A DNA stretch of 64,000 bases. Source: Anaerolineales bacterium (lineage in GTDB: Bacteria > Chloroflexota > Anaerolineae > Anaerolineales > UBA11858). Numbering within the stretch: position 1 is the first letter of the stretch; the number at the start of each line of letters is the position of its first letter. Shown here piece after piece: positions 1-64,000 of the stretch. The translations under genes were made by a program, and so were the position numbers. The DNA is taken from contig JBARSF010000058.1 of NCBI GenBank assembly GCA_049644605.1, positions 217,883-281,882 of the forward strand. The letters run 5' to 3'. The notes beneath the pieces are model-generated. The model had not been told where the DNA came from. It did no database searches and was given only the letters and a program-made list of their open reading frames with translations.

Positions 1-397
1 GTGGCGGGGATTTGCCTTGCCGAGACTTCAGGCAAAGTTCAGCCCCCTCGTTTCCAGTCTGATCCTCGGGGTTCTTTGGGCAGTTTGGCATGCACCGGCG
101 AAATTCGGGGGAATCGAAGCCACTAGCCTTGCTGATACACTCGTCGAGTGGGTTCTGATTGTACTGGTCACCATAATATTCACGTGGCTCTTCAACCGCA
201 CAAAAGGCAGTATTCTAGTAACTGCGCTGATTCATCCAGCCATGAACACGAATGGCAATTTTCTCACCGCGTCAATCGGTGCCCTCATTCTCCTCTTGGT
301 TTTCACTGTGTTTGTTATCGTAATCGACAGAATGTGGATAAGACCACCTTCTGACAATCCTGCTATCTATCAAGTGAATACGCAGGAAGCTGCCTAA
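1..397 (+). CDS. CPBP-family intramembrane glutamic endopeptidase (CAAX/Abi type), C-terminal part; 5' end outside window
   Basis: The frame is open from nt 2 (WRGFALPRLQ...). LWAVWHAP and ALIHPAMN motifs and hydrophobic segments are typical of CPBP proteases. Confidence 0.75.
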   Translation, partial: WRGFALPRLQAKFSPLVSSLILGVLWAVWHAPAKFGGIEATSLADTLVEWVLIVLVTIIFTWLFNRTKGSILVTALIHPAMNTNGNFLTASIGALILLLVFTVFVIVIDRMWIRPPSDNPAIYQVNTQEAA

Positions 398-517
398 CAC
401 CGGCTCCACAAGACGGGGCTTGTGCCCCGAGAGTCTGCGGCGCGCTTTCTGAGTTTGATGCCATAATGACCATGTCGGCTCGCCAAGGCCGCCCCGCCGG
501 TGAGCCATCCGTTAGGC
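392..517 (+). repeat. attC-like site 1
   Basis: GCCTAAC (392-398, contains the TAA stop of the upstream ORF) ... GTTAGGC (511-517). GGCTC(C)AC near the left end is complementary to GTGAGCC near the right end with one bulged base. CGGGGC/GCCCCG are also complementary. Confidence 0.7.
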
Positions 518-673
518 GGTATATATTCCTCTAACAGAATAACTCCAAAAGAATTCATCATTTGTGTTAATAACCTTCTCTTAAATGATGCAGTGCTATT
601 CTCTTGTTGCCCACAATGTATCTTACAATATACTTTCGAATGTAATGTATAACAATCATAATGACAGATATAC

Positions 674-702
674 TTGACAATATGTAAGTAATATTGTATA
701 CT
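674..702 (+). promoter_or_regulatory. Sigma70-like promoter with embedded inverted-repeat operator for the XRE cassette
   Basis: TTGACA (674-679), 17 nt, TATACT (697-702). ACAATAT-N7-ATATTGT inverted repeat (677-697) fills the spacer. Confidence 0.65.
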
Positions 703-703
703 G

Positions 704-925
704 ATGTCCATGAAAGTACCAACGAGAATGAACCTCAGACTTGCAAGAGTTGAGAAAAATCTCTCCCAGCAAAAACTTGCTGACAAAGTGAACGCGAGTA
801 GACAAACTATCGGGCTTATTGAAAAGGGAGGGTATAACCCAACACTTGACTTGTGTATAAGAATTGCGAAAGCATTAGATAAGACCCTTGATTACCTTTT
901 TTGGGAGGATAGCGAAAATGAGTAA
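704..925 (+). CDS. Short XRE-family HTH transcriptional regulator
   Basis: LSQQKLADKVNASRQTIGLIEKGGYNPTLDLCIRIAKAL is a canonical HTH_3 pattern. Alternative starts at 710 (possibly leaderless) and 728. Confidence 0.85.
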   Translation: MSMKVPTRMNLRLARVEKNLSQQKLADKVNASRQTIGLIEKGGYNPTLDLCIRIAKALDKTLDYLFWEDSENE

Positions 926-1370
926 AAAATTCTTAAGATTAGATGAACGGGGAAATCGCATCGTTCGTCAAATATCTTCCGTTTTGTACTTCATTACCGT
1001 GTATTCATTGATCGGATTTCAGCTGTACCGTCAGTTTGTGCTCAATCAACCATCTGAAGAGTGGAATGACATCGCTATCCTCATCTCGATTAATGTCATT
1101 GTTTGGATTGGTGCATTGTTGTACTTGAGCGGTGTTGTCAATCCCAAGGTTGTAAGAATGCGCTACCTAATCCTCGGGTTCACTGGCTTAGTAATATTTG
1201 GATCGGCTTTTACCATCTTTAAATACTCAGTCCTCCTGGACCGGACACTGAGTATGAGTTTGATATTGGATAGTTTCTTTATGGTATTAAAAATTAGCGC
1301 GCTTCTAGTAGGTTTATGGGGACTCCTGGCATATCTTGGAAACAAGAGAATGGAGAAGCGAATTAGCTAA
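918..1370 (+). CDS. Membrane protein partnered with the XRE regulator
   Basis: ATG at 918 overlaps the regulator stop (ATGAGTAA). About 4 hydrophobic helices. The track ORF 888-1370 was trimmed to the first ATG. Confidence 0.65.
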   Translation: MSKKFLRLDERGNRIVRQISSVLYFITVYSLIGFQLYRQFVLNQPSEEWNDIAILISINVIVWIGALLYLSGVVNPKVVRMRYLILGFTGLVIFGSAFTIFKYSVLLDRTLSMSLILDSFFMVLKISALLVGLWGLLAYLGNKRMEKRIS

Positions 1371-1483
1371 ATGGATCGTGCAGGATGGTCAAGGAATAGA
1401 TACTTCGTAGTTGTATCCGCATGTACTAGCGACCACCTGGACATAGATATGCTAACGGAATTGTTGAATCGCTAGTCAATACT

Positions 1484-1606
1484 GCCTAACGTCTCACTGG
1501 AGTGGACCCCGCGCACAGCGCAAGTTGGAATTGAGCCTGGTGCTTCGGCGCCAGGCATTTTCATTGTAAGATCAAAGCCTGGTCGCTCAGCTCAAGACCG
1601 TTAGGC
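1484..1606 (+). repeat. attC-like site 2 (subfamily B)
   Basis: GCCTAAC (1484-1490) ... GTTAGGC (1600-1606). Internal hairpin GCCTGGTGC-TTCG-GCGCCAGGC (1535-1556). The right arm GGTCGCTCAGCTC..CCGTTAGG is shared with the site at 6910-7053. Confidence 0.65.
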
Positions 1607-1679
1607 GCGTAGATAAACGACGATACTTAATCACAATTGCATCCATTATCTTTACAGCTATAATTGTTAGGGAGGCTCT

Positions 1680-2045
1680 GTGAATAAGCCAAGTTTTAAC
1701 ACTATTGACGACTACATATCATTCTTTCCGGAGCATGTTCAAAAAAAACTAACCGAACTCAGAGTTTTAATAAGACAAATAGCACCAGATGCTCAAGAAA
1801 AGATAAGCTATCAAATGCCAACATTCTACCTTAATGGTAATCTGGTTCATTTTGCAGCTTATGCAAAGCATATTGGATTCTATCCAACACCGAGCGGAAT
1901 TGCTAAATTCAAGCGAGAATTGTCAGGATATAAGCACGCCAAAGGATCCGTTCAATTCCCGCTGGATAGAGCATTGCCTATTGAACTTATTAAAAAGATT
2001 GTTAAATATCGAGTTGAAGAAAATATCAAGAAGGGCAAGAGGTAG
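1680..2045 (+). CDS. DUF1801 / YdhG-like protein
   Basis: GTG start after GGGAGG. TIDDYISFFPEHVQKKL...ISYQMPTFYLNGNLVHFAAYAKHIGFYP is typical of the family. Confidence 0.75.
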   Translation: MNKPSFNTIDDYISFFPEHVQKKLTELRVLIRQIAPDAQEKISYQMPTFYLNGNLVHFAAYAKHIGFYPTPSGIAKFKRELSGYKHAKGSVQFPLDRALPIELIKKIVKYRVEENIKKGKR

Positions 2046-2121
2046 TAATTCAAGTCAGTTACTGGTGGCTGAATGACCTAGGCCTTTATACTACAAACTG
2101 GGCCTACGATGATTGAGTACC

Positions 2122-2221
2122 ACCTAACCCCCGCTCCACCCGAAAGCCGGTTAAGACCGAGTACCGGGGACGGGGGACCGGAAAGGCAAGGCCCGGCTGC
2201 GGGTGAGCTCATCCGTTAGCC
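2122..2221 (+). repeat. attC-like site 3 (best-formed)
   Basis: ACCTAAC ... GTTAGCC. Pairing runs CTAAC/GTTAG, then 4-6 unpaired nt, then GCTC(C)ACCCG/CGGGTGAGC with a bulged C, then AGCCGG/CCGGCT, then a ~40-nt terminal loop. Confidence 0.75.
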
Positions 2222-2267
2222 TGCTGGAATGGAAATGTAAATTGTTTTGTAAACGCCTCATTGGTTG

Positions 2268-3095
2268 ATGATTAAAATGTCTAGAATCGATCTGAACGCT
2301 CGGTGTCTACTGATATTTCTATTACTGTACCTGTTTGTCCCAGCATGCAACTTCCGGGAGCCAATGGATACTGTCCCTGTTAATACCGGAACCCAACAAA
2401 TTACGGAAACCCTTTCACTTTATCCTTCCGAAACAGAAACGAGCACCCCTGCCACTGATAACAGTTCTGAACCTTTTCTTTGCCAGGAAGGATTCGAAGA
2501 TCGAGAGCTACGAGAGCCTTATCAGCGATATGATGGTAAACCTCGGTACACTTTGTCGGAAGAAGAGCTTATCGTGTACCTTGATTTGATGGGCATTGAA
2601 TCGATTTGCTTTCCTGTGCAGTTTGGTGCACCTTTCGTGAATGTTGATTGGAACAGTATCGAGGATCCACCTGCAACGGGGCGGATGGTCAGCATTGGAT
2701 TTGAAGAGTTATATTCCGGAGGTGGCTGGAGTAGGGGCTATCTCGTGTATGCCACTTATGATTTCTCTATCGGAACGGAGTACGATGTTTTCGCCACTCG
2801 GGCAGATTTAGAACAGATTACAGCTCAAGCTAATCCAAATCTAATCAATATTGGTGGTGTTGAAGGTTTTATCCGCTATTTTCCAAGTTTTCCCATGGGG
2901 ATGCAGGTCATTTCACAAACCTACATAATCCCATTCGAGGACTACTATATTGCGGCCGTGCTTACGCTGGGAGCTTACGATCCGGCTGTTATTAATGAAG
3001 TGCTACGAGAGATGGAGGAAGGCAAACACCCGGACCTCATAGACGAGAATATCAAACTGATGGAGATCCTTGTGTCTTCTATTAGGTTTAAATAA
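2268..3095 (+). CDS. Hypothetical lipoprotein
   Basis: Signal peptide with lipobox-like LFVPAC, then a Thr/Ser/Pro-rich linker. No recognisable domain. Confidence 0.6.
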   Translation: MIKMSRIDLNARCLLIFLLLYLFVPACNFREPMDTVPVNTGTQQITETLSLYPSETETSTPATDNSSEPFLCQEGFEDRELREPYQRYDGKPRYTLSEEELIVYLDLMGIESICFPVQFGAPFVNVDWNSIEDPPATGRMVSIGFEELYSGGGWSRGYLVYATYDFSIGTEYDVFATRADLEQITAQANPNLINIGGVEGFIRYFPSFPMGMQVISQTYIIPFEDYYIAAVLTLGAYDPAVINEVLREMEEGKHPDLIDENIKLMEILVSSIRFK

Positions 3096-3111
3096 CATCG
3101 ACCTACATTAG

Positions 3112-3182
3112 ATCTAACCCCCGCTGCACCTGACTCTTCGACTGCGCGCTCCGATCAGAGCAGGTGTGCTTATCCGGTATGT
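3112..3182 (+). repeat. attC-like site 4 (short form, variant right end)
   Basis: ATCTAACCCCCGCTGCACCTG ... CAGGTGTGCTTATCCGGTATGT. The arms GCTGCACCTG/CAGGTGTGC are complementary. The right end reads GGTATG instead of GTTRRRY. Confidence 0.55.
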
Positions 3183-3226
3183 ATTTGGAGTTACGATTAT
3201 TCAGATGATTTCGATGGGATGGGAAA

Positions 3227-3454
3227 ATGAATAAAGTGATCCAAAAGCTTGATGGCGCCAATATGGATATTGATCTTGTCACTCCTCATGACCAGATTAC
3301 CTGGCAGCAAGATTCATGTCCATGGAATATTGCCGAGGATACTTCTCAGCATAAATGCGCTGTAAAGAATATATCTATATGTCCCTTTTTTTGTGGAATA
3401 GAGTTTCAAGATTATATCTTGTGCTGTTACCCGCACAAGAATCCACTCAATTAG
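3227..3454 (+). CDS. Small Cys-rich hypothetical protein (75 aa)
   Basis: Sole ORF of its cassette. 6 Cys (CPW..HKC..ICPFFC..CC). No family recognised. Confidence 0.45.
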   Translation: MNKVIQKLDGANMDIDLVTPHDQITWQQDSCPWNIAEDTSQHKCAVKNISICPFFCGIEFQDYILCCYPHKNPLN

Positions 3455-3512
3455 ACGAGTAAGGAATAAAGACCAATCATCAATGGGATCTAACAATAAA
3501 AGAGCACCAGAA

Positions 3513-3697
3513 ATATAACCCCCGCTCCCATTCGACAGACCTGTCCGGAGTAGGCCGAAGGTCGTACCGAAGGGCTCAGGATCTGCGGCACCTGACTGCC
3601 TGGGGAGGACAGGAGACCGGGGACTGAAGAACAGAAACTCACGCCAGGCGGCAGGTGCCCTTCACCAGCTCAGGAGAGTTAAGCTCATCCGTTAAGC
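3513..3697 (+). repeat. attC-like site 5 (long form)
   Basis: ATATAACCCCCGCTCCC ... AAGCTCATCCGTTAAGC. Internal stem GGCACCTGAC-TGCCTGG / CCAGGC-GGCAGGTGCC. Clearly homologous to the sites at 5439 and 8209. Confidence 0.65.
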
Positions 3698-3721
3698 GCG
3701 GAAAAATAAAAGGAACATAAA

Positions 3722-4492
3722 GTGGAAGAAAAGGATAAAAAGCTCAAACCGCTGGGATGGGGATCATCGATAACAATATTTCTTGTAACGGCAATAATAT
3801 TGCGAGTAACCCATTACATCTTTGTGCCCGCATATACATTGGCGACTGGAAAACCTTATTTGGTTGGGTATCTGATTGGTTGGGTAAGCACCATGTTCTT
3901 GTTCTTTTTGACTTCTTTGATTGTATACAGGCTTGATCGCCATCCAATAAACATGAAAGGATTTGTTCCTCGATATCGGCTAGACAGGATGAAAAAAGCA
4001 GATTGGTTATGGACCCTGGCAATGATTGTATTCGCCATCATATCTCTATATGCACTTTCTTTCACCCAAACAATTCTGAAATCAGTAGCTTTCTTTTCAC
4101 CACACCCTGCATTTCCTCCCGATATGGTTGATATGGCTAATAAACTTACCCCTGGAGTTCTGTTTGAAATGCCTCTCCAGGGAAAATGGTGGCTTGTTGC
4201 AGTTTATTTTATTGGATGGATTCTCAATATTTTGGGAGAAGAATTTTGGTACAGGGGATGGATGTTGCCAAGACAAGAGATAGCCTTTGGGAAATATGCC
4301 TGGGTTATTAATGGGTTTATGTTTAACTTTCAACATACCTTTCAGCCCTGGAATATGTTAGCGATGTTGCCGGGATCTTTGTTCCTGTCATATGCCGTCC
4401 AACGGCAGCGGAAAACCTGGATGAGTATCATCTGGCATGGACTATTGAATATCAGCTTATTGATATTTATCATCCAGGGAGTTATCGGATAG
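3722..4492 (+). CDS. CPBP-family intramembrane glutamic endopeptidase
   Basis: GTG start. EEFWYRGWMLPRQ (EExxxR), FNFQH and IWHGLLN motifs. Multi-pass membrane protein. Confidence 0.8.
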   Translation: MEEKDKKLKPLGWGSSITIFLVTAIILRVTHYIFVPAYTLATGKPYLVGYLIGWVSTMFLFFLTSLIVYRLDRHPINMKGFVPRYRLDRMKKADWLWTLAMIVFAIISLYALSFTQTILKSVAFFSPHPAFPPDMVDMANKLTPGVLFEMPLQGKWWLVAVYFIGWILNILGEEFWYRGWMLPRQEIAFGKYAWVINGFMFNFQHTFQPWNMLAMLPGSLFLSYAVQRQRKTWMSIIWHGLLNISLLIFIIQGVIG

Positions 4493-4512
4493 CTATCTCG
4501 TAAAGAATTCGC

Positions 4513-4997
4513 GCTTTACCCCCGCTGCAGCGGACGCAGGGGAACGCAGCTCGTAGAGACAGCTTGAACTTCTGGAGGTCGGGAGCAATCTGTAATAGAA
4601 AGACAGTGTCCTTCCTCGCCCTGGCTGTGGTGATTGGGTGCGCGCCATATCAGCCTACGGCAACGCCGGTGCCGCTCTCCGCTGCCAACACCCCCGGCAC
4701 CGACCTCGGACTCTGGCTTTCCGTGGGGCTGGGCGATCCTGCCTGTGGCATTTCTGGCAGCGATAGTTGGCTGGATAGTCATCCGCTGAAGACGGTCCAC
4801 TCGGTGATAGCTCCCTAGAGAACGGTGTGTTCCGCGGAATGCTCAAGCGTCCTGCCCCTCACAGGCATTGTAGATGGTCCGGGACTCCCTGGGCAGCCTC
4901 CACCGGTCTCGCGGCAACCCCGCATGACCATTACCAGACCCGCTCAGCAGGTGCCCTTCGCAGAATGTGGAGGTTTCGCAAAGCTCTTCCGTTATAC
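4513..4997 (+). repeat. Aberrant ~485-bp GC-rich element bounded by attC-like left and right ends
   Basis: Left end GCTTTACCCCCGCTGCAGCGG matches other left ends with TAAC changed to TTAC. Right end CAGCAGGTGCCCTTCGCAG...AAGCTCTTCCGTTATAC matches other right ends. The ~400 bp between them is visibly much more GC-rich than the flanking genes. Confidence 0.4.
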
Positions 4998-5021
4998 ATC
5001 TATAAAAAAGGAAGCCAGACA

Positions 5022-5444
5022 GTGAAACAAACAATCGTACATATCGCATTAGTTGTTAGGGATTATGATGAAGCTATCGAATTCTACACAAAAAAACTCA
5101 ACTTTGTTTTGGTAGAAGACACCTATCAGCCAGAACAAAACAAACGGTGGGTGGTTGTCTCTCCGCCAGGATCAAAAGGCACAACGTTGCTTTTAGCAAG
5201 AGCCTCAAATCCCGAGCAGGAATCATTTATTGGTAATCAAACAGGTGGACGAGTATTTCTATTCTTAAATTCCGATGATTTTTGGCGAGATTATAATGAT
5301 ATGCGTGGTAAGGGTATTAAATTTATAAGAGAACCAAAACAAGAAGAGTATGGCATGGTGGCTGTTTTTGAAGATTTATATGGTAATTATTGGGACCTGC
5401 TCCAGTTGAATGAGAATAATTCAGTTACCAATAGAGGTGTATAA
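5022..5444 (+). CDS. VOC-family protein (glyoxalase/bleomycin-resistance/dioxygenase fold)
   Basis: GTG at 5022 after AAAAAGGAAG. IVHIALVVRDYDEAIEFYTKKLNF...FEDLYGNYWDLLQ. The track ORF 4827-5444 runs 5' into the GC-rich repeat and was trimmed. Confidence 0.85.
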   Translation: MKQTIVHIALVVRDYDEAIEFYTKKLNFVLVEDTYQPEQNKRWVVVSPPGSKGTTLLLARASNPEQESFIGNQTGGRVFLFLNSDDFWRDYNDMRGKGIKFIREPKQEEYGMVAVFEDLYGNYWDLLQLNENNSVTNRGV

Positions 5445-5585
5445 CACCCGCTCCCTTTGGCGAGCTAAGGATCTGCGACACCTGACCACCTTTGATGGAC
5501 TGGGGACGGAAGACGGAGGACTGAAATAACAAGCCCGGCAGCAGGTGCCCTTGACAGGATGCTTCGCGAAGCTCTTCCGTTCAGC
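5439..5585 (+). repeat. attC-like site 7 (long form)
   Basis: GTATAACACCCGCTCCC (contains the TAA stop of the VOC gene) ... GCAGCAGGTGCCCTTGACAGGATGCTTCGCGAAGCTCTTCCGTTCAGC. Contains the 12-bp palindrome GCTTCGCGAAGC. Confidence 0.65.
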
Positions 5586-5650
5586 AGATGATGTGCACTA
5601 TTGAATGGTTAATCGGCTCAGAAGATAATTTCTCTATAAGTGAGGATACT

Positions 5651-6853
5651 ATGATATTCAGGAAATTGTTTCCCCAATTAGTTGGTCTGATATTGATTGT
5701 AGTGTTTTTGCCAGCCTGCGCCGCACCGCAACTAACTCCCACTCCAGAATCATTTACCAGCACTCCTGCACCAACCGCCACCCCAACACCACAACCTGAA
5801 TGGAAACCCGAAGAAAGTGATTTTAATGCCGCATTAGAAGAAGTATTAGATCCCTTTTTTTCCATATATATTGAGAAAGTAGGTATTACAGGATTTTCAG
5901 TAGGTGTTGTTAAGGACAACAAAATTGTTTATGCTAAAGGTTTTGGCGTAAGAGATTTCGAAACCCAAGAACCTGTTACTGCATATTCTTTATTCCATAT
6001 GGCGTCCATTTCTAAGCCGTTTGTGGCAACTGCAATTATGCAGCTTGTAGAAGAAGGAAAAATTATCCTTGATGAATCGCTTGTCACCTATCTTCCCTAT
6101 TTCCAACTTGATGATGAACGCTATAACGAGATAACAGTCCGACAAATGCTCAGTCATGTATCAGGTATGCCACGTGCCATGGATTATCATTGGGATCAAC
6201 CTGAGTATGATGAAGGGGCATTGGAGCGGTATGTCCGAAGTTTGGCAGATCAAAAACTACTTTTTACACCGGGCGATGAATTTTCTTACAGCAATGTGGC
6301 ATATGAAGTTTTGGGGGATGTCATAGCCAAAGTATCTGGTCAGCCGTTTGAAAATTACGAGAAAGAAAATATATTGGCCCCGCTGGGAATGGATCAAAGC
6401 ACTTTCTTAAAAGAAGAAATACCCCCAGAACTCGAAACGACACCTCATCTTGACGAAGGTGTTGTCAGCGAAGTTTATCCATACAATCGTCCTCACGCGC
6501 CAAGTTCTACCTTGCATTCAAATGTTTTAGAGATGTCTTATTGGGCAATCGCTAACATGAACCGGGGCACATTCAATGATATGAAAATACTGAGTGAATC
6601 CAGCTATGATCTCCTCTGGACACCACACGTACAAGTGCAAACTGGTGTATCGATGGGCTTGGGATGGTTTCTGAAAAGGTCTGAGGAAGGGGATTGGGTT
6701 TATCATGATGGTGGAGATGTTGGTTTTCGGACATCATTTACTATGCTGCCAGAAGAATCAATAGCTTTAACCATACTTGCCAATGATGAACGATTAAACC
6801 CAAGGTCAATGGCCGATATTGTCATAGGGTTAATCCATGATATTGAACCATAG
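5651..6853 (+). CDS. Serine hydrolase, beta-lactamase/PBP4*-like family, lipoprotein
   Basis: ATG 5651 after GTGAGGA. Lipobox FLPAC, Pro/Thr linker, SxxK (ASISK) and YxN (YSN) motifs. Confidence 0.85.
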   Translation: MIFRKLFPQLVGLILIVVFLPACAAPQLTPTPESFTSTPAPTATPTPQPEWKPEESDFNAALEEVLDPFFSIYIEKVGITGFSVGVVKDNKIVYAKGFGVRDFETQEPVTAYSLFHMASISKPFVATAIMQLVEEGKIILDESLVTYLPYFQLDDERYNEITVRQMLSHVSGMPRAMDYHWDQPEYDEGALERYVRSLADQKLLFTPGDEFSYSNVAYEVLGDVIAKVSGQPFENYEKENILAPLGMDQSTFLKEEIPPELETTPHLDEGVVSEVYPYNRPHAPSSTLHSNVLEMSYWAIANMNRGTFNDMKILSESSYDLLWTPHVQVQTGVSMGLGWFLKRSEEGDWVYHDGGDVGFRTSFTMLPEESIALTILANDERLNPRSMADIVIGLIHDIEP

Positions 6854-6909
6854 ATTGTCTTCTCAAGCCATTTTCATTTCAGTGGAAGAGCAAAATGGAT
6901 AAAAAGCCC

Positions 6910-7053
6910 GCCGAACAAATCCGATGAAGCAGCCTGCCTCCCACCGCGATATTTCGGGGTTCTGCGCGATTTGGCAGTAAAGTTGGATTATTAGGGTGCT
7001 GGAAATGCTAGAGCAGGATCGAACCCCGGTCGCTCAGCTCGTAGCCATTAGGT
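6910..7053 (+). repeat. attC-like site 8 (subfamily B, degenerate right core)
   Basis: GCCGAAC ... GGTCGCTCAGCTCGTAGCCATTAGGT. The right arm aligns with site 2. The right end reads ATTAGGT (G to A). The left boundary is uncertain. Confidence 0.5.
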
Positions 7054-7096
7054 TGCATTTTGTATAATTATCAGAAGAATAATAAAGGAATTAAAT

Positions 7097-7591
7097 ATGG
7101 AATCCTTTCATGATTATATGAAGGAATATAAAAAACAGCTAAAGAAGGGTGACATCATAAAGGCATATCAGGGCCTGATGGAATATTTTGGACAGTTAAG
7201 ATCGTATTTTAATAATAAATATCCTGATTATTCCGTTTCTAGCAGTATTTATTATGGATATATGGATATGACATATTTTTCTATCTTTCCAGAATCATTA
7301 AAACGTCGGAGTCTGAAAATTGCATTGGTTTTTGTTCACAACAAATTTAGATTTGAAGTATGGTTAGCGGCAAAAAACAAGAATGTTCAAACAAAATTCT
7401 GGAAATTGATAAAAGAAAGCGATTGGAATAAATACCACATAACACCAACTACAAGAGGTGTTGATTCCATAATAGATCACATTTTAATTGACAATCCAGA
7501 TTTTAGTGATTTGGATGCTTTAACAAAACAAATCGAGAGAGGGACCTTAAAATTTATCAAGGATGTTGAGGGCTTCTTAGCTAAACATTAA
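7097..7591 (+). CDS. Hypothetical protein (164 aa)
   Basis: Good RBS (AAAGGAA), AT-rich coherent ORF, no domain recognised. Confidence 0.6.
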   Translation: MESFHDYMKEYKKQLKKGDIIKAYQGLMEYFGQLRSYFNNKYPDYSVSSSIYYGYMDMTYFSIFPESLKRRSLKIALVFVHNKFRFEVWLAAKNKNVQTKFWKLIKESDWNKYHITPTTRGVDSIIDHILIDNPDFSDLDALTKQIERGTLKFIKDVEGFLAKH

Positions 7592-7650
7592 AACTGACTC
7601 TGGTGCTGACCTCCTCCCGCCGAAAAGATTGCATCTACCACCCCTCTTTG
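7588..7650 (+). repeat. Possible left-half attC remnant
   Basis: TTAAAAC overlaps the stop of the 7097-7591 ORF. CCTCCTCCCGCCGAAAAGATT resembles CCTGCCTCCCACCGCGATATTT in the left part of site 8. No matching right end follows. Confidence 0.3.
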
Positions 7651-7905
7651 CATATACGCCGCATAATTATTAATTGATATCATTCTAAAAATAAATTCGT
7701 TAATATGTAAAAATATGTTTGAATCATGCGTAATACCAATAATTAAAATAAGGCAGAGTCGCGGTTCTGTAAGGAGAGAAATATTTTCGACTGTCATGTG
7801 AATTGATCTAATGTCTATATTCACCAGACCCTCATGGCGCTTCGTTTGGTCGGACAGAGGATATAATGTTAGGAGGAGGAGAAAATAAACCCTTAAACCA
7901 AAAAC

Positions 7906-8208
7906 ATGAAAACAATTAAAGTAATAAATCGAGGGGATTGGAGAGAATGGCTCGCAGCCAATCACGATAAAGAGACAGAAATCTGGCTGGTTTACTACAA
8001 AAAGAAAACTGGCAAGACAGGTGTTGGATATGATGCTTCCGTAGAAGAAGCACTGTGTTTTGGGTGGATTGATAGTCTTATCAAGAGGTTAGATGACACG
8101 AAATATGCCAGGAAGTTCACGCCGAGAAAAGTGAACAGCCAGTGGTCACCCTCGAATAAAAAGCGCGTAAAGCAGCTGATTAAAGATGAGTTGATGACGG
8201 ATAACTAA
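7906..8208 (+). pseudogene. YdeI/OmpD-associated family protein, N-terminal ~100 aa only (truncated)
   Basis: WREWLAANHDKETEIWLVYYKKKTGK...EEALCFGWIDSLIKRLDD matches the family N-terminus. Family members as I recall are roughly twice this length. The ORF stops exactly where a half attC begins. Confidence 0.6.
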
Positions 8209-8264
8209 GCCCCGGCGGCGGGTGCCCTTCGCAAGCTCAGGATAGTTAAGCTCACCCATTAGGC
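8209..8264 (+). repeat. Right-half attC remnant
   Basis: GCCCCGGCGGCGGGTGCCCTTCGCAAGCTCAGGATAGTTAAGCTCACCCATTAGGC aligns with the right ~55 nt of site 5. It has no left half and abuts the premature stop of the truncated ydeI-like ORF. Confidence 0.55.
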
Positions 8265-8401
8265 TGTTTAAAAATTTTCAGCCATGCAGGAAAATCAATC
8301 AATAGAATCCAAATTAAAGGGTTAGGGTATTCTGAAGAATGGTATAGAAAGGGATTGTAAGTCATTAAGCACCCACAATCCCAATTCTAGCGGCTTTTCT
8401 G

Positions 8402-8965
8402 TCACGATCTTGCCCGTTGGCGGCGGGCTTCCATTTCTGCTAATTCCCGGCGTATCTGTCGAATCCACTTAAGTTCAACCTCGTACTGAGCGATCCAATT
8501 CTTCTGGATCATATCCCACAGATATTTTTCACGTGATGTCCGCTCCGGCATATTCGGTCTGCTATCAGCTTGCACTCTCACAAAAAACAACTTTTCACCA
8601 ACTGCGTTCAAATACGCTTCAAGCAGTTCATCTATTTCCTCTGCTTTCAGACAATCGGCCCACAGCAGCTGGTTCAAAAACGATTTTTTTGAGCGCGGCG
8701 GCTCCGGCTCACTTCCAACCCATTTTCTCAACGCTTGTATACCTTCGTCGGTAATCGTATAAACATGACGATCTGGGGCGCCGATCTGGTCTTCAATAGT
8801 TTTGGTAACCCATTCATCATTATGAAGTTGGACCACAGCTCGATAAATCTGGTTGTTGTTAGCTGACCAGGGAAGTGTTTCGGAATCAGCAATTATTTTT
8901 TTAAGATCATAACCAGTCATTGGCTGCCAGCTCAAGTATCCCAAGATAACATATTTGATGGACAT
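8402..8965 (-). CDS. PadR-family transcriptional regulator (with C-terminal domain)
   Basis: YVILGYLSWQPMTGYDLKKII...NQIYRAVVQLHNDEWV. ATG 8965 preceded by AAGGAG. The track ORF start 8983 was trimmed. Confidence 0.85.
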   Translation of the reverse strand: MSIKYVILGYLSWQPMTGYDLKKIIADSETLPWSANNNQIYRAVVQLHNDEWVTKTIEDQIGAPDRHVYTITDEGIQALRKWVGSEPEPPRSKKSFLNQLLWADCLKAEEIDELLEAYLNAVGEKLFFVRVQADSRPNMPERTSREKYLWDMIQKNWIAQYEVELKWIRQIRRELAEMEARRQRARS

Positions 8966-8997
8966 CGGTAACTCCTTGTACAATTATGTTATATTTA

Positions 8998-9021
8998 CCA
9001 TATGTTACACATAACATATGG
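8998..9021 (-). promoter_or_regulatory. Candidate PadR operator (perfect 10-bp inverted repeat)
   Basis: CCATATGTTA-CACA-TAACATATGG contains ATGT-N8-ACAT, the pattern reported for PadR operators. It lies between a TTGACA (minus strand, 9025-9030) and the padR start. Confidence 0.65.
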
Positions 9022-9067
9022 TTTTGTCAACCCATAGTTTGAAAATGAATATTCAAAAGATCAAGAG

Positions 9068-9196
9068 GATTAACCCTCCGTTCAGGACAGCCATTCGATA
9101 CGCCCATTCGCTACGCTCAGGGCTACTCAGGACCGGGGGCCGAGGACCGAAGACCGGACACTCACACCAAGCGGCAAGTGAGTTCTTTCGGTAGAT
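9068..9196 (+). repeat. attC-like site 9 (variant right end)
   Basis: GATTAACCCTCCG ... GCGGCAAGTGAGTTCTTTCGGTAGAT. The central GGACCGGGGGCCGAGGACCGAAGACCGGA block is homologous to the sites at 3513, 5439 and 10072. The right end has GGTA instead of GTTA. Confidence 0.5.
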
Positions 9197-9240
9197 GTTT
9201 TTTCTGAAAATATATCAGTATTGCAAAGAATATTAAATTA

Positions 9241-9270
9241 TTCGGGGCAGGTTTAAAAACCTGCCCCGAA
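9241..9270 (-). terminator. Hairpin terminator after the 9322-9756 gene
   Basis: TTCGGGGCAGG-N8-CCTGCCCCGAA, 50 nt downstream of the stop on the minus strand, followed by an AT-rich tract. Confidence 0.55.
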
Positions 9271-9321
9271 AATCACCCAGCATCACTGAAGGGGCCGTGC
9301 CATAATCACCCCCCCGTTAAT

Positions 9322-9756
9322 TTACAGCTGATAAATTTCTTTAATAATCGGCAAGATATATTTAAGCAACCGATCAGGATGGGCTGGTTTTCCTTTGAGA
9401 AGGATGTCGTGTATTTCAAAATCGCGACCAGTACCACAAACCCATACTTCGTCATCTAAGTCAAGGGTTAAAGGCAGGTCTGACACAGAGGATACTTTTG
9501 CAGGATGGCCTTTTATGTCATCAACAACAACGGTGTCCCCGCCTGTTTCGAGTACGACTGCTCGAAGCCAACGCCAAACGATTTCTGGTGGATTGGCATC
9601 CATGTTGATAGCAACCAGTTGGTCTGGTTGAATCTTAATCCGTTTTTGAACAACTAGCGAAGAAAAAACTGCTTCAAAGGTAGAGTTATCGGGCACTGTT
9701 TTTACACTGCTACCATTTTCGTTACAAGTTAACACAAGAGCTAATTTTAGTTTCAT
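9322..9756 (-). CDS. Hypothetical protein (144 aa)
   Basis: RBS AAGGAGA upstream, followed by a hairpin terminator. No domain recognised. Confidence 0.6.
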   Translation of the reverse strand: MKLKLALVLTCNENGSSVKTVPDNSTFEAVFSSLVVQKRIKIQPDQLVAINMDANPPEIVWRWLRAVVLETGGDTVVVDDIKGHPAKVSSVSDLPLTLDLDDEVWVCGTGRDFEIHDILLKGKPAHPDRLLKYILPIIKEIYQL

Positions 9757-9778
9757 GGGAAATCTCCTTGAAATTACC

Positions 9779-9806
9779 CACGACTTTATGAATCAAAAAA
9801 GTCGTG
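9779..9806 (-). promoter_or_regulatory. Inverted repeat in the 5' leader of the 9322-9756 gene
   Basis: CACGACTTT-N10-AAAGTCGTG lies immediately upstream of the RBS. A third partial copy GCGACTTTT is at ~9835. Confidence 0.35.
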
Positions 9807-10071
9807 AGTTTATGTGCCACACCCGCGACTTTTACAATAATAAGAGGTTTACTATGTATAAACCAAATAGATCAGTTAGATCACATCAAATCGCCTTTAA
9901 CAGATGAGGCAAGGTTGGATGGATTACAATTATGTGTATGTTCTTCAAAGAAACGCTACCCATAGGCAACCGCCTTCCCCGAAAAGCGCTGCAAGTGATA
10001 AAACAAAATCGAGATCGCGGACAAATTATAGCATGATTCCAATACCGATTATTATTTTCAGATTATGAAAC

Positions 10072-10191
10072 ATCAAACCCACCCTGCCCTTCGATACGCC
10101 CTTTCGCTGCGCTCAGGACTGCTCAGGACGGGTGACGGAGGACGGAGGACCGGAACCTCGCCCCCGGCGGCAAGTAGATCTTCCGGTATGC
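10072..10191 (+). repeat. attC-like site 10 (variant right end; last clear site)
   Basis: ATCAAACCCACCCTGCCCTTCGATACGCC ... CGGCGGCAAGTAGATCTTCCGGTATGC. The left 60 nt are closely similar to site 9. Confidence 0.5.
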
Positions 10192-10242
10192 TGTAAAATA
10201 CCTCAGTTTTGAATAGCAATATTTAGCAATCAAGGATGTATC

Positions 10243-11121
10243 GTGAGTATTGGTTCAAGGGTTACCCAGGCAGTTTTTAAACTAACAAATATAAAAAAGT
10301 GGGTCTTTCGTCAATTTATGAATCCTCCCAGAAATACAGGCACTATGGATAGCGATAAGTTTAAGAATAATCTTGATCTTATATCTTGGACAGTTGATGG
10401 ATTTAAACTTTTATCAGTTAATCCACCCAACTCAAATAACAAACAGGTTATATTTCTCCACGGGGGAGCCTATCTACTAGAGGCTACAGCTTTTCATCAA
10501 AAATTTATGGAAACTCTGGCTAAAGAATATGGACTGACAATAACATTTATCGATTATCCTAAAGGGCCGGAGCATACTTTTCGAACCACACATGATGTGG
10601 TCCTTAAAGCCTATCTTGAAATACTGCATAAAAATCCAGGGAATGAATTTTACCTAGTGGGAGATTCAGCTGGGGGAGGTTTAGGTCTCGCACTTTTACA
10701 AGAGTTGCGGGATAAAAGAATCACTCCTTTTCCCAAAAAAACAGTTCTGGTTTCTCCCTGGTTGGATTTAACTATGAGTAATGAGAGTATTCAGGATTAT
10801 GAATCTAAAGACCATCTTTTGCCTGTTAAGGGATTAATTTATGCAGCCAAATTGTATTCTGGTGGTGAGGATTTAAGAAATCCTTTGCTTTCCCCACTTT
10901 ATGGAGATATGTCAAACCTGGGAGTTATTAAATTATTCTTCGGGACAAATGAGGTTCTTTACCCTGATTGCTTGGAGTTAACGAAAAAAATATCAAGTTC
11001 CCAGGGAAGTTCGATAGAGTATATTATTGGAGAGAATATGATGCATGACTGGATTATTTTCCCGTTTAAGGAATCAAAAAAAGGGGTATCGCAGATAGCA
11101 CAATTTTTAATTTCTGATTAA
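10243..11121 (+). CDS. Alpha/beta hydrolase, fold-3 (hormone-sensitive-lipase-like esterase)
   Basis: GTG start. HGGAY oxyanion motif and GDSAGG nucleophile elbow. Confidence 0.85.
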   Translation: MSIGSRVTQAVFKLTNIKKWVFRQFMNPPRNTGTMDSDKFKNNLDLISWTVDGFKLLSVNPPNSNNKQVIFLHGGAYLLEATAFHQKFMETLAKEYGLTITFIDYPKGPEHTFRTTHDVVLKAYLEILHKNPGNEFYLVGDSAGGGLGLALLQELRDKRITPFPKKTVLVSPWLDLTMSNESIQDYESKDHLLPVKGLIYAAKLYSGGEDLRNPLLSPLYGDMSNLGVIKLFFGTNEVLYPDCLELTKKISSSQGSSIEYIIGENMMHDWIIFPFKESKKGVSQIAQFLISD

Positions 11122-11249
11122 TATTTTTTTGTTTATCGAAGGGGATCGGGGATTATATTGAGTATTCAATAAGCTCATCTGACAGGTTTCTGAAAAAAAG
11201 AAAATGAGCCTGAAGGCGATCCGACTACATTTAATTAGGAGCATGATTG

Positions 11250-12419
11250 ATGGAAAACAAATCGTTTATACATACTGTTGTATTTATATCCCTAACAACA
11301 ATCATCGTTCTTGCTTGTGGGACTGTTCCGCCTGCAGCGGAATCAACAGTACCGGAACCGACCCACACCCAACCGCTTCCCGCGCCAACGGCAACGATAG
11401 CCCCGCCGACAAATACTCCCACCCCGCCAACTCCCACGGCAACACCTTTCCCTGTGGTCATAAACGCGGATAATATTCAAGCAGTATCCGACCGTTATGA
11501 ATTATGGGTTCCGGAGGATAGTGTGCGGGCCTTAGCTTTCTCGCCAGACAGCTCTTTATTAGTTACGGGGACCGGGTTGAATTTGTCCAGCCCAGATCAA
11601 AAGCTGCGGATTTATCATGTTGAAACTGGAACGCTGATAACTGAATCAGAGAAGCTGTACACAATCATTTGGGATGTTGCCTTTACACCAGATGGCAGCA
11701 TGATTGCAGTTGCTTTAGATAACGGCAGCATACAAATCCGAAACACTGAAGATCTCTCGCTCGCGGACAAGATTGAACTTCCGGGCCCGGTTAATAGTAT
11801 TAGCCTCTCATCCGACGGGAAAAGGATAGCTGCAGGCGTTGCCGAAGCGGAAAGCGATGACGGCGTTGTTTATATCTGGGATTTGGATAACCGTGAAATC
11901 CTGCTTAAATTCTGGGCTCATCCCTACAGTGTTCCAAGTATGGATTTTTCACCCGATGGAAAATTATTGGCAACAGGTGCAGTGGATCGATCTGTAAAAG
12001 TATGGGACAGTCAAACCGGGGCTTTAATGGATACGCTTTCACAAGCAGGTCAGGGTGCCGCGATAAAGTTTTCACCGGATGGTTCACTTCTGGCTTCGGG
12101 TTTGTGCAGCGAATCGATCAACCTGGATTGTCAGAAAGGCAGTGTTATCTTGTGGGATTCGGCAAGCTGGGGGATATCCAGGATCTTGACTGGTCCTGGT
12201 GATTGGGTTGATGGGGTTGCATTTACGCCGAATATGTCGATCCTGGCAGGAGCCAGCCGGAATGGATTAGTTTATTTATGGCGCCTGAGTGATGGGACTC
12301 TTTTGCATACCCTGGGTGGACATACATATGGTGTTGATGTGATTGCTGTATCGTCCGATGGCAGTTCGATCGCCACGGGTGCGCATAAAAGTGCTATCAT
12401 CTGGGTTGTAGAGCAGTGA
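11250..12419 (+). CDS. WD40-repeat lipoprotein
   Basis: Lipobox VLAC, Pro/Thr linker, and repeated FSPDG..LA.G..D..V.(V/I)W(D) units. Confidence 0.85.
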   Translation: MENKSFIHTVVFISLTTIIVLACGTVPPAAESTVPEPTHTQPLPAPTATIAPPTNTPTPPTPTATPFPVVINADNIQAVSDRYELWVPEDSVRALAFSPDSSLLVTGTGLNLSSPDQKLRIYHVETGTLITESEKLYTIIWDVAFTPDGSMIAVALDNGSIQIRNTEDLSLADKIELPGPVNSISLSSDGKRIAAGVAEAESDDGVVYIWDLDNREILLKFWAHPYSVPSMDFSPDGKLLATGAVDRSVKVWDSQTGALMDTLSQAGQGAAIKFSPDGSLLASGLCSESINLDCQKGSVILWDSASWGISRILTGPGDWVDGVAFTPNMSILAGASRNGLVYLWRLSDGTLLHTLGGHTYGVDVIAVSSDGSSIATGAHKSAIIWVVEQ

Positions 12420-12473
12420 GCGCTTCTGTATGGAGAAAATCTTGCTTCATGGAGGAAAAATATACCAAGCGCA

Positions 12474-13193
12474 ATGAAAAAATTAATTAGAGCGGTCTTA
12501 ACCGGATATCGAAAGCTAGTCACGAGACTAAAGCTCTTTAAAGGGCAAAAAGGTCAGGATAAGTGGGTAATTTTCACTGTCTTGCCATTTAAGAGGAAAG
12601 GCTATTTCCTGGACTTGGCAGCAACTGACGGCATTACCAATAACAATACCTATAGCCTGGAAAAACTATTCGGTTGGAACGGGATTTGCATTGAACCTAA
12701 TCCGATTTTTAATCAAAAACTTACTAAAACACGAAATTGTATTATCGACAACTCGGTGGTTAATGACAAACATGAGTCAGTAGAGTTCAGAATTGATGTT
12801 GGCGGATGGGGGGGGATAATAGCCGATGACACAGACAATAATCCTCGACTGCGTTCTGAGCAGTTATCAAACGCAGAGACAATTCGTCTTGATACAGTCT
12901 TGTTGACTGAGATCCTCGACCGTTATAGCGCCCCAAGGATCATAGATTATTTTTCTTTAGATGTTGAGGGCAGCGAGGAAAGAGTTCTCCGGAACTTTGA
13001 TTTTAATCAATATCAATTTAATTGCCTGACCATCGAACGACCGACACCAGAGCTGAACGAGATTCTTTTTAAGAATGATTATACATTTGTAAAGAATAAC
13101 CAGTTTGACTCGTTCTATGTTCATTCGTCCCTGGCGGAACAGGGGAAAATCCGCTGCCAGCCCTTTGAACAGATTCCTCCCAAGAATTACTAG
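12474..13193 (+). CDS. FkbM-family methyltransferase
   Basis: GYFLDLAATDGITNNNTYSLEKLFGWNGICIEPNP and DYFSLDVEGSE are typical of the FkbM family. Confidence 0.7.
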   Translation: MKKLIRAVLTGYRKLVTRLKLFKGQKGQDKWVIFTVLPFKRKGYFLDLAATDGITNNNTYSLEKLFGWNGICIEPNPIFNQKLTKTRNCIIDNSVVNDKHESVEFRIDVGGWGGIIADDTDNNPRLRSEQLSNAETIRLDTVLLTEILDRYSAPRIIDYFSLDVEGSEERVLRNFDFNQYQFNCLTIERPTPELNEILFKNDYTFVKNNQFDSFYVHSSLAEQGKIRCQPFEQIPPKNY

Positions 13194-13364
13194 GAAACTA
13201 TCGATAACTATTTTCTAGAAACATAACCTGCCTGCTTAACAGGCGATTATTGCAAGAACACTCAATGTATTTTGATATGCTGCTTAGAGCAGCTTAGCTG
13301 GGTGAAAACGTTTATACGAATCGATTACAATTGAATCACGCCCTGGGAATAATTTGGAGGCACA

Positions 13365-14717
13365 ATGATGAAGAAAAGAACTAACAACCTGATTCTATTC
13401 CTAATCGCCATTCTGATCCTTCCCTCCATCACTTGCAGCATACTAAAAACGAAAACAGAGTCGGAGCAGCCTCCGGCTGAAACCGATTTGGACGGAGAAG
13501 ATTCTTTGCCAGAATCGGAGGAAACCAATCTCCCAGATACAACTGGTGATGAAATCGAAATTGTACAAACCACAGCATACCTGGATGTTTACGGCTTCTG
13601 GAATATCCATGGCTTGTTAACAAATACCGCCTCCTACTCAGTCGGCAGGGTTGAGATCGAGGTTAATCTCTTGGATGAAAACGAAACCTTGGTCTTTAGT
13701 GAGATTTTTTATTCCGCGCTCTTTGGTCTCGCCCCAGGCGAATCGCAGCCTTTTAGTATCCGCTTACCGGATACGGTATCTACGGTATCCGCCCTGGACC
13801 ACTACGAAATTAATATCCTTCAATTAGAGCGGTTTGAAATGGGCCTTATCCAAGTAGAACCCGGCGGCATGAGCAGCACTTCCTATGAAGACGGCACATA
13901 TACAATTACAGGTGAAGTCCTGAATAACAGCACGCAGCCAGCGTCGATACATTCCATAAAGGCTGCGCTCTATTCAGAGGACAATGAGATTATCACCACA
14001 GAATCCTGCCAGGTTTGCACCCGCTACCTGGACCCGGGTGAATCAGGCCCTTTCCAATTCCTGATTTTTGGACACCCCCCGGAAGCTGTTGTCGACCATT
14101 TTGAAGTTTATTTATCCGTAGAACCAGCCCTGCCAATTGAAGGGTTTGAAGCCGTCTTTTCAGAACCCGTTCATACTTATACTGATCCGGCTGGCAATTT
14201 CCATATCATGGGGGATATCCAGAATGCCGGGGAGAAGATATTGGATCTTCAGCTGCTGGCCACATTTTACGATCAATCCCGGCAAGTGGTAGGGGCTTCA
14301 GTGTACAACCTGCCGCTTAATTCTCTGCTTCCGGGTGAGTCAGCCCCTTATGAAATCTTCCTGGGGGGACCGACAACCGCTGTTGATTGGTCAATTCAGG
14401 TGGATCAAGCTGGTTCCCGGGAGGTGGATTCCCCTTCATATGTATTATCCACTTCTGGAAATGAAAAAAACACCTCAGAATATCTATGGTCATTTTCGGG
14501 AAATGTTGTAAATGATACGGATAAAACCCTGCGGTTTATCCTGGTTGTTATTGGTTTAAGGGAAATTGAATCAGGAAGGCTGGTTGGACTAGCTCAAAGC
14601 CTAAAGGTAGGTGAATTCCCGACTGGATCAAGTATTGAATACAACCTTGTTGTCAGCCCCGACCCGGATCTGGACTCAGCAGCGCTGGAGGAGTTTATTC
14701 TGATCCGCGGCAGATGA
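13365..14717 (+). CDS. Secreted lipoprotein with four tandem ~100-aa repeats (FxLYD-like modules)
   Basis: Lipobox SITC. Four repeats of the pattern G.(V/L/I).N....(L/F)(Y/L)(D/S)....PGES.P(F/Y). Confidence 0.6.
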   Translation: MMKKRTNNLILFLIAILILPSITCSILKTKTESEQPPAETDLDGEDSLPESEETNLPDTTGDEIEIVQTTAYLDVYGFWNIHGLLTNTASYSVGRVEIEVNLLDENETLVFSEIFYSALFGLAPGESQPFSIRLPDTVSTVSALDHYEINILQLERFEMGLIQVEPGGMSSTSYEDGTYTITGEVLNNSTQPASIHSIKAALYSEDNEIITTESCQVCTRYLDPGESGPFQFLIFGHPPEAVVDHFEVYLSVEPALPIEGFEAVFSEPVHTYTDPAGNFHIMGDIQNAGEKILDLQLLATFYDQSRQVVGASVYNLPLNSLLPGESAPYEIFLGGPTTAVDWSIQVDQAGSREVDSPSYVLSTSGNEKNTSEYLWSFSGNVVNDTDKTLRFILVVIGLREIESGRLVGLAQSLKVGEFPTGSSIEYNLVVSPDPDLDSAALEEFILIRGR

Positions 14718-14718
14718 T

Positions 14719-15360
14719 TTAGGGCAGGAAGAGATTAAAATCGCAAGCTCTGTCTGGGCCAGCCTGTTCAAGCACAATAACGGTAAGTTCTCCGGATACG
14801 GTGGTGTTGTAAATATCAAAATCTACCTCACCATGCCCTTGTCCAAAAGGCACTTTGATCTCCATATCAGGATGAAAACCAAAATCCCAGATATCCGGGA
14901 AGCAGCCCACAAGGAAAGAGCAGGTAATTGCATAGCCCGGGTATTCAAACTCGGTAATAAACAATTCAAGAGAACAATCAGGGGAGGGATTAAGTATGCC
15001 GTCAATTTCCCACTTGGTTGGCCAACCACTTTGGGTTGTAACAAGACCCCCTCCGGCTTCGCCATCTCCTTGTCCAAAAGTATAGACCAGTTCCCCCTGG
15101 ATAAGTCCTTTCCCGTCCGGCGTAACGATAGTTACTGGAATTTGTACCTGCACCGGATACCATAAAAACTGAGTCCAATTTACTCCATCGTGCATTAATC
15201 CATCCCCAAAGATGAGCAGATCAACATAACCTTCTAAATCTGAAGAAGGGGAGAGTTCCACAGGCACAGCAGTGTCTGGCGCGTATCGGAAGCCAAATGC
15301 GCTCAAAGCGATAACCATGAGCATGATCCCCCTTAAGATATTTCTTTTTCGGGCGGCCAT
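14719..15360 (-). CDS. Hypothetical secreted protein
   Basis: N-terminal signal/anchor (IMLMVIALSAFG). Convergent with the previous gene with a 1-nt gap. Confidence 0.6.
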   Translation of the reverse strand: MAARKRNILRGIMLMVIALSAFGFRYAPDTAVPVELSPSSDLEGYVDLLIFGDGLMHDGVNWTQFLWYPVQVQIPVTIVTPDGKGLIQGELVYTFGQGDGEAGGGLVTTQSGWPTKWEIDGILNPSPDCSLELFITEFEYPGYAITCSFLVGCFPDIWDFGFHPDMEIKVPFGQGHGEVDFDIYNTTVSGELTVIVLEQAGPDRACDFNLFLP

Positions 15361-15585
15361 CTTTTCCCTCCCGTTAGATAACAGATGATATTTTAGTCTC
15401 CTGTTATCAGTATACCAAAGGAGATTCGCTCCCGTTTAGAAAAATAAGGGTTAAAAATACTATAGGAAAGAGGAACCGCCTAAAAAAACCATTTTATATA
15501 CCCCCAAGATGACGGCTAAAGGAATAATTCCCTTAATTACCAATAGGAAACTGGTAGAAGTTGGCTAGAGTAGAGGAGGGTTAGC

Positions 15586-16185
15586 ATGGGTGTTGAATTT
15601 GTCTTCCGGATGATTATTCTAGCTGTCCTGGTTCTCACGTTTATAATTTCCGGGGCCTATAGAAAACGGGCGCGAGAAAGCGGAGAATTTATTAAACACC
15701 AGCAAGAAGGGTGGGTGATCCTGCTTCTCCGGATGGCATTTGGTTTTTCTCTCCTGGGAGTTCTGCTGTTAAATATTTTTTCCCCTAAAATCCTAACCTG
15801 GGCTAAGTTCGAACTGAACATTTATATACAGGCCGCGGGTGTTGTATTAGCCATATCCTGTGTCCCGTTAATCTGGTGGGTTTTCCGCAGTATCGGCAGC
15901 AATATCTCTGAGACTATTCTTATTAAACAGGATCATGAGTTGGTGACGATTGGTCCTTACCGGTGGATTCGCCATCCCCTGTACAGCTCAGCACTCTTGC
16001 TGTTATTCTCAATCAGCATCACATTCAGGGATTGGATCCTGCTTGGCAGTTTCCTGACCGGCTCAATCGCCTTCCGGCTGCTGGTCATACCTGCCGAGGA
16101 AAAACAACTCCTGGAGGCTTTTGGTGAGGATTATGAATGCTACCAGCAGAGCCGTACCGGCGCCTTGCTGCCCTGGATCAGATAA
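15586..16185 (+). CDS. Isoprenylcysteine carboxyl methyltransferase (ICMT/PEMT) family membrane methyltransferase
   Basis: GPYRWIRHPLYSSALLLLFS and PAEEKQLLEAFGEDY motifs. Multi-TM protein. Confidence 0.8.
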   Translation: MGVEFVFRMIILAVLVLTFIISGAYRKRARESGEFIKHQQEGWVILLLRMAFGFSLLGVLLLNIFSPKILTWAKFELNIYIQAAGVVLAISCVPLIWWVFRSIGSNISETILIKQDHELVTIGPYRWIRHPLYSSALLLLFSISITFRDWILLGSFLTGSIAFRLLVIPAEEKQLLEAFGEDYECYQQSRTGALLPWIR

Positions 16186-16226
16186 GCCAGTTTTTGTTTC
16201 GTGGAAATTAATCGGGAGATATCTTA

Positions 16227-16862
16227 ATGTTGCGGTCCCTGATACTCATCATTCTTGGAATTCCTGTAATAGCTCTTCTCCTGCATACAATCACCAGAAT
16301 CATTCGTTATTTCTATAAATTTCCCATACCGGAATTTGCTGCCAACCTGATTGATAATTCTCTGCGAAGACGCATCCAGCCTCCGGATGAAATGCCAATC
16401 CGACATGGCATCACACCCGGCATGACTGTTCTTGAAATTGGACCGGGCAACGGGACCTATACAATAGCCGCCGCCAGGAAAATCGGCGATTCAGGAAAGT
16501 TAATCACCATTGATATTGAACCAAAGATGATCCAACGGGTACAAAAGCGGGTTCAAAAGGAGGGGATAAGCAACATTGAAGCCCGGGTAGGGAATGTTTT
16601 TGATCTTCCCTTTGAGGATAACTCCTTTGATCTTGTGTACATGATAGCGGTGATTGGGGAAATTCCTACACCGGAAATGGCAATGAATGAGTTTTTCCGT
16701 GTATTAAGTCCCCAAGGATCACTGGTGTTCAGTGAGATTCTAATGGATCCGGATTATCCTCGCTCCAAAGCATTAACCCGTTTGGCTGAAAACGCTGGGT
16801 TTCAGCTGGATAAAAAAACCGGCGGCTTCTTTTCATATACACTTATTTTTACGAAGGTTTAA
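16227..16862 (+). CDS. Class I SAM-dependent methyltransferase with N-terminal TM segment
   Basis: VLEIGPGNGTYT (motif I) and DLVYMIAVIGEIP. Confidence 0.85.
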   Translation: MLRSLILIILGIPVIALLLHTITRIIRYFYKFPIPEFAANLIDNSLRRRIQPPDEMPIRHGITPGMTVLEIGPGNGTYTIAAARKIGDSGKLITIDIEPKMIQRVQKRVQKEGISNIEARVGNVFDLPFEDNSFDLVYMIAVIGEIPTPEMAMNEFFRVLSPQGSLVFSEILMDPDYPRSKALTRLAENAGFQLDKKTGGFFSYTLIFTKV

Positions 16863-16873
16863 GGGAATCTAGG

Positions 16874-17110
16874 ATGAACCAATTTCGGAGCGCAGGTTAT
16901 TTCTTTACAACTTTATTGATGTATCTGGGAATTCCCTTATTGGGATGGGGACTTGGTGGCCTGGGCGGATTTTTCCAGCTTGGTCCCCGTCTGGCCTATG
17001 GTTTGATTGATTTTTTTCTTGACGTGAAAATCGCCGGGTTCAAACGGAGAGAATCACCAACGTTGAAGCCTGAGCGGGGGATGTTTTTGATCTTCCCCGG
17101 GGCTCTTTGA
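16874..17110 (+). pseudogene. Remnant: ICMT-like N-terminus fused to a degenerate fragment of the adjacent methyltransferase gene
   Basis: The N-terminal ~47 aa resemble ICMT-family N-termini (LGIPLLGWGLGGLGGFF). nt ~17036-17100 align by eye (most positions matching) with nt ~16548-16612 of the 16227-16862 gene. Confidence 0.5.
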
Positions 17111-17247
17111 TCGCAAATCCGGGTCATCTCCTGCGGGTTTATCCGTTTTTTGCTATAATGAATTTGAGAAATTTATTGGTGGTCAAGTTGCTAAATTGAT
17201 CAGTTGAGTAGTGATTCGCCATTAAATTCATACCAGGAGAGTTTAAT

Positions 17248-18147
17248 ATGGCCGACATTTCCTCCGCTGACCGGGATTCCAACCGCTTACATTCTTATTC
17301 GCTTAACCGCCCCTTCACCCTGATAATTATCCTTTTTATTCTGGCCTATATTATAAAAATATTTGACAGTTTTATATTCCGCATTGATGAACTTGTTGGA
17401 GAAGCTATCCTGACCAAATCCCTTGGATTCCTGCTGGTTGCTGGGTATCTATGGGCATCTGGGAATAGACTTCGGGATATAGGTTTTCATAAACGTTTTG
17501 TGGGAAAAGCTCTTATTCTCACCGGAGTGAGTTTCTCAATGATCTACGTTGCGGCCTTTGTTGGCCAGTTAATCGCCTTCCAATCAGTTGGAGAAGCTGC
17601 TCGATTGACACTAACCGCAGTAGATCCAAAAACGGGAATGTCCGGGGGATTCTTATTTGCACTCTGGATGGTTTTCACCAACCTGATTAATTCAGCCATG
17701 GAAGAGGGCTTGTTCCGGGGCTTGATGATCCGCCATTTGATGATCAAGACCTCCGCCTGGGGAGCAATCTTAATATCAACTGGTTTGTTTGCAATCTGGC
17801 ATCTCAGCTGGCCAATCCGTAATTATTTGGATGGCGCTTCCACACTGGGGGAAGCAGGATTTGAAGCCGTTGGTTTACTGATTGCCACCTCTATCGCCGG
17901 TATTGTATATGGTTACCTTTACCTTAAAACAGATAACCTCTGGGCACCCTTTCTGGGGCATGTGATTAATAATACCGTTCTGAATATGCTGTACTTCAAA
18001 ACAGGAACAGGTCTGCAAGCTCCAACATCACTCGGGATATTTCTCCCGATTTTCCTACTTGGTTATTTAGCGCTACTTCCTGTTTTTAAGATTTATAGTA
18101 AACGAAATAACCTGCCCGAGACCAGTCCGTGGGGGGAAGCCGGGTAG
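17248..18147 (+). CDS. CPBP-family intramembrane glutamic endopeptidase
   Basis: EEGLFRGLMIRH, FAIWHLSW and LGHVINN motifs. Confidence 0.8.
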   Translation: MADISSADRDSNRLHSYSLNRPFTLIIILFILAYIIKIFDSFIFRIDELVGEAILTKSLGFLLVAGYLWASGNRLRDIGFHKRFVGKALILTGVSFSMIYVAAFVGQLIAFQSVGEAARLTLTAVDPKTGMSGGFLFALWMVFTNLINSAMEEGLFRGLMIRHLMIKTSAWGAILISTGLFAIWHLSWPIRNYLDGASTLGEAGFEAVGLLIATSIAGIVYGYLYLKTDNLWAPFLGHVINNTVLNMLYFKTGTGLQAPTSLGIFLPIFLLGYLALLPVFKIYSKRNNLPETSPWGEAG

Positions 18148-18156
18148 ATTTGCCAG

Positions 18157-18654
18157 ATGGTCAATATAATTAAAACTCTCCTGGATGGTTTGATCCTGTC
18201 GGTTATTGCCTCAATCTTCTTAATTATTATCTTGCGAATAAATCCAAGATTGTTCTTGCAGGACTATCCGGATGAGATCCAGAGCCAGGTCCCGCCAAAA
18301 ACAGACTCTGAAAAACGTCAATCCATCATCGCGGGCATCCCCTTTTTGGCCCTGTTGTTCGCCGTGCCTTTTATTTCCACCCTGACTCTTCAGCGCCAGT
18401 TTGGCGGCAATCTTCCTTTCCTGCAACTTTTTCTAAATGCCTTTGGAGTTGCGTTTATTTTTAATCTGGTTGACCTGATCCTGCTGGATTGGATCATGTT
18501 CTGCACCTTCACGCCCAAGTTTCTTGTAATCCCCGGCACAGAAGGAATGGCATCTTATAAGGACTATGGATATCATTTCAGGGCGTCCCTCATTGGCACC
18601 GTAATTTCAGGAATGGCCGGTTTGGGGATTGCTGGATTGGCACTTTTGTTATAA
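18157..18654 (+). CDS. Hypothetical membrane protein
   Basis: About 4 TM segments. Tightly follows the CPBP gene. Confidence 0.6.
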   Translation: MVNIIKTLLDGLILSVIASIFLIIILRINPRLFLQDYPDEIQSQVPPKTDSEKRQSIIAGIPFLALLFAVPFISTLTLQRQFGGNLPFLQLFLNAFGVAFIFNLVDLILLDWIMFCTFTPKFLVIPGTEGMASYKDYGYHFRASLIGTVISGMAGLGIAGLALLL

Positions 18655-18675
18655 GGCGAGGAGGAAAACGGACTG

Positions 18676-19032
18676 ATGAGTAAGTTATGGAAGGAAATTA
18701 AGTACGATGCAGATTTCATCAAAGGGCATACCCTGCAGCCCAAATGGTACAAGATATTAAAAGTATTCGTATTACTGGGAGTAATAATTGGGTTTCTGGT
18801 CTTATTTGGCACGTTTAAAACACTGGTCTTTTTTGGAATCTTTTTTTCCTTGAGTTTCCTGGTCCACATGCTTTACCGGATCAACACGAACAAGTTTACC
18901 CAGAGCTGGCTGGATTTTATTGTTATTGAAGAAAACGATCAGCTCAAGTACGATCGGGTCGGAATTTATTATTATTTCTTCATTCTCTTTAACCTGTTAC
19001 TCTCCTTGCTGATCACGTTTATAGTTCTCTGA
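18676..19032 (+). CDS. Hypothetical membrane protein
   Basis: 3 hydrophobic helices. RBS GAGGAGGA upstream. Confidence 0.55.
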   Translation: MSKLWKEIKYDADFIKGHTLQPKWYKILKVFVLLGVIIGFLVLFGTFKTLVFFGIFFSLSFLVHMLYRINTNKFTQSWLDFIVIEENDQLKYDRVGIYYYFFILFNLLLSLLITFIVL

Positions 19033-19214
19033 ATTCTAATGGGGCTGCCCCAAACGAGAGAAGAAATGAACAGGGTGGACAACAGTAGTCATTACCCCTT
19101 TTCTTAATAGTCTGTATTCTTATCTGGATTTTCCCAATAACTAGCTGTTTTCCATCAATTCGCGTGCTATCATAGAAAGGGAAGGAAATCCGGTTTTCAC
19201 GGTGAGGAGTTTAC

Positions 19215-19424
19215 ATGAAGAGAACCAATTTAATATCTATCGGGCTATTCGTTTTTATACTCGCTGATTTATTCTTGATGGCTCCTAAAACGGCATTTGC
19301 CCGGGATGTTATGGGACTGGTTCCCACTTCCGAGCAATCTCAAACCATGAACTGGATTATGATGGTTGTCGGGTTGATTGTCATGGTAGTCCCCCTGCTG
19401 TGGTATTTTCGCAAGAAGAAGTAA
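19215..19424 (+). CDS. Mini-protein: signal peptide + short linker + C-terminal TM helix + RKKK tail
   Basis: RBS GGTGAGGAG. MKRTNLISIGLFVFILADLFLMAPKTAFA / RDVMGLVPTSEQSQTMN / WIMMVVGLIVMVVPLLWYF RKKK. Confidence 0.45.
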   Translation: MKRTNLISIGLFVFILADLFLMAPKTAFARDVMGLVPTSEQSQTMNWIMMVVGLIVMVVPLLWYFRKKK

Positions 19425-19468
19425 GAATCCGGGCAAGTGATCTGGCAGTCGAAGCATAGTTTGTTGGT

Positions 19469-19990
19469 ATGTTGATGACAATGAAAAAAATCACCCTAAT
19501 GAAACCAGAACATTGGCCGGTAGTGAAAAAGATATATCAGGAAGGCATCAATACCGGCAATGCAACATTTCAAGATTCGCCTCCACAGACCTGGGAAGAA
19601 TGGTCCGACAGGCATATCTCAAATTGCTCTATCGTTTGCCTGGTAGATGATCGTGTCATAGGATGGGCAGCAGTCTCCCCTGTCTCTGACAGGAGTGTAT
19701 ATCAGGGTATTGGAGAAGCCAGCGTATATGTAACAGCAGAATACTGGAGAATGGGAATTGGAGAGCGGTTATTAAGGAACTTGATCACCAAATCTGAACA
19801 GGAAGGATATTGGACTTTACAAGCCGGAATTTTTCCCGAAAATAAAAGCAGCCTACAGCTGCACCAGAAACTTGGATTTCAAGTGGTTGGCACTCGAGAA
19901 AAAATCGGAAAGATGAATTATGGTCATTTATCCGGGACATGGCGAGATGTCCTGTTATTGGAACGCAGAAGCACAGAAGTTGGGAATTAA
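19469..19990 (+). CDS. GNAT N-acetyltransferase (phosphinothricin-acetyltransferase-like)
   Basis: IYQEGINTGNATFQ...GIGEASVYV...GIGERLL...GFQVVGTREKIGKM..G.WRDVLLLERRS. Alternative starts at 19475 and 19481. Confidence 0.85.
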   Translation: MLMTMKKITLMKPEHWPVVKKIYQEGINTGNATFQDSPPQTWEEWSDRHISNCSIVCLVDDRVIGWAAVSPVSDRSVYQGIGEASVYVTAEYWRMGIGERLLRNLITKSEQEGYWTLQAGIFPENKSSLQLHQKLGFQVVGTREKIGKMNYGHLSGTWRDVLLLERRSTEVGN

Positions 19991-20104
19991 TGAGTCTGAT
20001 TATCCGCCAGAAAACTGATAACTACGCCAGGTCGGCAAAAAGTAATGTTACGGATTCGAGATTGATTGCCCACAATTGATCAGGATCTGTCAGGGGAGGC
20101 GCTC

Positions 20105-20557
20105 ATGAAACCGGGAGAATTATTCTTCCACTGGGAACATATTAGGAAAGGACTCATCTCCACGATCAACGCCTTTACGGAGGAAGATTTTGGTTATGTC
20201 CTGTATCCAGGATCCTGGACAGTCGGGAGAATTATGCTGCACATCGCCGGCGCAGAAGATTATTGGTTGAGATACGTTGTGACAAGAGAGCTCAAAGAGT
20301 GGCCAGAGAATTATACACTCGAAAATTACCCTGACAAAGAGTCCATTCTCCAGGTGCTTAGTGAAGTTCATACCCGGACAACAGAGTATCTTGGAACCCT
20401 CACTGAAGATGATTTGTCCGCGATAGTAAAAACTCCCTGGGAATCCGAGCTGCCCTTGTTGTGGATCATCTGGCATGTGGTTGAACATGAAATTCACCAT
20501 CGGGGAGAATTATCATTAATCCTGGGGACCCTGGGTAGGGAAGGATTAGATGTTTAA
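20105..20557 (+). CDS. DinB-family protein
   Basis: ATG 20105 after GGGGAGG. HIAGAEDYWL and WHVVEHEIHHRGEL metal-binding His pattern. Confidence 0.85.
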   Translation: MKPGELFFHWEHIRKGLISTINAFTEEDFGYVLYPGSWTVGRIMLHIAGAEDYWLRYVVTRELKEWPENYTLENYPDKESILQVLSEVHTRTTEYLGTLTEDDLSAIVKTPWESELPLLWIIWHVVEHEIHHRGELSLILGTLGREGLDV

Positions 20558-20575
20558 TGATAAGGGTTATGTTGC

Positions 20576-21094
20576 ATGGGTGATATAGTAGATAGATTAA
20601 AGGGTGGAGATTTACGCTCCATCGGGCGAGCCAACGAGGTAGCGGAAGAGGTTATCAACAACCTGGATTTATTTGATGACCTGTTTAAAGGCATCAATAA
20701 CGAAGATCCTGTTGTCAGGATGCGGGCAGCTGATGCTGTTGAAAAGGTCACGAAGAGACACCCGGAGTACCTTATACCCTATAAAACAGTGTTATTAGGA
20801 CAGGCAGCAGGCTTAAAACAGCAGGAAGTCCGCTGGCACGTCGCTCAACTCCTTCCGCGATTAATATTGGATGAAAACGAAAAGAGCAAAGCAGTCGAGA
20901 TCCTTTTTGAATACCTGGAGGACCAAAGCAGGATTGTGCAAACAAACGCTCTCCAGGCCCTGGTTGATCTGGCAATGAGAAATGCCGTTTTACTGCCCCG
21001 GGTAATGGATGTAGTGGAAAGGTTGTCCCAGACCGGAAGTGCGGCAGTTAAGAACCGGGCACTGAAGCTATTAGAGAAACTGAAGGCTGGTTAA
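20576..21094 (+). CDS. HEAT/ARM-like repeat protein
   Basis: All-helical repeats with D.VRMRAADA / VRWHVAQLL / IVQTNALQAL patterns. Confidence 0.55.
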   Translation: MGDIVDRLKGGDLRSIGRANEVAEEVINNLDLFDDLFKGINNEDPVVRMRAADAVEKVTKRHPEYLIPYKTVLLGQAAGLKQQEVRWHVAQLLPRLILDENEKSKAVEILFEYLEDQSRIVQTNALQALVDLAMRNAVLLPRVMDVVERLSQTGSAAVKNRALKLLEKLKAG

Positions 21095-21101
21095 AAACGA
21101 C

Positions 21102-22337
21102 ATGCATATCACCATGCTTGCCCTGGGATCCCGGGGTGATATCCAGCCCTATGCGGTTCTGGGGAGCGGACTGAAGAAAAAAGGCCATCAGGTCCGTTTT
21201 ATTACTCTAGAAAATTTCTCTGACTTAATTGCTGATTGCGGGCTTGATTTTTATTCCCTGCCAGGCGATGCGCAGTCCCTGGTTGCCAGTGCAGGACCAA
21301 ATATGACCGCGCTGATCCGGTCGTTTGGATTACTGGCGAAAAGTTACCCAGCAGACTTGTCAGATCCCCTCCTGGGAGAAACCGAGCTGATTATCAACCA
21401 GCTCCCGGGAGGATTATTTGGTTTTGATCTGGCAGAAAAGTATCGTCTTCCAATGGTTTTGGCAGCGGTAATTCCCCTGGCGCGGACTAAAGCATTCCCG
21501 TTGATGGGATTTCCCAACCTGCCCTGGGAGAGCTACAACAACTGGACCTATTCCGTAGGGGAACATGCGCTGTGGTTCCTATTTCGCCGGACGATAAACC
21601 GCAGATGGCGGAAAAAAACCCTCAATTTGCCATCAGTATCAAAGTCCACATATTTTAACTCCATAGGAACAAATCAAATTCCAATTATCAATGGATTCAG
21701 CCCTGCTGTAGTTTCACGCCCTGAGGATTGGGGGGAAAACATTCATCTTACAGGCTATTGGTATCCAGAAGAGAAAACCTGGTGCCCCCCGCCAGAATTG
21801 CTGGCATTCCTTGAATCAGGACCTCCTCCAGTTTTTATTGGATTCGGAAGCATGCCGATCAAAAACCCATCAAAAACAACCAGGGTTATTCTTGACGCTC
21901 TTCAACAAACCGGGCAGCGCGGCATTTTACATACCGGATGGGGTGAGCTTGGTAAACAATCGCTTCCAGACCACATCTATAAGATAGATTACGCCCCCTA
22001 CAGTTGGTTATTTACCCGGATGGGGATGGTGATTCACCACGGTGGATCAGGGACAACAGCTTTTGGCTTACGGGCCGGAGTTCCATCCTGTGCGATCCCA
22101 TTCGTGTTTGACCAGCATTTTTGGGGAAACCGCATTGCGGATTTGGGAGCTGGACCCAAACCTCTTCGATTTAAAGACTTGACAGCTGATCGGTTAGCGC
22201 AAGTTATTCAGCTGGGCACAAGCAGTACTCGGATTCGCAAAAATGCAGCTGCGCTTGGGGCAAAAATCAGTGCAGAAGATGGAATTAAAAATGCCATCAC
22301 TGTGATTGAAGGACTCTATGCAGCGAGGAGCAAATAA
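21102..22337 (+). CDS. Glycosyltransferase family 1 (UDP-glycosyltransferase / MGT-sterol-GT-like)
   Basis: N-terminus [13 protein letters not shown]-terminus [17 protein letters not shown]...DQHFWG. Confidence 0.85.
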
Positions 22338-22380
22338 CACCAGCAAAAGCAGCAGGATAGTTAGATTGGAGAAATCAATA

Positions 22381-22752
22381 ATGAATAAAATATCCCATAA
22401 TCCCCTCACCCCGGAAGAAGAAAAAGTTATTCTTCAAAAAGGGACAGAGCCGCCCTTTAGCGGAGAATATGACAACTTCTACGAAAAAGGGTCTTATCAT
22501 TGTAAACAGTGCAATGCTTTGCTTTATCAATCGGCTGACAAGTTTAAATCCGGCTGCGGATGGCCGAGTTTTGATGACGAGATCAAAGGTGCGGTAAAAA
22601 GACAGCTCGATCGGGATGGAAGACGTACCGAGATTCTCTGCACTGCGTGCGGAGGTCATCTGGGCCACGTATTCGAAGGCGAACAATTAACAGAAAAGAA
22701 TACCAGGCATTGTGTCAATTCGATTTCCTTAGTTTTTGTTCCGGAGAAATAA
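22381..22752 (+). CDS. msrB: Peptide-methionine (R)-S-oxide reductase
   Basis: Two CxxC pairs (CKQC, CTAC), GCGWPSF and RHCVNS. The track ORF was trimmed to ATG 22381. Confidence 0.9.
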
Positions 22753-22754
22753 AT

Positions 22755-23240
22755 ATGGCAAATATAAAAGCTTATTTTGCAGGGGGTTGTTTTTGGGGGG
22801 TAGAGCACCTCTTTCAACAAAAAGAAGGTGTGATATCCGCGGTATCCGGCTATATGGGCGGATCACTAGAAAATCCAACCTATCAGGACGTTCTGACCGG
22901 CAGGACCGGACACCTGGAAGCGGTTGAAGTCACCTACGATCCTGCCCGGGTGACCTATGAAGAACTGACCAAGTTTTTCTTTGAGATCCACGACCCAACC
23001 CAGGTTAATGGACAGGGTCCCGATATCGGAGCACAATATTTATCGGCAGTTTTTTGTTCTAACCAGGAAGAGAAACAGATAGCGCAAGAGTTAATCAATA
23101 TCCTGCAATCCAAGGGATATGATATGGCCACCAAATTAATTTCGGTGGAGACTTTCTGGACGGCAGAAGAGTACCATCAAGATTATTATCTAAAGAAGAA
23201 TCAGCAGCCCTATTGTCACGTGTATAAGAAAAAGTTCTAA
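22755..23240 (+). CDS. msrA: Peptide-methionine (S)-S-oxide reductase
   Basis: AYFAGGCFWGVEHLF, GHLEAVEVTYDP and EYHQDYY. ATG lies 2 nt after the msrB stop. Confidence 0.9.
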   Translation: MANIKAYFAGGCFWGVEHLFQQKEGVISAVSGYMGGSLENPTYQDVLTGRTGHLEAVEVTYDPARVTYEELTKFFFEIHDPTQVNGQGPDIGAQYLSAVFCSNQEEKQIAQELINILQSKGYDMATKLISVETFWTAEEYHQDYYLKKNQQPYCHVYKKKF

Positions 23241-23304
23241 ATCACCAAAAATAGTATAAAATAGGTAGGCTTACCAGTATAAGATTTAATGTTTGGAGGT
23301 TTTT

Positions 23305-24105
23305 ATGGGTAAAGCCAATGAAGAGCAAATTCGAAAAGCAGTCAAAGAACGGTATGGGGATATTGCCAGGACTGACATTTCAGGTTGTTGTGGATCATCA
23401 GAAGGCAGCGAAAAAAAATCATCTCCCTTGCTGATGTATGATAAACAAGCCTTTCAAATGGGATATTCTTCAGAAGACCTCTCCAGTGTTCCCGATGGCG
23501 CCAATCTAAACCTTGGCTGCGGGAATCCGGGGGCTATTGCCGCGCTTCAAGAGGGAGAAACGGTATTAGACCTGGGCAGTGGAGCCGGGTTTGACAGTTT
23601 TCTGTCCGCCAATAAGGTTGGTCCAACAGGCCGAGTTATCGGGATTGATATGACACCCGATATGATCACCAAAGCCGAGGAGAATGCAGAAAAAGGAGCT
23701 TACAAAAATGTGGAATTCCGCTTGGGTGAAATCGAGAAACTTCCGGTCGAGGACGGTATTGTGGATGTGATTTTATCCAATTGTGTCATCAACCTCTCAC
23801 CAGATAAACCCAGCGTATTCCGGGAAGCCTATCGTGTCCTAAAGCCGGGTGGACGCTTGGCAATCTCCGACATTGTGGCCACGGCCGAGATACCGGAAGA
23901 GTATAAAAATGATTTAGCTCTCTACTCTGCCTGTGTGTCAGGTGCCCTAATGGTATCTGACCTGGAGGGGATCCTGGCAGAGGCAGGTTTTCGCGAAATT
24001 CAAATCAAGCCCAAAGACGAAAGCCGGGTTTTTATCCGGGAATGGAATGAGGAGATCCCCCTGGCGGAATTTATTCAGTCTGCCACTATCGAAGCTCGAA
24101 AATAA
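23305..24105 (+). CDS. arsM: Arsenite S-adenosylmethionine methyltransferase-like
   Basis: VKERYGDIA...CCG N-terminus, GCGNPG, LDLGSGAGFD, NCVINLSPDK, and Cys in YSACVSGA. Confidence 0.75.
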   Translation: MGKANEEQIRKAVKERYGDIARTDISGCCGSSEGSEKKSSPLLMYDKQAFQMGYSSEDLSSVPDGANLNLGCGNPGAIAALQEGETVLDLGSGAGFDSFLSANKVGPTGRVIGIDMTPDMITKAEENAEKGAYKNVEFRLGEIEKLPVEDGIVDVILSNCVINLSPDKPSVFREAYRVLKPGGRLAISDIVATAEIPEEYKNDLALYSACVSGALMVSDLEGILAEAGFREIQIKPKDESRVFIREWNEEIPLAEFIQSATIEARK

Positions 24106-24130
24106 TACCGAAAATCAAAGGAAAGAACTG

Positions 24131-24172
24131 ACCGCCCCATTACAGAGCTATTTGTGTGAGGGCGGTTTTTTA
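24131..24172 (+). terminator. Rho-independent terminator after arsM
   Basis: ACCGCCC ... GGGCGGT followed by TTTTTT. Confidence 0.6.
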
Positions 24173-24250
24173 TTGTACAATTCGCTTCCTATTTCAATAT
24201 TTAGGGGTATTATTGAATCAGCTTCCTGAACCACAGATAGGAGATGGAGC

Positions 24251-24895
24251 ATGCGAACAATTGACATGGAAACCTGGCCCCGCCGGGATCATTATCAATT
24301 TTTCTCTACTTTCGAATATCCTCATTTCAGCCTTTGTGCGGACCTGGATATAACCACATTTCTTCCTTTTCTTAAGAACAGGAAAATTTCCTTCACGGCG
24401 GCGATCATGTACCTCATAGCGCGAACAGCAAATTCCATCCCGGAATTTCGCCAGCGCGTCAGAGAAGGAAATCCGATTGAATATGATGTGGTCCACCCTT
24501 CAGCGACCATTTTAACCAAAGATGACCTTTTTAGTTTCTGCACTGTACTGTACAACCAAAATTTTATAAAGTTCGTGAACGAGGCAGAAGAGGAAATAGT
24601 CCGGGTAAAAACAGAGCCATACATCCAAGAAAAGATCCAGGATGACAGCGCGCTATTCATGACTTCCATTCCCTGGGTTTCTTTTACCAGTTTTATGCAT
24701 CCGCTGAAACTTAATCCGGCCGATTCTGTCCCGCGTTTTGCCTGGGGGAAATACAAACAAACGGGTGAAAAGACTCTCATGCCGCTCAGCGTTCAAGCGC
24801 ATCATGCTGTGGTGGATGGCCTGCACGCGGGCAGGTTTTATGATCAATTCCAAAAACTTTTAGATCAACCAGAGTCCTTGATGATTGAGAAATAA
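24251..24895 (+). CDS. Type-A chloramphenicol O-acetyltransferase-like (CatA family)
   Basis: W.RRDHYQFF, IPWVSFTSF and SVQAHHAVVDGLHAGRF (catalytic His motif). Confidence 0.85.
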   Translation: MRTIDMETWPRRDHYQFFSTFEYPHFSLCADLDITTFLPFLKNRKISFTAAIMYLIARTANSIPEFRQRVREGNPIEYDVVHPSATILTKDDLFSFCTVLYNQNFIKFVNEAEEEIVRVKTEPYIQEKIQDDSALFMTSIPWVSFTSFMHPLKLNPADSVPRFAWGKYKQTGEKTLMPLSVQAHHAVVDGLHAGRFYDQFQKLLDQPESLMIEK

Positions 24896-24951
24896 TATTT
24901 TCACAACTCAGGTATAATTGTTAAAAGTATCAAATTCCTAAGGAGAGAAAG

Positions 24952-25449
24952 ATGTACGAAAAAAGCATTGAATTACTAAATAAGGCAGTTGCGGATGAAA
25001 TGTACGCAGTTCATCAGTATATGTACTTCCACTTCCACTGCGAAGACCAGGGGTATGCTCTTCTGGCTGGGCTGTTTATTCGGACCGCGATCGAGGAAAT
25101 GGATCATATCGAACGCTGTGCCGAGCGGATTATCTTTCTTGGCGGCGATGTTGAAATGCTTGCCGCGGAAGAAGTGAAAAAAGTCCAAGATGTAAAAAAG
25201 ATGCTGGAACAAGCCCGCAAAATGGAAGCAGACAGCGTTAAAGACTATAACATCTGGGCTAATGAGTGTTCAGCTAACAATGATGCCGGATCCCGGATAA
25301 TATTTGAAGGTTTGGTGGCTGATGAGGAACGCCATTGGTCTCAGTATGATGATGAAGTTCTAAAGATTGAAAAATTTGGGGAGAACTACCTGGCATTACA
25401 ATCTATTGAAGGCAGCAAGAATTTGGCAGAGGGAGCAGAAGCCCAATAA
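24952..25449 (+). CDS. Bacterioferritin-like ferritin-superfamily protein
   Basis: NKAVADEMYAVHQY..., IEEMDHIERCAERI and DEERHWSQ di-iron ligand pattern. Confidence 0.8.
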   Translation: MYEKSIELLNKAVADEMYAVHQYMYFHFHCEDQGYALLAGLFIRTAIEEMDHIERCAERIIFLGGDVEMLAAEEVKKVQDVKKMLEQARKMEADSVKDYNIWANECSANNDAGSRIIFEGLVADEERHWSQYDDEVLKIEKFGENYLALQSIEGSKNLAEGAEAQ

Positions 25450-25459
25450 AAAAACAAGA

Positions 25460-25493
25460 ATGGGCCGCTGTTTCAGGCGGCCCATTTTTATTT
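25460..25493 (+). terminator. Rho-independent terminator after the bacterioferritin-like gene
   Basis: ATGGGCCGC-N8-GCGGCCCAT followed by TTTTTATTT. Confidence 0.8.
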
Positions 25494-25516
25494 AATCTTA
25501 CAGAAAGGAATTGAAG

Positions 25517-26350
25517 ATGGTGTCGGTTGAAAAAGCCAGGGATTTTGTCCATGCCCACGGGGTGATGTGGGAAAGAGCTTTATGGGATTATTTATTTGAT
25601 AATGGTCCGGTTGAGAAGGTCCACCAGCGGCTAGCCTGCTACAAAAACAGCGATGGGGGTTGGGGCCACGGCTTGGAACACGACATCAAAGCCCCTATTC
25701 CCAACCCGTTGATGCTGGAATTCCTGCTTTCAATTATCCGCGTCACCAGATTACCGGTTGGAAGCTTACTGGAAGGCACATCGGAGTGGTTGGAAAAAAT
25801 CCAGAAACCGGACGGCTCCCTCGAAAACCCTCCTGAATTGCTTAACTATCCACACGCACAGTGGTGGCAGGAGGGACAAAGCATTCCAGATTCAATTACA
25901 GGCAACCTGCTGGCACTTAAACTCTGCCCCCCACCTGTCCGGGAAAAGACCAGGATGTGGGTGCAGAAGAACCTGACACTGGAAAAAATCCACGCCAATA
26001 ACTGGTTGTTTATGGCTTACCATCCCCATGACTATTTTCTGAATGAGGATAGTTTTCCAGATCTGGAAGAATACCAAACTGCAGCTTTGGAGAATATCTA
26101 TGCTTGTGCTCTTGGCCATGAAGAGCGGGGAGAAATGAACAAACTTTTCCCCTTCTTTAAATTTGCCACTGGGGCAGAATCGCGAGTCGCCAAGGAGGCG
26201 CCATCAGGTTTGGTAGACCGGATCCTGGATCACCTGGTATCTTCGCAGCGTGAAGATGGAGGTTGGGATGATGAACACGGCCTTCCCTACTGGCAGCCCT
26301 ATTTTTCCACAATTATTTTGTTGGCGCTAAAACGTTTTGGGCGACTTTGA
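25517..26350 (+). CDS. Hypothetical protein with prenyltransferase/terpene-cyclase-like repeats
   Basis: Repeated (N/Q).(S/P)DGGWG / QKPDGS / QREDGGW motifs. Confidence 0.55.
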   Translation: MVSVEKARDFVHAHGVMWERALWDYLFDNGPVEKVHQRLACYKNSDGGWGHGLEHDIKAPIPNPLMLEFLLSIIRVTRLPVGSLLEGTSEWLEKIQKPDGSLENPPELLNYPHAQWWQEGQSIPDSITGNLLALKLCPPPVREKTRMWVQKNLTLEKIHANNWLFMAYHPHDYFLNEDSFPDLEEYQTAALENIYACALGHEERGEMNKLFPFFKFATGAESRVAKEAPSGLVDRILDHLVSSQREDGGWDDEHGLPYWQPYFSTIILLALKRFGRL

Positions 26351-26404
26351 TTAAATATACCGGGTAAACCAAACCAGCACAGTATTGGCTTCAGCCGCTC
26401 TCTT

Positions 26405-27475
26405 ATGAAATCAAAATCATTCTACCCTCAAGCTGCCTTCTTGTTATTGGCTATCATTTTCTGGGGGATGCTTTCCGGTTGTGGGAAATCTAAAGGCGTC
26501 CCTCTCTTGTCCGTCGCGACAGAAGTTGTCCAGCTGCCGCCGGGCATGTCAGAAGCAGGGGCTGAAACTTTGATGACCCTGGAACAGCTTGATGATTTTC
26601 CCCTCTATACCATGCAGTACCTGGCAGCCTATGATCAGGATCTGGTACTTGAGGCGACAGACATGATCCCCAACCTGCCGACGGCAACCTGGGCATGTTC
26701 ATTATTCGCAGCGATGGGTGATCCGGAAGAAATGTTCTTTGGCCGAAATTTTGACTGGGAATTCAGCCCCGCTCTGCTGCTATTTACATATCCACCAGAT
26801 GGGTATGCTGCAGTTTCCATGGTGGATATCGCCTATTTGGGTTATGGTGATGGGGAAGCTTTTGGGCTAACCGAGCTGCCGCTCAACGAGCTGACAGACT
26901 TGCTGATTGCCCCCTACCTTCCCTTTGATGGCATGAATGAAGCAGGGCTGGCGGTTGGCATGGCAGCCGTACCTCCGGGAGGATTAACTACCGATCCGGA
27001 AAAAGAAACCGTTGGTTCGTTGCTGGCGATTCGAAAGATACTTGATAAGGCTGCTACTGTCAACGAGGCGATTGTGATTCTAAAGAGCTATAATATCGAT
27101 TTTTTGGAAGGCCCCCCTCTCCATTACTTAATAGCTGACAAATCAGGTCGGTCAGCGCTGGTGGAATTCTCCAAGGGTGAGGTGAAAGTAATTCCCAATG
27201 CAGATCCCTGGCAGATGACAACAAATTTTTTAATTTCAGAAACCTGGTCTGATCCTGAAACCATGTGCTGGCGTTATGCGGTGATTTCAGAGAGGATGAC
27301 AGAATCTGAAGGCCAGCTCACCAGTCAAGAATCAATGGGACTGCTGGAAGGTGTGGCCCAGGAAGGCACCCAGTGGTCTGTTGTGTATGGATTCAGCACC
27401 GGGCAGATCCAGCTAGTGATGGACCGGGATTATAATAACGTTTATACCTTTAGTCTGGGGGACTCTAGAGACTAA
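26405..27475 (+). CDS. Ntn-hydrolase lipoprotein (peptidase C45 / choloylglycine-hydrolase-like)
   Basis: Lipobox LSGC. Candidate nucleophile Cys in TWACSLFAA. FGRNFDW motif. Confidence 0.6.
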   Translation: MKSKSFYPQAAFLLLAIIFWGMLSGCGKSKGVPLLSVATEVVQLPPGMSEAGAETLMTLEQLDDFPLYTMQYLAAYDQDLVLEATDMIPNLPTATWACSLFAAMGDPEEMFFGRNFDWEFSPALLLFTYPPDGYAAVSMVDIAYLGYGDGEAFGLTELPLNELTDLLIAPYLPFDGMNEAGLAVGMAAVPPGGLTTDPEKETVGSLLAIRKILDKAATVNEAIVILKSYNIDFLEGPPLHYLIADKSGRSALVEFSKGEVKVIPNADPWQMTTNFLISETWSDPETMCWRYAVISERMTESEGQLTSQESMGLLEGVAQEGTQWSVVYGFSTGQIQLVMDRDYNNVYTFSLGDSRD

Positions 27476-27550
27476 CTAGTTATAGAGAGTATTGTCGGGA
27501 AATAATAACAGCCACCATCGATGATCGTTTTGATCAGGTGATTATTAAAA

Positions 27551-27578
27551 AGAGGGCGGCTATTACCAGCCGCTCTCT
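27551..27578. terminator. Bidirectional terminator between convergent genes
   Basis: AGAGGGCGGC-TATTACCA-GCCGCTCTCT (10-bp stem, one G-U), flanked by an A-run on the left and a T-rich tract on the right. Confidence 0.65.
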
Positions 27579-27584
27579 TTCCGT

Positions 27585-28082
27585 TTAGGTAAACTTTTTT
27601 AGATTCTCGGGATCGGAAAAAAATTCCGCGGCTTCTTCTATGGAGGAAGGAAAACCAGCCAGCCATTCCGGATACTCTGCGTCCAAAGCCAGATCTGACA
27701 TGGGCAGATAAGGTTTAATATCCAATACTGGAGTGCCGTCAAAGGCATCGATGTACGCCAAATCCACCAATCCGGAATCTTCGTCCACATTAATCAAGGT
27801 TGATGTGGTGATAGCAATAGGATTGGGGCGGGCCTGGGAGCGATTGGCAAAGACCCCCGATTGCAGCCCCGGGGCATAGGGCAGATCTACAACAAGATCT
27901 CCCTCCCTGCCGCCAGGATTATCCAGACGGTCAGCCCACCAAAGGATGATAGCGTGGGTGCAGCTTCCCAATCCCTGCAAGGCGGGACGGTAAGCTTCCT
28001 GAATTTGCAGCCGGAAGAGGCCGATACTTTCGTCTACCTCTACCCGGCCGATTGGAGTAATTTCATAACACGTTTGGTTCAT
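27585..28082 (-). CDS. TsaA/TrmO (YaeB)-like SAM-dependent methyltransferase domain protein
   Basis: ITPIGRVE..., SH.IILWW, NRSQARPNPIA and GTPVLDIKPYLP. Confidence 0.8.
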   Translation of the reverse strand: MNQTCYEITPIGRVEVDESIGLFRLQIQEAYRPALQGLGSCTHAIILWWADRLDNPGGREGDLVVDLPYAPGLQSGVFANRSQARPNPIAITTSTLINVDEDSGLVDLAYIDAFDGTPVLDIKPYLPMSDLALDAEYPEWLAGFPSSIEEAAEFFSDPENLKKFT

Positions 28083-28696
28083 GGTTTGGTTTCCTCTTCT
28101 GTTCCTTGGTTTGGTCCAGTTTTCTGCTTATTTTGAGCCTCACGGTCCAATTCTTCCAGGCGGGTGATCAGGTTCGCCAGGAAGGAGAGTTCAGCATCGC
28201 CCAGGACAAAACCGTAATCAAACAACACATCCAGCGGGAAAAAGGAAGGACCCAGGTTTTCCAGTTCGTCACGCTGGCGCTGGAGATCCATTTCCAACCA
28301 ATCACGGTAGGCCATGACTGCTTCCAGTGCTTCTCCGGGAGGGATGTTCCAAAGGTTGTGCAAGCCCATTAAAAAGTTGGTATAGGTAGTTTTTGGTTGC
28401 TGAAGAGCCTGAATAGTGGCACTTTTCCAGGTTGACGTGCCATATTGGGTAATCTGATAGACCTTTCGAGGCCTTTTGGGACGTTTTCCAGGTTCCTCCA
28501 GGAGCTGCTCGATACATCCTTTTTCTTCCAGTTTTCCCAATAGATAATAAATGGAAGAGGTAGATAGATCCGTCCAGGCTCGCATATTGCGTTGAGTGAT
28601 TTGACCTTCAATCTGATAGCCGTGCATGGGCCCTTCACAGATCAAGCTGAGGATGACCAGTTCGGCATCGGTTAAGGTTTGTTCCGTCATAGACAT
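28079..28696 (-). CDS. PadR-family transcriptional regulator
   Basis: LVILSLICEGPMHGYQI...SIYYLLGKLEEKG. The stop overlaps the start of the downstream TsaA-like gene. Confidence 0.85.
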   Translation of the reverse strand: MSMTEQTLTDAELVILSLICEGPMHGYQIEGQITQRNMRAWTDLSTSSIYYLLGKLEEKGCIEQLLEEPGKRPKRPRKVYQITQYGTSTWKSATIQALQQPKTTYTNFLMGLHNLWNIPPGEALEAVMAYRDWLEMDLQRQRDELENLGPSFFPLDVLFDYGFVLGDAELSFLANLITRLEELDREAQNKQKTGPNQGTEEETKP

Positions 28697-28708
28697 ATTC
28701 CAGCGCTG

Positions 28709-28755
28709 TAATATTCCAGTACTGGAATATTAACCGATTTCTGGCTGGGTGTCAA
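28709..28755 (-). promoter_or_regulatory. Promoter plus 24-bp perfect palindrome upstream of the PadR-TsaA-like operon
   Basis: Minus strand: TTGACA (28755-28750), 17 nt, TAATAT (28732-28727). Palindrome TAATATTCCAGT/ACTGGAATATTA (28709-28732) overlaps the -10. An extra half-site ATATTCCAG is at 28695-28703. Confidence 0.65.
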
Positions 28756-28817
28756 GGGGAAAAAGGATTTCCTTTGATTTGAGGAGGTTATTATTATTCT
28801 AAGACGCCAGAATAATA

Positions 28818-29726
28818 TTAGTGATTACCAAAATCCTTAGGCGGCAGTGAGATCAGGAACCCGTACACGGCCGCCAACTCCAAGTCTGACAGGTGGCGAT
28901 ACGATGTCCAGGGCATGTAATCCGGGTGGATGGCGCGGCCGTGTTTTTCCCCCTCTCGGATAATCTGCATAAATCCCTCTTCACCCCAGGACGGCAGGCG
29001 CCCCCCTTTTCCAGGGGTCAGATTACCCGCTGCCGGCCACTCTGGCGGAAAGCCGGGAATTTCTCCGCCCGAGAAGGATAATCCATGGCAAACCGGGCAG
29101 GACAAAGCCAGGTATTCTCCATATCCCGGACTGAGCCCGGGTTCTGGCGCAGCAGGTGGATCTTGATCATGAGGGATCAGCTCAGCTGGCAGGAAAGTGA
29201 TTTCCCGGGTCAGGTTCATGACCATAAACCCTGTCGTGGATAGCTGGCTGGGATCCGGTTGATTGTCAACCGGCGACATACGTCGAATATAAGCCAGAAC
29301 AGCCCCCAAGTCCTGATCAGAGAGATAATAAAATTCTGTTGAAGGCATAAACAGCAGCGGAGTGCCATCCGGTCTCAATCCATGCCGGACAGCCCGGACG
29401 AGGTCCAGATCGGTTCGGTCACCGCCAACCCCGCCTTTTCCGCTGGTCAAATTAGGGGTGATCACCTGGCCAACAGCCGGGTTATCCAGATAAACCAATC
29501 CTTCAAGCCGCTCTCCATGGCAGGCTTCACAGCCCCGGTATTGAAAAATCCGTTTGCCTTCCCTTAAGCTAATTTCATCATCTGGGAGGAAAACAGAAAT
29601 AGGTGTGACCTCGTATACTCTGTTGAGTCTCTTTTGTCCCAAGCCATAGAGGGCAAGTCCTGCCGCCAGTACAAGACCAATGATCCCTCCCAGGAGAATC
29701 ACAACCCACTTGATAAGCGGGTTCAT
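28818..29726 (-). CDS. Membrane-anchored dihaem c-type cytochrome
   Basis: N-terminal TM helix. Two CxxCH motifs (CEACH, CPVCH). Confidence 0.8.
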   Translation of the reverse strand: MNPLIKWVVILLGGIIGLVLAAGLALYGLGQKRLNRVYEVTPISVFLPDDEISLREGKRIFQYRGCEACHGERLEGLVYLDNPAVGQVITPNLTSGKGGVGGDRTDLDLVRAVRHGLRPDGTPLLFMPSTEFYYLSDQDLGAVLAYIRRMSPVDNQPDPSQLSTTGFMVMNLTREITFLPAELIPHDQDPPAAPEPGLSPGYGEYLALSCPVCHGLSFSGGEIPGFPPEWPAAGNLTPGKGGRLPSWGEEGFMQIIREGEKHGRAIHPDYMPWTSYRHLSDLELAAVYGFLISLPPKDFGNH

Positions 29727-30160
29727 TTTCCGGCTCCTTTGGTAAACAGGGTTAAGCTGCCATCCTCATCCAGCTCTACCTGAAAGGAAGGTAAATTATT
29801 TTCAGCTGGCCCTTTGAGCACCAGGCCATTGGAATCAAACCTGGAGCCGTGGCAGGGACAGGTAAAATTTTCTCCGTCTTCTTCCACCAAACAGCCCAAG
29901 TGGGTGCAGCTTAAGCTGAATGATGAGTACTCCCCTCCGTGGTTGTAAATCACCGCCGGAATATCCGGGCGAATGATTTTAGATCCGGAAGGGATCTCCG
30001 CGGCATTTCCCAGATCAAAACTGGCTGGTGAGCCTGGATCAGGACGGAAGCTGAAATAACGGATCAATCCACCCAGTCCAAGAATCCCGGCAAACCCCAA
30101 AGCCAGTTTGCTGGAGAGCTGGATAAATTTCCGGCGGGGCAGGTTTTTTTCTTCAACCAT
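29723..30160 (-). CDS. Rieske [2Fe-2S] protein
   Basis: Tat-like RRKFIQ. CTHLGC ... CPCHGS boxes. Confidence 0.9.
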   Translation of the reverse strand: MVEEKNLPRRKFIQLSSKLALGFAGILGLGGLIRYFSFRPDPGSPASFDLGNAAEIPSGSKIIRPDIPAVIYNHGGEYSSFSLSCTHLGCLVEEDGENFTCPCHGSRFDSNGLVLKGPAENNLPSFQVELDEDGSLTLFTKGAGK

Positions 30161-30172
30161 AGGTCCAATTCC

Positions 30173-31924
30173 TTACTTAATAAAACCAAGTATTGTCAGG
30201 AAAAATATTACGCCAATAATCAAAGCCCCCACAAGCTGTGCTATCCGGTTTCCCGGGGGAAACCAGCGCCCCCATTCCTTTTCTTTGGCATTGGGCAGCA
30301 GGTACGGCAGCATCCCCAACACCACTACAATCAGGATCGGCACAGCGATTCCCCACAGGAACGGGCTGCCCAGCTGAAGCAGTTCCTGAATCCAGAGGAA
30401 AAACCAGGGAGCCCGGGAATCTCCGGTTAAGGTGCTGTTTTCTAAAATCGGTTGGTCAATTGGAGCCGGGATCAAGGCGGAGAGTAAAAGCAAGATCGCT
30501 CCCGCGATCAGCATTGCCAATAGCTCCTGTTGAACCAATTCAAATCGGGAGATGCGCTGGATCTTTTCACCTTTGGTGGACGGTGGGCTGGAGATTCCAC
30601 CATCGCGGCGAACCCGGAAAATATGCCAGACGGTCACACCAGCTACTGCCAGAGTTAATCCAAATACGTGCCAGGTGTAAAACCGGATCAACGCAGCTGC
30701 CCCTGGCTCAGAGCCGCCAATCACAAAATCATATAAACCTTCTCCAATTCCGGGGATGGTTTTCAAAAGATTGGTTCCCACCACCAGTGCCCAGCGAATG
30801 CCTTCGTCCCACCTTAAAACATATCCTGTGAAATCCAACAGCAGGATCAGAATCAGCAGAATTAATCCCAGAAGATAATTAAACCGCCGTGGCGGGGCAT
30901 TGGCCCCGGTCAGCACCACCCGCAGCAGGTGGATGGTCATTGTGATAACTAGCAGCTGGGCAGACCAGTAGTGGGTGTTACGGATCAGGTTCCCAAAAGG
31001 GACCAGAGCGGTTATGGTCTGGACGGAGATGGCTGCCTGGTCCGGGGAGGGCTGGTAGTAATACATCTCCAGCAGCCCGGTGATCAACAAAATAATCGAA
31101 AAGAAAACCGCCAGTCCCCCAGCGCCCAGAGTGTAGCCGAAGCGTGCTTGGGCTGCGGGAATTTTTGGGGGATGCAGATGATGGTAAAAGTTCCCTTTTT
31201 GTTTTCCAGCTGTCTTATCGGTTCCCAATCTTTTTCTTAGGGAGATCCCCACTGCAGACAGAACCAGGGTCAGGGAAAGGAGCACAACACCTGGGTACTC
31301 ACTTTTGGGCAGCTTGACCTCCCGGTGAAGCGGGATGGCTGCGGCGCTGCTCCCACTAAGCTCATAATCCCCTAAATTTCTTTTATTGAGGGTTATCAGG
31401 AGGGCTGCCAGTTCCCAGGTTTGCTCGCTGGAGAGTGAACCGCTGGGCGAGAGAGGCATATTCCCCTGGATAAAAGCCCCCAATTCAAAGGCGTTCGAAA
31501 AACGGGGCAGGGCCCCTGGCCCAGCCAGGGCGGGCGCGCCGCTTTTCAGGATCACAAAGCTGTTCTTGGCAGCATTTTCCCCGTGGCAGCCGGATGCCCA
31601 GCAGTCCTGGTAATCCGGCGCGAACGCTGCCCGCCAGTCGGCGGTCAGGCCCTGCCCCCGGTCTCCATGGCAGTCCTGGCAGATACCCCAGTAGGCTTGG
31701 GCACCGTTATCCGACTGAGCGGGAGGATAAACGGTTGGCGGGGGACCAGGTCTGTCACCCAGCGGTAAAGTCGCCTGGATACTTATTCGAGTTGGAGACG
31801 CGTTGGCATGTCCTGAAGAAAACAGGATCCCCCCTCCAATCAGGAATACAAAAAATAGAATAACCAGGAACCGGGATAGTTTACGCATTTTATTCTTTTT
31901 ATTCGCTCTTTTTGGATTATACAA
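30173..31924 (-). CDS. Cytochrome b (b6/subunit-IV type, fused) with N-terminal c-type haem domain
   Basis: CQDCH haem motif in the N-terminal domain. Cytochrome b helices with RNTHYWSAQLLV..HLLRV and FYTWHV..WHIF His pairs. PWFFLW (subunit-IV-like). The start may be ATG 31888. Confidence 0.85.
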   Translation of the reverse strand: MYNPKRANKKNKMRKLSRFLVILFFVFLIGGGILFSSGHANASPTRISIQATLPLGDRPGPPPTVYPPAQSDNGAQAYWGICQDCHGDRGQGLTADWRAAFAPDYQDCWASGCHGENAAKNSFVILKSGAPALAGPGALPRFSNAFELGAFIQGNMPLSPSGSLSSEQTWELAALLITLNKRNLGDYELSGSSAAAIPLHREVKLPKSEYPGVVLLSLTLVLSAVGISLRKRLGTDKTAGKQKGNFYHHLHPPKIPAAQARFGYTLGAGGLAVFFSIILLITGLLEMYYYQPSPDQAAISVQTITALVPFGNLIRNTHYWSAQLLVITMTIHLLRVVLTGANAPPRRFNYLLGLILLILILLLDFTGYVLRWDEGIRWALVVGTNLLKTIPGIGEGLYDFVIGGSEPGAAALIRFYTWHVFGLTLAVAGVTVWHIFRVRRDGGISSPPSTKGEKIQRISRFELVQQELLAMLIAGAILLLLSALIPAPIDQPILENSTLTGDSRAPWFFLWIQELLQLGSPFLWGIAVPILIVVVLGMLPYLLPNAKEKEWGRWFPPGNRIAQLVGALIIGVIFFLTILGFIK

Positions 31925-32085
31925 CAGCTATGATGGTATTCAGATCAGCTCACCGGGAGTAAATCTATCCTGATCTTATTGACCATTATATGTGTATTCG
32001 CTATACTTGGAACCATCGACGATTTAACATCAGAAATCATTAACGATATTTTTTAAAGATGTATAGTTTTATCAGGATGAGGTGA

Positions 32086-33072
32086 ATGATGAAAGCCAAA
32101 GAATTTGGACAGGCAAATAATGTTTCCTTAACCGTTTTGGTGGATAATAAAGCAGATCTGATTGTTGAATCATCTGATCGAGTTATGTATTTTTCTGATA
32201 AGCCGCTCCTGGCGGAGCATGGACTCTCTGTCCTGATTCAGCTGGATGATTCTGAAGACAAGATTCTCTGGGATGCTGGAGTATCCAAAATTGCTCTGAT
32301 GGAAAATATCCGGCGCATGAAGCTGGATATAACAACAATCAAACATATAGCCCTCAGCCACGGCCACAGTGATCATTATATGGCAATGACTGAGGTCTTG
32401 AATGGTCTGGATCTACTTCCCACAGGGGAAGATTGGGGAGCGGATATTACTATAAATGACGTTAAAGCCTGGTTTACCGCTTCTCGGATTCCCCTAATTG
32501 CTCATCCGGCAGCTTTTCGGGAACGCTGGAAGCAGAAAGATGATGGTAATTTGGTTGGCCCATTTAAACCACCACCTCAAGAGGAGTGGAGAGCTGCTGG
32601 AGCCGAGATCATCCTCTCGGAAGGACCCTATCAGTTAAAACCCGGCTGCTGGATAACAGGGTATATACCCAGGAATAGTTTTGAATACTCAGGTAGATCG
32701 GATAGGCGGCGGTATCGGGTGGGTTCAGAAATAAAACCCGATGATCTGGAAGATGACCAGGCAATCGTAATTAATGTTAAGAAAAAAGGATTGGTGGTTT
32801 TATCCGGCTGCGCTCATTCAGGGATAGTGAACACGGTTGAATACGCCAAGGAAATTTCAGGTATTCAAAAAGTTCATGCTGTTATCGGCGGTTTCCATTT
32901 AGCCCAGGCGGATGAAGATGAGATTAACCAAACCGTTGACTATTTCTTGGAGATACAGCCCCAACTGGTCGTGCCAGGTCACTGCACGGGGTTTAAAGCG
33001 ATCAGCCGACTTGCGCAGGCCATGCCCGACCAGTTTGTTGAAGGTGTGGTCGGCGCAACCTATCTGTTTTAA
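32086..33072 (+). CDS. MBL-fold metallo-hydrolase
   Basis: HIALSHGHSDHY motif, later GCAHSG and GHCTG. Confidence 0.8.
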   Translation: MMKAKEFGQANNVSLTVLVDNKADLIVESSDRVMYFSDKPLLAEHGLSVLIQLDDSEDKILWDAGVSKIALMENIRRMKLDITTIKHIALSHGHSDHYMAMTEVLNGLDLLPTGEDWGADITINDVKAWFTASRIPLIAHPAAFRERWKQKDDGNLVGPFKPPPQEEWRAAGAEIILSEGPYQLKPGCWITGYIPRNSFEYSGRSDRRRYRVGSEIKPDDLEDDQAIVINVKKKGLVVLSGCAHSGIVNTVEYAKEISGIQKVHAVIGGFHLAQADEDEINQTVDYFLEIQPQLVVPGHCTGFKAISRLAQAMPDQFVEGVVGATYLF

Positions 33073-33175
33073 AAACTTGGAACCGGACCGCTCACAATCA
33101 GCAGAAAAATTTTTGATCTAACGAAACACCTTAAAACAAACCCTCATCAAGAGTATTCTGCCATTTATCCTTCTG

Positions 33176-33820
33176 ATGAATTGTTACATGGGTCACTATA
33201 GTCTTATAGTATTTGTTTTTCTCTCGGGAATAAGCTGTATCTGGTTTTATTATCGTGAGCCCGAATGGCTGGTTTATATCTTCAAACCGTTGACCATGGT
33301 ATTGATTTGCCTGATAGCTATCCTGGGGGGCAATCAGTTCACGATATATAAAATAATGATCGTCGCTGGTTTGAGCTTTTCCCTGGCGGGTGATGTGTTT
33401 TTGATGCTGCCTTCAGACCGATTCCTGGCGGGAATAGCTGCATTTTTATTAACGCATCTTTTTTATAGTGTGGCTTTTGGCTCTTTAATCAGTTCGCTGA
33501 TCTGGTGGCCGCTTTTTCCCCTTGTTATTTGTGCGATCGTGTTTATTAGAAGTTTTTCCCCCCATTTCGGCAACCTCAAAATCCCCATCCTGATTTATAT
33601 CCTGACTATTACCCTGATACTCTGGTTTGCCGGGGAGAGATGGATCCAGGAACCACACAACAGTTCGCTCCTGGCATTCGGAGGAGCGATCCTGTTTGTT
33701 ATTTCTGATATTCTACTGGCGACAGATCGATTTAAGGGGGAATTTAGAAAATCCAGGGCTATCGTCCTGGGCATTTATTTTACATCCCAGATGCTGATTG
33801 CCAGTTCAACAAGATTTTAA
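33176..33820 (+). CDS. Lysoplasmalogenase (YhhN/TMEM86) family membrane protein
   Basis: About 8 TM segments. SLAGDVFLM and FVISDILLA motifs. Confidence 0.7.
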   Translation: MNCYMGHYSLIVFVFLSGISCIWFYYREPEWLVYIFKPLTMVLICLIAILGGNQFTIYKIMIVAGLSFSLAGDVFLMLPSDRFLAGIAAFLLTHLFYSVAFGSLISSLIWWPLFPLVICAIVFIRSFSPHFGNLKIPILIYILTITLILWFAGERWIQEPHNSSLLAFGGAILFVISDILLATDRFKGEFRKSRAIVLGIYFTSQMLIASSTRF

Positions 33821-33858
33821 GTTTTGATTATGAGTATTCTTTTGAGTTCCAGGGAAAA

Positions 33859-34053
33859 TTAATCCTGATCCACGGGATTGAGTTTGTCCATGTCCGGCAG
33901 CTTTCCTGTCAGTTTACGGGGCTGATGAATTAAAATCGGGAAGTGTTCGGAGCAAATCCGGAATTCCCCCTCTTTATAATTAAACACAACCAGCGGCACC
34001 TGGGTATCATCCCGACCGCAATGGATGCAAGCATGTTTTTGGATTCCAGTCAT
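33859..34053 (-). CDS. Small CxxC hypothetical protein
   Basis: HACIHCGRDD...RICSEHFPILIH. Downstream of the sigma/anti-sigma pair. Confidence 0.5.
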   Translation of the reverse strand: MTGIQKHACIHCGRDDTQVPLVVFNYKEGEFRICSEHFPILIHQPRKLTGKLPDMDKLNPVDQD

Positions 34054-34137
34054 GATTTCTCCTCTTCAGAATACTATTAAAACAACGAGTAATTTCCCAA
34101 ACGGGGATTTTAATTTAACCTCATCAATTGCAGCGAT

Positions 34138-34374
34138 CTAATCGATAATGGCTTTTAAGGCTTCCAGCAGGGTTTCATATTCTTCGCGGCAGGCCCCGCA
34201 GCGGTCCAGATGGTCTTTCACCAAGGGCATAACTTCTACTGCGTTTTTACCACTTAATTCCATTTCAATAAAAAGGTCCAACTCATCATAACAATGCCCG
34301 CAGGTGAGTTCATACTCCCGGGTCTTTTTGACCACTTCCATCATTTTTTTTATGTCTTCACTTGATAATTTCAT
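34138..34374 (-). CDS. Putative zinc-finger (zf-HC2-like) anti-sigma factor, cytoplasmic
   Basis: CGHC...H..RCGAC pattern. Lies immediately downstream of the ECF sigma gene. Confidence 0.65.
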   Translation of the reverse strand: MKLSSEDIKKMMEVVKKTREYELTCGHCYDELDLFIEMELSGKNAVEVMPLVKDHLDRCGACREEYETLLEALKAIID

Positions 34375-34418
34375 TTCCTGCTCCTGGCATTCTGATGCTT
34401 TCTAGGCCAAGTCTCTTA

Positions 34419-35039
34419 CTAGGTCTCAAAAACTTCAATAATGTCTTGTGGAGTTAATCCCTGTTTCAGAATCCGATTCCGCATTTGTTTTCTGGCATCA
34501 TGAAGTAATTTGTAGAGGGCGTTCCGGTTTGTGTCCAACCGGCGGGCAACTTCATCAATGGGCATACCCCCTTTCATAATTGCTAATAATGCCGTTCGCT
34601 GGCGTTCGGTTAGGTCTTCATTAATCATAGTTTCAATCATCTCAGACATGACATTTTGAGTGGCGCGTTTTTCTGGGTCAGGGCTGGGGTCAGCCAGAAC
34701 CAGGGGCGTAAAATCACCACTGTCTTCCGGGAGCAGGTCTTCCAGGGAGATATCCTTCCAGCGCTGGCGGCGCATTTCAGTAAATGCCACCCGGACAGCA
34801 ACTTTTTGGGCCCAGGTTGTAAAGCGGCTTTCCCCCCGGAAGGTATCCATTTTATCCAGTATCCGCAAAATGGCATCCTGAACAAAATCTTCCACCTGGG
34901 CTTCAAGATCGGTTTTGATCCGGGAGGAAAGGGCGTAGATCAACCCTCGTTTGAGCACCTTCCTAAGATCTTCAATTGCCTGGTCCTGGTTGGGACCCTG
35001 AAGATCGGTGAGCCATTCTTCATTTGTCCGTGTTGGCAT
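34419..35039 (-). CDS. ECF-type sigma-70 family RNA polymerase sigma factor
   Basis: Region 2 (DFVQDAILRILDKMDTFRGESRFTTWAQKVA) and region 4 (LTERQRTALL...IDEVARRLDTNRNALYKLLHDARK). Confidence 0.85.
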   Translation of the reverse strand: MPTRTNEEWLTDLQGPNQDQAIEDLRKVLKRGLIYALSSRIKTDLEAQVEDFVQDAILRILDKMDTFRGESRFTTWAQKVAVRVAFTEMRRQRWKDISLEDLLPEDSGDFTPLVLADPSPDPEKRATQNVMSEMIETMINEDLTERQRTALLAIMKGGMPIDEVARRLDTNRNALYKLLHDARKQMRNRILKQGLTPQDIIEVFET

Positions 35040-35102
35040 GGTTCTTCTCCTTGGGAGATGAACAAATTATAGCATGCCCAACAATGCAAAAAAAATAATT
35101 GT

Positions 35103-35438
35103 CTAATCCCTGGGAAATTCCTTTGTTATCCGGTTAAGTCCCCAGTCATAGGGATGATAGGACAATCGAATAGTGTCCCTGTGTTCGGATATCCACAGTA
35201 TAAGTTCGGGATCACTTGTATATTTTCCAATGAATTTTATTATTCCCATTTTCCCTCCAAAATCGACCTGGTACCAGTTGAAGATCCTTGAGATGGAGAT
35301 TTTGTCCTGGTTTTTATCCAGTTTTAAATCGGAATGGAGGAAATTACGGGTTGCCAGATCCAGCTGAGAATTCAATCCTTCCGGTGTGTAGACACCGATC
35401 GGAGGACAGGTAGCCTCGGCGGCTGGAGAGGGTGCCAC
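35103..35438 (-). pseudogene. DUF547-family C-terminal fragment
   Basis: ISISRIFNWYQVDFGG...LSYHPYDWGLN matches the DUF547 C-terminal region. There is no N-terminal half, no ATG (GTG only) and no RBS. Confidence 0.5.
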
Positions 35439-35585
35439 GGCTGCCCTGTTGATCCGGGAGTATCACAAAACTGTTTAGGAGTCAATTTGAACCTGTTGAT
35501 CTCTCAATAATTCCTCCTAACACGGAGATTGTTTTTAGGAATTTCCTTGTATAATGGTATAAATATTGCTACGGTTAAGGTTGAT

Positions 35586-35936
35586 ATGTTAAACACCAAA
35601 GTGCTCGATTGGATTGAGGGGTATGTACTGACCAGGATAATTATCTTTGGCGACTTTGTCGGCACTGTTAAGCGGTCCGATTTATTGTTCGATATGGATC
35701 AAAAGGATGAGTATATCCGCAGGTTTGAAGGCCAAAGAATTCAAGCTCTGACCTTGCCGGTAAAAAGCAGGAACTTAAGCACCCTCCTGGGAGAAATCGA
35801 GGCCTGTTTTCAGCGGGGATGGGAATTACTGGATACCGATGAATGGACTGAAGCTGATTTTGATGAGGTATATCAGCTAAGCCAAATGATCAGCACTGAA
35901 ATTATGGAGTTGAGGCGGGATTTTGAAACACAATAA
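35586..35936 (+). CDS. Hypothetical protein
   Basis: ORF 35529-35936; first ATG at 35586. No domain recognised. Confidence 0.4.
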   Translation: MLNTKVLDWIEGYVLTRIIIFGDFVGTVKRSDLLFDMDQKDEYIRRFEGQRIQALTLPVKSRNLSTLLGEIEACFQRGWELLDTDEWTEADFDEVYQLSQMISTEIMELRRDFETQ

Positions 35937-35944
35937 GAACACCT

Positions 35945-36523
35945 TCAGGCTTGTTGCCATAAACGATGGCGGTATAAATCTGGGTCTACAATCTTGACCA
36001 TTTCCGGTATCCATTGAGACAAATCCAGAAAATTGGCTATCTGTTCAACCGCGTGCAGGGGATCCTCCAGGGTTTCGTTATAATCACAAACCAAATATGA
36101 AATGTTGGAATTCTGATCCAGGTAGTTAAGGACTAAAGCCGTATTTTCATTATAGATTTGTTTCATCTTTTCATCCCTGATTTGAGATCCTTGACCTTTA
36201 CTTTTCAGCATGAGATCTTGAGACGACAAGATCTCATTAATATCCCGCTTCATTAAAATAATCTTGTAATGATACTCATCTGGCAGGTAATGGAGCAAGG
36301 GAGATATAACCTTGACTGCTTTTCCCACTGCTTCTGATAACCAGGCCGTTTCACCTTCTGGTATTTTTTTTACTCTTTCAAACTCAAAGTATCCCCGCGG
36401 ATTATGGTCATCGGCTTTTCGGCGGTTATCCGTAAACAACTGAATGCCGCCGGCTTGTAGTATTTCCATCATCATCGATGTGCCAGAACGTGGCAATCCT
36501 GATACTAAAAAAATCTCATCCAC
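35945..36523 (-). CDS. Sulfotransferase-family protein
   Basis: The PAPS 5'-phosphosulfate loop GLPRSGTSMM is near the N-terminus. About 190 aa. Confidence 0.7.
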   Translation of the reverse strand: MDEIFLVSGLPRSGTSMMMEILQAGGIQLFTDNRRKADDHNPRGYFEFERVKKIPEGETAWLSEAVGKAVKVISPLLHYLPDEYHYKIILMKRDINEILSSQDLMLKSKGQGSQIRDEKMKQIYNENTALVLNYLDQNSNISYLVCDYNETLEDPLHAVEQIANFLDLSQWIPEMVKIVDPDLYRHRLWQQA

Positions 36524-36539
36524 AGGTAAACTCTCGATT

Positions 36540-37124
36540 TTAAGTAATATTTCTAATTATCACTATGATTAACCCGAGCAGGTCAAGGAAAAGATAAAGA
36601 CCCATTAATGGTGACAGCCGATCAAGGATTTTGAATAATACAGATTGAAATTTCTCAGAATAAACGGCGCAATAGGCTAAGAACAGAGTGCCCGATCCGA
36701 TCACCAACCCTATAACCCCATTAATGAGCAATCGGGGATTTTGGTTGGAAATAAGGACCCCCCCCCACATTATGGAAGAAGGAGGGGGTATAAAAAATAG
36801 CAGTTGTCCAAGAATAGCCCCGCCCATGATAGCCAGGCTAAGGGAACACAACAACGCCCCCCGTTTATTCTTGGCCCATTTTCTTAAGAATACCAATCCA
36901 ATCACTACCATAATTAGCCAGACTAATATACTTTCCAGCCCTGAAAACACAATCCCGTATCCGGCGACCCCGATCGCGTCCCAGACATTTGTGCGCTCCG
37001 CTATCCAGGAGATATCATTCAAGAATAAGATTATTGCCCAGACATGGAGAGGGAATGCTGCCGCCACGAAGATTTGCCACAGCTCGTCCTTTTCGAATCG
37101 GGTGTTTTTCTTACAGGTATCCAA
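36540..37124 (-). CDS. Hypothetical polytopic membrane protein
   Basis: About 6 TM segments. The start overlaps the upstream gene end by 14 nt. Confidence 0.6.
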   Translation of the reverse strand: MDTCKKNTRFEKDELWQIFVAAAFPLHVWAIILFLNDISWIAERTNVWDAIGVAGYGIVFSGLESILVWLIMVVIGLVFLRKWAKNKRGALLCSLSLAIMGGAILGQLLFFIPPPSSIMWGGVLISNQNPRLLINGVIGLVIGSGTLFLAYCAVYSEKFQSVLFKILDRLSPLMGLYLFLDLLGLIIVIIRNIT

Positions 37125-38946
37125 GGCCTTTTAACCTTTCCCGTAATATTTCCTGATCCTCATCGCTAAGAACAGGATCCGGAGATGGGGGAGCGGGAAG
37201 ATCTTTTTCTAATGTCAGGGCTGGAATATCAGTATAGGATGGTTTAGAGAATCCTTTTAAACCCCGATTGTGAAATATCACTCCGGGAACTGCATCCGCG
37301 TCGATACAATGATCCGCTTCCCAATGGTCGGAATTCTTTTCGACAGTTTTATCTCCCCAGCCGCCTAATCCGGTATCGGCTGATGCCCGGTAACCTGGTG
37401 CATAACCCAAAACCAAGTCCGGCCCATGTTCTGAAAGCGGGCCTTGAAAAGCCTCCTGGTTGGTTTGTATCCGCTGAAATATTTGTGTGCCATCCGGACC
37501 TGCCAACTCAAGCAGTCCGTTACGTATTGATTCCAGGGTTTCCTCTTTTTGTAGTTTAGTCACAGTACCCTGGCCTTCCCGTCCATCCAGGTTTAAGTAA
37601 ATGCTGTTTAGTCCAATTGCATAAGCCCGACTCGTTCCCCAATCTACTGCTGAAAGGGTTTGGGTATCTGGATTGTTAGTTAAACTCAAGTACCCCTGAT
37701 TAATTAACCAGTGGTTGAGATTAACTTTGTAGTCAAAATTATGAAACCCGTGATCTGAAAGGAAGATTAAGTTGATATGATCACCATCTGATTTAGTGTT
37801 CAATAATGTGTTGATTCGACCTGCAAGCTCATCCAGTTTGAGATACCAGGACTCAATTATATCTGGACGGGTTTTCCAGAACATATGTTGTATCCGATCC
37901 AGAGAATCAAATACACACCCCAGCAGACCTTCTTGATAGGAATCTAACATTGTCATGAAGATCCGCTCGCGCTGCTTGAATATCTGAGCGCATAAACTTA
38001 AGAATTGATTCTCAGTAATAAAGCCTTCTTCGAGGGCGGTAGTATCCTGAGGCCATCCTAAAGTCAAGAATGGTCCCTGGGTTTTCCATAATTTACTGAG
38101 GACCCCTTTTGGTGTCCCATAAGGCCAGGGACTTCCCAGGGGGTGCAGCTGTAAAGGCAAAAAATATAGGGTGGGTTCTGGTTGGATGTTTGTTAATATG
38201 ACTTGTGTAACGACTTTTAATGAGACCAGGGGGCCGGCCTTAAAGCTGAGTTCAATCACTGGACTCCAGACACCTTCTCTGAGTTCTAGGGTTTGTTTTT
38301 CAATTGCCAGCGATCCATATTCTTGATCAATAATTGTTAACTGAAAATCCAAAATGGTATTCCCACTTTGTGGCCGGTTCTGTTGAGCAGGACCAGTTAA
38401 AGTTCCAGCATAAATATCCTTGCTCTGCTGGTGGAGGCAGGCAGCACGCGTCTTTAAGCTCGATTCATCTGTAATTGGTTCAATAGAATAGGAGATGCCT
38501 ACCCCAAGCTGGCCAAAAATATCCGGAGTCCCCAGCCCGGGAATGGTATGAACGGGAGATCCCAAACGGGCAGGAAAAGTAGCCGGCCACCAGAGTGAAC
38601 TGGCTGGATAACCATCCTTTACTGCGGCATCAAAAATAGTTCCCGCGTTGTGGGGAAGAGTAAAGGTTGTGCCCAGCATACTGCTCTTGGTAGGCAATAA
38701 AGATACAAACAGACCGTATGATTCTGGATTCCGATGGACAAAATCAAATATGCCGTGTCCGCCCGGATTCAATCCGGTAGCGATACTGGTCCAGGAAACT
38801 TCACTTTGGGGAGGATTGGACACCCTGAAAGATGAGTAACCAGATTTTTCCAGGAAAGCACTCAAATTTGGCGTCTTTCCTTGGTTGTGAAGGCGCTCAA
38901 AAAAGAGGGGGTCGAACGCATCAAAACCTACAAGTATTGTTTTCAT
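37111..38946 (-). CDS. Alkaline-phosphatase-superfamily protein (type I phosphodiesterase/nucleotide pyrophosphatase-like)
   Basis: ILVGFDAFDP..., PPQSEVSWTSIATG nucleophile region, FLSDHGF and ADHC. Confidence 0.8.
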   Translation of the reverse strand: MKTILVGFDAFDPLFFERLHNQGKTPNLSAFLEKSGYSSFRVSNPPQSEVSWTSIATGLNPGGHGIFDFVHRNPESYGLFVSLLPTKSSMLGTTFTLPHNAGTIFDAAVKDGYPASSLWWPATFPARLGSPVHTIPGLGTPDIFGQLGVGISYSIEPITDESSLKTRAACLHQQSKDIYAGTLTGPAQQNRPQSGNTILDFQLTIIDQEYGSLAIEKQTLELREGVWSPVIELSFKAGPLVSLKVVTQVILTNIQPEPTLYFLPLQLHPLGSPWPYGTPKGVLSKLWKTQGPFLTLGWPQDTTALEEGFITENQFLSLCAQIFKQRERIFMTMLDSYQEGLLGCVFDSLDRIQHMFWKTRPDIIESWYLKLDELAGRINTLLNTKSDGDHINLIFLSDHGFHNFDYKVNLNHWLINQGYLSLTNNPDTQTLSAVDWGTSRAYAIGLNSIYLNLDGREGQGTVTKLQKEETLESIRNGLLELAGPDGTQIFQRIQTNQEAFQGPLSEHGPDLVLGYAPGYRASADTGLGGWGDKTVEKNSDHWEADHCIDADAVPGVIFHNRGLKGFSKPSYTDIPALTLEKDLPAPPSPDPVLSDEDQEILRERLKGLGYL

Positions 38947-39036
38947 AAACCGTTTTCGAAATCAATTGAGTCGAATTTCCTCAGGGCAGCGAGCTCCTTT
39001 AGGGTTTGGTTGCCCAAAAAGGATTTGGTTTGTACT

Positions 39037-39237
39037 TTATTCCAGGTTGGATTCTTCTACATTCGTCTTGTTATCTGGGTCCTGTTCCTGACCTGACCTT
39101 TCACGGAGAGATCTCATCAACCGTGCAAATCCCATTTTGATTTTTCCAGAGAAGACCAGCACAGCCCCGGAAATTACCCCAAATGCAATTAACAAAACTT
39201 GAAACAATAATCCGCCGGATGATGGATCAATATACAT
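39037..39237 (-). CDS. Small membrane protein
   Basis: MYIDPSSGGLLFQVLLIAFGVISGAVLVF followed by a charged tail. Confidence 0.45.
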   Translation of the reverse strand: MYIDPSSGGLLFQVLLIAFGVISGAVLVFSGKIKMGFARLMRSLRERSGQEQDPDNKTNVEESNLE

Positions 39238-39319
39238 AGTAGGGTTCCTTTTTGAACTGTCTTGTAGTGTACTTCATAATAATTCCTCACCGAGGAGGGA
39301 GAAATGAAAATCTAGATAG

Positions 39320-40846
39320 TTAAGTATAGGGCTCATCTGCGGATCGTAATTTTGCTTCTAACTCCTCCAAAAGCTGGTTTGTGATCTGAGGATAGGCACC
39401 AGAGAGCTCATTTAATTCTTCAGGGTCATTATCGATATCGTAGAGTTCGACGAGAGTGTTGCTTTTGGGGAGGTATTTATATCCAAAATATTTGGTTAAT
39501 TTATACTTCCCTTTTACAATCATCGCGCTCGCTGATGTTAGTGGGCGGGTTGGCTTATTCGTTTTTGCTTCCATCGCAAACACACTTTGTTCTTCGTAAG
39601 CAGGGAGATAGGGGGGCAAAACAACACCTTCTACCCAGGGAGGGATAGGTTTCCCTGTCAATTCCAGCAAAGTTGGCAATAGATCCACGGCGCTGGTTTT
39701 TGTGTAGACATCTCTCCGGTCTGTTTGACCGGGTTCAAATATCATCAATGGGACCCTGACAACAGGGTCATGTAAGCTGGGAGTGGTATGGCCTAAAATA
39801 CCCCGCTCAAACATTTCCCCATGATCTGAAGTAAGAATGAGATACGTATTATCTAATATTCCGGATTTTTCTAACTTTTTGAATAATCGGTTAAATTCAG
39901 AATCCACATAGAGAATGTACTCATCATAAGTTCGCCTGGAGGGCGCTAATCCATAAGGTTGTTTTGCCCGTCCGACTTTCGCCAGAGGATGCCTGGGCTT
40001 GGTTTTTCGAGGGATACTAACCTCACTGAACGCGTCAATAAAATCAATTCGGGTATTGTAGGGGGCATGAGGTGGTAAAAAGTGAAAATAACCCAGGAAT
40101 GGAATTGGAAAATCAGCTATAGCACTTTGAAGCCAATTTACCGCATCTTCCAGAAGGAAATTATCTAGTGATGAGATTGGTAAACCGCGGGGATAATCTC
40201 TTTCTATGAGTTTGTTCTTTCTCTGATTGAATAGGGAAATATAGTTGGCAAGAACCAGAGAAGAATTGAGATTGTCTTCGATTTGTCCGCTAATCCTTGC
40301 CCAGCTTACTGTTGCTGCATCTTGGTCATTTTTAAACAGTGTTTGGAGCCATTGGTTATTACCGAGCGTGAGATCCTCTCTGAGTTTATAAAAATCGATA
40401 TCCCCCACAAATTGGTCCTGGATAATATTCACGAGTTGATTATGGCTGTAAGAAATCCGATAAAAATCATTAAAAAGATGAAAAATGTTCCTGTTTTGAA
40501 ATTCTTTCTGGACCTTGCCGTTGATTTGTATTGCCCTATGTGTCCAGGGATAGGTGCCGGTAAGCAGGGAGGCGGTTCCGGAGGTGGTGAAATTTCCAGC
40601 GGCGTAATGATTGTGATAAACAGTAGCCCTGTTTGCCAATTGCTCCAGATAGGGTGTTGTTTTGCGGGGATAACCGTAGAGGGAGATATTATGAGTTGAG
40701 AAGGCATCAAATACGATAATAAGAATACTGGGGTGGGTTATGTCATCCCTGCCTATTTCAGGAGGGCGCAAGAACAAATTGTAATGAGTAAATGGTAGCA
40801 GCCCTAGTATTTTCAGGAAGTCTCGCCGGTTGATTCGATTCTTCAT
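39320..40846 (-). CDS. Sulfatase-like alkaline-phosphatase-superfamily hydrolase lacking the C/SxPxR motif
   Basis: Tat signal RRDFLK. IIVFDAF..., TSDHGEMF. TTSGTASLLTG sits at the position of CxPxRxSxxTG. Confidence 0.8.
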   Translation of the reverse strand: MKNRINRRDFLKILGLLPFTHYNLFLRPPEIGRDDITHPSILIIVFDAFSTHNISLYGYPRKTTPYLEQLANRATVYHNHYAAGNFTTSGTASLLTGTYPWTHRAIQINGKVQKEFQNRNIFHLFNDFYRISYSHNQLVNIIQDQFVGDIDFYKLREDLTLGNNQWLQTLFKNDQDAATVSWARISGQIEDNLNSSLVLANYISLFNQRKNKLIERDYPRGLPISSLDNFLLEDAVNWLQSAIADFPIPFLGYFHFLPPHAPYNTRIDFIDAFSEVSIPRKTKPRHPLAKVGRAKQPYGLAPSRRTYDEYILYVDSEFNRLFKKLEKSGILDNTYLILTSDHGEMFERGILGHTTPSLHDPVVRVPLMIFEPGQTDRRDVYTKTSAVDLLPTLLELTGKPIPPWVEGVVLPPYLPAYEEQSVFAMEAKTNKPTRPLTSASAMIVKGKYKLTKYFGYKYLPKSNTLVELYDIDNDPEELNELSGAYPQITNQLLEELEAKLRSADEPYT

Positions 40847-40871
40847 CGTTCCTTTTTGTTAAGGCCAGGCA

Positions 40872-42467
40872 TTAATTGACCTTTTTTTCGTATTTGTCCC
40901 AGTAAGGTTCGCGAAGTTCTTGTTTGAGAATTTTTCCAGTTCCTCCTTTTGGAAAAATCTCTCGAAATTCAACAGATTTTGGCGCTTTGTAGTGTGCCAG
41001 ACGGCTTCGGACATGAGTGATGATATCTTCTTCGGAGGCAGTTTTCCCCGGTTTAAGGACCACCAGGGCTTTGGATACCTCTCCCCATTTCTCGTCGGGG
41101 ATACCAATCACAACTACTTCAAAAACAGCTGGATGGTTTTGGATTACTTTTTCTACTTCTACGGAAGAGATATTCTCGCCCCCAGAGATGATAATGTCTT
41201 TTTTCCGGTCCACAATCGTGATATAGCCTTCGTTATCCACAACAGCCATGTCCCCGGTATGAAACCATCCGTTCACAATGACGGCATCAGTAGCTTCCGG
41301 GTCCTTATAATACTCGTGCATGACCTGGTTTCCCCTGACAATAATCTCGCCAATGGATTTTTCGTCAGGCGGCACATTTATCCCCTTATCATCCACAACC
41401 CGGATGCGCACGCCCACCAGCGGCAAGCCTGTTTTGGTCTGGTAGGACCGGCGGGTCTTGTTATCTGATCGAAGGTGTAGTTTTGCTCTGGCTATCACAA
41501 TGAAGGGAGACGTCTCCGTTAAACCATATCCCACATAAGCCCGGCAGCCGATCTTTTCCTCGATGGCTTCAATCAGCGCGTAGGGCGAGGGAGCGCCGCC
41601 AATCACCACTTCGGCTAAACTGCTTAAATCATATTTTCCAAGATCGGGGTGTTGAAGTAGACCGTTAAAGATTGTCGGCACACCAAGCAATTTGGTAACT
41701 TTTTCTAGTTCAATTAACCGCAGCATTTCACCAAAATCGATTTTTCTAAGAATTACATGTTTTCCTCCTACTGCTGTGAGGAATTGTGGTGTTCCCCAAC
41801 CATTGACATGAAATAGCGGGACAACATGCAATAAAGTGTCTTCATCGCTTACTTGGAATCCGGGAATTGCCGTTAAGGTATGGATATACAGTGAACGATT
41901 TGTGATTGTTACACCTTTTTGCTGACCTGTAGTCCCTGAGGTGTAGAACAATTCCACAACTGCGTTTTCATCTACATCGTCGAGGTCTATCTCTGCCTCT
42001 GGCGAGGCGTTATTTAACAGGTTTTCATAGGGTGTTGCCCAGGTTGGCGGATCATCAGACTCCATGATGATGTAATGGTTTATCTTTTTCAGGTTCCCCC
42101 GCATGGCGTCAACGACAGGAGAAAAATCCTCATGAAAACACAGCACATGGGTTTCAGCATGATTAAGAATGTATTCAATTTCAGATGGGGATAGGCGATA
42201 ATTAATGGGGTTAAGTACCGCTTTGATTTGGGGAATCGCGTAATACGATTCAAGCAATTGATGTGAATTATAGGTGATAAAAGAAACCACTTCCCCAGCC
42301 CCGATGTCCATCTTCTCCAGGCCATTTGCGAGCCTGTTAACCCGTTCACCATATTCTTGATATGTAAAGCGCAGATGACCGTCTACGATGCCAACTTTTT
42401 GTCCATACAGGGAAACAGCGCGATGGCGAAATTCCAGGGGGTTTAACGGCACATGCATGATTGGCAC
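40872..42467 (-). CDS. AMP-forming acyl-CoA synthetase (fatty-acid--CoA ligase family)
   Basis: YTSGTTGQQKG AMP-binding motif, GYGLTETS, TGDMA and GKILK. Confidence 0.9.
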   Translation of the reverse strand: MPIMHVPLNPLEFRHRAVSLYGQKVGIVDGHLRFTYQEYGERVNRLANGLEKMDIGAGEVVSFITYNSHQLLESYYAIPQIKAVLNPINYRLSPSEIEYILNHAETHVLCFHEDFSPVVDAMRGNLKKINHYIIMESDDPPTWATPYENLLNNASPEAEIDLDDVDENAVVELFYTSGTTGQQKGVTITNRSLYIHTLTAIPGFQVSDEDTLLHVVPLFHVNGWGTPQFLTAVGGKHVILRKIDFGEMLRLIELEKVTKLLGVPTIFNGLLQHPDLGKYDLSSLAEVVIGGAPSPYALIEAIEEKIGCRAYVGYGLTETSPFIVIARAKLHLRSDNKTRRSYQTKTGLPLVGVRIRVVDDKGINVPPDEKSIGEIIVRGNQVMHEYYKDPEATDAVIVNGWFHTGDMAVVDNEGYITIVDRKKDIIISGGENISSVEVEKVIQNHPAVFEVVVIGIPDEKWGEVSKALVVLKPGKTASEEDIITHVRSRLAHYKAPKSVEFREIFPKGGTGKILKQELREPYWDKYEKKVN

Positions 42468-42550
42468 CTCCAGGACCTTTGGAACAGACGAGGATTCACG
42501 GAGAGGGGATTGACTTTACCCCAATAATTATGTATGATATATTATAAACG

Positions 42551-42564
42551 AGACCGACCGGTCT
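42551..42564. promoter_or_regulatory. Candidate TetR operator in the divergent intergenic region
   Basis: AGACCG-AC-CGGTCT inverted repeat between the acyl-CoA synthetase (minus) and tetR (plus), flanked by AT-rich -10-like TATAAT/TATTATAA elements. Confidence 0.45.
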
Positions 42565-42591
42565 GTCTTCTATATTATAATCGAAAAAACT

Positions 42592-43185
42592 ATGAATAAT
42601 AAAGAAACGATTATTCACGAGGCTCAAAAATTATTCTCGCTGAACGGGTATCTAAATACCGGGATAAATGAGATCATTGAAGCAGCGGGAACATCCAAAG
42701 GGGGGTTTTATAATCATTTTGCCAGTAAAGAAGAATTATTTCATGAGGTTCTGGATGTTTCACAAAAAATCTGGCGCCAGAAGGTTCTCTCTTCAATCTC
42801 TGATATACAAAGCCCAACCCAAAAAATTATCCAGATCCTGAATAATTATTGCAATAAATATCTCAAAGATGCCGAAAATTTTCCCGGCGGATGTATATTT
42901 ATTACGTTCTCAGTTGAATTGGACGATACTCGTCACCACCTGGTTAAAGAAGTCTACAAGGGATTTGAGGGTTTTAAGAAAATCCTGGTTGACCTTCTTG
43001 ATGAAGCCAAAGAACTACAAGAATTTCCCGAAGATCTGGACTCAAAGAAAGTAACCGATTGTATCTTCACAGGGATGTTGGGGGCATCAGTTCTTTATGG
43101 TGTCAATAAATCTACTAATACGCTGGATCGATCTATTAACTCATTGATTGAATATCTGGACTTGCTTAGTGATGGGAGGGGATGA
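42592..43185 (+). CDS. TetR/AcrR-family transcriptional regulator
   Basis: AQKLFSLNGYLNTGINEIIEAAGTSKGGFYNHFASKEEL. Confidence 0.9.
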   Translation: MNNKETIIHEAQKLFSLNGYLNTGINEIIEAAGTSKGGFYNHFASKEELFHEVLDVSQKIWRQKVLSSISDIQSPTQKIIQILNNYCNKYLKDAENFPGGCIFITFSVELDDTRHHLVKEVYKGFEGFKKILVDLLDEAKELQEFPEDLDSKKVTDCIFTGMLGASVLYGVNKSTNTLDRSINSLIEYLDLLSDGRG

Positions 43186-43337
43186 ACTTAAATCAAAACC
43201 CCTGAAATATTGGGAGAACTTTAGGTCTAATTAAGGAATAGAGAAGGAGGTGCAGGTTTAAGTAAAATGTTGAATGTATTATGGCATTACAACAATTGTC
43301 CTAACAGCATATGATTGATAAACCTAAGGAGGGTGTC

Positions 43338-45047
43338 GTGAAATATAAAAACTGGAAGTTTTTCTCAATTTTATTGGTCATTGCTTTGCTTATACTTTCT
43401 CTGGCGGCCTGTGCGCCGAAGACAGAAACCCCTGAGCCCCCCCCGGTAGAAGAAGCTGAAGCCCCAACAACCGAGGAGGAGACCGAAACCGAAGAAGAGG
43501 CAGAGCCAGTAGAGGAACCTGAACCCGCTGGCCCCGTGATCATGCGGGTTGGCACAACTAATATCTGGGATGGAAATAACCTTGGCGTTGAAGTCTCCGG
43601 CTGGCTTCCCTATCGATTGATCTTTGATTCAATTGTTGAGTTTGGACCTAGCGGCACCTTCATCCCAGGATTGGCGGAAAGCTGGTCCGTGGATGAGACG
43701 GGGTTGGTCTGGACATTCAAGATTCGAGATGGTGCGACATTCCATGACGGCACACCCTGCACAGCAGAGGAGATCGCCTGGAGCTTAACCTGGATGGAAG
43801 AGATTGGTTACGACAGCATAGCCTATATGTGGTCAGGCTTATTTGAGGAAGTTGTCGCCCTGGATGCCAATACGCTTCAAATTACCACAGTGTCCCCGAT
43901 AAGCTACATGGAATATGCCTTATCCTATTCCTTTGTTGTTCCTGAGGGTGTTTGGGGTGGAATGGCTGATCATGACGCGATGGCAGCTTACACAGGTGAG
44001 GATGCAACCACCGGCACCGGCCCATTCATTTATAACGAGTGGGTGCCGGATGAATATCTGATCCTGGATGCCAATGAGAATTACTGGGGCACGCCCCCCG
44101 GCTTTGATCAACTGATCTTCCAGCAGTATGCTACAGATGATGCCATGGTCAGTGCACTTCTGGCGGGTGAGATTGATGGCACCGCTTTTGCTCCAGCAAC
44201 CGCTATTGAAACAATTCAGGCTGATCCAAATACTGAAGCAACAGTCTTTGTGAGTTGGGGAGTTGAAGAGCTAACTTTAAACTCATACGCAGAAGGAACC
44301 CAGCCTGCAAGTTTAGGCGATCCAGCAGTACGGCTGGCAATGGAATACGCCATTGATCGCGATCAAATCAATGATGTTGTATTCTTAGGTTACTACACAC
44401 CTGCGACAACCATCTTTGCTCCAGTTCTGGGAGACTGGCATAATGATCAAATTGAGACCATCTCATTTGATTTAGCCATGGCCAACCAGACCCTGGATGA
44501 TGCGGGTTATGTTGATGGTGACGGGGATGGTTTTCGAGAATATTCGGATGGCACTCCCCTGCAGTACCGGTTCTTAATTGATGATTCCGCATCAAGCGCT
44601 CGACTGGCTGAAACCATCATGAACAATTTAGCCCAGGCAGGGATTGGAATTTCCATCGAGGCCGTGGATTACAACACTCAAATGTACAACGTTTTCTACT
44701 ATTATGACTACGACCTCACCTATTGGACCTGGGGGGCGGACCCAGATCCTGATTTCCTAGGAACAGTGTTCTCCTGTGATCAGCTCTGGTGGTGGAACGA
44801 TTCCGGATACTGCGATGAAGATTACGATGCCTTGTATGCGGCGTCTCGTGTTGCTGTTGATCGCACAGAAAGGGAAGATCTTGTTTGGAAAATGCAGGAA
44901 AAGATCTACAATGACCGCCCCTGGATTGTGCTGCTCTACAGTAGTGTAATGTCATCCTACCGATCCGATCGCTTCACTGGATTCAGTCCAGATGCCCGTT
45001 ATTTGTATGGCAAATGGTCAATTCTTCAGGTTGAACCAGTCCAATAA
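43338..45047 (+). CDS. ABC transporter substrate-binding lipoprotein, family 5 (peptide/nickel/opine type)
   Basis: GTG 43338 after AAGGAGG. Lipobox LAAC, acidic Glu/Pro linker, SBP_bac_5-like body (GLAESW.VDETG..W.F.IRDGATFHDG). Confidence 0.9.
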   Translation: MKYKNWKFFSILLVIALLILSLAACAPKTETPEPPPVEEAEAPTTEEETETEEEAEPVEEPEPAGPVIMRVGTTNIWDGNNLGVEVSGWLPYRLIFDSIVEFGPSGTFIPGLAESWSVDETGLVWTFKIRDGATFHDGTPCTAEEIAWSLTWMEEIGYDSIAYMWSGLFEEVVALDANTLQITTVSPISYMEYALSYSFVVPEGVWGGMADHDAMAAYTGEDATTGTGPFIYNEWVPDEYLILDANENYWGTPPGFDQLIFQQYATDDAMVSALLAGEIDGTAFAPATAIETIQADPNTEATVFVSWGVEELTLNSYAEGTQPASLGDPAVRLAMEYAIDRDQINDVVFLGYYTPATTIFAPVLGDWHNDQIETISFDLAMANQTLDDAGYVDGDGDGFREYSDGTPLQYRFLIDDSASSARLAETIMNNLAQAGIGISIEAVDYNTQMYNVFYYYDYDLTYWTWGADPDPDFLGTVFSCDQLWWWNDSGYCDEDYDALYAASRVAVDRTEREDLVWKMQEKIYNDRPWIVLLYSSVMSSYRSDRFTGFSPDARYLYGKWSILQVEPVQ

Positions 45048-45062
45048 TATTTCCATTCTCTG

Positions 45063-45095
45063 ACTAGTCTGCCAGATTTTTTCTGGCAGACTAGT
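45063..45095 (+). promoter_or_regulatory. Intercistronic stem-loop between the SBP and permease genes
   Basis: ACTAGTCTGCCAGA-TTTTT-TCTGGCAGACTAGT, a perfect 14-bp stem with only a weak T tract after it. Confidence 0.6.
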
Positions 45096-45113
45096 TATTC
45101 CCGGAATCAATCT

Positions 45114-47237
45114 ATGCAGCGCAGTCGATACCTGCTTCGTAAATTCGTTCTATCAACGCTAACATTGATAGTGGTTATCGTCTTTAATTTTTTCCTCTTC
45201 CGAATTTTGCCCGGCGATCCTGCCAGAGCACTGGTAGGTGTTGGCAGAATGAAACCCGCTACGGTTGAAAATATCAGGCAGCAATTTGGTCTGGATAAAC
45301 CTATCTGGTTGAACGTAGAAAAAATTAAGGAGGGGGATTTTAGAGGAAGTGTTGATAGCCAATTCACTGCTTATGTTCGCAATTTGGCCAAGGGTAATCT
45401 CGGGGTCTCATTTGCAAACCGGTTGGAAGTGAAAGAAATCCTAATTGACCGGGTTTGGAAAACGGTTTTATTGTTATTTACCGGCGAGATAGTTGCCATA
45501 CTGCTGGGTTCATTACTTGGGATTATCGCCTCCTGGAGGCGGGGTTCCAAACTTGACCTGGGAATATTAATCTGGGGGTTGTTTACCTGGTCCATACCCA
45601 CATTTTTCTTTGGAATTATTTTAGTTATTCTTGCCCGGGGGCACCTGCCTACCGGAATGATGGTTACGGTGGGATTAAAACCCGAAGACGGTTGGGTGTA
45701 TTGGAAAGACGTGGCAAAACACCTGGTTTTACCCACCATCACCCTCGGCATAGGTTTTACCAGCGCCTATATGATGGTGATGCGCAGCAGCATCGTTGAG
45801 GTTCTCAGTGAAGACTATATCCTGACAGCAAAAGCAAAAGGACTCAATAATTTCCAGATATTGCGTGACCATGCACTAAAGAACGCAATGCTGCCCATGG
45901 TTACTTTGCTTGCTCTAAGTCTCGGCTACACTGTTGGCGGGGCTATCCAGGTTGAGACCGTCTTTTCCTGGCCTGGGATAGGCAGGTTGATTTTTGATTC
46001 AGTAGTTAAACAAGACTACCCGGTACTTCAGGGAGCTTTTTTACTTCTGGCTGTCAGTGTAATTGGGGCGAATTTTTTAGCCGATTTAATTTACACTCTG
46101 CTTGATCCCCGAGTCCAGTTGGAAACCCCTCCCCAAGTCCAGCAAACCAACAGGCTTTCCTCGCGGGTTATTAATTCTATCCGGGGATTGCCAAAGGCAA
46201 TCAGGAATTTCCAATCTGCATTTATCACCTGGATACTCAAAACTTACAGGGTCTTTCTGGTCCAAATGAGGCGTCTCCCGACGGCAGTTTTAAAAGGGGC
46301 AAAAACATTTTGGTTAACGTTAAAGCGCAAACCAATGGCATTATTTGGTACGGTTATGCTGCTGGTAATAGTTATTATGGCTGTATTTGCTCCACTTGTT
46401 GTCCCTTATACCGTGGAGGAGATGGCCACTCTGAAGGTGACAGCGGAAGATATTCTGGCCCCTCCCGATACCGAGCATATCCTTGGCCGAGATGATGCTG
46501 GGAAGGATGTCCTATCCCAACTCATTTATGGCGCTCGAATTTCACTCATTGTTGGATTCTCGGCATCTTTCATGTCCCTGATTATAGGCACGATTGTAGG
46601 TATGGTGTCGGGTTTCTTCGGAGGGAAGATAGATAATTTCCTGATGCGGCTGGTGGATATCTTAATGGTGATCCCAACTTTGCCGCTGATGTTGGTGATC
46701 ATTACTTTCTGGGGGCGTGGTTTGGACAAAATAATCCTTGTTATCGGCTTGTTATATTGGACTTATATGGCAAGGTTGGTGCGCTCCCAGGTAATTTCTA
46801 TTAAACAACGGCATTATATTCTCCGGGCAAAAGCGCTTGGCGCAAGCGATTTCCGCATCATTGTTCGCCATATTTTCCCCCAGGTCGTACCTTTAATTAT
46901 CGCGCAGGGAGTGTTGGATACGTCGACGGCAATTATTGCTGAGTCATCCCTCGCTTTCCTCGGGTTGGGAGATCCAACAAAGGTAAGCTGGGGAATGATG
47001 TTAAATTTTGCTTTTGCCAGGGCTATCAGCCAGGAAGCCTGGTGGTTTTTGCTGCCCCCGGGATTTTCGATTGTCTGGGTTAGTTTGTCCCTGGTTTTGA
47101 TTGGAACGGCCCTGGAAGAAGTATTTAACCCCAGACTTAAGACACACCACCTTTTTGATGCCAGGAAAATGTTGTCCATGTTTAAAATCGCCCAGCCGCT
47201 ACCCCAGGAAACACCTCCCGCGGAGCAGAACCAATGA
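45114..47237 (+). CDS. Fused ABC permease (DppB/OppB-like N-half + DppC/OppC-like C-half)
   Basis: 707 aa. N-terminus LRKFVLSTLTLIVVIVFNFFLFRILPGDP. Second half ILGRDDAGKDVLSQLIYGARISL... Two EAA-type permease cores. Confidence 0.85.
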   Translation: MQRSRYLLRKFVLSTLTLIVVIVFNFFLFRILPGDPARALVGVGRMKPATVENIRQQFGLDKPIWLNVEKIKEGDFRGSVDSQFTAYVRNLAKGNLGVSFANRLEVKEILIDRVWKTVLLLFTGEIVAILLGSLLGIIASWRRGSKLDLGILIWGLFTWSIPTFFFGIILVILARGHLPTGMMVTVGLKPEDGWVYWKDVAKHLVLPTITLGIGFTSAYMMVMRSSIVEVLSEDYILTAKAKGLNNFQILRDHALKNAMLPMVTLLALSLGYTVGGAIQVETVFSWPGIGRLIFDSVVKQDYPVLQGAFLLLAVSVIGANFLADLIYTLLDPRVQLETPPQVQQTNRLSSRVINSIRGLPKAIRNFQSAFITWILKTYRVFLVQMRRLPTAVLKGAKTFWLTLKRKPMALFGTVMLLVIVIMAVFAPLVVPYTVEEMATLKVTAEDILAPPDTEHILGRDDAGKDVLSQLIYGARISLIVGFSASFMSLIIGTIVGMVSGFFGGKIDNFLMRLVDILMVIPTLPLMLVIITFWGRGLDKIILVIGLLYWTYMARLVRSQVISIKQRHYILRAKALGASDFRIIVRHIFPQVVPLIIAQGVLDTSTAIIAESSLAFLGLGDPTKVSWGMMLNFAFARAISQEAWWFLLPPGFSIVWVSLSLVLIGTALEEVFNPRLKTHHLFDARKMLSMFKIAQPLPQETPPAEQNQ

Positions 47238-48208
47238 CAATCTTAGAAGTAAATAATCTCTCCGTTTCATATATGTGCGAGGTGGCAGAAAGTGAGATCG
47301 CCTTGAATGCCGTAGATGATATCAGTTTTAAGATAGAGCCAGGGCATTCACTGGGGCTGGTTGGGGAAAGCGGATGCGGAAAAACCACGGTAATGTTAGC
47401 CCTGATGCGTTTGCTCCCCGAAGCAGGCCGGATTGTTGCTGGGCAGGTGATTTTTAATAACCAGGACCTGATCCGGCTCAGTGAATCTGAAATGTGTGAC
47501 GTGCGTTGGGCGGAGATCGCGATGGTGTTTCAAAGCGCAATGAACTCTCTCAATCCGGTGAGAACGGTTGAAAGCCAGATTGTTGAAGCCTTGCTTAACC
47601 ACCGCCAGGTCGACAATAAAACCCAGGCTCGGAAACGGACTGCGGAATTGCTCAGCCTGGTAGGGATTGCCCCTGAGAGAGGCAAACAATATCCCCATCA
47701 ATACAGCGGCGGAATGCGGCAAAGGGCGATCATTGCGATGGCTTTATCCTGCAATCCAAAAGTTTTAATTGCAGACGAGCCTACTACTGCCCTTGACGTG
47801 ATGATCCAGGCTCAAATCACCGAATTACTTAAAAATCTTCAAAGGGAATTAGGTTTAACCCTAATCTTGGTTACCCACGACCTGGGTGTGGTTGCTGAAA
47901 TTTGTGATGATGTTTTTGTAATGTATGGTGGGAAAATGGCTGAATATGGAACCAGTGATGCCATATATAACATTGCCAAACATCCCTATACCAGAAGATT
48001 GTTAAAAGCTTTTCCGGATATTGATAATTTAGATGCGGACCTGGTATCTATTCCGGGGGTGCCCCCGCGTCTGGATGATTTACCAGAAGGGTGCCGGTTT
48101 AGTCCTCGCTGCCACCTTTGCAAGGAGTATTGCAAATACGATCAACCGCTGTTGACTAACTTGGGGAAGGATCATTTTGTCGCTTGCCATATGTATAGCC
48201 GGAAATAA
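47234..48208 (+). CDS. ABC transporter ATP-binding protein (DppD/OppD-like)
   Basis: GESGCGKT, YSGGMRQR, LLIADEPTTALD, and a C-terminal Cys-rich oligopeptide-type tail. Confidence 0.9.
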   Translation: MTILEVNNLSVSYMCEVAESEIALNAVDDISFKIEPGHSLGLVGESGCGKTTVMLALMRLLPEAGRIVAGQVIFNNQDLIRLSESEMCDVRWAEIAMVFQSAMNSLNPVRTVESQIVEALLNHRQVDNKTQARKRTAELLSLVGIAPERGKQYPHQYSGGMRQRAIIAMALSCNPKVLIADEPTTALDVMIQAQITELLKNLQRELGLTLILVTHDLGVVAEICDDVFVMYGGKMAEYGTSDAIYNIAKHPYTRRLLKAFPDIDNLDADLVSIPGVPPRLDDLPEGCRFSPRCHLCKEYCKYDQPLLTNLGKDHFVACHMYSRK

Positions 48209-48219
48209 GGTGGAACTTT

Positions 48220-49269
48220 ATGGGTGATCAACAACTTCTTAAGGTAGACAACTTATATAAATATTTTCCCCTCTCCAGCTCTTTCTTTAAGACCCTGGCC
48301 GGCTTGGAAGAGCGAGTGGTTCATGCAGTTGATGGCGTTAGCTTTTCCCTTCAGAAAAGGGAGATCTTAGCCCTGGTTGGTGAGTCAGGATCGGGGAAAA
48401 CAACAGTTGGAATGAATGTATTGGGATTACAAAACCCAACCGGCGGTAAGGTTATCTTTGACGGAATGGACGTCGCTTACTGGAGTCAGGGAAAAATTGG
48501 CGATCTGGAAAATACCAAGAAGACTGAATGGTCGAAATTAAGCAGCCGCAAGCAAATCCTGCTTTTGAGAAAAAGAGCCCAGATGATATTCCAGGATCCT
48601 TATGAGTCCCTCAATCCGAGACAAAAGATATTTGACATTGTGGCCGAACCCCTTGATATCCATGAAATTTCCCTATCTGAGGTTGAGAGAGAAAATAAAG
48701 TCCGGGAGGCGTTAGAAACCTGTGGATTGGCGCCAGCAGACCATTTTTGGGATAGGTATCCGGATGGCCTGTCGGGCGGACAGCGCCAGCGGGTAGTGAT
48801 TGCTGGTGCATTGGTGCTTGAACCCGAGTTGTTGATTGCCGATGAACCTGTTTCCATGCTGGATGTATCCATCAGGGCTGAACTCCTAAATTTATTATTG
48901 GAGATTCGTAATAAAACCAATATTTCTATTATTTACACGACACATGACCTGGCCACAGCAGGGTATTTTACTGATCGAATGGCCGTGATGTATTTAGGTC
49001 GGATTGTCGAAATTGGACCTACGAGGGATGTATTATCAAATCCTAAACATCCCTATACCAAGGCACTGGTGTCTGTTCTGCCAGCACCAAATCCCCGCCG
49101 ATCGCGAGAGCGGGTGATCTTAAAAGGTGAAGTACCTAATCCAATTGATCTTCCCAGCGGGTGCCGTTTTCATCCCAGATGTCCGGAAGCCACGGATGAT
49201 TGCCGGAAAACGGATCCTGATTTTGTGGATGTGAGTTTTGAACATAAAGCTGCTTGTTTGTATGCATGA
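48220..49269 (+). CDS. ABC transporter ATP-binding protein (DppF/OppF-like)
   Basis: GESGSGKT, LSGGQRQR and LLIADEPVSMLD. Confidence 0.9.
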   Translation: MGDQQLLKVDNLYKYFPLSSSFFKTLAGLEERVVHAVDGVSFSLQKREILALVGESGSGKTTVGMNVLGLQNPTGGKVIFDGMDVAYWSQGKIGDLENTKKTEWSKLSSRKQILLLRKRAQMIFQDPYESLNPRQKIFDIVAEPLDIHEISLSEVERENKVREALETCGLAPADHFWDRYPDGLSGGQRQRVVIAGALVLEPELLIADEPVSMLDVSIRAELLNLLLEIRNKTNISIIYTTHDLATAGYFTDRMAVMYLGRIVEIGPTRDVLSNPKHPYTKALVSVLPAPNPRRSRERVILKGEVPNPIDLPSGCRFHPRCPEATDDCRKTDPDFVDVSFEHKAACLYA

Positions 49270-49394
49270 CAAAGGTAAATGGAAAAAAATGTCGCAGGAT
49301 TTTGCACTACCCCAAACCATCTGGGAGAATACTAATAGTCTCAACTATTTGCTGATTAATTTATCCCTTTTAAAAAGCTAATAAGGAAAATCCA

Positions 49395-50858
49395 ATGACT
49401 CTACAAACTCGGAAAGACTACTTAAAATCTTTACAAAAATTGCGCCCCAATATTTATAAATTTGGTGAATTAATAAAGGATGTTACAAAACACCCGGCAA
49501 CTAAAAGAACGGTAGAAAGTCACGCCCGGAATTTTGATGCCTCACACGATCGAGAGTTGACGGATATGTATACAACCACCTCAATATTTACTGGCGAGAA
49601 AATTCACCGATGGAATTCGATGATGCAAAGCGCAGATGCGCTGATTGCCAATATGGTTATGAAGAGACAGAACTACCGCCGGACAGGCACTTGTACTGGC
49701 GGGGCCTGTGTTGGGTGGAACGCCCAGAATGTGCTCTGGGCAGTGACACAGGAGATGGACCAGGAATTTGGCACGAATTACCAGGAGAGGCTCAAAGCCT
49801 GGATTTTGGATTCCCAAAACAATGGATTAATTGTTGCCGGAGCGCTAACGGACGCCAAGGGTAATCGAAGCTTAAAGCCTTCTGAACAGGAAGATCCCGA
49901 TTTAAATTTGCGGATCCAAGAGATTCGAGAAGATGGGGTTATCATCCAGGGCGCCAAATTGATGATTTGCGGCGTGGCTGCATCCCAAGAAATTTTCTTG
50001 TTACCGGGAGGCATCTATAAAGAGACAGATAAAGATTATGCCCTTGCCTGTGTGGTTCCGCGTGATATTGAAGGATTAAGGATCATTGAGGCGACTCGAC
50101 CAAGTGATCGAAGAGACCTTGAGGACACAGCTGAAGGCGAAGTGCCGGATACGGGAATTACCCAGGGATTGTTGTTATTTGAGGATGTTTTTGTCCCCAA
50201 TGAACGTGTCTTCATGTGCGGTGAATTTAAGTACACTTCAAAAATAATCCAGTTCTTTACTGCTAATTACAGGGCTTGTATCGGGGCTTGTGTATCCGGT
50301 CAGGGCGATGTGATGATTGGCGCATCTGTGTTAATGGCTCGGGCAAACGGGTTATCGATGAAAACCTTCACAAATAAACTTGTGGATATGTCCATTAATA
50401 ATCAGATCACCTATGGATTAGGCGTTGGAGCCTGTGCAATGGGATTCCAGCATCCATCCGGTTCGTTTGTTGCGGACCCAATTACTGCTCACACAAACAA
50501 GGTAATGGTTGCTACCCTCCCGTATGAGACCAAGCGCCTCACCCAGGAAATCGGCGGCGGGATTGCAGAAACGGGTTGTATGCCTTCCTATCAGGACTTT
50601 ACCAATCCTGAATACGGTAAGGAATTGCAGAAATACTATAAAGCCGGTCCAGCAAGCGCTGAAGCTCGCTATAGATCTGCGCGGTTGGCAGAATGGTTAA
50701 CAATTGGGGGCGGTGTTCCAGGCTGCATGCATGGCGGTGGGTCTCCGGATGGCGCAAAGCTGGTTGTTCGGTTTGCTACACCATTTGAGGAGTATGTTGA
50801 TTATGCCAGGGAAATGATGGGAATAAACGAGGACGTCCCCGAGCCCCCGAAAAAATAA
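49395..50858 (+). CDS. 4-hydroxybutyryl-CoA dehydratase / 4-hydroxyphenylacetate-3-hydroxylase-family protein (AbfD-like)
   Basis: 487 aa. GALTDAKGNRSLKPSEQEDPDLNLRIQEIREDGVIIQGAK closely recalls AbfD. Cys100/Cys105/Cys295/Cys299 are present. Confidence 0.8.
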   Translation: MTLQTRKDYLKSLQKLRPNIYKFGELIKDVTKHPATKRTVESHARNFDASHDRELTDMYTTTSIFTGEKIHRWNSMMQSADALIANMVMKRQNYRRTGTCTGGACVGWNAQNVLWAVTQEMDQEFGTNYQERLKAWILDSQNNGLIVAGALTDAKGNRSLKPSEQEDPDLNLRIQEIREDGVIIQGAKLMICGVAASQEIFLLPGGIYKETDKDYALACVVPRDIEGLRIIEATRPSDRRDLEDTAEGEVPDTGITQGLLLFEDVFVPNERVFMCGEFKYTSKIIQFFTANYRACIGACVSGQGDVMIGASVLMARANGLSMKTFTNKLVDMSINNQITYGLGVGACAMGFQHPSGSFVADPITAHTNKVMVATLPYETKRLTQEIGGGIAETGCMPSYQDFTNPEYGKELQKYYKAGPASAEARYRSARLAEWLTIGGGVPGCMHGGGSPDGAKLVVRFATPFEEYVDYAREMMGINEDVPEPPKK

Positions 50859-50894
50859 GATATAGAGAATGAGATAAAAGGAGAAAAGATTTCT

Positions 50895-51653
50895 ATGAGG
50901 TTAAAAGGAAAAACTGCATTAATTACTGGCGGCACTCTCGGGATTGGAAAGGCAACAGCTAAATTATTTGTTGAGCAGGGCGCAGATGTGTTTATCTGCG
51001 GTCGAAATGAAGAGGTTGGGGCGAAAGCAGCCGAAGAGCTTGGCTGCACTTACGACCGGGTTGATGTTTCTGATCGCCAAGGAGTTCAGGACTGGGTTGA
51101 GGGAATTGCCGGGAAGACCGGCAGAATCGATGTCCTGGTCAATAATGCCGGTATCACCCGGGACGGGCTCCTGGTAAAAGTAAAGGATGGAGAGTTGGTC
51201 AAACAACTTCCGGGAGAGGATTTTGACCTTGTCGTGTCTGTGAATTTAAAAGGCACCTTCAATTGCACGCAGGCTGTTGCTCCATATATGATCAACCAAG
51301 GGAGTGGATCAATAATCAATGCCTCATCTGTGGTGGGGCTGGATGGCAATTTTGGGCAAACAGTATATGTGGCAACAAAAGCCGGCATTGTGGGTATGAC
51401 TAAAGTCTGGGCTCGGGAGTTCGGTCGTTTTAATGTCAGGGTGAACGCGATTGCGCCAGGCTCTATTCAGACGGATATTCTGGAATCCATGCCTGAAAAA
51501 TACCTGACGGAACTAAAAAAGCATCAACCTTTGGGGCGTTTTGGGACACCAGAAGAAGTCGCTTCAGCGACACTATTCCTGGCGTCTGATGAAGCCAGTT
51601 TTGTATCAGGAGCGACTCTTCGCGTTGATGGAGCATTGGTTCTTGGCACCTAG
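50895..51653 (+). CDS. SDR-family oxidoreductase (FabG / 3-hydroxyacyl-CoA-dehydrogenase-like)
   Basis: TGGTLGIGKA, NNAG and YVATKAG. Confidence 0.9.
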   Translation: MRLKGKTALITGGTLGIGKATAKLFVEQGADVFICGRNEEVGAKAAEELGCTYDRVDVSDRQGVQDWVEGIAGKTGRIDVLVNNAGITRDGLLVKVKDGELVKQLPGEDFDLVVSVNLKGTFNCTQAVAPYMINQGSGSIINASSVVGLDGNFGQTVYVATKAGIVGMTKVWAREFGRFNVRVNAIAPGSIQTDILESMPEKYLTELKKHQPLGRFGTPEEVASATLFLASDEASFVSGATLRVDGALVLGT

Positions 51654-51776
51654 GCCGCAGCAGCTGAGACAGCTGGTGATGGTGTTCGTTAATACAAAAA
51701 ATGAGGATAGATTGAGAAAACCATCACCCTTGGCTATAAGCCCTGTTCGGTTCCTTGCAGTGAAAGGAGAGTTCAG

Positions 51777-52985
51777 ATGGAACTAAAAAAACCTGAGGAA
51801 TTGGGTTTTTCATCGAATCGATTAGAACGGATTAATAACCTCATGAACCGCTACATAGAGAGCGGAAAACTGGCTGGGGTGGTAACCTGCCTGGCACGGC
51901 GCGGAAAAATTTTCCACTGGGAGACCAATGGATATCAAAATCTTGAAACCAAAACTCCCATGGCGCCAGATTCAATTTTTCGTATTTATTCAATGACCAA
52001 GCCGATTACCTGTGTGGCGTTGATGATGCTGTATGAAGAATCCCTGTTTAACCTGACAGATCCTGTCAGCCAATACATACCGGCCTTTGAAGAGGTTAAA
52101 GTTTGGGGGGCAGATGGAAAATTGGACTCTCCAATTCGCCCTATGACAGTGCAGGATTTGTTGCGCCATACTGCTGGGCTGAGCTACGGAAGTTTTGGGC
52201 AATCGGATTCCCCGGTGGATAAGTTATATGATGAAGCGGATATTTTTAATCAAAGTATAACCATCGCAGAGTTTACCAACCGGGTTGCCAAATTGCCGCT
52301 TATGTTCCACCCGGGAGAAATGTGGCATTATAGTGTCGCCACTGATATTGTTGGCTATTTGGTTGAAGTCCTGTCCGGGAAGTCTTTAGGGGACTTCATG
52401 CAGGAAAAAATCTTTGATCCGCTGCAGATGGTGGATACTGCCTTTCATATTGACCCATCCAAATTGAGCCGTTTTTGCACCCTTTACGGAATAACGCCAG
52501 ACAGCAATTTTGGCGTTCTCGATACACCAGATTCAAGTGAATATTTACCCCCCGTGGCCTTGCATGATGGCGGGAGTGGACTGGTTTCCACAACCGCCGA
52601 CTACCTGCTATTTGCCCAATGTTTATTAAACAAAGGTGAATTAAATGGCGCAAGGCTGCTTGGTCCAAAAACCGTTGAGTTAATGACATTTAATCATTTG
52701 GCGCCCGCTTTACTGCCCATTGCATTTGAAGGGGCTGAACCAATGCTGGGGATGGGGTATGGCCTGGGGGTTGGCGTGATGCTGGATACAGCCCAGACGG
52801 GATTAATGGGATCAGTCGGTGATTATTCCTGGGGCGGATATGCTGAGACCTATTTTTGGAACGATCCACTGGAAGACCTGACCGCTATCATGATGACCCA
52901 ATATCTTCCATCGCATACCTACCCGATCCGATTAGAATTCAGAACAGCTGTTTACCAGGCCCTGGAACAAAGTAATGTTCTATAA
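51777..52985 (+). CDS. Serine hydrolase, beta-lactamase family (cytoplasmic)
   Basis: SMTK (SxxK), WHYS and GGYAETYFW. No signal peptide. Confidence 0.85.
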   Translation: MELKKPEELGFSSNRLERINNLMNRYIESGKLAGVVTCLARRGKIFHWETNGYQNLETKTPMAPDSIFRIYSMTKPITCVALMMLYEESLFNLTDPVSQYIPAFEEVKVWGADGKLDSPIRPMTVQDLLRHTAGLSYGSFGQSDSPVDKLYDEADIFNQSITIAEFTNRVAKLPLMFHPGEMWHYSVATDIVGYLVEVLSGKSLGDFMQEKIFDPLQMVDTAFHIDPSKLSRFCTLYGITPDSNFGVLDTPDSSEYLPPVALHDGGSGLVSTTADYLLFAQCLLNKGELNGARLLGPKTVELMTFNHLAPALLPIAFEGAEPMLGMGYGLGVGVMLDTAQTGLMGSVGDYSWGGYAETYFWNDPLEDLTAIMMTQYLPSHTYPIRLEFRTAVYQALEQSNVL

Positions 52986-53058
52986 AAATAGCAACTCAAA
53001 AATATTTAGAGGAGATTTGATTCGTTCAATTTAATAAAAACTAGAGGAGAAAGTAGTT

Positions 53059-54252
53059 ATGAAAGATGTTGTCATTGTGGATGCACTTCGTACTCCTGTA
53101 GGCAATCATGGTGGAATGCTGAAAAATTTTACAGCTTTAGATTTGACAGTGGCTATTATTAAAGGGTTGATTGACAGAACTAAAATTGATGCCTCCAGCA
53201 TCGCCGAGGTTATTTTCGGGAATGTTTTTCAGTCCAGCGACGCGCCGAATGTTGCCAGGGTCGCTGCCTTGAAGGCAGGAATTCCCAAAGAAGTGCCTGC
53301 TTATACCGTGGCCCGAAATTGCGATTCGGGCATGGATGCGATTATCTATGCCTGGCGAAGCATTCAGGTTGGGGATGGGGATATTTATCTGGTAGGCGGT
53401 GTGGAATCCATGAGCACCATTCCTTACCTGGTGCGAGGAGCGCGGTGGGGGTTAAAACTTCGCCACTCCGAGTTAACAGACGCCTTGTGGGAAGGACTAA
53501 CGGATCCAAATTGTGGACAAATCATGGGACGGACCGCAGAAAATCTTGTTGAAGAATACAACTTGACTCGTGAGCAGCAAGATGAATTTGCCGTGGGGAG
53601 CCACCAAAAAGCCCACCAGGCGCAGCAAGATGGAAAATTTGACGATGAAATTATGGGAATTGAAATCGTTCGCAGGAAAGATAAGACAATCCTTACCCAG
53701 GACGAAACCATCAATCCAGATCTTACTATAGAGAAAGCAGCCAAAGCTCCGGCGGTTTTTAAAGAGAATGGCACAGTTACTCCTGCGAACGCTTGCAGTA
53801 TCTCGGATGGTGCCTGCGCGGTGTTAATTATGACGGCCGATAAGGCATCAGAACTGGGGTATTCCCCTCTGGCAAAAATCGTTTCCTACGGGTATGCTGG
53901 TGTTGAGCCCGAACGCATGGGAATCGCTCCTGCTTATGCTATTCCAAAAGCACTCGAAAAGGCAGGATTAAAGCTTGAACAGATGGATTTGATTGAGATT
54001 AATGAGGCTTTCGCAGGGCAGGTACTTGCTGTAGGAGCGGAACTTGGAATTGATTGGGATAAGGTTAATGTTAATGGTGGAGCAATTGCCCTCGGGCATC
54101 CAGTGGGATCTTCTGGATGTCGGATTATGGTGACATTATTACATGAAATGAAACGTCGAAAAAAGGAGGGTATCCCAATCCAATATGGTTTGGCAAGTTT
54201 GTGTGCGGAAGGCGGGCAGGGGTCCACGCTGATAGTTGAAATAGCAGAGTAG
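53059..54252 (+). CDS. Acetyl-CoA C-acyltransferase (thiolase)
   Basis: Active-site Cys in ARNCDSGMDA, NVNGGAIALGHPVGSSG and LCAEGGQG. Confidence 0.9.
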   Translation: MKDVVIVDALRTPVGNHGGMLKNFTALDLTVAIIKGLIDRTKIDASSIAEVIFGNVFQSSDAPNVARVAALKAGIPKEVPAYTVARNCDSGMDAIIYAWRSIQVGDGDIYLVGGVESMSTIPYLVRGARWGLKLRHSELTDALWEGLTDPNCGQIMGRTAENLVEEYNLTREQQDEFAVGSHQKAHQAQQDGKFDDEIMGIEIVRRKDKTILTQDETINPDLTIEKAAKAPAVFKENGTVTPANACSISDGACAVLIMTADKASELGYSPLAKIVSYGYAGVEPERMGIAPAYAIPKALEKAGLKLEQMDLIEINEAFAGQVLAVGAELGIDWDKVNVNGGAIALGHPVGSSGCRIMVTLLHEMKRRKKEGIPIQYGLASLCAEGGQGSTLIVEIAE

Positions 54253-54334
54253 GAAATATACCACTCTGAATTTAATTGAATTTAGATCGTGTTAAGAGAT
54301 AGCCCCCAGGATTTTTTCAGACAGGAGGAACAAA

Positions 54335-55471
54335 ATGATAGACTTCACTTTTACAGAGGAACAAGAGTTATTCCGTAAAGCTGCCCGGGAGTTTGCCGAG
54401 ACCCAGATCTCTCCCCTGGTACCCAAGATGGAAGAAACGAGCAGAGATTGGGATCCGGCAATTAAGGCATTGTGTGATGCGGAAATGATGGCGATTACCA
54501 TCCCTGAAGAATATGGCGGATTGGGATTAGGGTACGTTGAAAGGTTAATTGCTCTGGAAGAAATTGCTCGCGTTTCGGTAGCAACGGCCATGATGATGCA
54601 GGTAGGGGGTTTGGGAATTGCCCCGATTATTAATTACGGATCTGAGGACCAGAAAAAGAAATATCTCCCCGGCCTGGCATCAGGGAAACATTTTGCCACT
54701 GTTGCGGTAACAGAACCTTCTGGTGGATCAGATCCCAAGGGCTGCAGCACAACTTATAAAAAACAAGGCGATTTATTTATCCTAAACGGACGAAAGTGTT
54801 TTATTACAAATTCCCATATCGCTGATGTTCTGGTGGTTATGGCTATGGATGAGGACAATCCAGATTCTTTCTCGACCTTTATCATTGAAAAAGGCATGAA
54901 AGGGTTTAAACCAACCCATGAAGAACACAAAGTTGGAATGCGGGGATGTAATACTGGAGAGATCGAACTAAAAGACTGCGAAGTGCCCGCCGAAAATTTA
55001 TTGGGAGAAGAAGGAAAAGGGATGCGCGTGGCTATGGCGGCTATAAGTGATACTGGCCGGGGGGGCATGGTGGGATGCTCATTAGGACTTCACCAAGCCT
55101 GCCTGGATGCTGCTGTGAAATTTGCTAACGAACGAATTTTGTATGGTAAACCCATCAGTAATTTGCAGGCGATCCAGATGAAATTTGCCGATATGAAGAT
55201 CGATCTGGAAGCTGGTCGTTTGCTGGGATATCGGGCAGCCTCGATTCAAGATGTGGGCGGACGATCCGGGAATGAATTCGCAGTGGCGAAATACTTCACG
55301 GCTGAAGCAGCTCAACGAGCAGCCAAAATGGCGGCGGATATTCATGGTGGATATGGGTGCATGGAGGAATTTGTGGTCACCCGATATCTCCGGGATTCTT
55401 TTGTCCTCGGTCCATCTGCGGGAACCTCGGATATCATGAAGGTCATCATCTCGCGCTGGGTGCTATCGTAG
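54335..55471 (+). CDS. Acyl-CoA dehydrogenase
   Basis: ITIPEEYGG.GL, VTEPSGGSDP, and a catalytic-base region near the C-terminus (SAGTSDIMK). Confidence 0.9.
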   Translation: MIDFTFTEEQELFRKAAREFAETQISPLVPKMEETSRDWDPAIKALCDAEMMAITIPEEYGGLGLGYVERLIALEEIARVSVATAMMMQVGGLGIAPIINYGSEDQKKKYLPGLASGKHFATVAVTEPSGGSDPKGCSTTYKKQGDLFILNGRKCFITNSHIADVLVVMAMDEDNPDSFSTFIIEKGMKGFKPTHEEHKVGMRGCNTGEIELKDCEVPAENLLGEEGKGMRVAMAAISDTGRGGMVGCSLGLHQACLDAAVKFANERILYGKPISNLQAIQMKFADMKIDLEAGRLLGYRAASIQDVGGRSGNEFAVAKYFTAEAAQRAAKMAADIHGGYGCMEEFVVTRYLRDSFVLGPSAGTSDIMKVIISRWVLS

Positions 55472-55554
55472 GGCATTGTCGATAATTCAGGTGTGGGCAG
55501 AGGTCGAGAAATTGCACACATCTTCTTGAGAATAACAGGAACCACAGGATTAGA

Positions 55555-56352
55555 ATGTTATCTATCGTTGTTTGTGTTAAAGCGGTGCCAGATTTAACTC
55601 AGGCTGACAAAATCAGGATTGATCCTGTTACAAAAGCACTTACCAGGCACGATATTCCACTGGTCATTAATCCCCTGGACAGAAATGCTCTAGAAGTAGC
55701 TCTACGGATCAAAGAAAATCAGGATGCTTTTATTACCATCCTCAGTATGGGACCGCCCGCAGCTGGTAATGTAGTAAAGGAGTGCCTGGCTCTGGGGGCA
55801 GATCAGGGGATTTTGTTATCGGACCCTGCCTTTGCAGGTGCTGATGCTTTTGCGACCGCATTTACTTTGAGCAAAGCGATAGAAAAATTGGATTCGGTTG
55901 ATTTTGTGATTTGCGGAAGAGCCAGCAGTGACGGTGCCACAGAGTGGGTTGGTCCTGAACTGGCAACCTTTCTGGAGTTGCCCGTGGTTACCATGGTCCG
56001 GGAATTTGTAGAAACCGAGGGAGAAATCTGGGAAGTTAAAGCTGATATTGAGGATGGTGTTCGGGTTGTTCAGGTAATGATGCCCGGAGTATTTACTGTA
56101 ACCCATGAAGTAAATACACCTCGCACACTGAGTTTCTCTGGCATCATAAAATCCCGAAAGAAGGAAATTACAATTTGGGGATTGGAAGATTTAGAACTCT
56201 CTGAAGATCTAGTAGGATTAAAAGGTTCTCCCACGATTGTCTCTGAATTAACAGTTGTTGAAAAGAAACGGGCTTGCGAGATCATTGAGGGAACCCTTGA
56301 AGAAAAAGCGGATATTCTAATCGAAAAATTATCAGCGGCGGGGGTATTATGA
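55555..56352 (+). CDS. etfB: Electron transfer flavoprotein beta subunit
   Basis: IVVCVKAVPD...NPLDRNALEVALRIKE... Confidence 0.9.
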   Translation: MLSIVVCVKAVPDLTQADKIRIDPVTKALTRHDIPLVINPLDRNALEVALRIKENQDAFITILSMGPPAAGNVVKECLALGADQGILLSDPAFAGADAFATAFTLSKAIEKLDSVDFVICGRASSDGATEWVGPELATFLELPVVTMVREFVETEGEIWEVKADIEDGVRVVQVMMPGVFTVTHEVNTPRTLSFSGIIKSRKKEITIWGLEDLELSEDLVGLKGSPTIVSELTVVEKKRACEIIEGTLEEKADILIEKLSAAGVL

Positions 56353-57344
56353 TGAGCCGTGCTGATAATCCGGTATGGGTCCTGGCTGAGCAGATCTCTG
56401 GAAAAACCCCGCGAGTTTGTTTTGAATTAATTGGAAAGGCAAGGAAATTGGCAGATGATTTAGGAGTTTTTGTTGAGGTTTTGCTCCTGGGGGAAGTGGC
56501 GGACGATCAGCTTGATTTGTTATATCAATCAGGTGCCGATACCATCTACCACGGCGTATCACCAGATTATGAACTTTACCAACCTGAAATCTATTCAGAG
56601 ACCATAGTTAAACAAGCAAAAAAGATAAAACCACAAATCATTTTACTTGGCTCAACGTTTATTGGGAGGGAATTGGCGCCCATCATCGCAGCAAAACTTA
56701 AAACAGGGTTAACAGCCCATTGCATCGATCTGGTTCTAAGCGAGGGGCAAATTTTAGAACAGCAAATTCCAGCTTATGGTGGTTTGATATCAATCACTTG
56801 CCCGGAAAAACGACCCCAAATAGCGACTGTTGCCCAGGGAGTCTTTCCATCACCCGAACCGGATGAAAATCGATCGGGAAAGTTAATCCGGATTGAACCT
56901 CCGGGAGATATAAAACCGAGGATAAAAATCCTTAAAGTGGAAAGGAAAGACCCTGTAGGTGTGCCATTGGAGGAAGCACCGACCGTAGTAGCTGGGGGTG
57001 CCGGGGCAGGATCAGTTGAAGGCTGGCAGGAAATTAAGGAACTGGCTGATGTACTAAACGCTGCGCTGGGATCAACCCGTCCAGCTGTTGATGAGGGCTG
57101 GATTGATTTGGATACCATGATCGGCCAAAGCGGGAAAATGATCAACCCTGATTTATACATTGGTGTCGGACTATCTGGAGAACAGCAGCATATGGTCGGC
57201 ATTTCCGGAGCAAAGGTAATGGTTGCGATAAATAACGATCCGAAATCGACTGTGTTTGAGCAGGTAGATCTCGGAATTGTCGAAGATTGTCGGGAATTTG
57301 TGCCGGTCTTGATAAAAAAGATCCAAGATTATTATCAGAAATGA
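56349..57344 (+). CDS. etfA: Electron transfer flavoprotein alpha subunit
   Basis: Overlaps the etfB stop. GSTRPAVDEGW...MIGQSGK...PDLYIGVGLSGEQQHMVG FAD-binding region. Confidence 0.9.
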   Translation: MMSRADNPVWVLAEQISGKTPRVCFELIGKARKLADDLGVFVEVLLLGEVADDQLDLLYQSGADTIYHGVSPDYELYQPEIYSETIVKQAKKIKPQIILLGSTFIGRELAPIIAAKLKTGLTAHCIDLVLSEGQILEQQIPAYGGLISITCPEKRPQIATVAQGVFPSPEPDENRSGKLIRIEPPGDIKPRIKILKVERKDPVGVPLEEAPTVVAGGAGAGSVEGWQEIKELADVLNAALGSTRPAVDEGWIDLDTMIGQSGKMINPDLYIGVGLSGEQQHMVGISGAKVMVAINNDPKSTVFEQVDLGIVEDCREFVPVLIKKIQDYYQK

Positions 57345-57421
57345 GCTTCGTATGGAGATCAACTCCTGTGAGCCGAAACCGGGGTTCATAATCGGATTGA
57401 TTTATGACTGGAGGGCAAAAT

Positions 57422-59464
57422 ATGTCATTTGAGCGTCTATTAAATCCGCAGACCATTGCCGCTTTTGGAGGTGCTCAAGCCCAGGAGGTTATCCGGCAGA
57501 GCGATAAGATGGGATACCAGGGGGAGATCTGGCCGGTCCATCCCAAGAAAACCGAAATCCTGGGGCGCACGGTCTACCGCTCGGTTGCGGATCTGCCAGG
57601 AAGCCCTGACGCTGCCTATGTAGGAGTTAATCGCTACCTTACTATCGACATTGTCAAAGAGCTTGCTGAGCGGAAGGCAGGCGGCGCAATTTGTTATGCC
57701 ACGGGTTTTATCGAGTCGGGAGAAGAAGGATCCAAACTCCAGGAACAGCTTTTAGAAGCTTCTGGTGACATGCCCCTGGTCGGTCCAAATTGTTACGGAT
57801 TGCTCAATTATCTTAATGGAGCCATGCTCTGGCCAGACCAGCAGGGTGGGCAGAGAGTTGATGAAGGAGTCGCGATCATTACCATGTCGTCAAATGTGGG
57901 CTTTAATCTCACCATGCAGCGTCGCGGCTTGCCAGTTGCCTTTATGGTATCACTGGGGAATAAACTAAAGTTTGATATCCATGATGCCATCCACATATTT
58001 GCCCACCAGGAACAGGTTACAGCAATCGGCTTATTCATGGAAACCTTGTCAGACCCGAAAGCTTTTGAAGAGGCAGTCAACTTTGCTCGCGAGTTAGGTA
58101 AACCCATCGTTGCCATCAAGACCGGTCAATCCGAAGTTGGGCAGAAGATAGTGGTTTCCCATACTGCATCATTGGCTGGTTCAGATGTCTTGTTCAGTGC
58201 TTTATTTGAAAGGCTCGGTGTGGCACGAGTCGATTCGTTGGAAGCATTCATGGAAGCCCTGAAGGTGCTGCATGTTCTTGGCCCATTAAATGGGGGCAAA
58301 GTTGGAGCCACGAGTACCTCGGGTGGTGACCTCACACTTCTTGCTGATGCCCTGGGTCCAAAACTTTCTATGCCACCAATTTCAGAAAAAACAGCCCAGC
58401 GTATCCGTAAAGTTGTTCACGAACGGGTAGTGGCTGCCAATCCATTGGATTACCAGATGTTCGACTGGAATGATGAAGATCAACAAGCCGAAAAATATAC
58501 AGCTTTTTTATCAGAAGGTTTTGATATCTCGCTGTGTTTACTGGATTACCCCAGAGATGATTATTGTGACCAATCGACCTGGGATGGGGCGGAGAGAGGT
58601 TTTGTCAGAGCACTCCAAAAGACAAATTCAAAGGGAGCGATACTAACAACTTTTGCAGACACAATTTCGGAAACGGTAGCCCAGCGATTAATGAAAGATG
58701 GTGTGGTAATGTTAGCGGGCATTAATGATGGAATTGCAGGTATTCGTGCGGCGGTTGATGTGGGAGCCGCTTGGAATCTGCCATATCCTCCACCATTACT
58801 CCAGCGTTGTGATTTAAAGGAATATGATTCTGTTTCTGTCTTAAATGAAGCTGAATCCAAGAAACTTCTTGCGAGTTTTGGTGTGCCAGTGCCGGAGGGG
58901 CGAGTCATTCGGGACGCTGTTGAGGCTGCTTCTGCAGCCGAGGAATTAGGATACCCGGTTGTGATTAAGGCAGTAGGAATCCCCCATAAAACTGAGGTTG
59001 GAGGCGTCAAGCTTAATCTCCATAATTCAGACCAGGTCTCTGCAGCTGTGAAAGGATTACTGGAACTCTCAGAGTCTTGCCTGATCGAAAAGATGGTTGA
59101 AGGTGTTGTGGCTGAGCTCATTGTTGGTGTGGCCTGTGATGAACAATTTGGTCCTTATCTTTTGGTAGGTGGCGGGGGAATTCTGGTTGAGTTAATGAAA
59201 GACAGCGCCTCCCTATTATTACCGATCACCAAAGAGCATGTGACCCAGGCCTTGAGTCAGCTGAAGTGTGCCCCCCTATTAAACGGTTTCCGGGGAGCTC
59301 CCCCGGCAGATATAGACGCAGTTATTGAAGTGATCATGGCAGTTGCCAGTATGGTTGAAGATGCCCCGTCTTCGATTAATGAGCTTGATATCAATCCTCT
59401 GATGGTCCGGGCCAAAGGACAAGGTGTGGTTGCGGCCGATGCGCTGATCAGCCTGAATGGTTAA
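57422..59464 (+). CDS. ADP-forming acyl-CoA synthetase (fused alpha/beta, acetate--CoA ligase family)
   Basis: ATG 57422 after GGAGGG. CoA-binding and succinyl-CoA-synthetase-like N-part. C-terminal ATP-grasp (EAESKKLLASFGVPVPEG...YPVVIKA). Confidence 0.85.
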   Translation: MSFERLLNPQTIAAFGGAQAQEVIRQSDKMGYQGEIWPVHPKKTEILGRTVYRSVADLPGSPDAAYVGVNRYLTIDIVKELAERKAGGAICYATGFIESGEEGSKLQEQLLEASGDMPLVGPNCYGLLNYLNGAMLWPDQQGGQRVDEGVAIITMSSNVGFNLTMQRRGLPVAFMVSLGNKLKFDIHDAIHIFAHQEQVTAIGLFMETLSDPKAFEEAVNFARELGKPIVAIKTGQSEVGQKIVVSHTASLAGSDVLFSALFERLGVARVDSLEAFMEALKVLHVLGPLNGGKVGATSTSGGDLTLLADALGPKLSMPPISEKTAQRIRKVVHERVVAANPLDYQMFDWNDEDQQAEKYTAFLSEGFDISLCLLDYPRDDYCDQSTWDGAERGFVRALQKTNSKGAILTTFADTISETVAQRLMKDGVVMLAGINDGIAGIRAAVDVGAAWNLPYPPPLLQRCDLKEYDSVSVLNEAESKKLLASFGVPVPEGRVIRDAVEAASAAEELGYPVVIKAVGIPHKTEVGGVKLNLHNSDQVSAAVKGLLELSESCLIEKMVEGVVAELIVGVACDEQFGPYLLVGGGGILVELMKDSASLLLPITKEHVTQALSQLKCAPLLNGFRGAPPADIDAVIEVIMAVASMVEDAPSSINELDINPLMVRAKGQGVVAADALISLNG

Positions 59465-59551
59465 TTTTCTATAATATCCACCCGCTGACCCGGTTATGAA
59501 TTAACAATCTGAATTGGTGGTAAAGGATTAAGAAGGAAAGGAGTTTTGGAT

Positions 59552-60322
59552 ATGATATCCGACGGCAATAAACTTGAAGACACCATCATTAAAAAGGCAA
59601 AAGAATTGGGCGCCTCGCTGGCAGGAATTGCCAGAGTTGAAGATTTAAAGCAAACCAAATCTTATGAAAGATATAAAAAAAGACCTTTTTACGAGGAGTA
59701 CGATCGAGATTCCCCGGATTACTTTGAATTTAAAGGATATAAATGGCGAGCTGGACACAAATCAGTCCTGGTTTGGGCTTTGGAACATCTCGCATCTGAG
59801 CCACATCTTGATTGGTGGAGCATGAAGGTTCCGGGTTTTACCCCGGGAAACCGGATTTTGAGAGCCCAGTCAAAACAGCTCCGGATCTGGCTGGAAGAGG
59901 AAATGTGCATTAATGCCCTTTCGCTGCCCTACCAGATTGAGTTTGGGGGCGTTTTCCTGAAAGATTCCGCCGCCCTGGCGGGCCTGGGAGTGATTGGAAA
60001 GCATAACATACTGGTCACACCGGAATATGGTTCGCGAGTCCGCTTGCGGGGGATTTCCATGGAGGCCGAACTTGAACCAACCGGCCCCCTGGATTTTGAT
60101 CCCTGCAGCAGCTGTGATATGCCCTGCCACAGTGCTTGTCCAAGAGATGCTTTCCAAAGCGGAAGCTTCGATCGAGCACTCTGCAAGCAAGAAAATGATT
60201 ACCGGGACGCCAATAAGGAAATCGTGGATGGTTCGATCATGGGAATTGATGAGCCCAGTGAGGTTTCCAAACCCTGCCGCTTCTGTGAACTTGCCTGCCC
60301 GGTTGGGCAGGGGAACTCTTAA
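59552..60322 (+). CDS. QueG/reductive-dehalogenase-superfamily-like protein with two 4Fe-4S motifs
   Basis: ATG 59552 after AAGGAAAGGAG. N-terminus AKELGASLAGIARVEDL. CSSCDMPCHSACP and CRFCELACP clusters. Confidence 0.65.
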   Translation: MISDGNKLEDTIIKKAKELGASLAGIARVEDLKQTKSYERYKKRPFYEEYDRDSPDYFEFKGYKWRAGHKSVLVWALEHLASEPHLDWWSMKVPGFTPGNRILRAQSKQLRIWLEEEMCINALSLPYQIEFGGVFLKDSAALAGLGVIGKHNILVTPEYGSRVRLRGISMEAELEPTGPLDFDPCSSCDMPCHSACPRDAFQSGSFDRALCKQENDYRDANKEIVDGSIMGIDEPSEVSKPCRFCELACPVGQGNS

Positions 60323-60569
60323 TAAAAGGGACTCTAAATATTTGGCTCCGGTTCCAGGGGGAGCAGTATCGCAGGATAAAATCTCGAGGTGGTTAGAATA
60401 ATGCCAGAAGGTGTGCCCCTTGAGTAAGCACAGACTGTGGTGACAGAGGCTCACGAGTCATCCGCTCGGGCAAAGAGGATATCGATAGACTCTTTGATTT
60501 TTATTAGAGCACTGGAAGTAAAGTACTTGAAGAGCAATTTTCTGGATCGAATAAAAAGACGAGGGTCAA

Positions 60570-61871
60570 ATGCGGAATGAAAGATCTATGAGTTTAATTG
60601 AACGTGACCATGCTGCCGTGGCAGCTACGATCTACCGATACACAGATATAACCTTTGATCGCGGCGAGGGAGTTTATCTTTATGACCTTGAAGGTCGGGA
60701 ATATCTGGATTTTGTATCTGGTATTGCGACAATGAATGTAGGTCATGGCCACCCGGATGTGGTTGAAGCGATATGTGAACAGGCGCGTACACTAATTCAT
60801 GGTGCCTGTCATATTGGCTATATGGAGCCATACGTGGCAATGTTAGAGGCCTTAAAAACTGTCGCGCCTGGAGATCTAAAAGACGGAAAGGGAATTCTAG
60901 TAAACAGTGGATCTGAAGCTGTGGAGACGGGGATTAAACTCGCTCGCTATGTGACGAATCGCCCGATGATCCTGGCGTTTACGGACAGTTTCCACGGCCG
61001 ATCGATGGGAGCCCTGGCGCTGACTGCCAGCAATACCCTCTACCGCCAGCGTCTCCCCAGCTTGTTAACCGGGGTTCATCACACGCCTTACCCATATTGT
61101 TATCGCTGTCCATTGAAACATGCCTCAGTTGATGACTGTGATTTAGCGTGCTTAAATTTAGTTGAAAAAGCACTGGCGTCAGTGGTTCCTCCAGAAGACC
61201 TGGCTGGCATCATCATTGAACCCATCGCGGGAGAGGGAGGCTACATTGTACCTCCTGATGGCTTCCTGGCAGGGTTGCGCCAGATCTGCGACCGGGTTGG
61301 CGCGCTGCTAATCGCCGATGAAGTGCAGAGCGGCATGGGACGTACTGGAAAAATGTTCGCCGTCGAACATTGGGACATTGAACCGGACATCATATGCCTG
61401 GCTAAAGCCTTGGGCGGTGGGTTGCCGCTTGGGGCCGTTTTGGCAAAAGCTGAACTCATGGATCAATGGCCCCCAGCTGCTCAAGGCACGACCTTTGGCG
61501 GAAATCCAGTTGCCTGCCGGGCAGGCATAACCACACTCAACATCATCCAGGAACAGGGACTTGCGGCTCATGGAGAAGAGATTGGTAAGTTCATCCAGGC
61601 GCGATTTAATGAAACCAAAAGTGAGTTGCCGATCATCGGTGATGTAAGGGGTAAAGGCTTGATGGTTGCGGTCGAGCTGATCAACGCTGATGGCAGCCCC
61701 GCTGCAGAGATCATCAAAGAGGTCATCAAGGCTTTAGGAAAAAAAGGTATCGTGATGACAAAATGTGGTGCCAGCGCATTACGTTTTGCTCCCCCATTAA
61801 TTATCAAGAAAGAACAAGTGGAGGAAGGAGTAAATATTATCCTTGCGGAACTACGCAAACATCAATGGTAG
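60570..61871 (+). CDS. Class-III PLP aminotransferase (4-aminobutyrate/omega-amino-acid aminotransferase-like)
   Basis: SGSEAVE, ADEVQSGMGRTGKMF and PDIICLAKALGGG (PLP Lys). Alternative start at 60588. Confidence 0.9.
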   Translation: MRNERSMSLIERDHAAVAATIYRYTDITFDRGEGVYLYDLEGREYLDFVSGIATMNVGHGHPDVVEAICEQARTLIHGACHIGYMEPYVAMLEALKTVAPGDLKDGKGILVNSGSEAVETGIKLARYVTNRPMILAFTDSFHGRSMGALALTASNTLYRQRLPSLLTGVHHTPYPYCYRCPLKHASVDDCDLACLNLVEKALASVVPPEDLAGIIIEPIAGEGGYIVPPDGFLAGLRQICDRVGALLIADEVQSGMGRTGKMFAVEHWDIEPDIICLAKALGGGLPLGAVLAKAELMDQWPPAAQGTTFGGNPVACRAGITTLNIIQEQGLAAHGEEIGKFIQARFNETKSELPIIGDVRGKGLMVAVELINADGSPAAEIIKEVIKALGKKGIVMTKCGASALRFAPPLIIKKEQVEEGVNIILAELRKHQW

Positions 61872-62062
61872 CAGCTCGATCTTTGACAGAAAGCATATAT
61901 GTAAATATAAGATTCCATTCAAATTTTTGATTTATTTATGTCAAGAGGCTATGAGACAGGACCTTGGTTGGTAAATTACCCCATACTTGTCCTTGAACTT
62001 CCACAAGGATACCCAGCAGGATTCATTATTAAACGCTAAATAAGAATAAATAGGAGGAAGGC

Positions 62063-62713
62063 ATGTCGACCGAAATATTTGAAAAATTGGCTCAAGCTGT
62101 GATCGACGGGGAAGATGAAGATGCTGTTGAACTTGCCAAACAGGCCCTGGATCAAGAACTTGACCCTCTTGCCTGCATCACCAATGGACTTACCAAGGGT
62201 ATTCAACAAGTAGGTGAGCTCTTTGCCAGCGGTGAATATTATTTACCAGAATTGATCATCGGTGCTGATGCGATGAAGGCTGCCCTGGAGATCCTGGAAC
62301 CGGCCTTGACGGGTGATCAGCAGCGCGAGATTGTTGGCCGGGTTGTTATCGGCACAGTTGAGGGGGATCTTCATGAGATTGGAAAAACCCTTGTTGGCAC
62401 GATGCTTACAGCAAATGGATTCAAAGTGATCGATATTGGTGTCGATAAATCTAATGAAGAGTTTGTTGCCGCCACAAAGGAAAATGACGCTACAATAGTA
62501 GGAGCTTCTGCATTACTAACAACGACCATGATTCAGCAGCAAAAGTTAATCGAAAGTTTAAAAGAAGCGGGACTTGGAAAACAAGTTAAGGTTATGGTGG
62601 GGGGGGCACCTGTGACCCAAAAATATGCAGAGCAGATTGGAGCAGATGGCTATGCCGAAGACGCCATTTCCGCTGTTGATCTAGCCTTTAGATTGGCAGA
62701 TGCGCCGGAATAA
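62063..62713 (+). CDS. Cobalamin-binding corrinoid protein (MtbC/MttC/MtgC-like)
   Basis: N-terminal helical cap domain. DLHEIGKTLVG (DxHxxG), SALLTTT and GGAPV. Confidence 0.9.
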   Translation: MSTEIFEKLAQAVIDGEDEDAVELAKQALDQELDPLACITNGLTKGIQQVGELFASGEYYLPELIIGADAMKAALEILEPALTGDQQREIVGRVVIGTVEGDLHEIGKTLVGTMLTANGFKVIDIGVDKSNEEFVAATKENDATIVGASALLTTTMIQQQKLIESLKEAGLGKQVKVMVGGAPVTQKYAEQIGADGYAEDAISAVDLAFRLADAPE

Positions 62714-62768
62714 TATAATTTACACAACGAGCCCTCGAAAATAAAATTCCACAAATGGAGAATATGTC

Positions 62769-64000
62769 ATGATCAAACTTGAAAAGCGCAAGGCCAGCAT
62801 CCAACCTATAAAGTCTAAATTAAAAATCAGTATTTTGGATGATCAAGAAATCAGCCAGATCAACCAGAACACCCGCGCTGTATTGGACGAAGTCGGAGTT
62901 AAATTTCCATCTGAGAAAGCACTGAAGATCTTTTCCGAAGTAGGCGCTGTAGTTGATTTTAACTCCCAAGTTGTTAAGATTCCAGCTGATTTACTGGATA
63001 AATATCTAAAAACATCACCCCGTACCTACACCATGGCAGGCCTCCGGCCTGATCTTGATGTTCATGTTGGCAGCGGCAAGGGCACCTATTTCTACTGCAG
63101 CGGCGAAGCCCCAAAAATTGTCGATTTTAATACCGGGGAGCGCCGCTTATCAGTTAAAGAGGATACTGCGAACCATGCCCGGATTGCCGATTATTTACCC
63201 ATCATCTCGCTGTTATGGCCATCAGTTAGCTCCAGTGATAAAAATGTGACTTCCCCACTCCACGGCCTGGAGGCTTGCTACAACAGTACGGAAAAACACG
63301 TGGAGTCTGAATCGGTGATGGATGAAGTTTCAGCCCGCTACGCTGTTGAAATGGCAATCGCCATCGCTGGAAGCGAGGAGAATCTGCGCGAGCGACCAAT
63401 ACTCTCACAGCTACTTTGCTGCATAGCTCCTCTGGCGCAGGACAAAGGGGGGATCGAAGCGGCAATGGTCTTTGCTGAGTATGGCATCCCGGTTGGATTA
63501 ATGTCAATGCCCACGCTGGGTTTAACAGCTCCACCACACGCGGCGGGATCCCTCACGATGGCAATGGCAGAAACCCTGAGCGGCATCATGCTCCTGCAGA
63601 TAATAAATCCAGGTGTAGGAAATTATATATCTGTTAATCCCGGGATTATTGATCCGCGAACGGGGGTCTATTTTATGGGATCTACCATCGCCCAACTTAC
63701 TAATGTTGCCGGGATTCAGCTGTCACACTCAAATGGAATCCCAGTGCTTGCCTGCCATTCCTTTGGAGGAAGTCAATATGAACTTGGCAACTGGCAAATT
63801 GGTTATGAGAACATCTTCTCCCACTTTCTGGGAGTCATGGCCGGGGCTGATATGTCCTTTGGTCCCAGCGGCATGTATGAAGCTGTCAGCCTGCTTGATC
63901 ACCAGCGTATTTTGTTTGACCGCGAAATCCTCCAAGTGATCGACAAGATTACCGATGGGATTGATGTCAACTCTAAAACTCTATCTTTTGATATGATCAA
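62769..64000 (+). CDS. MttB-family (trimethylamine-type) corrinoid methyltransferase, non-pyrrolysine; 3' end outside window
   Basis: Not in the supplied track (no stop in window). My translation from ATG 62769 (RBS GGAGA) is open for 410 codons. It reads MIKLEKRKASIQPIKSKLKISILDDQEISQINQNTRAVLDEVGVKFPSEKALKIFSEVGAVVDF... Confidence 0.85.
   Translation, partial: MIKLEKRKASIQPIKSKLKISILDDQEISQINQNTRAVLDEVGVKFPSEKALKIFSEVGAVVDFNSQVVKIPADLLDKYLKTSPRTYTMAGLRPDLDVHVGSGKGTYFYCSGEAPKIVDFNTGERRLSVKEDTANHARIADYLPIISLLWPSVSSSDKNVTSPLHGLEACYNSTEKHVESESVMDEVSARYAVEMAIAIAGSEENLRERPILSQLLCCIAPLAQDKGGIEAAMVFAEYGIPVGLMSMPTLGLTAPPHAAGSLTMAMAETLSGIMLLQIINPGVGNYISVNPGIIDPRTGVYFMGSTIAQLTNVAGIQLSHSNGIPVLACHSFGGSQYELGNWQIGYENIFSHFLGVMAGADMSFGPSGMYEAVSLLDHQRILFDREILQVIDKITDGIDVNSKTLSFDMI

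Follow-up and report, generated by a model that had tools for sequence, protein, structure and literature searches.

Does the run of GC-rich imperfect palindromes at the left end of a 64,000-nt stretch of DNA (the window) mark an integron cassette array and, if so, where does its integrase lie? Nt 1 to ~11,190 are very probably the promoter-distal part of such an array, in the chromosome of an Anaerolineae-like Chloroflexota. In integrons, the tyrosine recombinase IntI excises cassettes as circles that are reinserted at attI, beside intI and the Pc promoter; the bottom strand of each attC site folds to a hairpin, where the extra base is a bulged G that marks the strand for IntI, and the cut separates the last A from the C of AAC, which on the top strand is G|TT.

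Cassettes and their genes

The array is built of units in which one or two short, unrelated genes are followed by an attC, and every attC is co-oriented. Its genes are the following:

1–397, +: 3' part of the CPBP1 cassette gene, an Rce1-like intramembrane protease (339 aa whole; Pfam PF02517, E 1.6e-12)
704–1370, +: two-gene cassette, with an XRE HTH regulator (704/710–925; Pfam HTH_3, E 8.5e-16) and a DUF6773-like membrane protein (918–1370; E 8e-4, under the family cut-off)
1680–2045, +: DUF1801 cassette gene (Pfam PF08818, E 2.5e-15)
2268–3095, +: cassette gene for a putative lipoprotein of 275 aa, also called with 275 aa on scaffold L001; no Pfam match
3227–3454, +: cassette gene for a Cys-rich product of 75 aa, called in L159/L160; no Pfam match
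3722–4492, +: CPBP2 cassette gene, Rce1-like (Pfam PF02517, E 5e-13)
4606–4818, +: small GC-rich ORF (64% GC), uncertain as a gene; lipobox-like VIGC, by eye
5022–5444, +: VOC/glyoxalase-fold cassette gene (Pfam PF00903, E 4e-23)
5651–6853, +: cassette gene for a beta-lactamase-fold serine hydrolase with a lipoprotein-type leader (Pfam PF00144, E 9e-67); the L159 call likewise starts at 5651
7097–8208, +: DUF7000 gene (7097–7591; Pfam E 5e-60) and an ORF of 100 aa (7906–8208; precomputed DUF8412) ending at a half-site, with an AT-rich gap without a site between them
8402–8983, −: reversed cassette gene, PadR-family regulator (Pfam PF03551, E 1.3e-11)
9322–9756, −: reversed cassette gene of 144 aa, of no family; no Pfam or PADLOC match
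10243–11121, +: last cassette gene, Abhydrolase_3 alpha/beta hydrolase (Pfam PF07859, E 5e-36)

Pfam backs the ORF families of the earlier note on this DNA, its matches being Rce1/CPBP twice, HTH_3 with DUF6773-like, DUF1801, Glyoxalase/VOC, Beta-lactamase fold, DUF7000, PadR and Abhydrolase_3, and the spacings between ORFs and sites were also borne out: the first CPBP gene and the VOC gene have their TAA stops (395–397 and 5442–5444) inside the R'' box, the remaining sites begin 17–114 nt past the preceding stop, and at eight sites the following ORF begins 25–74 nt downstream. A promoter-like TTGACA-17 nt-TATACT, read from the sequence at 674–702, belongs to the XRE/DUF6773-like cassette itself. 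As for the reversed genes, a palindrome (inverted repeat I7) occupies 8985–9018 upstream of the PadR gene, and a perfect 14-bp hairpin (I5) at 9241–9270 follows the 144-aa gene.

The boundary of a cassette is visible in CPBP1, whose homologues (68–85% identity) come from Chloroflexota MAGs without exception; in four MAGs the homology to the window starts exactly at the GTTAGGC crossover box and is lost beyond it, and in L010 an attC homologous to that at 392 follows the CPBP homologue. The metagenome scaffold L001 carries the whole gene and a preceding attC, adding 760 bp and one more cassette to the left of nt 1. The CPBP relatives, together with those that bear a name for a flanking housekeeping gene and for the family integrases described below (Chloroflexi or Anaerolineae), support the earlier guess at the host, which would be an Anaerolineae-like Chloroflexota.

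The attC sites, intact and decayed

In this region ten sites are complete, one is a half site and one a remnant:

392–517, +: attC S1, intact (GCCTAAC / GTTAGGC; L box GCTC(C)AC / GTGAGC)
1484–1606, +: attC S2, intact, second sequence type (…GGTCGCTCAGCTC…CCGTTAGGC)
2122–2221, +: attC S3, intact, type member of the Chloroflexota family (CTAACCCCCGCTCCACCCG … CGGGTGAGCTCATCCGTTAG)
3112–3184, +: attC S4, short; triplet mutated to GGT
3513–3697, +: attC S5, a long site of 185 nt that keeps the family ends (TAACCCCCGCT … AAGCTCATCCGTTAAGC) and pairs weakly in its L box
4512–4556, +: S6a, putative degenerate mini-site of 45 nt (TTTAC CCCC GCTGCAGCGG … CGCAGC … GTAGAGA)
4819–4997, +: S6b, long, with the right arm alone conserved (…CAGGTGCCCTTCGC…AAGCTCTTCCGTTATAC); left boundary uncertain
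5439–5585, +: attC S7, long (147 nt; GTATAAC … CCGTTCAGC); GTT core intact
6910–7053, +: attC S8, second sequence type, containing CCATTAGGT; triplet mutated to ATT
8203–8264, +: S9h, a long-type attC of which the right half is present; triplet ATT
9068–9196, +: S10, decayed attC; triplet GGT, L boxes mutated
10072–10190, +: S11, decayed attC; R'' ATCAAAC, triplet GGT
11170–11187, +: right-arm remnant (AAGCTCATCTGACAGG vs AAGCTCATCCGTTAAGC), the right end of the array

On inspection of the sequence, all the ends quoted earlier are present: GCCTAAC at 392 and 1484, ACCTAAC at 2122, ATCTAAC at 3112, ATATAAC at 3513, GTATAAC at 5439, GCCGAAC at 6910, GATTAAC at 9068 and ATCAAAC at 10072 on the left, and GTTAGGC at 511 and 1600, GTTAGCC at 2215, GTTAAGC at 3691, GTTATAC at 4991, GTTCAGC at 5579, ATTAGGT at 7047 and ATTAGGC at 8258 on the right. 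Three sites, at 3178, 9190 and 10184, end in GGTA, not GTTA. What had been taken as one site at 4516–4997 is better divided into the mini-site S6a, the small GC-rich ORF and S6b, with its right end only. The reading of S6a is our own and comes without a score from any model: its left arm fits the family motif (S0 and S4 match 4518–4534), and AAC/GTT would be replaced by TAC/GTA in its cores.

Intact sites follow one plan, with R'' (RYYYAAC), a spacer of 4–5 nt, L'' with one extra C and a variable region on the left, then L', a spacer of 6 nt and R' (GTTRRRY). A covariance model trained only on 15 class-1 integron attC sites had its three best matches, in 128 kb searched (both strands of the window), at S3 (21.2 bits, E 0.0045), S2 (15.3 bits, E 0.18) and S1 (11.7 bits), all on the + strand and with exact ends; these scores are weak next to the ~37 bits of held-out class-1 sites, and the E-values are rough, the model being small and penalising long inserts. 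Only these three sites of the window were scored (S4 and S5, for instance, were not); the attC just left of it on L001 reached 25 bits, and 222 kb of control MAG DNA gave a single match, of 15.8 bits. Regarding the folding of the bottom strand, it bore out the expectation for S1, whose minimum free energy fold has the R helix and the L helix with its bulge (z = −2.6), and for S2, which closes via the R boxes (z = −2.0), but not for the long and distal sites, S7 and S8 among them, nor for the short S4, which fold no better than shuffles. The full canonical box structure is confined to four sites, three in the window and one just left of it.

These four leftmost sites (the one on L001, 392, 1484 and 2122) are intact, and most of those further right have crossover-triplet or L-box mutations or are truncated. 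The triplet is mutated in 5 of the 11 sites with a right end (GGT three times, ATT twice), compared with a GTT in 175 of 178 family members; S4 has GGTATGT where its relative in L044 has GTTATGT. With about half of the sites mutated, their integrity had been overstated, and the distal half is probably no longer efficiently excisable and on its way to fixation in the chromosome.

The array combines long composite variants with two or more attC sequence types. S2 shares its right arm with S8 (78% identity); the right arm of S5, whose interior resembles L051, is 90% identical to 8214–8254 (82–90% over S9h), that of S6b matches 5539–5581, 3651–3663 and 8221–8233, and S7, with poor R and L pairing, resembles S5 and S6b. 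S10 and S11 are 81–85% identical, and in their interiors they match intact 86-nt attCs of L094 and L103 at 91–93% identity, the ends having diverged. Site-to-site cross-matches occur only within nt 1–11,190 and in a single orientation; elsewhere in the window only chance matches of 11–13 nt were found, with no more family matches right of 11187. The co-orientation, the GC-richness (60% on average in sites, 42% in ORFs) and the confinement to the array noted before were thus borne out.

The attC family and the missing integrase

A search of metagenome contigs with a pattern of the family's ends returned at least 120 contigs; on the first 80 of these the class-1 model scored 142 sites, and all 48 multi-site loci were co-oriented. 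S3 is 88–92% identical to attCs of the IntI-linked contig L072 and of many other contigs. Among 127 members, L-box cells are paired in 98%, eight pairs changed on both sides (0 of 500 shuffles attain the observed covariation score), and 115 have C as the extrahelical base; the conserved spacer and L-box sequence is CCCC-GCTCCACC … GGTGAGC-TCATCC.

Of the 120 loci, eight encode an IntI homologue (full-length in seven, truncated at the contig end in one), in all eight divergent from and upstream of the sites. These proteins are 47–53% identical to IntI1, the four scored with TIGR02249 ('integron integrase') reach 446–463 bits (cut-off 265), and among named proteins they are closest to "integron integrase [Chloroflexi bacterium]". 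In Chloroflexi MAG contigs an array with the same TAACCCCCGCTCCACC sites comes after intI, and on a 1.3 Mb contig intI adjoins NUDIX-glmS-gatCA and precedes an array whose attCs belong to this family. The model matches, the IntI-linked family and the cassette boundary at GTTAGGC support the reading as an integron cassette array; because the family adjoins integron integrases in other Chloroflexota contigs, this is an ordinary but well-preserved example of a known system. Its novelty had been overstated, as Chloroflexi integrons are already on record (Cury 2016, PMC4889954) and the integrases already go by that name at NCBI; what is new is the five mutated crossover triplets, the poor folds of long and distal sites, and a cassette order identical in four other assemblies. 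That identical order gives no direct indication that cassettes are still being shuffled, and with the mutated triplets and the shuffle-like folds it makes the array look sedentary and partly fossilised.

As for the integrase, which the earlier note did not find in the window, tblastn with IntI1 detected no IntI-like ORF in the 64 kb, and neither intI, attI nor Pc was seen in the window or in the 760 bp to its left; from the orientation of the sites, all three would lie further left. It is possible, if less likely, that the array is a true orphan, with no linked intI, left as a fossil by integrase loss or rearrangement: CALINs, as clustered attC sites without an integron integrase are called, are common (Cury et al. 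2016, PMC4889954), and the mutated triplets, the half-site, the remnant, the poor distal folds, the identical order elsewhere and the absence of an IntI-like ORF from 64 kb all fit it. However, the array continues leftward, its leftmost four sites are intact, the pattern expected with a working intI/attI on that side, and related Chloroflexota genomes have complete integrons with the same attC family. That the sites are generic intergenic palindromes (REP/MITE-like or terminators) merely resembling attC is very improbable: they are GC-rich imperfect palindromes between genes, and some interiors have a widespread TTCGCTGCGCTCAGG-type motif also found in an unrelated palindrome of L004, but TTCGCTGCGCTC is also present in genuine attCs, the dfrA27 one for example, the other 53 kb have no copy, the orientation is single throughout, the RYYYAAC/GTTRRRY ends and asymmetric L box are matched by the class-1 model, and the family flanks IntI genes in 8 contigs. 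Genome-wide dispersal in both orientations without an IntI link is contradicted at the level of the family.

Comparison with known systems

The cassette array resembles a CALIN as far as the window shows, with at least two co-oriented attC and no intI within reach; its left end lies outside, so that this status holds for the window alone. With the cassettes of class 1 mobile integrons (aadA, dfrA, aacA4) it shares the box architecture and the position of the extrahelical base; the class-1-trained model recognises its intact sites, and the IntIs linked to its family are 47–53% identical to IntI1. Unlike them, it has no resistance cassettes and no Tn402/Tn21 context, and its spacers and L boxes conserve a sequence of their own.

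Regarding sedentary chromosomal integrons (such as those of Xanthomonas, or the Vibrio cholerae superintegron and its VCR repeats), the array differs in its host phylum, in mixing attC types and long composite variants, and in that nearly half of its sites are mutated. Like them, it is chromosomal and holds many cassettes with unrelated, mostly uncharacterised genes, a few of them reversed and with their own regulators; it has a conserved, lineage-specific attC family (2122–2221 is ~90% identical to sites of other contigs), and in its relatives intI occupies a conserved chromosomal position, beside NUDIX-glmS-gatCA.

Sites and genes of the array

The stretch from nt 1 to 11,190 is an integron gene-cassette array. 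Its sites are clustered and co-oriented, each lying 3' of a short ORF and separated from the next ORF by a short 5' leader; two of the 13 cassettes hold reversed genes. In a reading of nt 1-11,400, the left and right ends quoted in the earlier note were all found where it had placed them, and two of its assignments required revision: three right ends, at 3178, 9190 and 10184, read GGTA and not GTTA, and the element at 4516-4997, taken as one site, is a composite.

Sites of the array and their state (all in a single orientation, read on the + strand; L001 is a metagenome scaffold that overlaps the left end of the window)
L001, 12-108: intact, full canonical boxes
392-517: intact, full canonical boxes
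1484-1606: intact, full canonical boxes
2122-2221: intact, full canonical boxes
3112-3184: crossover triplet GGT
3513-3697: family ends and GTT core kept, L-box pairing poor; long, composite-looking
4516-4997: composite element
5439-5585: family ends and GTT core kept, L-box pairing poor; long, composite-looking
6910-7053: crossover triplet ATT
8203-8264: half-site, crossover triplet ATT; directly abuts a 100-aa ORF
9068-9196: crossover triplet GGT
10072-10190: crossover triplet GGT
11170-11187: remnant

Several sites resemble one another: 3636-3697 and 8203-8264 are 82-90% identical, 9090-9179 and 10086-10175 are 81-85% identical, and 1570-1605 and 7017-7052 are 78% identical; the left motif TAACCCCCGCT was found at 2125, 3114, 3516 and 4518. 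A repeat search of the whole window and short-word BLAST of each site gave cross-matches solely inside nt 1-11,190 and in a single orientation, so that the repeat is indeed limited to the array; the same searches found no family copies on either strand of nt 11,200-64,000, the BLAST matches outside the array being 11-13 nt long with E values of 0.1-0.8. REP or MITE elements, which need dispersed copies in both orientations, untied to ORF 3' ends, were rejected, as none occurs beyond the array in nt 11,200-64,000. The other features first read from the sequence also hold: the sites have a mean GC content of 60% and the cassette ORFs 42%, Pfam agrees with the ORF families named, the TAA stops at 395-397 and 5442-5444 lie inside the outer left box R'', and eight downstream ORFs begin 25-74 nt past a site.

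Some cassette genes carry signals of their own. A consensus-like promoter, TTGACA-17 nt-TATACT (674-702), directly precedes the XRE gene. Transcription is predicted to begin on the ATG at 710 or close to it, so that the cassette seems to be served by a promoter of its own and its mRNA to be leaderless. An operator-like 17+17 nt palindrome (8985-9018) lies upstream of the reversed PadR gene, and a perfect 14-bp GC-rich hairpin (9241-9270), terminator-like, is found just 3' of a reversed 144-aa gene. The product of 5651-6853 has a lipoprotein-type leader and is a serine hydrolase of beta-lactamase fold (PF00144, E 9e-67), a fold that by itself does not imply action against beta-lactams; PADLOC gave generic HTH matches only for ten cassette proteins. 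Between 4500 and 5000, a stretch of 61% GC stands amid genes of ~42% GC. Its possible 70-aa ORF (4606-4818) includes a lipobox-like VIGC, and the stretch may either derive, as a cassette, from a donor of higher GC content or be non-coding. Within 7592-8264, no attC separates the DUF7000 gene from the next ORF, a 100-aa ORF (DUF8412, precomputed Pfam) whose end coincides with the half-site; apparently, the 3' end of this gene was deleted together with the left half of its attC.

Beyond nt 11,190, on the right, the genes are ordinary chromosomal ones (WD40 lipoprotein, methyltransferases, cytochrome b, ABC transporters, acyl-CoA synthetases), and a Chloroflexota host is supported by one of these genes, whose named relatives are Chloroflexi or Anaerolineae MAG proteins with 76-77% identity. 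This flank also holds a 63-nt direct repeat (16548-16610 and 17035-17097; 83% identical, 487 nt apart); the methyltransferase gene 16227-16862 contains one copy and is closely followed by the second, perhaps through a partial duplication.

Covariance model and state of the individual sites

A scan of the window against Rfam at gathering thresholds gave no hits, and a dedicated covariance model was therefore built. Class-1 integrons were retrieved by a tblastn search of plasmid records with IntI1 as query, and 15 of their attC sites (aadA1/2/5/16, aadB, aac(6')-29a/b, blaVIM-2, arr-3, aacA4, dfrA1/5/12/14/27) served to train the model R2, whose structure comprises both helices, R and L, with the bulged base; no window sequence entered the training. 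Its earlier version R1, made from truncated attC ends, returned no matches, its window length being too short to span real variable regions, hence R2 was rebuilt from full-length sites.

Over the whole window, on both strands and with filters off, the top match of R2 was 2122-2221 (+ strand, 21.2 bits, E 0.0045), followed by 1484-1606 (+ strand, 15.3 bits, E 0.18) and 392-517 (+ strand, 11.7 bits, E 1.7); the E-values of this small model are rough. The ends of these three matches are exactly those of the earlier note, and this placement is decisive. The following two matches (~10 bits) lay elsewhere in the window and were unconvincing; the held-out class-1 sites gcuE and gcuF scored ~37 bits, and 222 kb of unrelated MAG DNA gave a single match of 15.8 bits. 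The model recovers three of the proposed sites, whereas the other eight in the window (seven full or composite sites and the half-site) received no score; because R2 penalises long variable regions, its silence on sites of 129-185 nt is not decisive.

Regarding the boxes, the outer inverted pair, R'' RYYYAAC and R' GTTRRRY, is present at 392/511, 1484/1600, 2122/2215 and in the L001 site, and its cores are intact at 3513/3691 and 5439/5579; it is lost at five sites, with GGT at 3178, 9190 and 10184, and ATT at 7047 and 8258. The inner helix with its extrahelical base and the unpaired central spacer, GCTC(C)AC/GTGAGC, was found in 392-517, 2122-2221 and the L001 site, and the L''/L' helix is weak or absent in 3513-3697, 5439-5585, 6910-7053, 9068-9196 and 10072-10190. 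The bottom strand folds better than its shuffles for 392 (z = -2.6) and 1484 (z = -2.0) only, the distal sites not doing so. In unconstrained minimum free energy (MFE) folding, 392, 1484 and the L001 site alone take the form of an attC; at 2122 a competing G/C-rich fold beats it, and for the long and distal sites the MFE is no better than that of shuffles.

Comparison with relatives locates the changes. The L044 relative of site 3112-3184 has GTT in place of GGT, a difference that falls exactly on the triplet T, and the interiors of 9068-9196 and 10072-10190, which have lost their R and L boxes, are 91-93% identical to intact 86-nt attC sites of L094 and L103. Of 178 family members, 175 have GTT as the crossover triplet that follows the L'-spacer motif; this sample is biased to well-kept sites, and one of the three exceptions is ATT. 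The motif TTCGCTNCGCTCAGG, present in the window at 9090-9140 and 10086-10135, recurs in the variable regions of attC sites, including class-1 dfrA27 and dfrA12, and it also occurs in an Anaerolineales MAG, inside an intergenic palindrome that is unrelated (L004, 3225-3285).

In established integron biology, the bottom strand of an attC folds into a hairpin that IntI recombines at G|TT, and cassettes, once excised, reinsert at attI. The gradient from intact proximal to mutated distal sites suggests that the far end of the array would no longer be mobilisable. It is improbable that the three independent GTT to GGT changes and the two GTT to ATT changes reflect selected locking of useful cassettes into the Chloroflexota chromosome, with cargo turned into ordinary genes, and not random decay; if they did, the array would show that process under way, from an active proximal to a fixed distal part. 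With intact and core-mutated sites in one array, it offers a natural substrate set for the requirements of IntI.

Cassette boundaries and the left side of the array

As for the integrase, its absence from the window is confirmed, tblastn having found no IntI-like sequence in the 64 kb; judged by site orientation, intI, attI and Pc would be expected on the left. On this side, L001, a 3,988-bp scaffold 99.9% identical to window 1-3,230, holds the complete gene CPBP1 (the first cassette gene, Rce1-like) and, upstream of it, a further attC at 12-108 (R2 25 bits) that reads GCCTAAC-CCCC-GCTCCAGCGG … CCGCTGAGC-TTATCA-GTTAGGC. In the same population, contigs measure 0.8-4 kb and end at attC sites; none of the loci compared had the L001 attC with an upstream cassette, and tblastx found no synteny between the window and the intI-side flanks of the Chloroflexi MAG contigs L154-L157.

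At least 13 sites were seen, the array continues past the left edge of the window, the right flank is chromosomal, and the cassette order is the same in contigs from four other assemblies, with no shuffling found within this population. Sedentary chromosomal integrons are recognised by more than 19 attC sites, or by presence in all genomes of a species (Cury 2016, PMC4889954); the array may be a sedentary integron if a linked intI is kept, or a CALIN if it is lost.

Homologues of CPBP1, 68-85% identical, occur in MAGs of Anaerolineales, Anaerolineae and other Chloroflexota. Against four of these loci (L004, L005, L006, L010), homology begins exactly at GTTAGGC, the preceding sequence being unrelated among genomes; downstream of the homologue, an attC of the 392-517 type is kept in L010 and degenerate in L005. 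The start of homology at GTTAGGC and the downstream attC of L010 identify this edge, as judged from the alignments, as a cassette boundary. R2 had no matches in the MAG loci with CPBP relatives (L004-L017), and inspection of L005, L006 and L010 found the gene surrounded by sites that have diverged or are of another type. In L006 (Chloroflexi HGW-10), the homologue is flanked by different direct repeats, GTCCTGATAAATCATC…CAGCTTCAACTACGC (8700-8790 and 11020-11210), and preceded by a 135-nt attC-like site, GCTTAAC … GTTAGGC (9838-9972), unscored by R2; this may represent a second attC type of that genome.

The attC family in other genomes and its integrases

The family typed by site 2122-2221 was searched in JGI and WGS metagenome contigs with the pattern TAACCCCCGCT, 50-80 nt, AGCTNWTCNGTTA, which matched at least 120 stretches; in viral contigs it had no hits. 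R2 scored 142 sites in the first 80 loci (315 kb), and site 2122-2221 is 88-92% identical, over its full length, to sites in many family contigs. Among the at least 120 loci, all 48 with two or more sites by a looser regular expression have them on one strand. A homologue of IntI that shares 47-53% identity with IntI1 is present in eight loci (full-length in seven, cut by the contig end in L128), and in each of the eight intI lies upstream of the co-oriented sites, in divergent orientation to them. The four IntIs that were scored match NCBIfam TIGR02249, "integron integrase", with 446-463 bits (cut-off 265), and the closest named relatives of one family IntI are annotated as "integron integrase [Chloroflexi / Chloroflexota bacterium]" (75-76% identity). 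In such MAG contigs, one of them of 1.3 Mb, intI lies beside NUDIX-glmS-gatC-gatA, and on its opposite side short one-strand genes are separated by TAACCCCCGCTCCACC sites. The same chromosomal position, by NUDIX, glmS, gatC, gatA, HAD hydrolase and PEMT-like genes, recurs in L154-L157, which points to an old integron platform, vertically kept in the lineage.

The view of this attC family as poorly described stands in part: a study of taxon-specific attC sites does not mention Chloroflexi (PMC8352920), whereas Chloroflexi integrons were already reported by the authors of IntegronFinder (PMC4889954) and the family's integrases are already named as such by NCBI. The array leaves knowledge of integron function unchanged; it is a clean, well-delimited Chloroflexota example, and it defines a conserved attC family, CTAACCCCCGCTCCACC … GGTGAGCTCATCCGTTAG, abundant in public metagenome contigs. 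Describing this family has some practical value and, as Chloroflexi are missing from the taxon-specific study, it could help to assign environmental cassettes to Chloroflexota.

Finally, 127 members were aligned by fitting them to the model, so that the alignment leans towards the model's structure; within it, 98% of the cells of the L helix pair, eight pairs are changed on both sides (one of them CG 55, UA 43 and GC 12), and no shuffle reached the observed covariation. The outer three R positions pair in only ~60% of cells, as expected if the last six R' bases derive from the neighbouring cassette after recombination. The unpaired base in L'' is C in 115 of the 127 members, which corresponds to a bottom-strand G, and in this extrahelical G the family agrees with classical attC sites.

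What the first reader, a model, noticed from the sequence alone, without database searches (positions are those of the whole stretch)
42592..64000. 21-kb co-directional supra-operon linking import, amide hydrolysis, omega-amino-acid transamination, an AbfD-type step, beta-oxidation-like enzymes, substrate-level phosphorylation and corrinoid-dependent demethylation
**Seen.** All of the following lie on the plus strand with short gaps:
- TetR and a family-5 ABC importer
- an AbfD-like enzyme and an SDR
- a cytoplasmic beta-lactamase-fold hydrolase
- thiolase, acyl-CoA dehydrogenase and EtfB/EtfA
- an ADP-forming acyl-CoA synthetase
- a QueG-like Fe-S protein
- a class-III aminotransferase
- a corrinoid protein
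- an MttB-family methyltransferase

An AMP-forming acyl-CoA synthetase is divergent from tetR.

**Established.** The clostridial 4-aminobutyrate fermentation runs through succinate semialdehyde, 4-hydroxybutyrate, 4-hydroxybutyryl-CoA and crotonyl-CoA to acetyl-CoA/butyryl-CoA. It uses an aminotransferase, AbfD, Bcd/Etf and thiolase. Non-Pyl MttB homologues demethylate quaternary amines such as glycine betaine, proline betaine, carnitine and gamma-butyrobetaine.

**Inference.** The locus may encode anaerobic catabolism of a C4 omega-amino or N-methylated amino compound, for example a GABA-containing amide or a butyrobetaine-type substrate. That substrate would be funnelled through a 4-hydroxybutyryl-CoA-like intermediate, with ATP gained via the ADP-forming synthetase. 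I saw no CoA-transferase, crotonase or dedicated 4-hydroxybutyrate dehydrogenase in the window, so the scheme is incomplete.
Basis: inference. Interest (0 to 1): 0.6.

Follow-up and report, generated by a model that had tools for sequence, protein, structure and literature searches.

The report
Conserved Anaerolineales methylamine and acyl-CoA catabolic island
The long same-strand gene run is real and recurs, reshuffled, in related marine Anaerolineales, so it probably breaks down an imported N-methylated amino or hydroxy acid compound without oxygen; its "AbfD" gene, however, is not a normal 4-hydroxybutyryl-CoA dehydratase but an uncharacterised Fe-S flavoprotein tied to an electron-transfer flavoprotein.

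Summary
The plus-strand run continues past nt 64000. MttB ends at 64265 and is followed by a 3-hydroxyacyl-CoA dehydrogenase, a PcaF-like thiolase and a family III CoA-transferase.

The host is an Anaerolineales bacterium. Orthologues (77-96% identity) of nearly all members recur together in other Anaerolineales contigs in at least three gene orders. They are found in few relatives, mostly the same ones. This supports functional coupling, not chance adjacency.

A perfect TetR operator palindrome at 42551-42564 is conserved upstream of tetR, or of ACAD-etfBA, in relatives.

The canonical GABA to 4-hydroxybutyryl-CoA to crotonyl-CoA route is not supported. The AbfD-family protein keeps three cluster cysteines. 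It has lost His292, Thr190, Glu257, Tyr296 and Glu455. In two diverged relatives it is fused to EtfA. The Etf is of the bifurcating type.

The MttB is a new non-pyrrolysine clade lacking all four glycine-betaine-binding residues of MtgB.

In this genome, class-III aminotransferases lie within 2 kb of MttB paralogues at four loci, with aldehyde:ferredoxin oxidoreductase genes at two of them. This supports a demethylate, transaminate, oxidise logic. The substrate remains unknown. The same Tyr-for-His AbfD variant was noted earlier in this scan on other genomes.

The parts
40872..42467 (-). AMP-forming acyl-CoA synthetase, divergent from tetR
   Evidence: Pfam AMP-binding plus AMP-binding_C. It passes NCBIfam PRK06187 (569.6 bits, cut-off 476). 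The same divergent position is kept in L007, L013 and G034.
42551..42564 (.). Probable TetR operator, perfect palindrome AGACCG-AC-CGGTCT between flanking ATATTATAA boxes
   Evidence: it is the only exact copy in the window; the same palindrome lies just upstream of tetR in L003, L006, L007 and L010 and in the genome's own paralogous cluster L015. A 1-mismatch copy lies about 90 bp upstream of ACAD in L014.
42592..43185 (+). TetR-family regulator (TetR_N plus TetR_C_13)
   Evidence: The best NCBIfam hits (ScbR, AcuR, FadR types) are all below cut-off. Orthologues head the array in L006, L007, L010, L013 and G034.
43311..45047 (+). Family-5 solute-binding lipoprotein of a Dpp/Opp/Nik-type ABC importer
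   Evidence: Pfam SBP_bac_5. The N-terminus looks like a lipoprotein signal. The best PDB hits (AapF, NikA, DppA) reach only 1e-31 to 1e-27, so the ligand is unknown.
45114..47237 (+). Fused DppB-DppC-type permease (707 aa)
   Evidence: Two BPD_transp_1 domains plus OppC_N. The same fusion occurs in L007 and L013.
47234..49269 (+). Two ABC ATPases (47234-48208 and 48220-49269)
   Evidence: ABC_tran plus oligo_HPY.
49395..50858 (+). Non-canonical AbfD-family Fe-S flavoprotein that is linked to Etf
   Evidence: HpaB_N plus HpaB. 1U8V at 1e-84 and 6VJR at 5e-82. Cys100, Cys105 and Cys299 are kept. H292Y, T190C, E257Q, Y296I and K300V are changed, and E455 falls in a gap. Subfamily-invariant extra Cys395, and Cys444 in at least 90%. 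EtfA fusions P0123 and P0135.
50895..51653 (+). Classical SDR (FabG / acetoacetyl-CoA reductase-like)
   Evidence: It accompanies the esterase in L003, L004, L006 and L016; in L007, L013 and G034 other genes separate the two.
51777..52985 (+). Cytoplasmic family VIII carboxylesterase (beta-lactamase fold)
   Evidence: Pfam Beta-lactamase. Best PDB hit is the EH7 family VIII esterase 7PP3 at 1.5e-100. S72-M-T-K and W352-G-G motifs present, no signal peptide.
53059..54252 (+). Thiolase 1 (acetoacetyl-CoA / BktB type)
54335..55471 (+). Short-chain (Bcd-type) acyl-CoA dehydrogenase
   Evidence: Best PDB hits are 5LNX, the Bcd of the C. difficile Bcd-Etf complex 5OL2_C, and 4L1F. Best NCBIfam hit is AcrC, below cut-off.
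55555..57344 (+). EtfB (55555-56352) and EtfA (56349-57344), bifurcating-type
   Evidence: The five best PDB hits for EtfB are chains of complexes I know as electron-bifurcating Etfs (6FAH CarD 9e-57, 5OL2, 4KPU, 7QH2 LctB, 7KOE). Non-bifurcating Etfs score 1e-25 to 1e-16.
57404..59464 (+). Fused alpha-beta ADP-forming (NDP-forming) acyl-CoA synthetase
   Evidence: CoA_binding_2 plus Succ_CoA_lig plus ATP-grasp_5. It matches the acetate-, 3-hydroxypropionate- and 4-hydroxybutyrate-CoA ligase models about equally, all far below cut-off.
59546..60322 (+). 258-aa 2x[4Fe-4S] ferredoxin-domain protein that accompanies the ADP-forming synthetase
   Evidence: Two Cys motifs, CSSCDMPCHSACP and CRFCELACP. 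Weak QueG and RDH matches. It belongs to an uncharacterised family found in Chloroflexota, Thermodesulfobacteriota and Bathyarchaeota. It lies next to the synthetase in L003, G034/L017 and probably L013 and L014, and one gene away in L018.
60570..61871 (+). Class-III (omega-)aminotransferase
   Evidence: Best PDB hits are 7VNO (P. horikoshii) and E. coli GabT. All NCBIfam hits are below cut-off. The order AT-corrinoid-MttB is kept in L006, L016 and L018.
62063..62713 (+). Corrinoid (B12-binding) protein, MtgC-like
   Evidence: B12-binding_2 plus B12-binding. It passes TIGR02370 (221.5 bits, cut-off 215.3).
62769..64000 (+). Non-pyrrolysine MttB-superfamily methyltransferase of a new clade; the gene ends at 64265 (L001:769-2265)
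   Evidence: Pfam MTTB. 498 aa with no in-frame stop. PDB hits only 1e-42 to 1e-30. MtgB residues Y97, R312, H348 and F356 are G, L, G and V here.

Best explanation
The array is a real accessory catabolic island of marine Anaerolineales that is inherited as a set. It is not a chance row of operons. It runs from the divergent acyl-CoA ligase at 40872 to the CoA-transferase ending at 67799, beyond the window.

Shown:
- The gene identities.
- Conservation of the set in several gene orders.
- A conserved TetR operator.
- A bifurcating-type Etf.
- A non-canonical AbfD-family protein that occurs fused to EtfA.
- A new MttB clade.
- Recurrent pairing of MttB with class-III aminotransferases, with AOR genes at two of those loci, in this genome.

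Inferred mechanism:
1. TetR releases the operator when a pathway intermediate, probably an acyl-CoA, appears.
2. A Dpp-type ABC system imports a conjugate. A cytoplasmic family VIII esterase splits it, and the SDR oxidises a hydroxyl group.
3. MttB moves a methyl group from a quaternary or N-methyl ammonium group to the corrinoid protein. The methyl group then passes to THF. The pterin methyltransferase and the RamA-type activase for this are encoded elsewhere in the genome.
4. The aminotransferase turns a primary omega-amino group into an aldehyde. The aldehyde is oxidised to the acid. Sister arrays carry an aldehyde:ferredoxin oxidoreductase for this step.
5. The acid is activated by the succinyl-CoA-type family III CoA-transferase, or by the reversible ADP-forming synthetase.
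6. The acyl-CoA is processed by the Bcd-type ACAD and bifurcating-type EtfBA, together with the Etf-linked AbfD-family Fe-S flavoprotein. It then passes to the 3-hydroxyacyl-CoA dehydrogenase and the thiolases.
7. ATP is gained from acyl-CoA through the ADP-forming synthetase. The 2x[4Fe-4S] protein serves as the low-potential electron carrier.

The carbon skeleton is most likely a C4-C6 omega-(methyl)amino or hydroxy acid. A route through a dicarboxylate is favoured over the 4-hydroxybutyryl-CoA route.
For: Gene identities.

The set is conserved while the order changes:
- L006, L016 and L018: tetR-AbfDl-SDR-esterase-thl-ACAD-etfBA-AOR-AT-corrinoid-MttB-HCDH-thl2-CoAT(-acdADP-..-FeS).
- G034, L007 and L013: ligase(-)|tetR-ABC-AbfDl-..-SDR-..-acdADP-FeS-esterase-thl-ACAD-etfBA-MttB.
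- L009, L010 and L014: the minimal core tetR / ACAD-etfBA-AbfDl.
- Window proteins are 76-96% identical to those of L018.

Phyletic pattern: among 60 relatives, close orthologues of the esterase, AbfDl and MttB were found only in G011, G016, G022 and G034. More distant esterase homologues (41-52%) occur in G046 and G047.

Operator.

Etf type.

EtfA-AbfDl fusion: present in two sequences that are 71% identical and share a conserved linker.

MttB-AT pairing: four of the seven class-III aminotransferase genes lie within 2 kb of an MttB gene on the same strand. An AOR orthologue follows the C35 aminotransferase directly, and an AOR paralogue lies between the two C17 MttB genes.

Dicarboxylate leaning: thl2 fits 3-oxoadipyl-CoA thiolase best (487 bits). 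The CoA-transferase fits succinyl-CoA:mesaconate, succinate-glutarate and SUGCT types best.

Trans-encoded methyl transfer: a pterin methyltransferase and a RACo/RamA activase are adjacent at C58:33794-35348.
Against: - There are no expression data.
- Only one operator copy exists in the window. Gaps of 247 and 191 nt precede the aminotransferase and corrinoid genes, so several transcripts are likely.
- All comparators are Anaerolineales, so shared ancestry inflates the apparent conservation.
- G061 and G062 carry parts of the set without the MttB orthologue. L003 and L004 carry GCV_T, and L003 also UROD, in its place.
- No array contains an enoyl-CoA hydratase, and the only stand-alone one in the genome is about 100 kb upstream of the array.
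- Family-5 binding proteins are not the usual importers of small betaines (my knowledge). The ligand cannot be read from the sequence.
- Known non-Pyl MttB enzymes remove one methyl group only (my knowledge). The resulting tertiary amine could not be transaminated. Either other demethylases or a second, primary amino group in the substrate must be assumed.
Confidence: 0.5

Rival explanations
1. Chance or ancestral juxtaposition. The run would be three or four independent units with no common substrate: a peptide/opine importer with esterase; a butyrate-type ACAD/Etf fermentation module with the ADP-forming synthetase; a methylotrophic corrinoid/MttB module; and a dicarboxylate beta-oxidation module. 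They appear together only because the compared genomes are close kin.
For: - The genome holds 14 MttB paralogues and 7 corrinoid proteins, so one lying beside any operon is not surprising.
- Gaps of 247 and 191 nt and a single operator copy.
- G061 and G062 have the core without the MttB orthologue.
- ACAD-etfBA lies 1.2 Mb from SDR-esterase in G062.
Against: - Membership is kept through at least three rearranged architectures. MttB lies directly after etfA in G034 and after the aminotransferase and corrinoid genes elsewhere.
- The members are found, or not found, mostly in the same relatives.
- MttB-AT pairs recur at four loci of this genome, two with an AOR gene nearby.
- The demethylase slot is always filled by some methyl-transfer gene: MttB, or GCV_T and UROD.
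Confidence: 0.25
2. This is clostridial-type 4-aminobutyrate fermentation, entered directly from GABA or from gamma-butyrobetaine after demethylation. It runs through succinate semialdehyde, 4-hydroxybutyrate and 4-hydroxybutyryl-CoA to crotonyl-CoA, with the AbfD-like protein as the dehydratase.
For: - Gene content resembles the pathway: a GabT-like aminotransferase, an SDR, a CoA-transferase, an AbfD-family protein, Bcd/Etf, Hbd and thiolases.
- The ADP-forming synthetase matches the thaumarchaeal 4-hydroxybutyrate-CoA ligase model as well as it matches the others.
Against: - Five of the eight residues named as cluster ligand or essential for dehydration are changed or missing. The changed pattern is invariant in the subfamily.
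- The EtfA fusion points to redox coupling.
- Sister arrays carry AOR beside the aminotransferase, which oxidises the aldehyde instead of reducing it.
- The CoA-transferase is a family III dicarboxylate type, not AbfT.
- No crotonase is present.
Confidence: 0.08
3. A CoA-dependent thiolytic carnitine route encoded by the tight corrinoid-MttB-HCDH-thiolase-CoA-transferase block. Carnitine is converted to carnitinyl-CoA by the CaiB-family transferase, then to 3-dehydrocarnitinyl-CoA, then to acetyl-CoA plus betainyl-CoA. MttB demethylates carnitine or the betaine product.
For: - Gaps of 13, 65 and 18 nt link MttB, HCDH, thl2 and the CoA-transferase. The block is kept in L016 and L018.
- The HCDH and the CoA-transferase give sub-threshold hits to carnitine dehydrogenase and CaiB models.
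- ACAD plus Etf parallels CaiA/FixAB (my knowledge).
Against: - The CoA-transferase is much closer to dicarboxylate transferases (1e-68 to 1e-61) than to CaiB (1e-33).
- The HCDH is closer to Hbd-type models.
- MttB lacks the carboxylate-binding and cation-pi residues of MtgB, so glycine betaine is an unlikely substrate.
- The conserved aminotransferase has no role in this route.
- G034 keeps MttB without this block.
Confidence: 0.1
4. DMSP, methylmercaptopropionate or acrylate catabolism. The sulfonium or thioether is demethylated, the acid is activated to its CoA ester, an acryloyl-CoA reductase (ACAD-EtfAB) makes propionyl-CoA, and ATP is gained through the ADP-forming synthetase.
For: - The best NCBIfam hits of ACAD, EtfB and EtfA include the Clostridium propionicum AcrC, AcrB and AcrA models. 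TetR hits AcuR. The divergent ligase hits the DmdB-type 3-(methylthio)propionyl-CoA ligase model. All are below cut-off.
- L003 and L004 carry a GCV_T (DmdA-family fold) gene inside the array.
Against: - Every one of these hits is far below its curated cut-off.
- The ACAD is as close or closer to Bcd and CarC in the PDB.
- As far as I know, no MttB-family member is known to use sulfonium compounds.
- The aminotransferase, the PcaF-like thiolase and the dicarboxylate CoA-transferase have no role in this route.
Confidence: 0.07

Closest known systems
Clostridium aminobutyricum 4-aminobutyrate fermentation (GabT, 4HbD, AbfT, AbfD, Bcd/EtfAB, Hbd, thiolase)
   Same: Both have an omega-aminotransferase, an AbfD-family FAD/Fe-S protein, a Bcd-type ACAD with bifurcating-type Etf, a 3-hydroxyacyl-CoA dehydrogenase, thiolases and ATP gained from acyl-CoA.
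   Different: - The AbfD homologue lacks His292, Thr190, Glu257, Tyr296 and Glu455, and relatives of it are fused to EtfA.
- There is no AbfT. A family III transferase stands in its place.
- There is no Fe-ADH-type 4-hydroxybutyrate dehydrogenase and no crotonase.
- Sister arrays carry AOR.
- This array adds an importer, an esterase and a corrinoid/MttB demethylase.
Non-pyrrolysine MttB systems: MtgB/MtgC (Desulfitobacterium hafniense) and MtpB, MtcB, MtyB (Eubacterium limosum)
   Same: An MttB-superfamily protein without pyrrolysine sits next to an MtgC-like corrinoid protein. The pterin methyltransferase and RamA-type activase are present in the genome.
   Different: - It is only remotely similar to the solved members (best E 1e-42).
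- None of the four glycine-betaine-binding residues of MtgB is kept.
- It sits among acyl-CoA metabolism genes and is paired with an aminotransferase. As far as I know, the described systems are not.
Electron-bifurcating Bcd-EtfAB (C. difficile 5OL2, A. fermentans 4KPU/4L1F) and caffeyl-CoA reductase CarCDE (6FAH)
   Same: The gene order is ACAD-etfB-etfA. EtfB and the ACAD find these complexes as their best solved relatives.
   Different: A second ACAD-fold protein of the AbfD family, with an Fe-S site, is genetically tied to the same Etf and fused to EtfA in relatives. As far as I know, no such Etf partner has been described.
Thaumarchaeal pair of ADP-forming 4-hydroxybutyrate-CoA ligase and 4-hydroxybutyryl-CoA dehydratase (Nitrosopumilus maritimus; the adjacency of the two genes is from memory)
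   Same: An ADP-forming acyl-CoA synthetase is associated with an AbfD-family enzyme. The NCBIfam 4-hydroxybutyrate-CoA ligase model hits the synthetase.
   Different: The hit lies far below cut-off and is no better than the acetate or 3-hydroxypropionate ligase models. The N. maritimus dehydratase keeps the canonical catalytic residues. The protein here does not.
Emergencia timonensis bbu/gbu cluster (gamma-butyrobetaine to trimethylamine through CoA-transferases and an ACAD-like lyase)
   Same: It is an anaerobic, CoA-dependent route for a quaternary omega-amino acid. It uses family III CoA-transferases and an ACAD-fold flavoenzyme that performs AbfD-like gamma-elimination chemistry.
   Different: That route releases trimethylamine and, as far as I recall, has no corrinoid/MttB, aminotransferase, Etf or AbfD-family gene. 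Homology to its proteins was not tested here.
Family VIII carboxylesterase EH7 (PDB 7PP3)
   Same: It is the best solved relative (1.5e-100). The S-x-x-K and W-x-G motifs are shared.
   Different: EH7 is a broad-range enzyme from a metagenome with no pathway context. The natural substrate of the window enzyme is unknown.

Membership tests
4-hydroxybutyryl-CoA dehydratase / vinylacetyl-CoA isomerase (AbfD, 4HBD) | HpaB/ACAD-like fold with full-length homology to AbfD | tested here: met
   HpaB_N plus HpaB. 1U8V at 1.1e-84 over residues 3-460 and 6VJR at 4.6e-82.
4-hydroxybutyryl-CoA dehydratase / vinylacetyl-CoA isomerase (AbfD, 4HBD) | [4Fe-4S] ligands Cys99, Cys103, Cys299 and His292 | tested here: not met
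   The three Cys are kept (C100, C105, C299). His292 is Tyr, and this is invariant in the subfamily. The ligand list comes from bioRxiv 10.1101/2020.02.05.935528.
4-hydroxybutyryl-CoA dehydratase / vinylacetyl-CoA isomerase (AbfD, 4HBD) | Residues needed for dehydration: Thr190, Glu257, Tyr296, Glu455 | tested here: not met
   They read Cys192, Gln257 and Ile296, and Glu455 falls in a 4-residue gap (VPG-CMHGGGSP).
Non-pyrrolysine MttB-superfamily quaternary amine methyltransferase | MTTB domain, no in-frame UAG, adjacent cognate corrinoid protein | tested here: met
   PF06253 at 1.2e-58 over residues 12-483. The ORF is 498 aa and uninterrupted. The corrinoid protein lies 55 nt upstream and passes TIGR02370.
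Glycine betaine methyltransferase MtgB | Glycine-betaine-binding residues Y97, F356 (cation-pi) and R312, H348 (carboxylate) | tested here: not met
   The alignment to 9YCE and 2QNE gives Gly, Val, Leu and Gly at these positions. The residue list comes from PMC13080624.
Methylamine methyltransferase system (MT1, corrinoid protein, MT2, activase) | Methylcorrinoid:THF (pterin-binding) methyltransferase and RamA/RACo activase present | tested here: met
   Neither is in the array. Both are in the genome, adjacent at C58:33794-34420 (PF00809) and C58:34572-35348 (PF14574), about 184 kb before the window start.
Electron-bifurcating Etf (group 2) | EtfB and EtfA closer to structurally proven bifurcating Etfs than to AMP-containing respiratory Etfs | tested here: met
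   EtfB scores 9e-57 to 1e-42 against 6FAH, 5OL2, 4KPU, 7QH2 and 7KOE, and 1e-25 to 1e-16 against 1O94, 1EFV, 1EFP and 5OW0. Binding of the second FAD and bifurcation itself cannot be tested here.
ADP-forming (NDP-forming) acyl-CoA synthetase | CoA-binding, succinyl-CoA-ligase flavodoxin and ATP-grasp domains in one chain | tested here: met
   PF13380 plus PF13607 plus PF13549. Substrate and physiological direction are not testable here: every equivalog model scores far below its cut-off.
Family VIII carboxylesterase | Beta-lactamase fold with an S-x-x-K nucleophile motif, a conserved Tyr and a C-terminal W-x-G | tested here: met
   PF00144. S72MTK and W352GG are present. The best solved relatives are family VIII esterases: EH7 7PP3, 4IVI carboxylesterase and Est-Y29.
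Epoxyqueuosine reductase QueG | Full-length match covering the cobalamin-binding N-terminal domain, above the TIGR00276 cut-off | tested here: not met
   Only residues 104-205 match, at 43.3 bits against a cut-off of 200. The protein is 258 aa and the model 337. The atlas places it among uncharacterised 2x[4Fe-4S] proteins.
4-aminobutyrate aminotransferase (GabT) | Score above the equivalog cut-off of the GabT models | tested here: not met
   TIGR00700 gives 382 bits against 506.65. The best model is PRK05769 at 513.5 against 552. The class-III fold is met (PF00202 at 9e-122). Amine specificity is not testable here.

The most novel reading that the evidence does not exclude
The Tyr292-type AbfD-family protein is not a dehydratase. 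It is a new kind of Etf partner: an ACAD-fold FAD/[4Fe-4S] acyl-CoA oxidoreductase docked to, and in some lineages fused with, a bifurcating-type EtfAB. Together with a new clade of non-pyrrolysine MttB methyltransferases, class-III aminotransferases and aldehyde:ferredoxin oxidoreductases, it would form an undescribed anaerobic route. By that route sediment Anaerolineales would fully consume quaternary omega-amino acids of the gamma-butyrobetaine, delta-valerobetaine or trimethyllysine type without releasing trimethylamine.
Probability: 0.2. Interest if true: 0.8.

Novelty: new variant of a known kind. Interest (0 to 1): 0.6.

Why it matters
From general knowledge: Anaerolineales are among the commonest bacteria of anoxic marine sediments, and quaternary amines are major osmolytes there and the main precursors of methylamines and so of methane. 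A route that demethylates these compounds and ferments the carbon skeleton would be a sink that bypasses trimethylamine. It would help explain why this genome carries 14 MttB paralogues.

Separately, an AbfD-family Fe-S flavoprotein that has lost the dehydratase residues and is fused to EtfA in relatives offers a concrete, testable candidate for a new Etf-dependent, possibly bifurcating, enzyme class. It also warns against counting such genes as markers of 4-hydroxybutyrate-type CO2 fixation or butyrate pathways in metagenomes.

Tried and rejected
- Complex prediction with EtfB, EtfA(190-331) and the AbfD-like protein returned no verdict (score 0.00, controls not run). It counts neither for nor against binding.
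- An Rfam scan of 40000-64000 at E <= 0.1 found nothing, so there is no cobalamin or other riboswitch in the 247-nt and 191-nt gaps.
- I searched for further copies of the TetR operator in front of the other modules. None was found in the window. The two 2-mismatch hits are within chance expectation.
- The sigma-70 promoter and terminator scans were at or near shuffle expectation and placed no + strand terminator in an intergenic gap. They are uninformative for a Chloroflexota genome.
- Literature searches for AbfD homologues in Anaerolineae, MttB in Anaerolineales and AbfD-Etf clusters found no description of this array.
- The binding protein's solved relatives (AapF, NikA, DppA and others at 1e-31 or weaker) do not identify a ligand.
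I do not favour this, because Cys295 is Ala in the 53-56% relatives. Cys395 is invariant, and Cys444 is kept in at least 90%. The geometry could not be measured with these tools.
- I considered NylB-type nylon-oligomer amidase for the hydrolase. I rejected it as the best guess because the closest solved relatives are family VIII esterases.

Full report
**Observation**

The genes from tetR onward, in order, with the ligase divergent upstream:
- tetR 42592-43185
- family-5 binding protein 43311-45047
- a fused DppB/DppC-type permease 45114-47237
- two ATPases, ending at 49269
- an HpaB/AbfD-family protein 49395-50858
- an SDR 50895-51653
- a beta-lactamase-fold hydrolase 51777-52985
- a thiolase 53059-54252
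- an ACAD 54335-55471
- etfB/etfA 55555-57344
- a fused ADP-forming acyl-CoA synthetase 57404-59464
- a 258-aa Fe-S protein 59546-60322
- a class-III aminotransferase 60570-61871
- a corrinoid protein 62063-62713
- an MttB-family gene from 62769
- an AMP-forming ligase 40872-42467, divergent from tetR

Intergenic gaps run from a 4-nt overlap to 247 nt.

**Beyond the window edge**

The window is G000:C58:217883-281882. On the same strand MttB ends at 64265, giving 498 aa with no internal stop. It is followed by three more genes:
- a 3-hydroxyacyl-CoA dehydrogenase (64279-65232, gap 13 nt)
- a thiolase that fits 3-oxoadipyl-CoA thiolase models best (65298-66554)
- a family III CoA-transferase (66573-67799)

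After a 250-nt gap come a frameshifted SMP-30-type lactonase, a weak DUF6144 match, a glycosyltransferase and a kinase, reaching about 72296.

A corrinoid:THF methyltransferase, a RamA-type activase and a crotonase are not downstream. The first two lie together at C58:33794-35348. The only stand-alone crotonase is at C58:165957-166703.

**Organism and conservation**

Relatives of the hydrolase come from Anaerolineales and Chloroflexota MAGs. Close homologues of the AbfD-like protein (over 120 clusters at 76-88% identity) and of the MttB (77-87%) are common in metagenomes. Several of them share the same contigs.

Gene neighbourhoods fall into recurring architectures:
- **L006, L016, L018:** tetR-AbfDl-SDR-esterase-thiolase-ACAD-etfBA-AOR-aminotransferase-corrinoid-MttB-HCDH-thiolase2-CoA-transferase. 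In L018 these are followed by the ADP-forming synthetase, a DUF2284 gene, the Fe-S protein and the same lactonase and kinase.
- **G034 (= L017), L007, L013:** ligase(-)|tetR-ABC-AbfDl, then extra genes (AMP-ligase, KASIII, alpha/beta-hydrolase, AcnX). In G034 these are followed by acdADP-FeS-esterase-thiolase-ACAD-etfBA-MttB; L007 goes straight on to esterase-ACAD-etfBA, and the L013 locus ends at acdADP-FeS.
- **L009, L010, L014:** the minimal core tetR / ACAD-etfBA-AbfDl. In L014 the synthetase and Fe-S genes lie nearby.
- **L003, L004:** a GCV_T gene, and in L003 also DUF169 plus a UROD-family methyltransferase, in place of MttB.

Window proteins are 76-96% identical to those of L018.

Among 60 relatives, close orthologues of the esterase, the AbfD-like protein and the MttB were found only in G011, G016, G022 and G034, all of them in the window's genus. 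More distant esterase homologues (41-52%) occur in G046 and G047. Several of the genomes without a match are incomplete, so these are 'not found', not 'absent'.

Membership kept through rearrangement, together with joint presence or absence, is the usual sign of functional coupling. All comparators are kin, which weakens the argument.

**Regulation**

The divergent ligase/tetR region holds a perfect palindrome, AGACCG-AC-CGGTCT (42551-42564), between two ATATTATAA boxes. It is the only exact copy in the window.

The same palindrome lies just upstream of tetR in L003, L006, L007 and L010, and in a paralogous cluster of the same genome. That cluster (L015) reads AcnX-amidohydrolase-ABC-TetR-esterase paralogue. 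A one-mismatch copy lies about 90 bp before ACAD-etfBA-AbfDl in L014.

This ties the TetR to the ACAD/Etf/AbfD-like core. Whether the distal genes in the window are read through from this promoter is unknown. The 247-nt and 191-nt gaps hold no Rfam element and may carry their own promoters.

**The 'AbfD-type step'**

The protein is a full-length AbfD homologue (1U8V 1e-84, 6VJR 5e-82). The alignment shows:
- Cys99, Cys103 and Cys299 are kept.
- His292 is Tyr, Thr190 is Cys, Glu257 is Gln, Tyr296 is Ile and Lys300 is Val.
- Glu455 falls in a gap (VPG-CMHGGGSP).

The N. maritimus 4HBD paper lists C99, C103, C299 and H292 as cluster ligands, and T190, E257, Y296 and E455 as needed for dehydration.

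In a survey of family representatives clustered at 50% identity, canonical enzymes read C-CTEHSYCK at ten marker positions. This subfamily reads CGCCQYCICV, or CGCCQYAICV in more distant members. Within the subfamily Tyr292, Ile296 and an inserted Cys395 are invariant, and Cys444 is nearly so.

Two relatives, P0123 and P0135, are 71% identical to each other and 53% and 49% identical to the window protein. Both are single polypeptides with a complete EtfA fused to the N-terminus through a conserved linker. The order etfB-etfA-AbfDl in the minimal arrays matches this fusion.

EtfB finds chains of complexes I know as bifurcating Etfs as its five best solved relatives, well ahead of respiratory Etfs. 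The ACAD is closest to Bcd-type enzymes.

I conclude that the protein fails the membership test for 4-hydroxybutyryl-CoA dehydratase. It most likely works with Etf, either as a second ACAD-fold redox enzyme or as an enzyme that needs Etf-delivered electrons. A complex prediction gave no verdict and is not used as evidence.

**The demethylase and the amine logic**

The MttB has the MTTB domain, no UAG and an MtgC-like corrinoid partner. It is only remotely similar to solved members (1e-42 to 1e-30). It carries Gly, Leu, Gly and Val where MtgB uses Y97, R312, H348 and F356 to hold glycine betaine. It therefore belongs to an uncharacterised clade.

The genome has 14 MttB paralogues and 7 class-III aminotransferases. 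Four of the seven aminotransferase genes lie 76-1761 nt from an MttB gene on the same strand, on C17, C35, C49 and in the window.

The orthologue of the AOR found in sister arrays sits directly after the C35 aminotransferase. Another AOR paralogue lies between the two C17 MttB genes.

A gap remains. From my knowledge, the described non-Pyl MttB enzymes remove one methyl group only. Either other paralogues continue the demethylation, or the substrates carry a second, primary amino group.

**Remaining parts**

- **Hydrolase:** a cytoplasmic family VIII carboxylesterase type. It has S72MTK and W352GG, and its best relative is EH7 (7PP3) at 1.5e-100.
- **CoA-transferase:** it resembles dicarboxylate transferases (4ED9, SUGCT, YfdE, formyl-CoA transferase) far more than CaiB.
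- **Thiolase 2:** it resembles PcaF.
- **ADP-forming synthetase:** it matches the acetate-, 3-hydroxypropionate- and 4-hydroxybutyrate-CoA ligase models equally and far below cut-off. It may conserve ATP or activate an acid.
- **'QueG-like' protein:** a member of an uncharacterised 2x[4Fe-4S] family. It accompanies the synthetase in L003, L017/G034 and L018, and probably in L013 and L014.

**Verdict**

A conserved catabolic island that links import, ester hydrolysis, corrinoid-dependent demethylation, omega-transamination, Etf-coupled acyl-CoA redox chemistry, thiolysis and an ADP-forming synthetase is well supported as a gene set. The specific GABA / 4-hydroxybutyryl-CoA route is not supported, and the substrate is unknown.

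I rate it a new variant of a known kind. It contains two uncharacterised enzyme clades that deserve experiments.

Noticed in passing
L001:6050-6912 (window-equivalent 68050-68912, beyond the window end): The SMP-30/gluconolactonase-type gene is split into two overlapping ORFs (161 aa and 229 aa), covering profile positions 1-41 and 48-245. This is a frameshift, a pseudogene or an assembly error. The orthologue in L018 is an intact 287-aa gene.
   Followed up: partly
G000:C70:18000-29210 (L015): A paralogous cluster in the same genome: AcnX large and small subunits, amidohydrolase, ATPase, TetR (50% identical), two permeases, ATPase, family-5 binding protein and an esterase paralogue (51%, cut by the contig end). 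Exactly the same AGACCGACCGGTCT palindrome lies at L015:3571, so the two loci may share regulation.
   Followed up: partly
G000:C35:141897-156209 and G000:C17:196082-210722: On C35, five MttB paralogues with a corrinoid protein are followed directly by a class-III aminotransferase and an aldehyde:ferredoxin oxidoreductase. That AOR is 63% identical to the AOR of sister arrays. On C17, two MttB genes, an AOR paralogue and an aminotransferase lie together. MttB-aminotransferase-AOR is a recurring theme in this genome.
   Followed up: partly
L004:11181-12410: A 409-aa ORF joins a GCV_T N-terminal part (residues 36-243) to a thiolase C-terminal domain (292-406). It lies between the esterase and a CoA-transferase 79% identical to the window's. 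This looks like a deletion scar or a MAG assembly chimera, and it hints at an ancestral order esterase-GCV_T-...-thiolase2-CoA-transferase.
   Followed up: no
L003:2696-7811: A variant of the array in another Anaerolineales MAG carries DUF169, a UROD-family (MT1/MT2-type) methyltransferase and a GCV_T gene where the window has thiolase 1 and MttB. A methyl-transfer function seems to be a constant of the set, while its enzyme family varies.
   Followed up: no
L023:2095-6462: A 46%-identical member of the Tyr292 AbfD subfamily (P0124) is the last gene of a four-subunit 2-oxoacid:ferredoxin oxidoreductase operon. This is another link between the subfamily and low-potential electron transfer and acyl-CoA formation.
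   Followed up: no
   Followed up: no
window 37111-40846 and L007:1-1458, L013:1-1386: The sulfatase-fold gene upstream of the divergent acyl-CoA ligase keeps the same position in L007 and L013. The conserved neighbourhood may therefore extend leftwards beyond the reported start.
   Followed up: no
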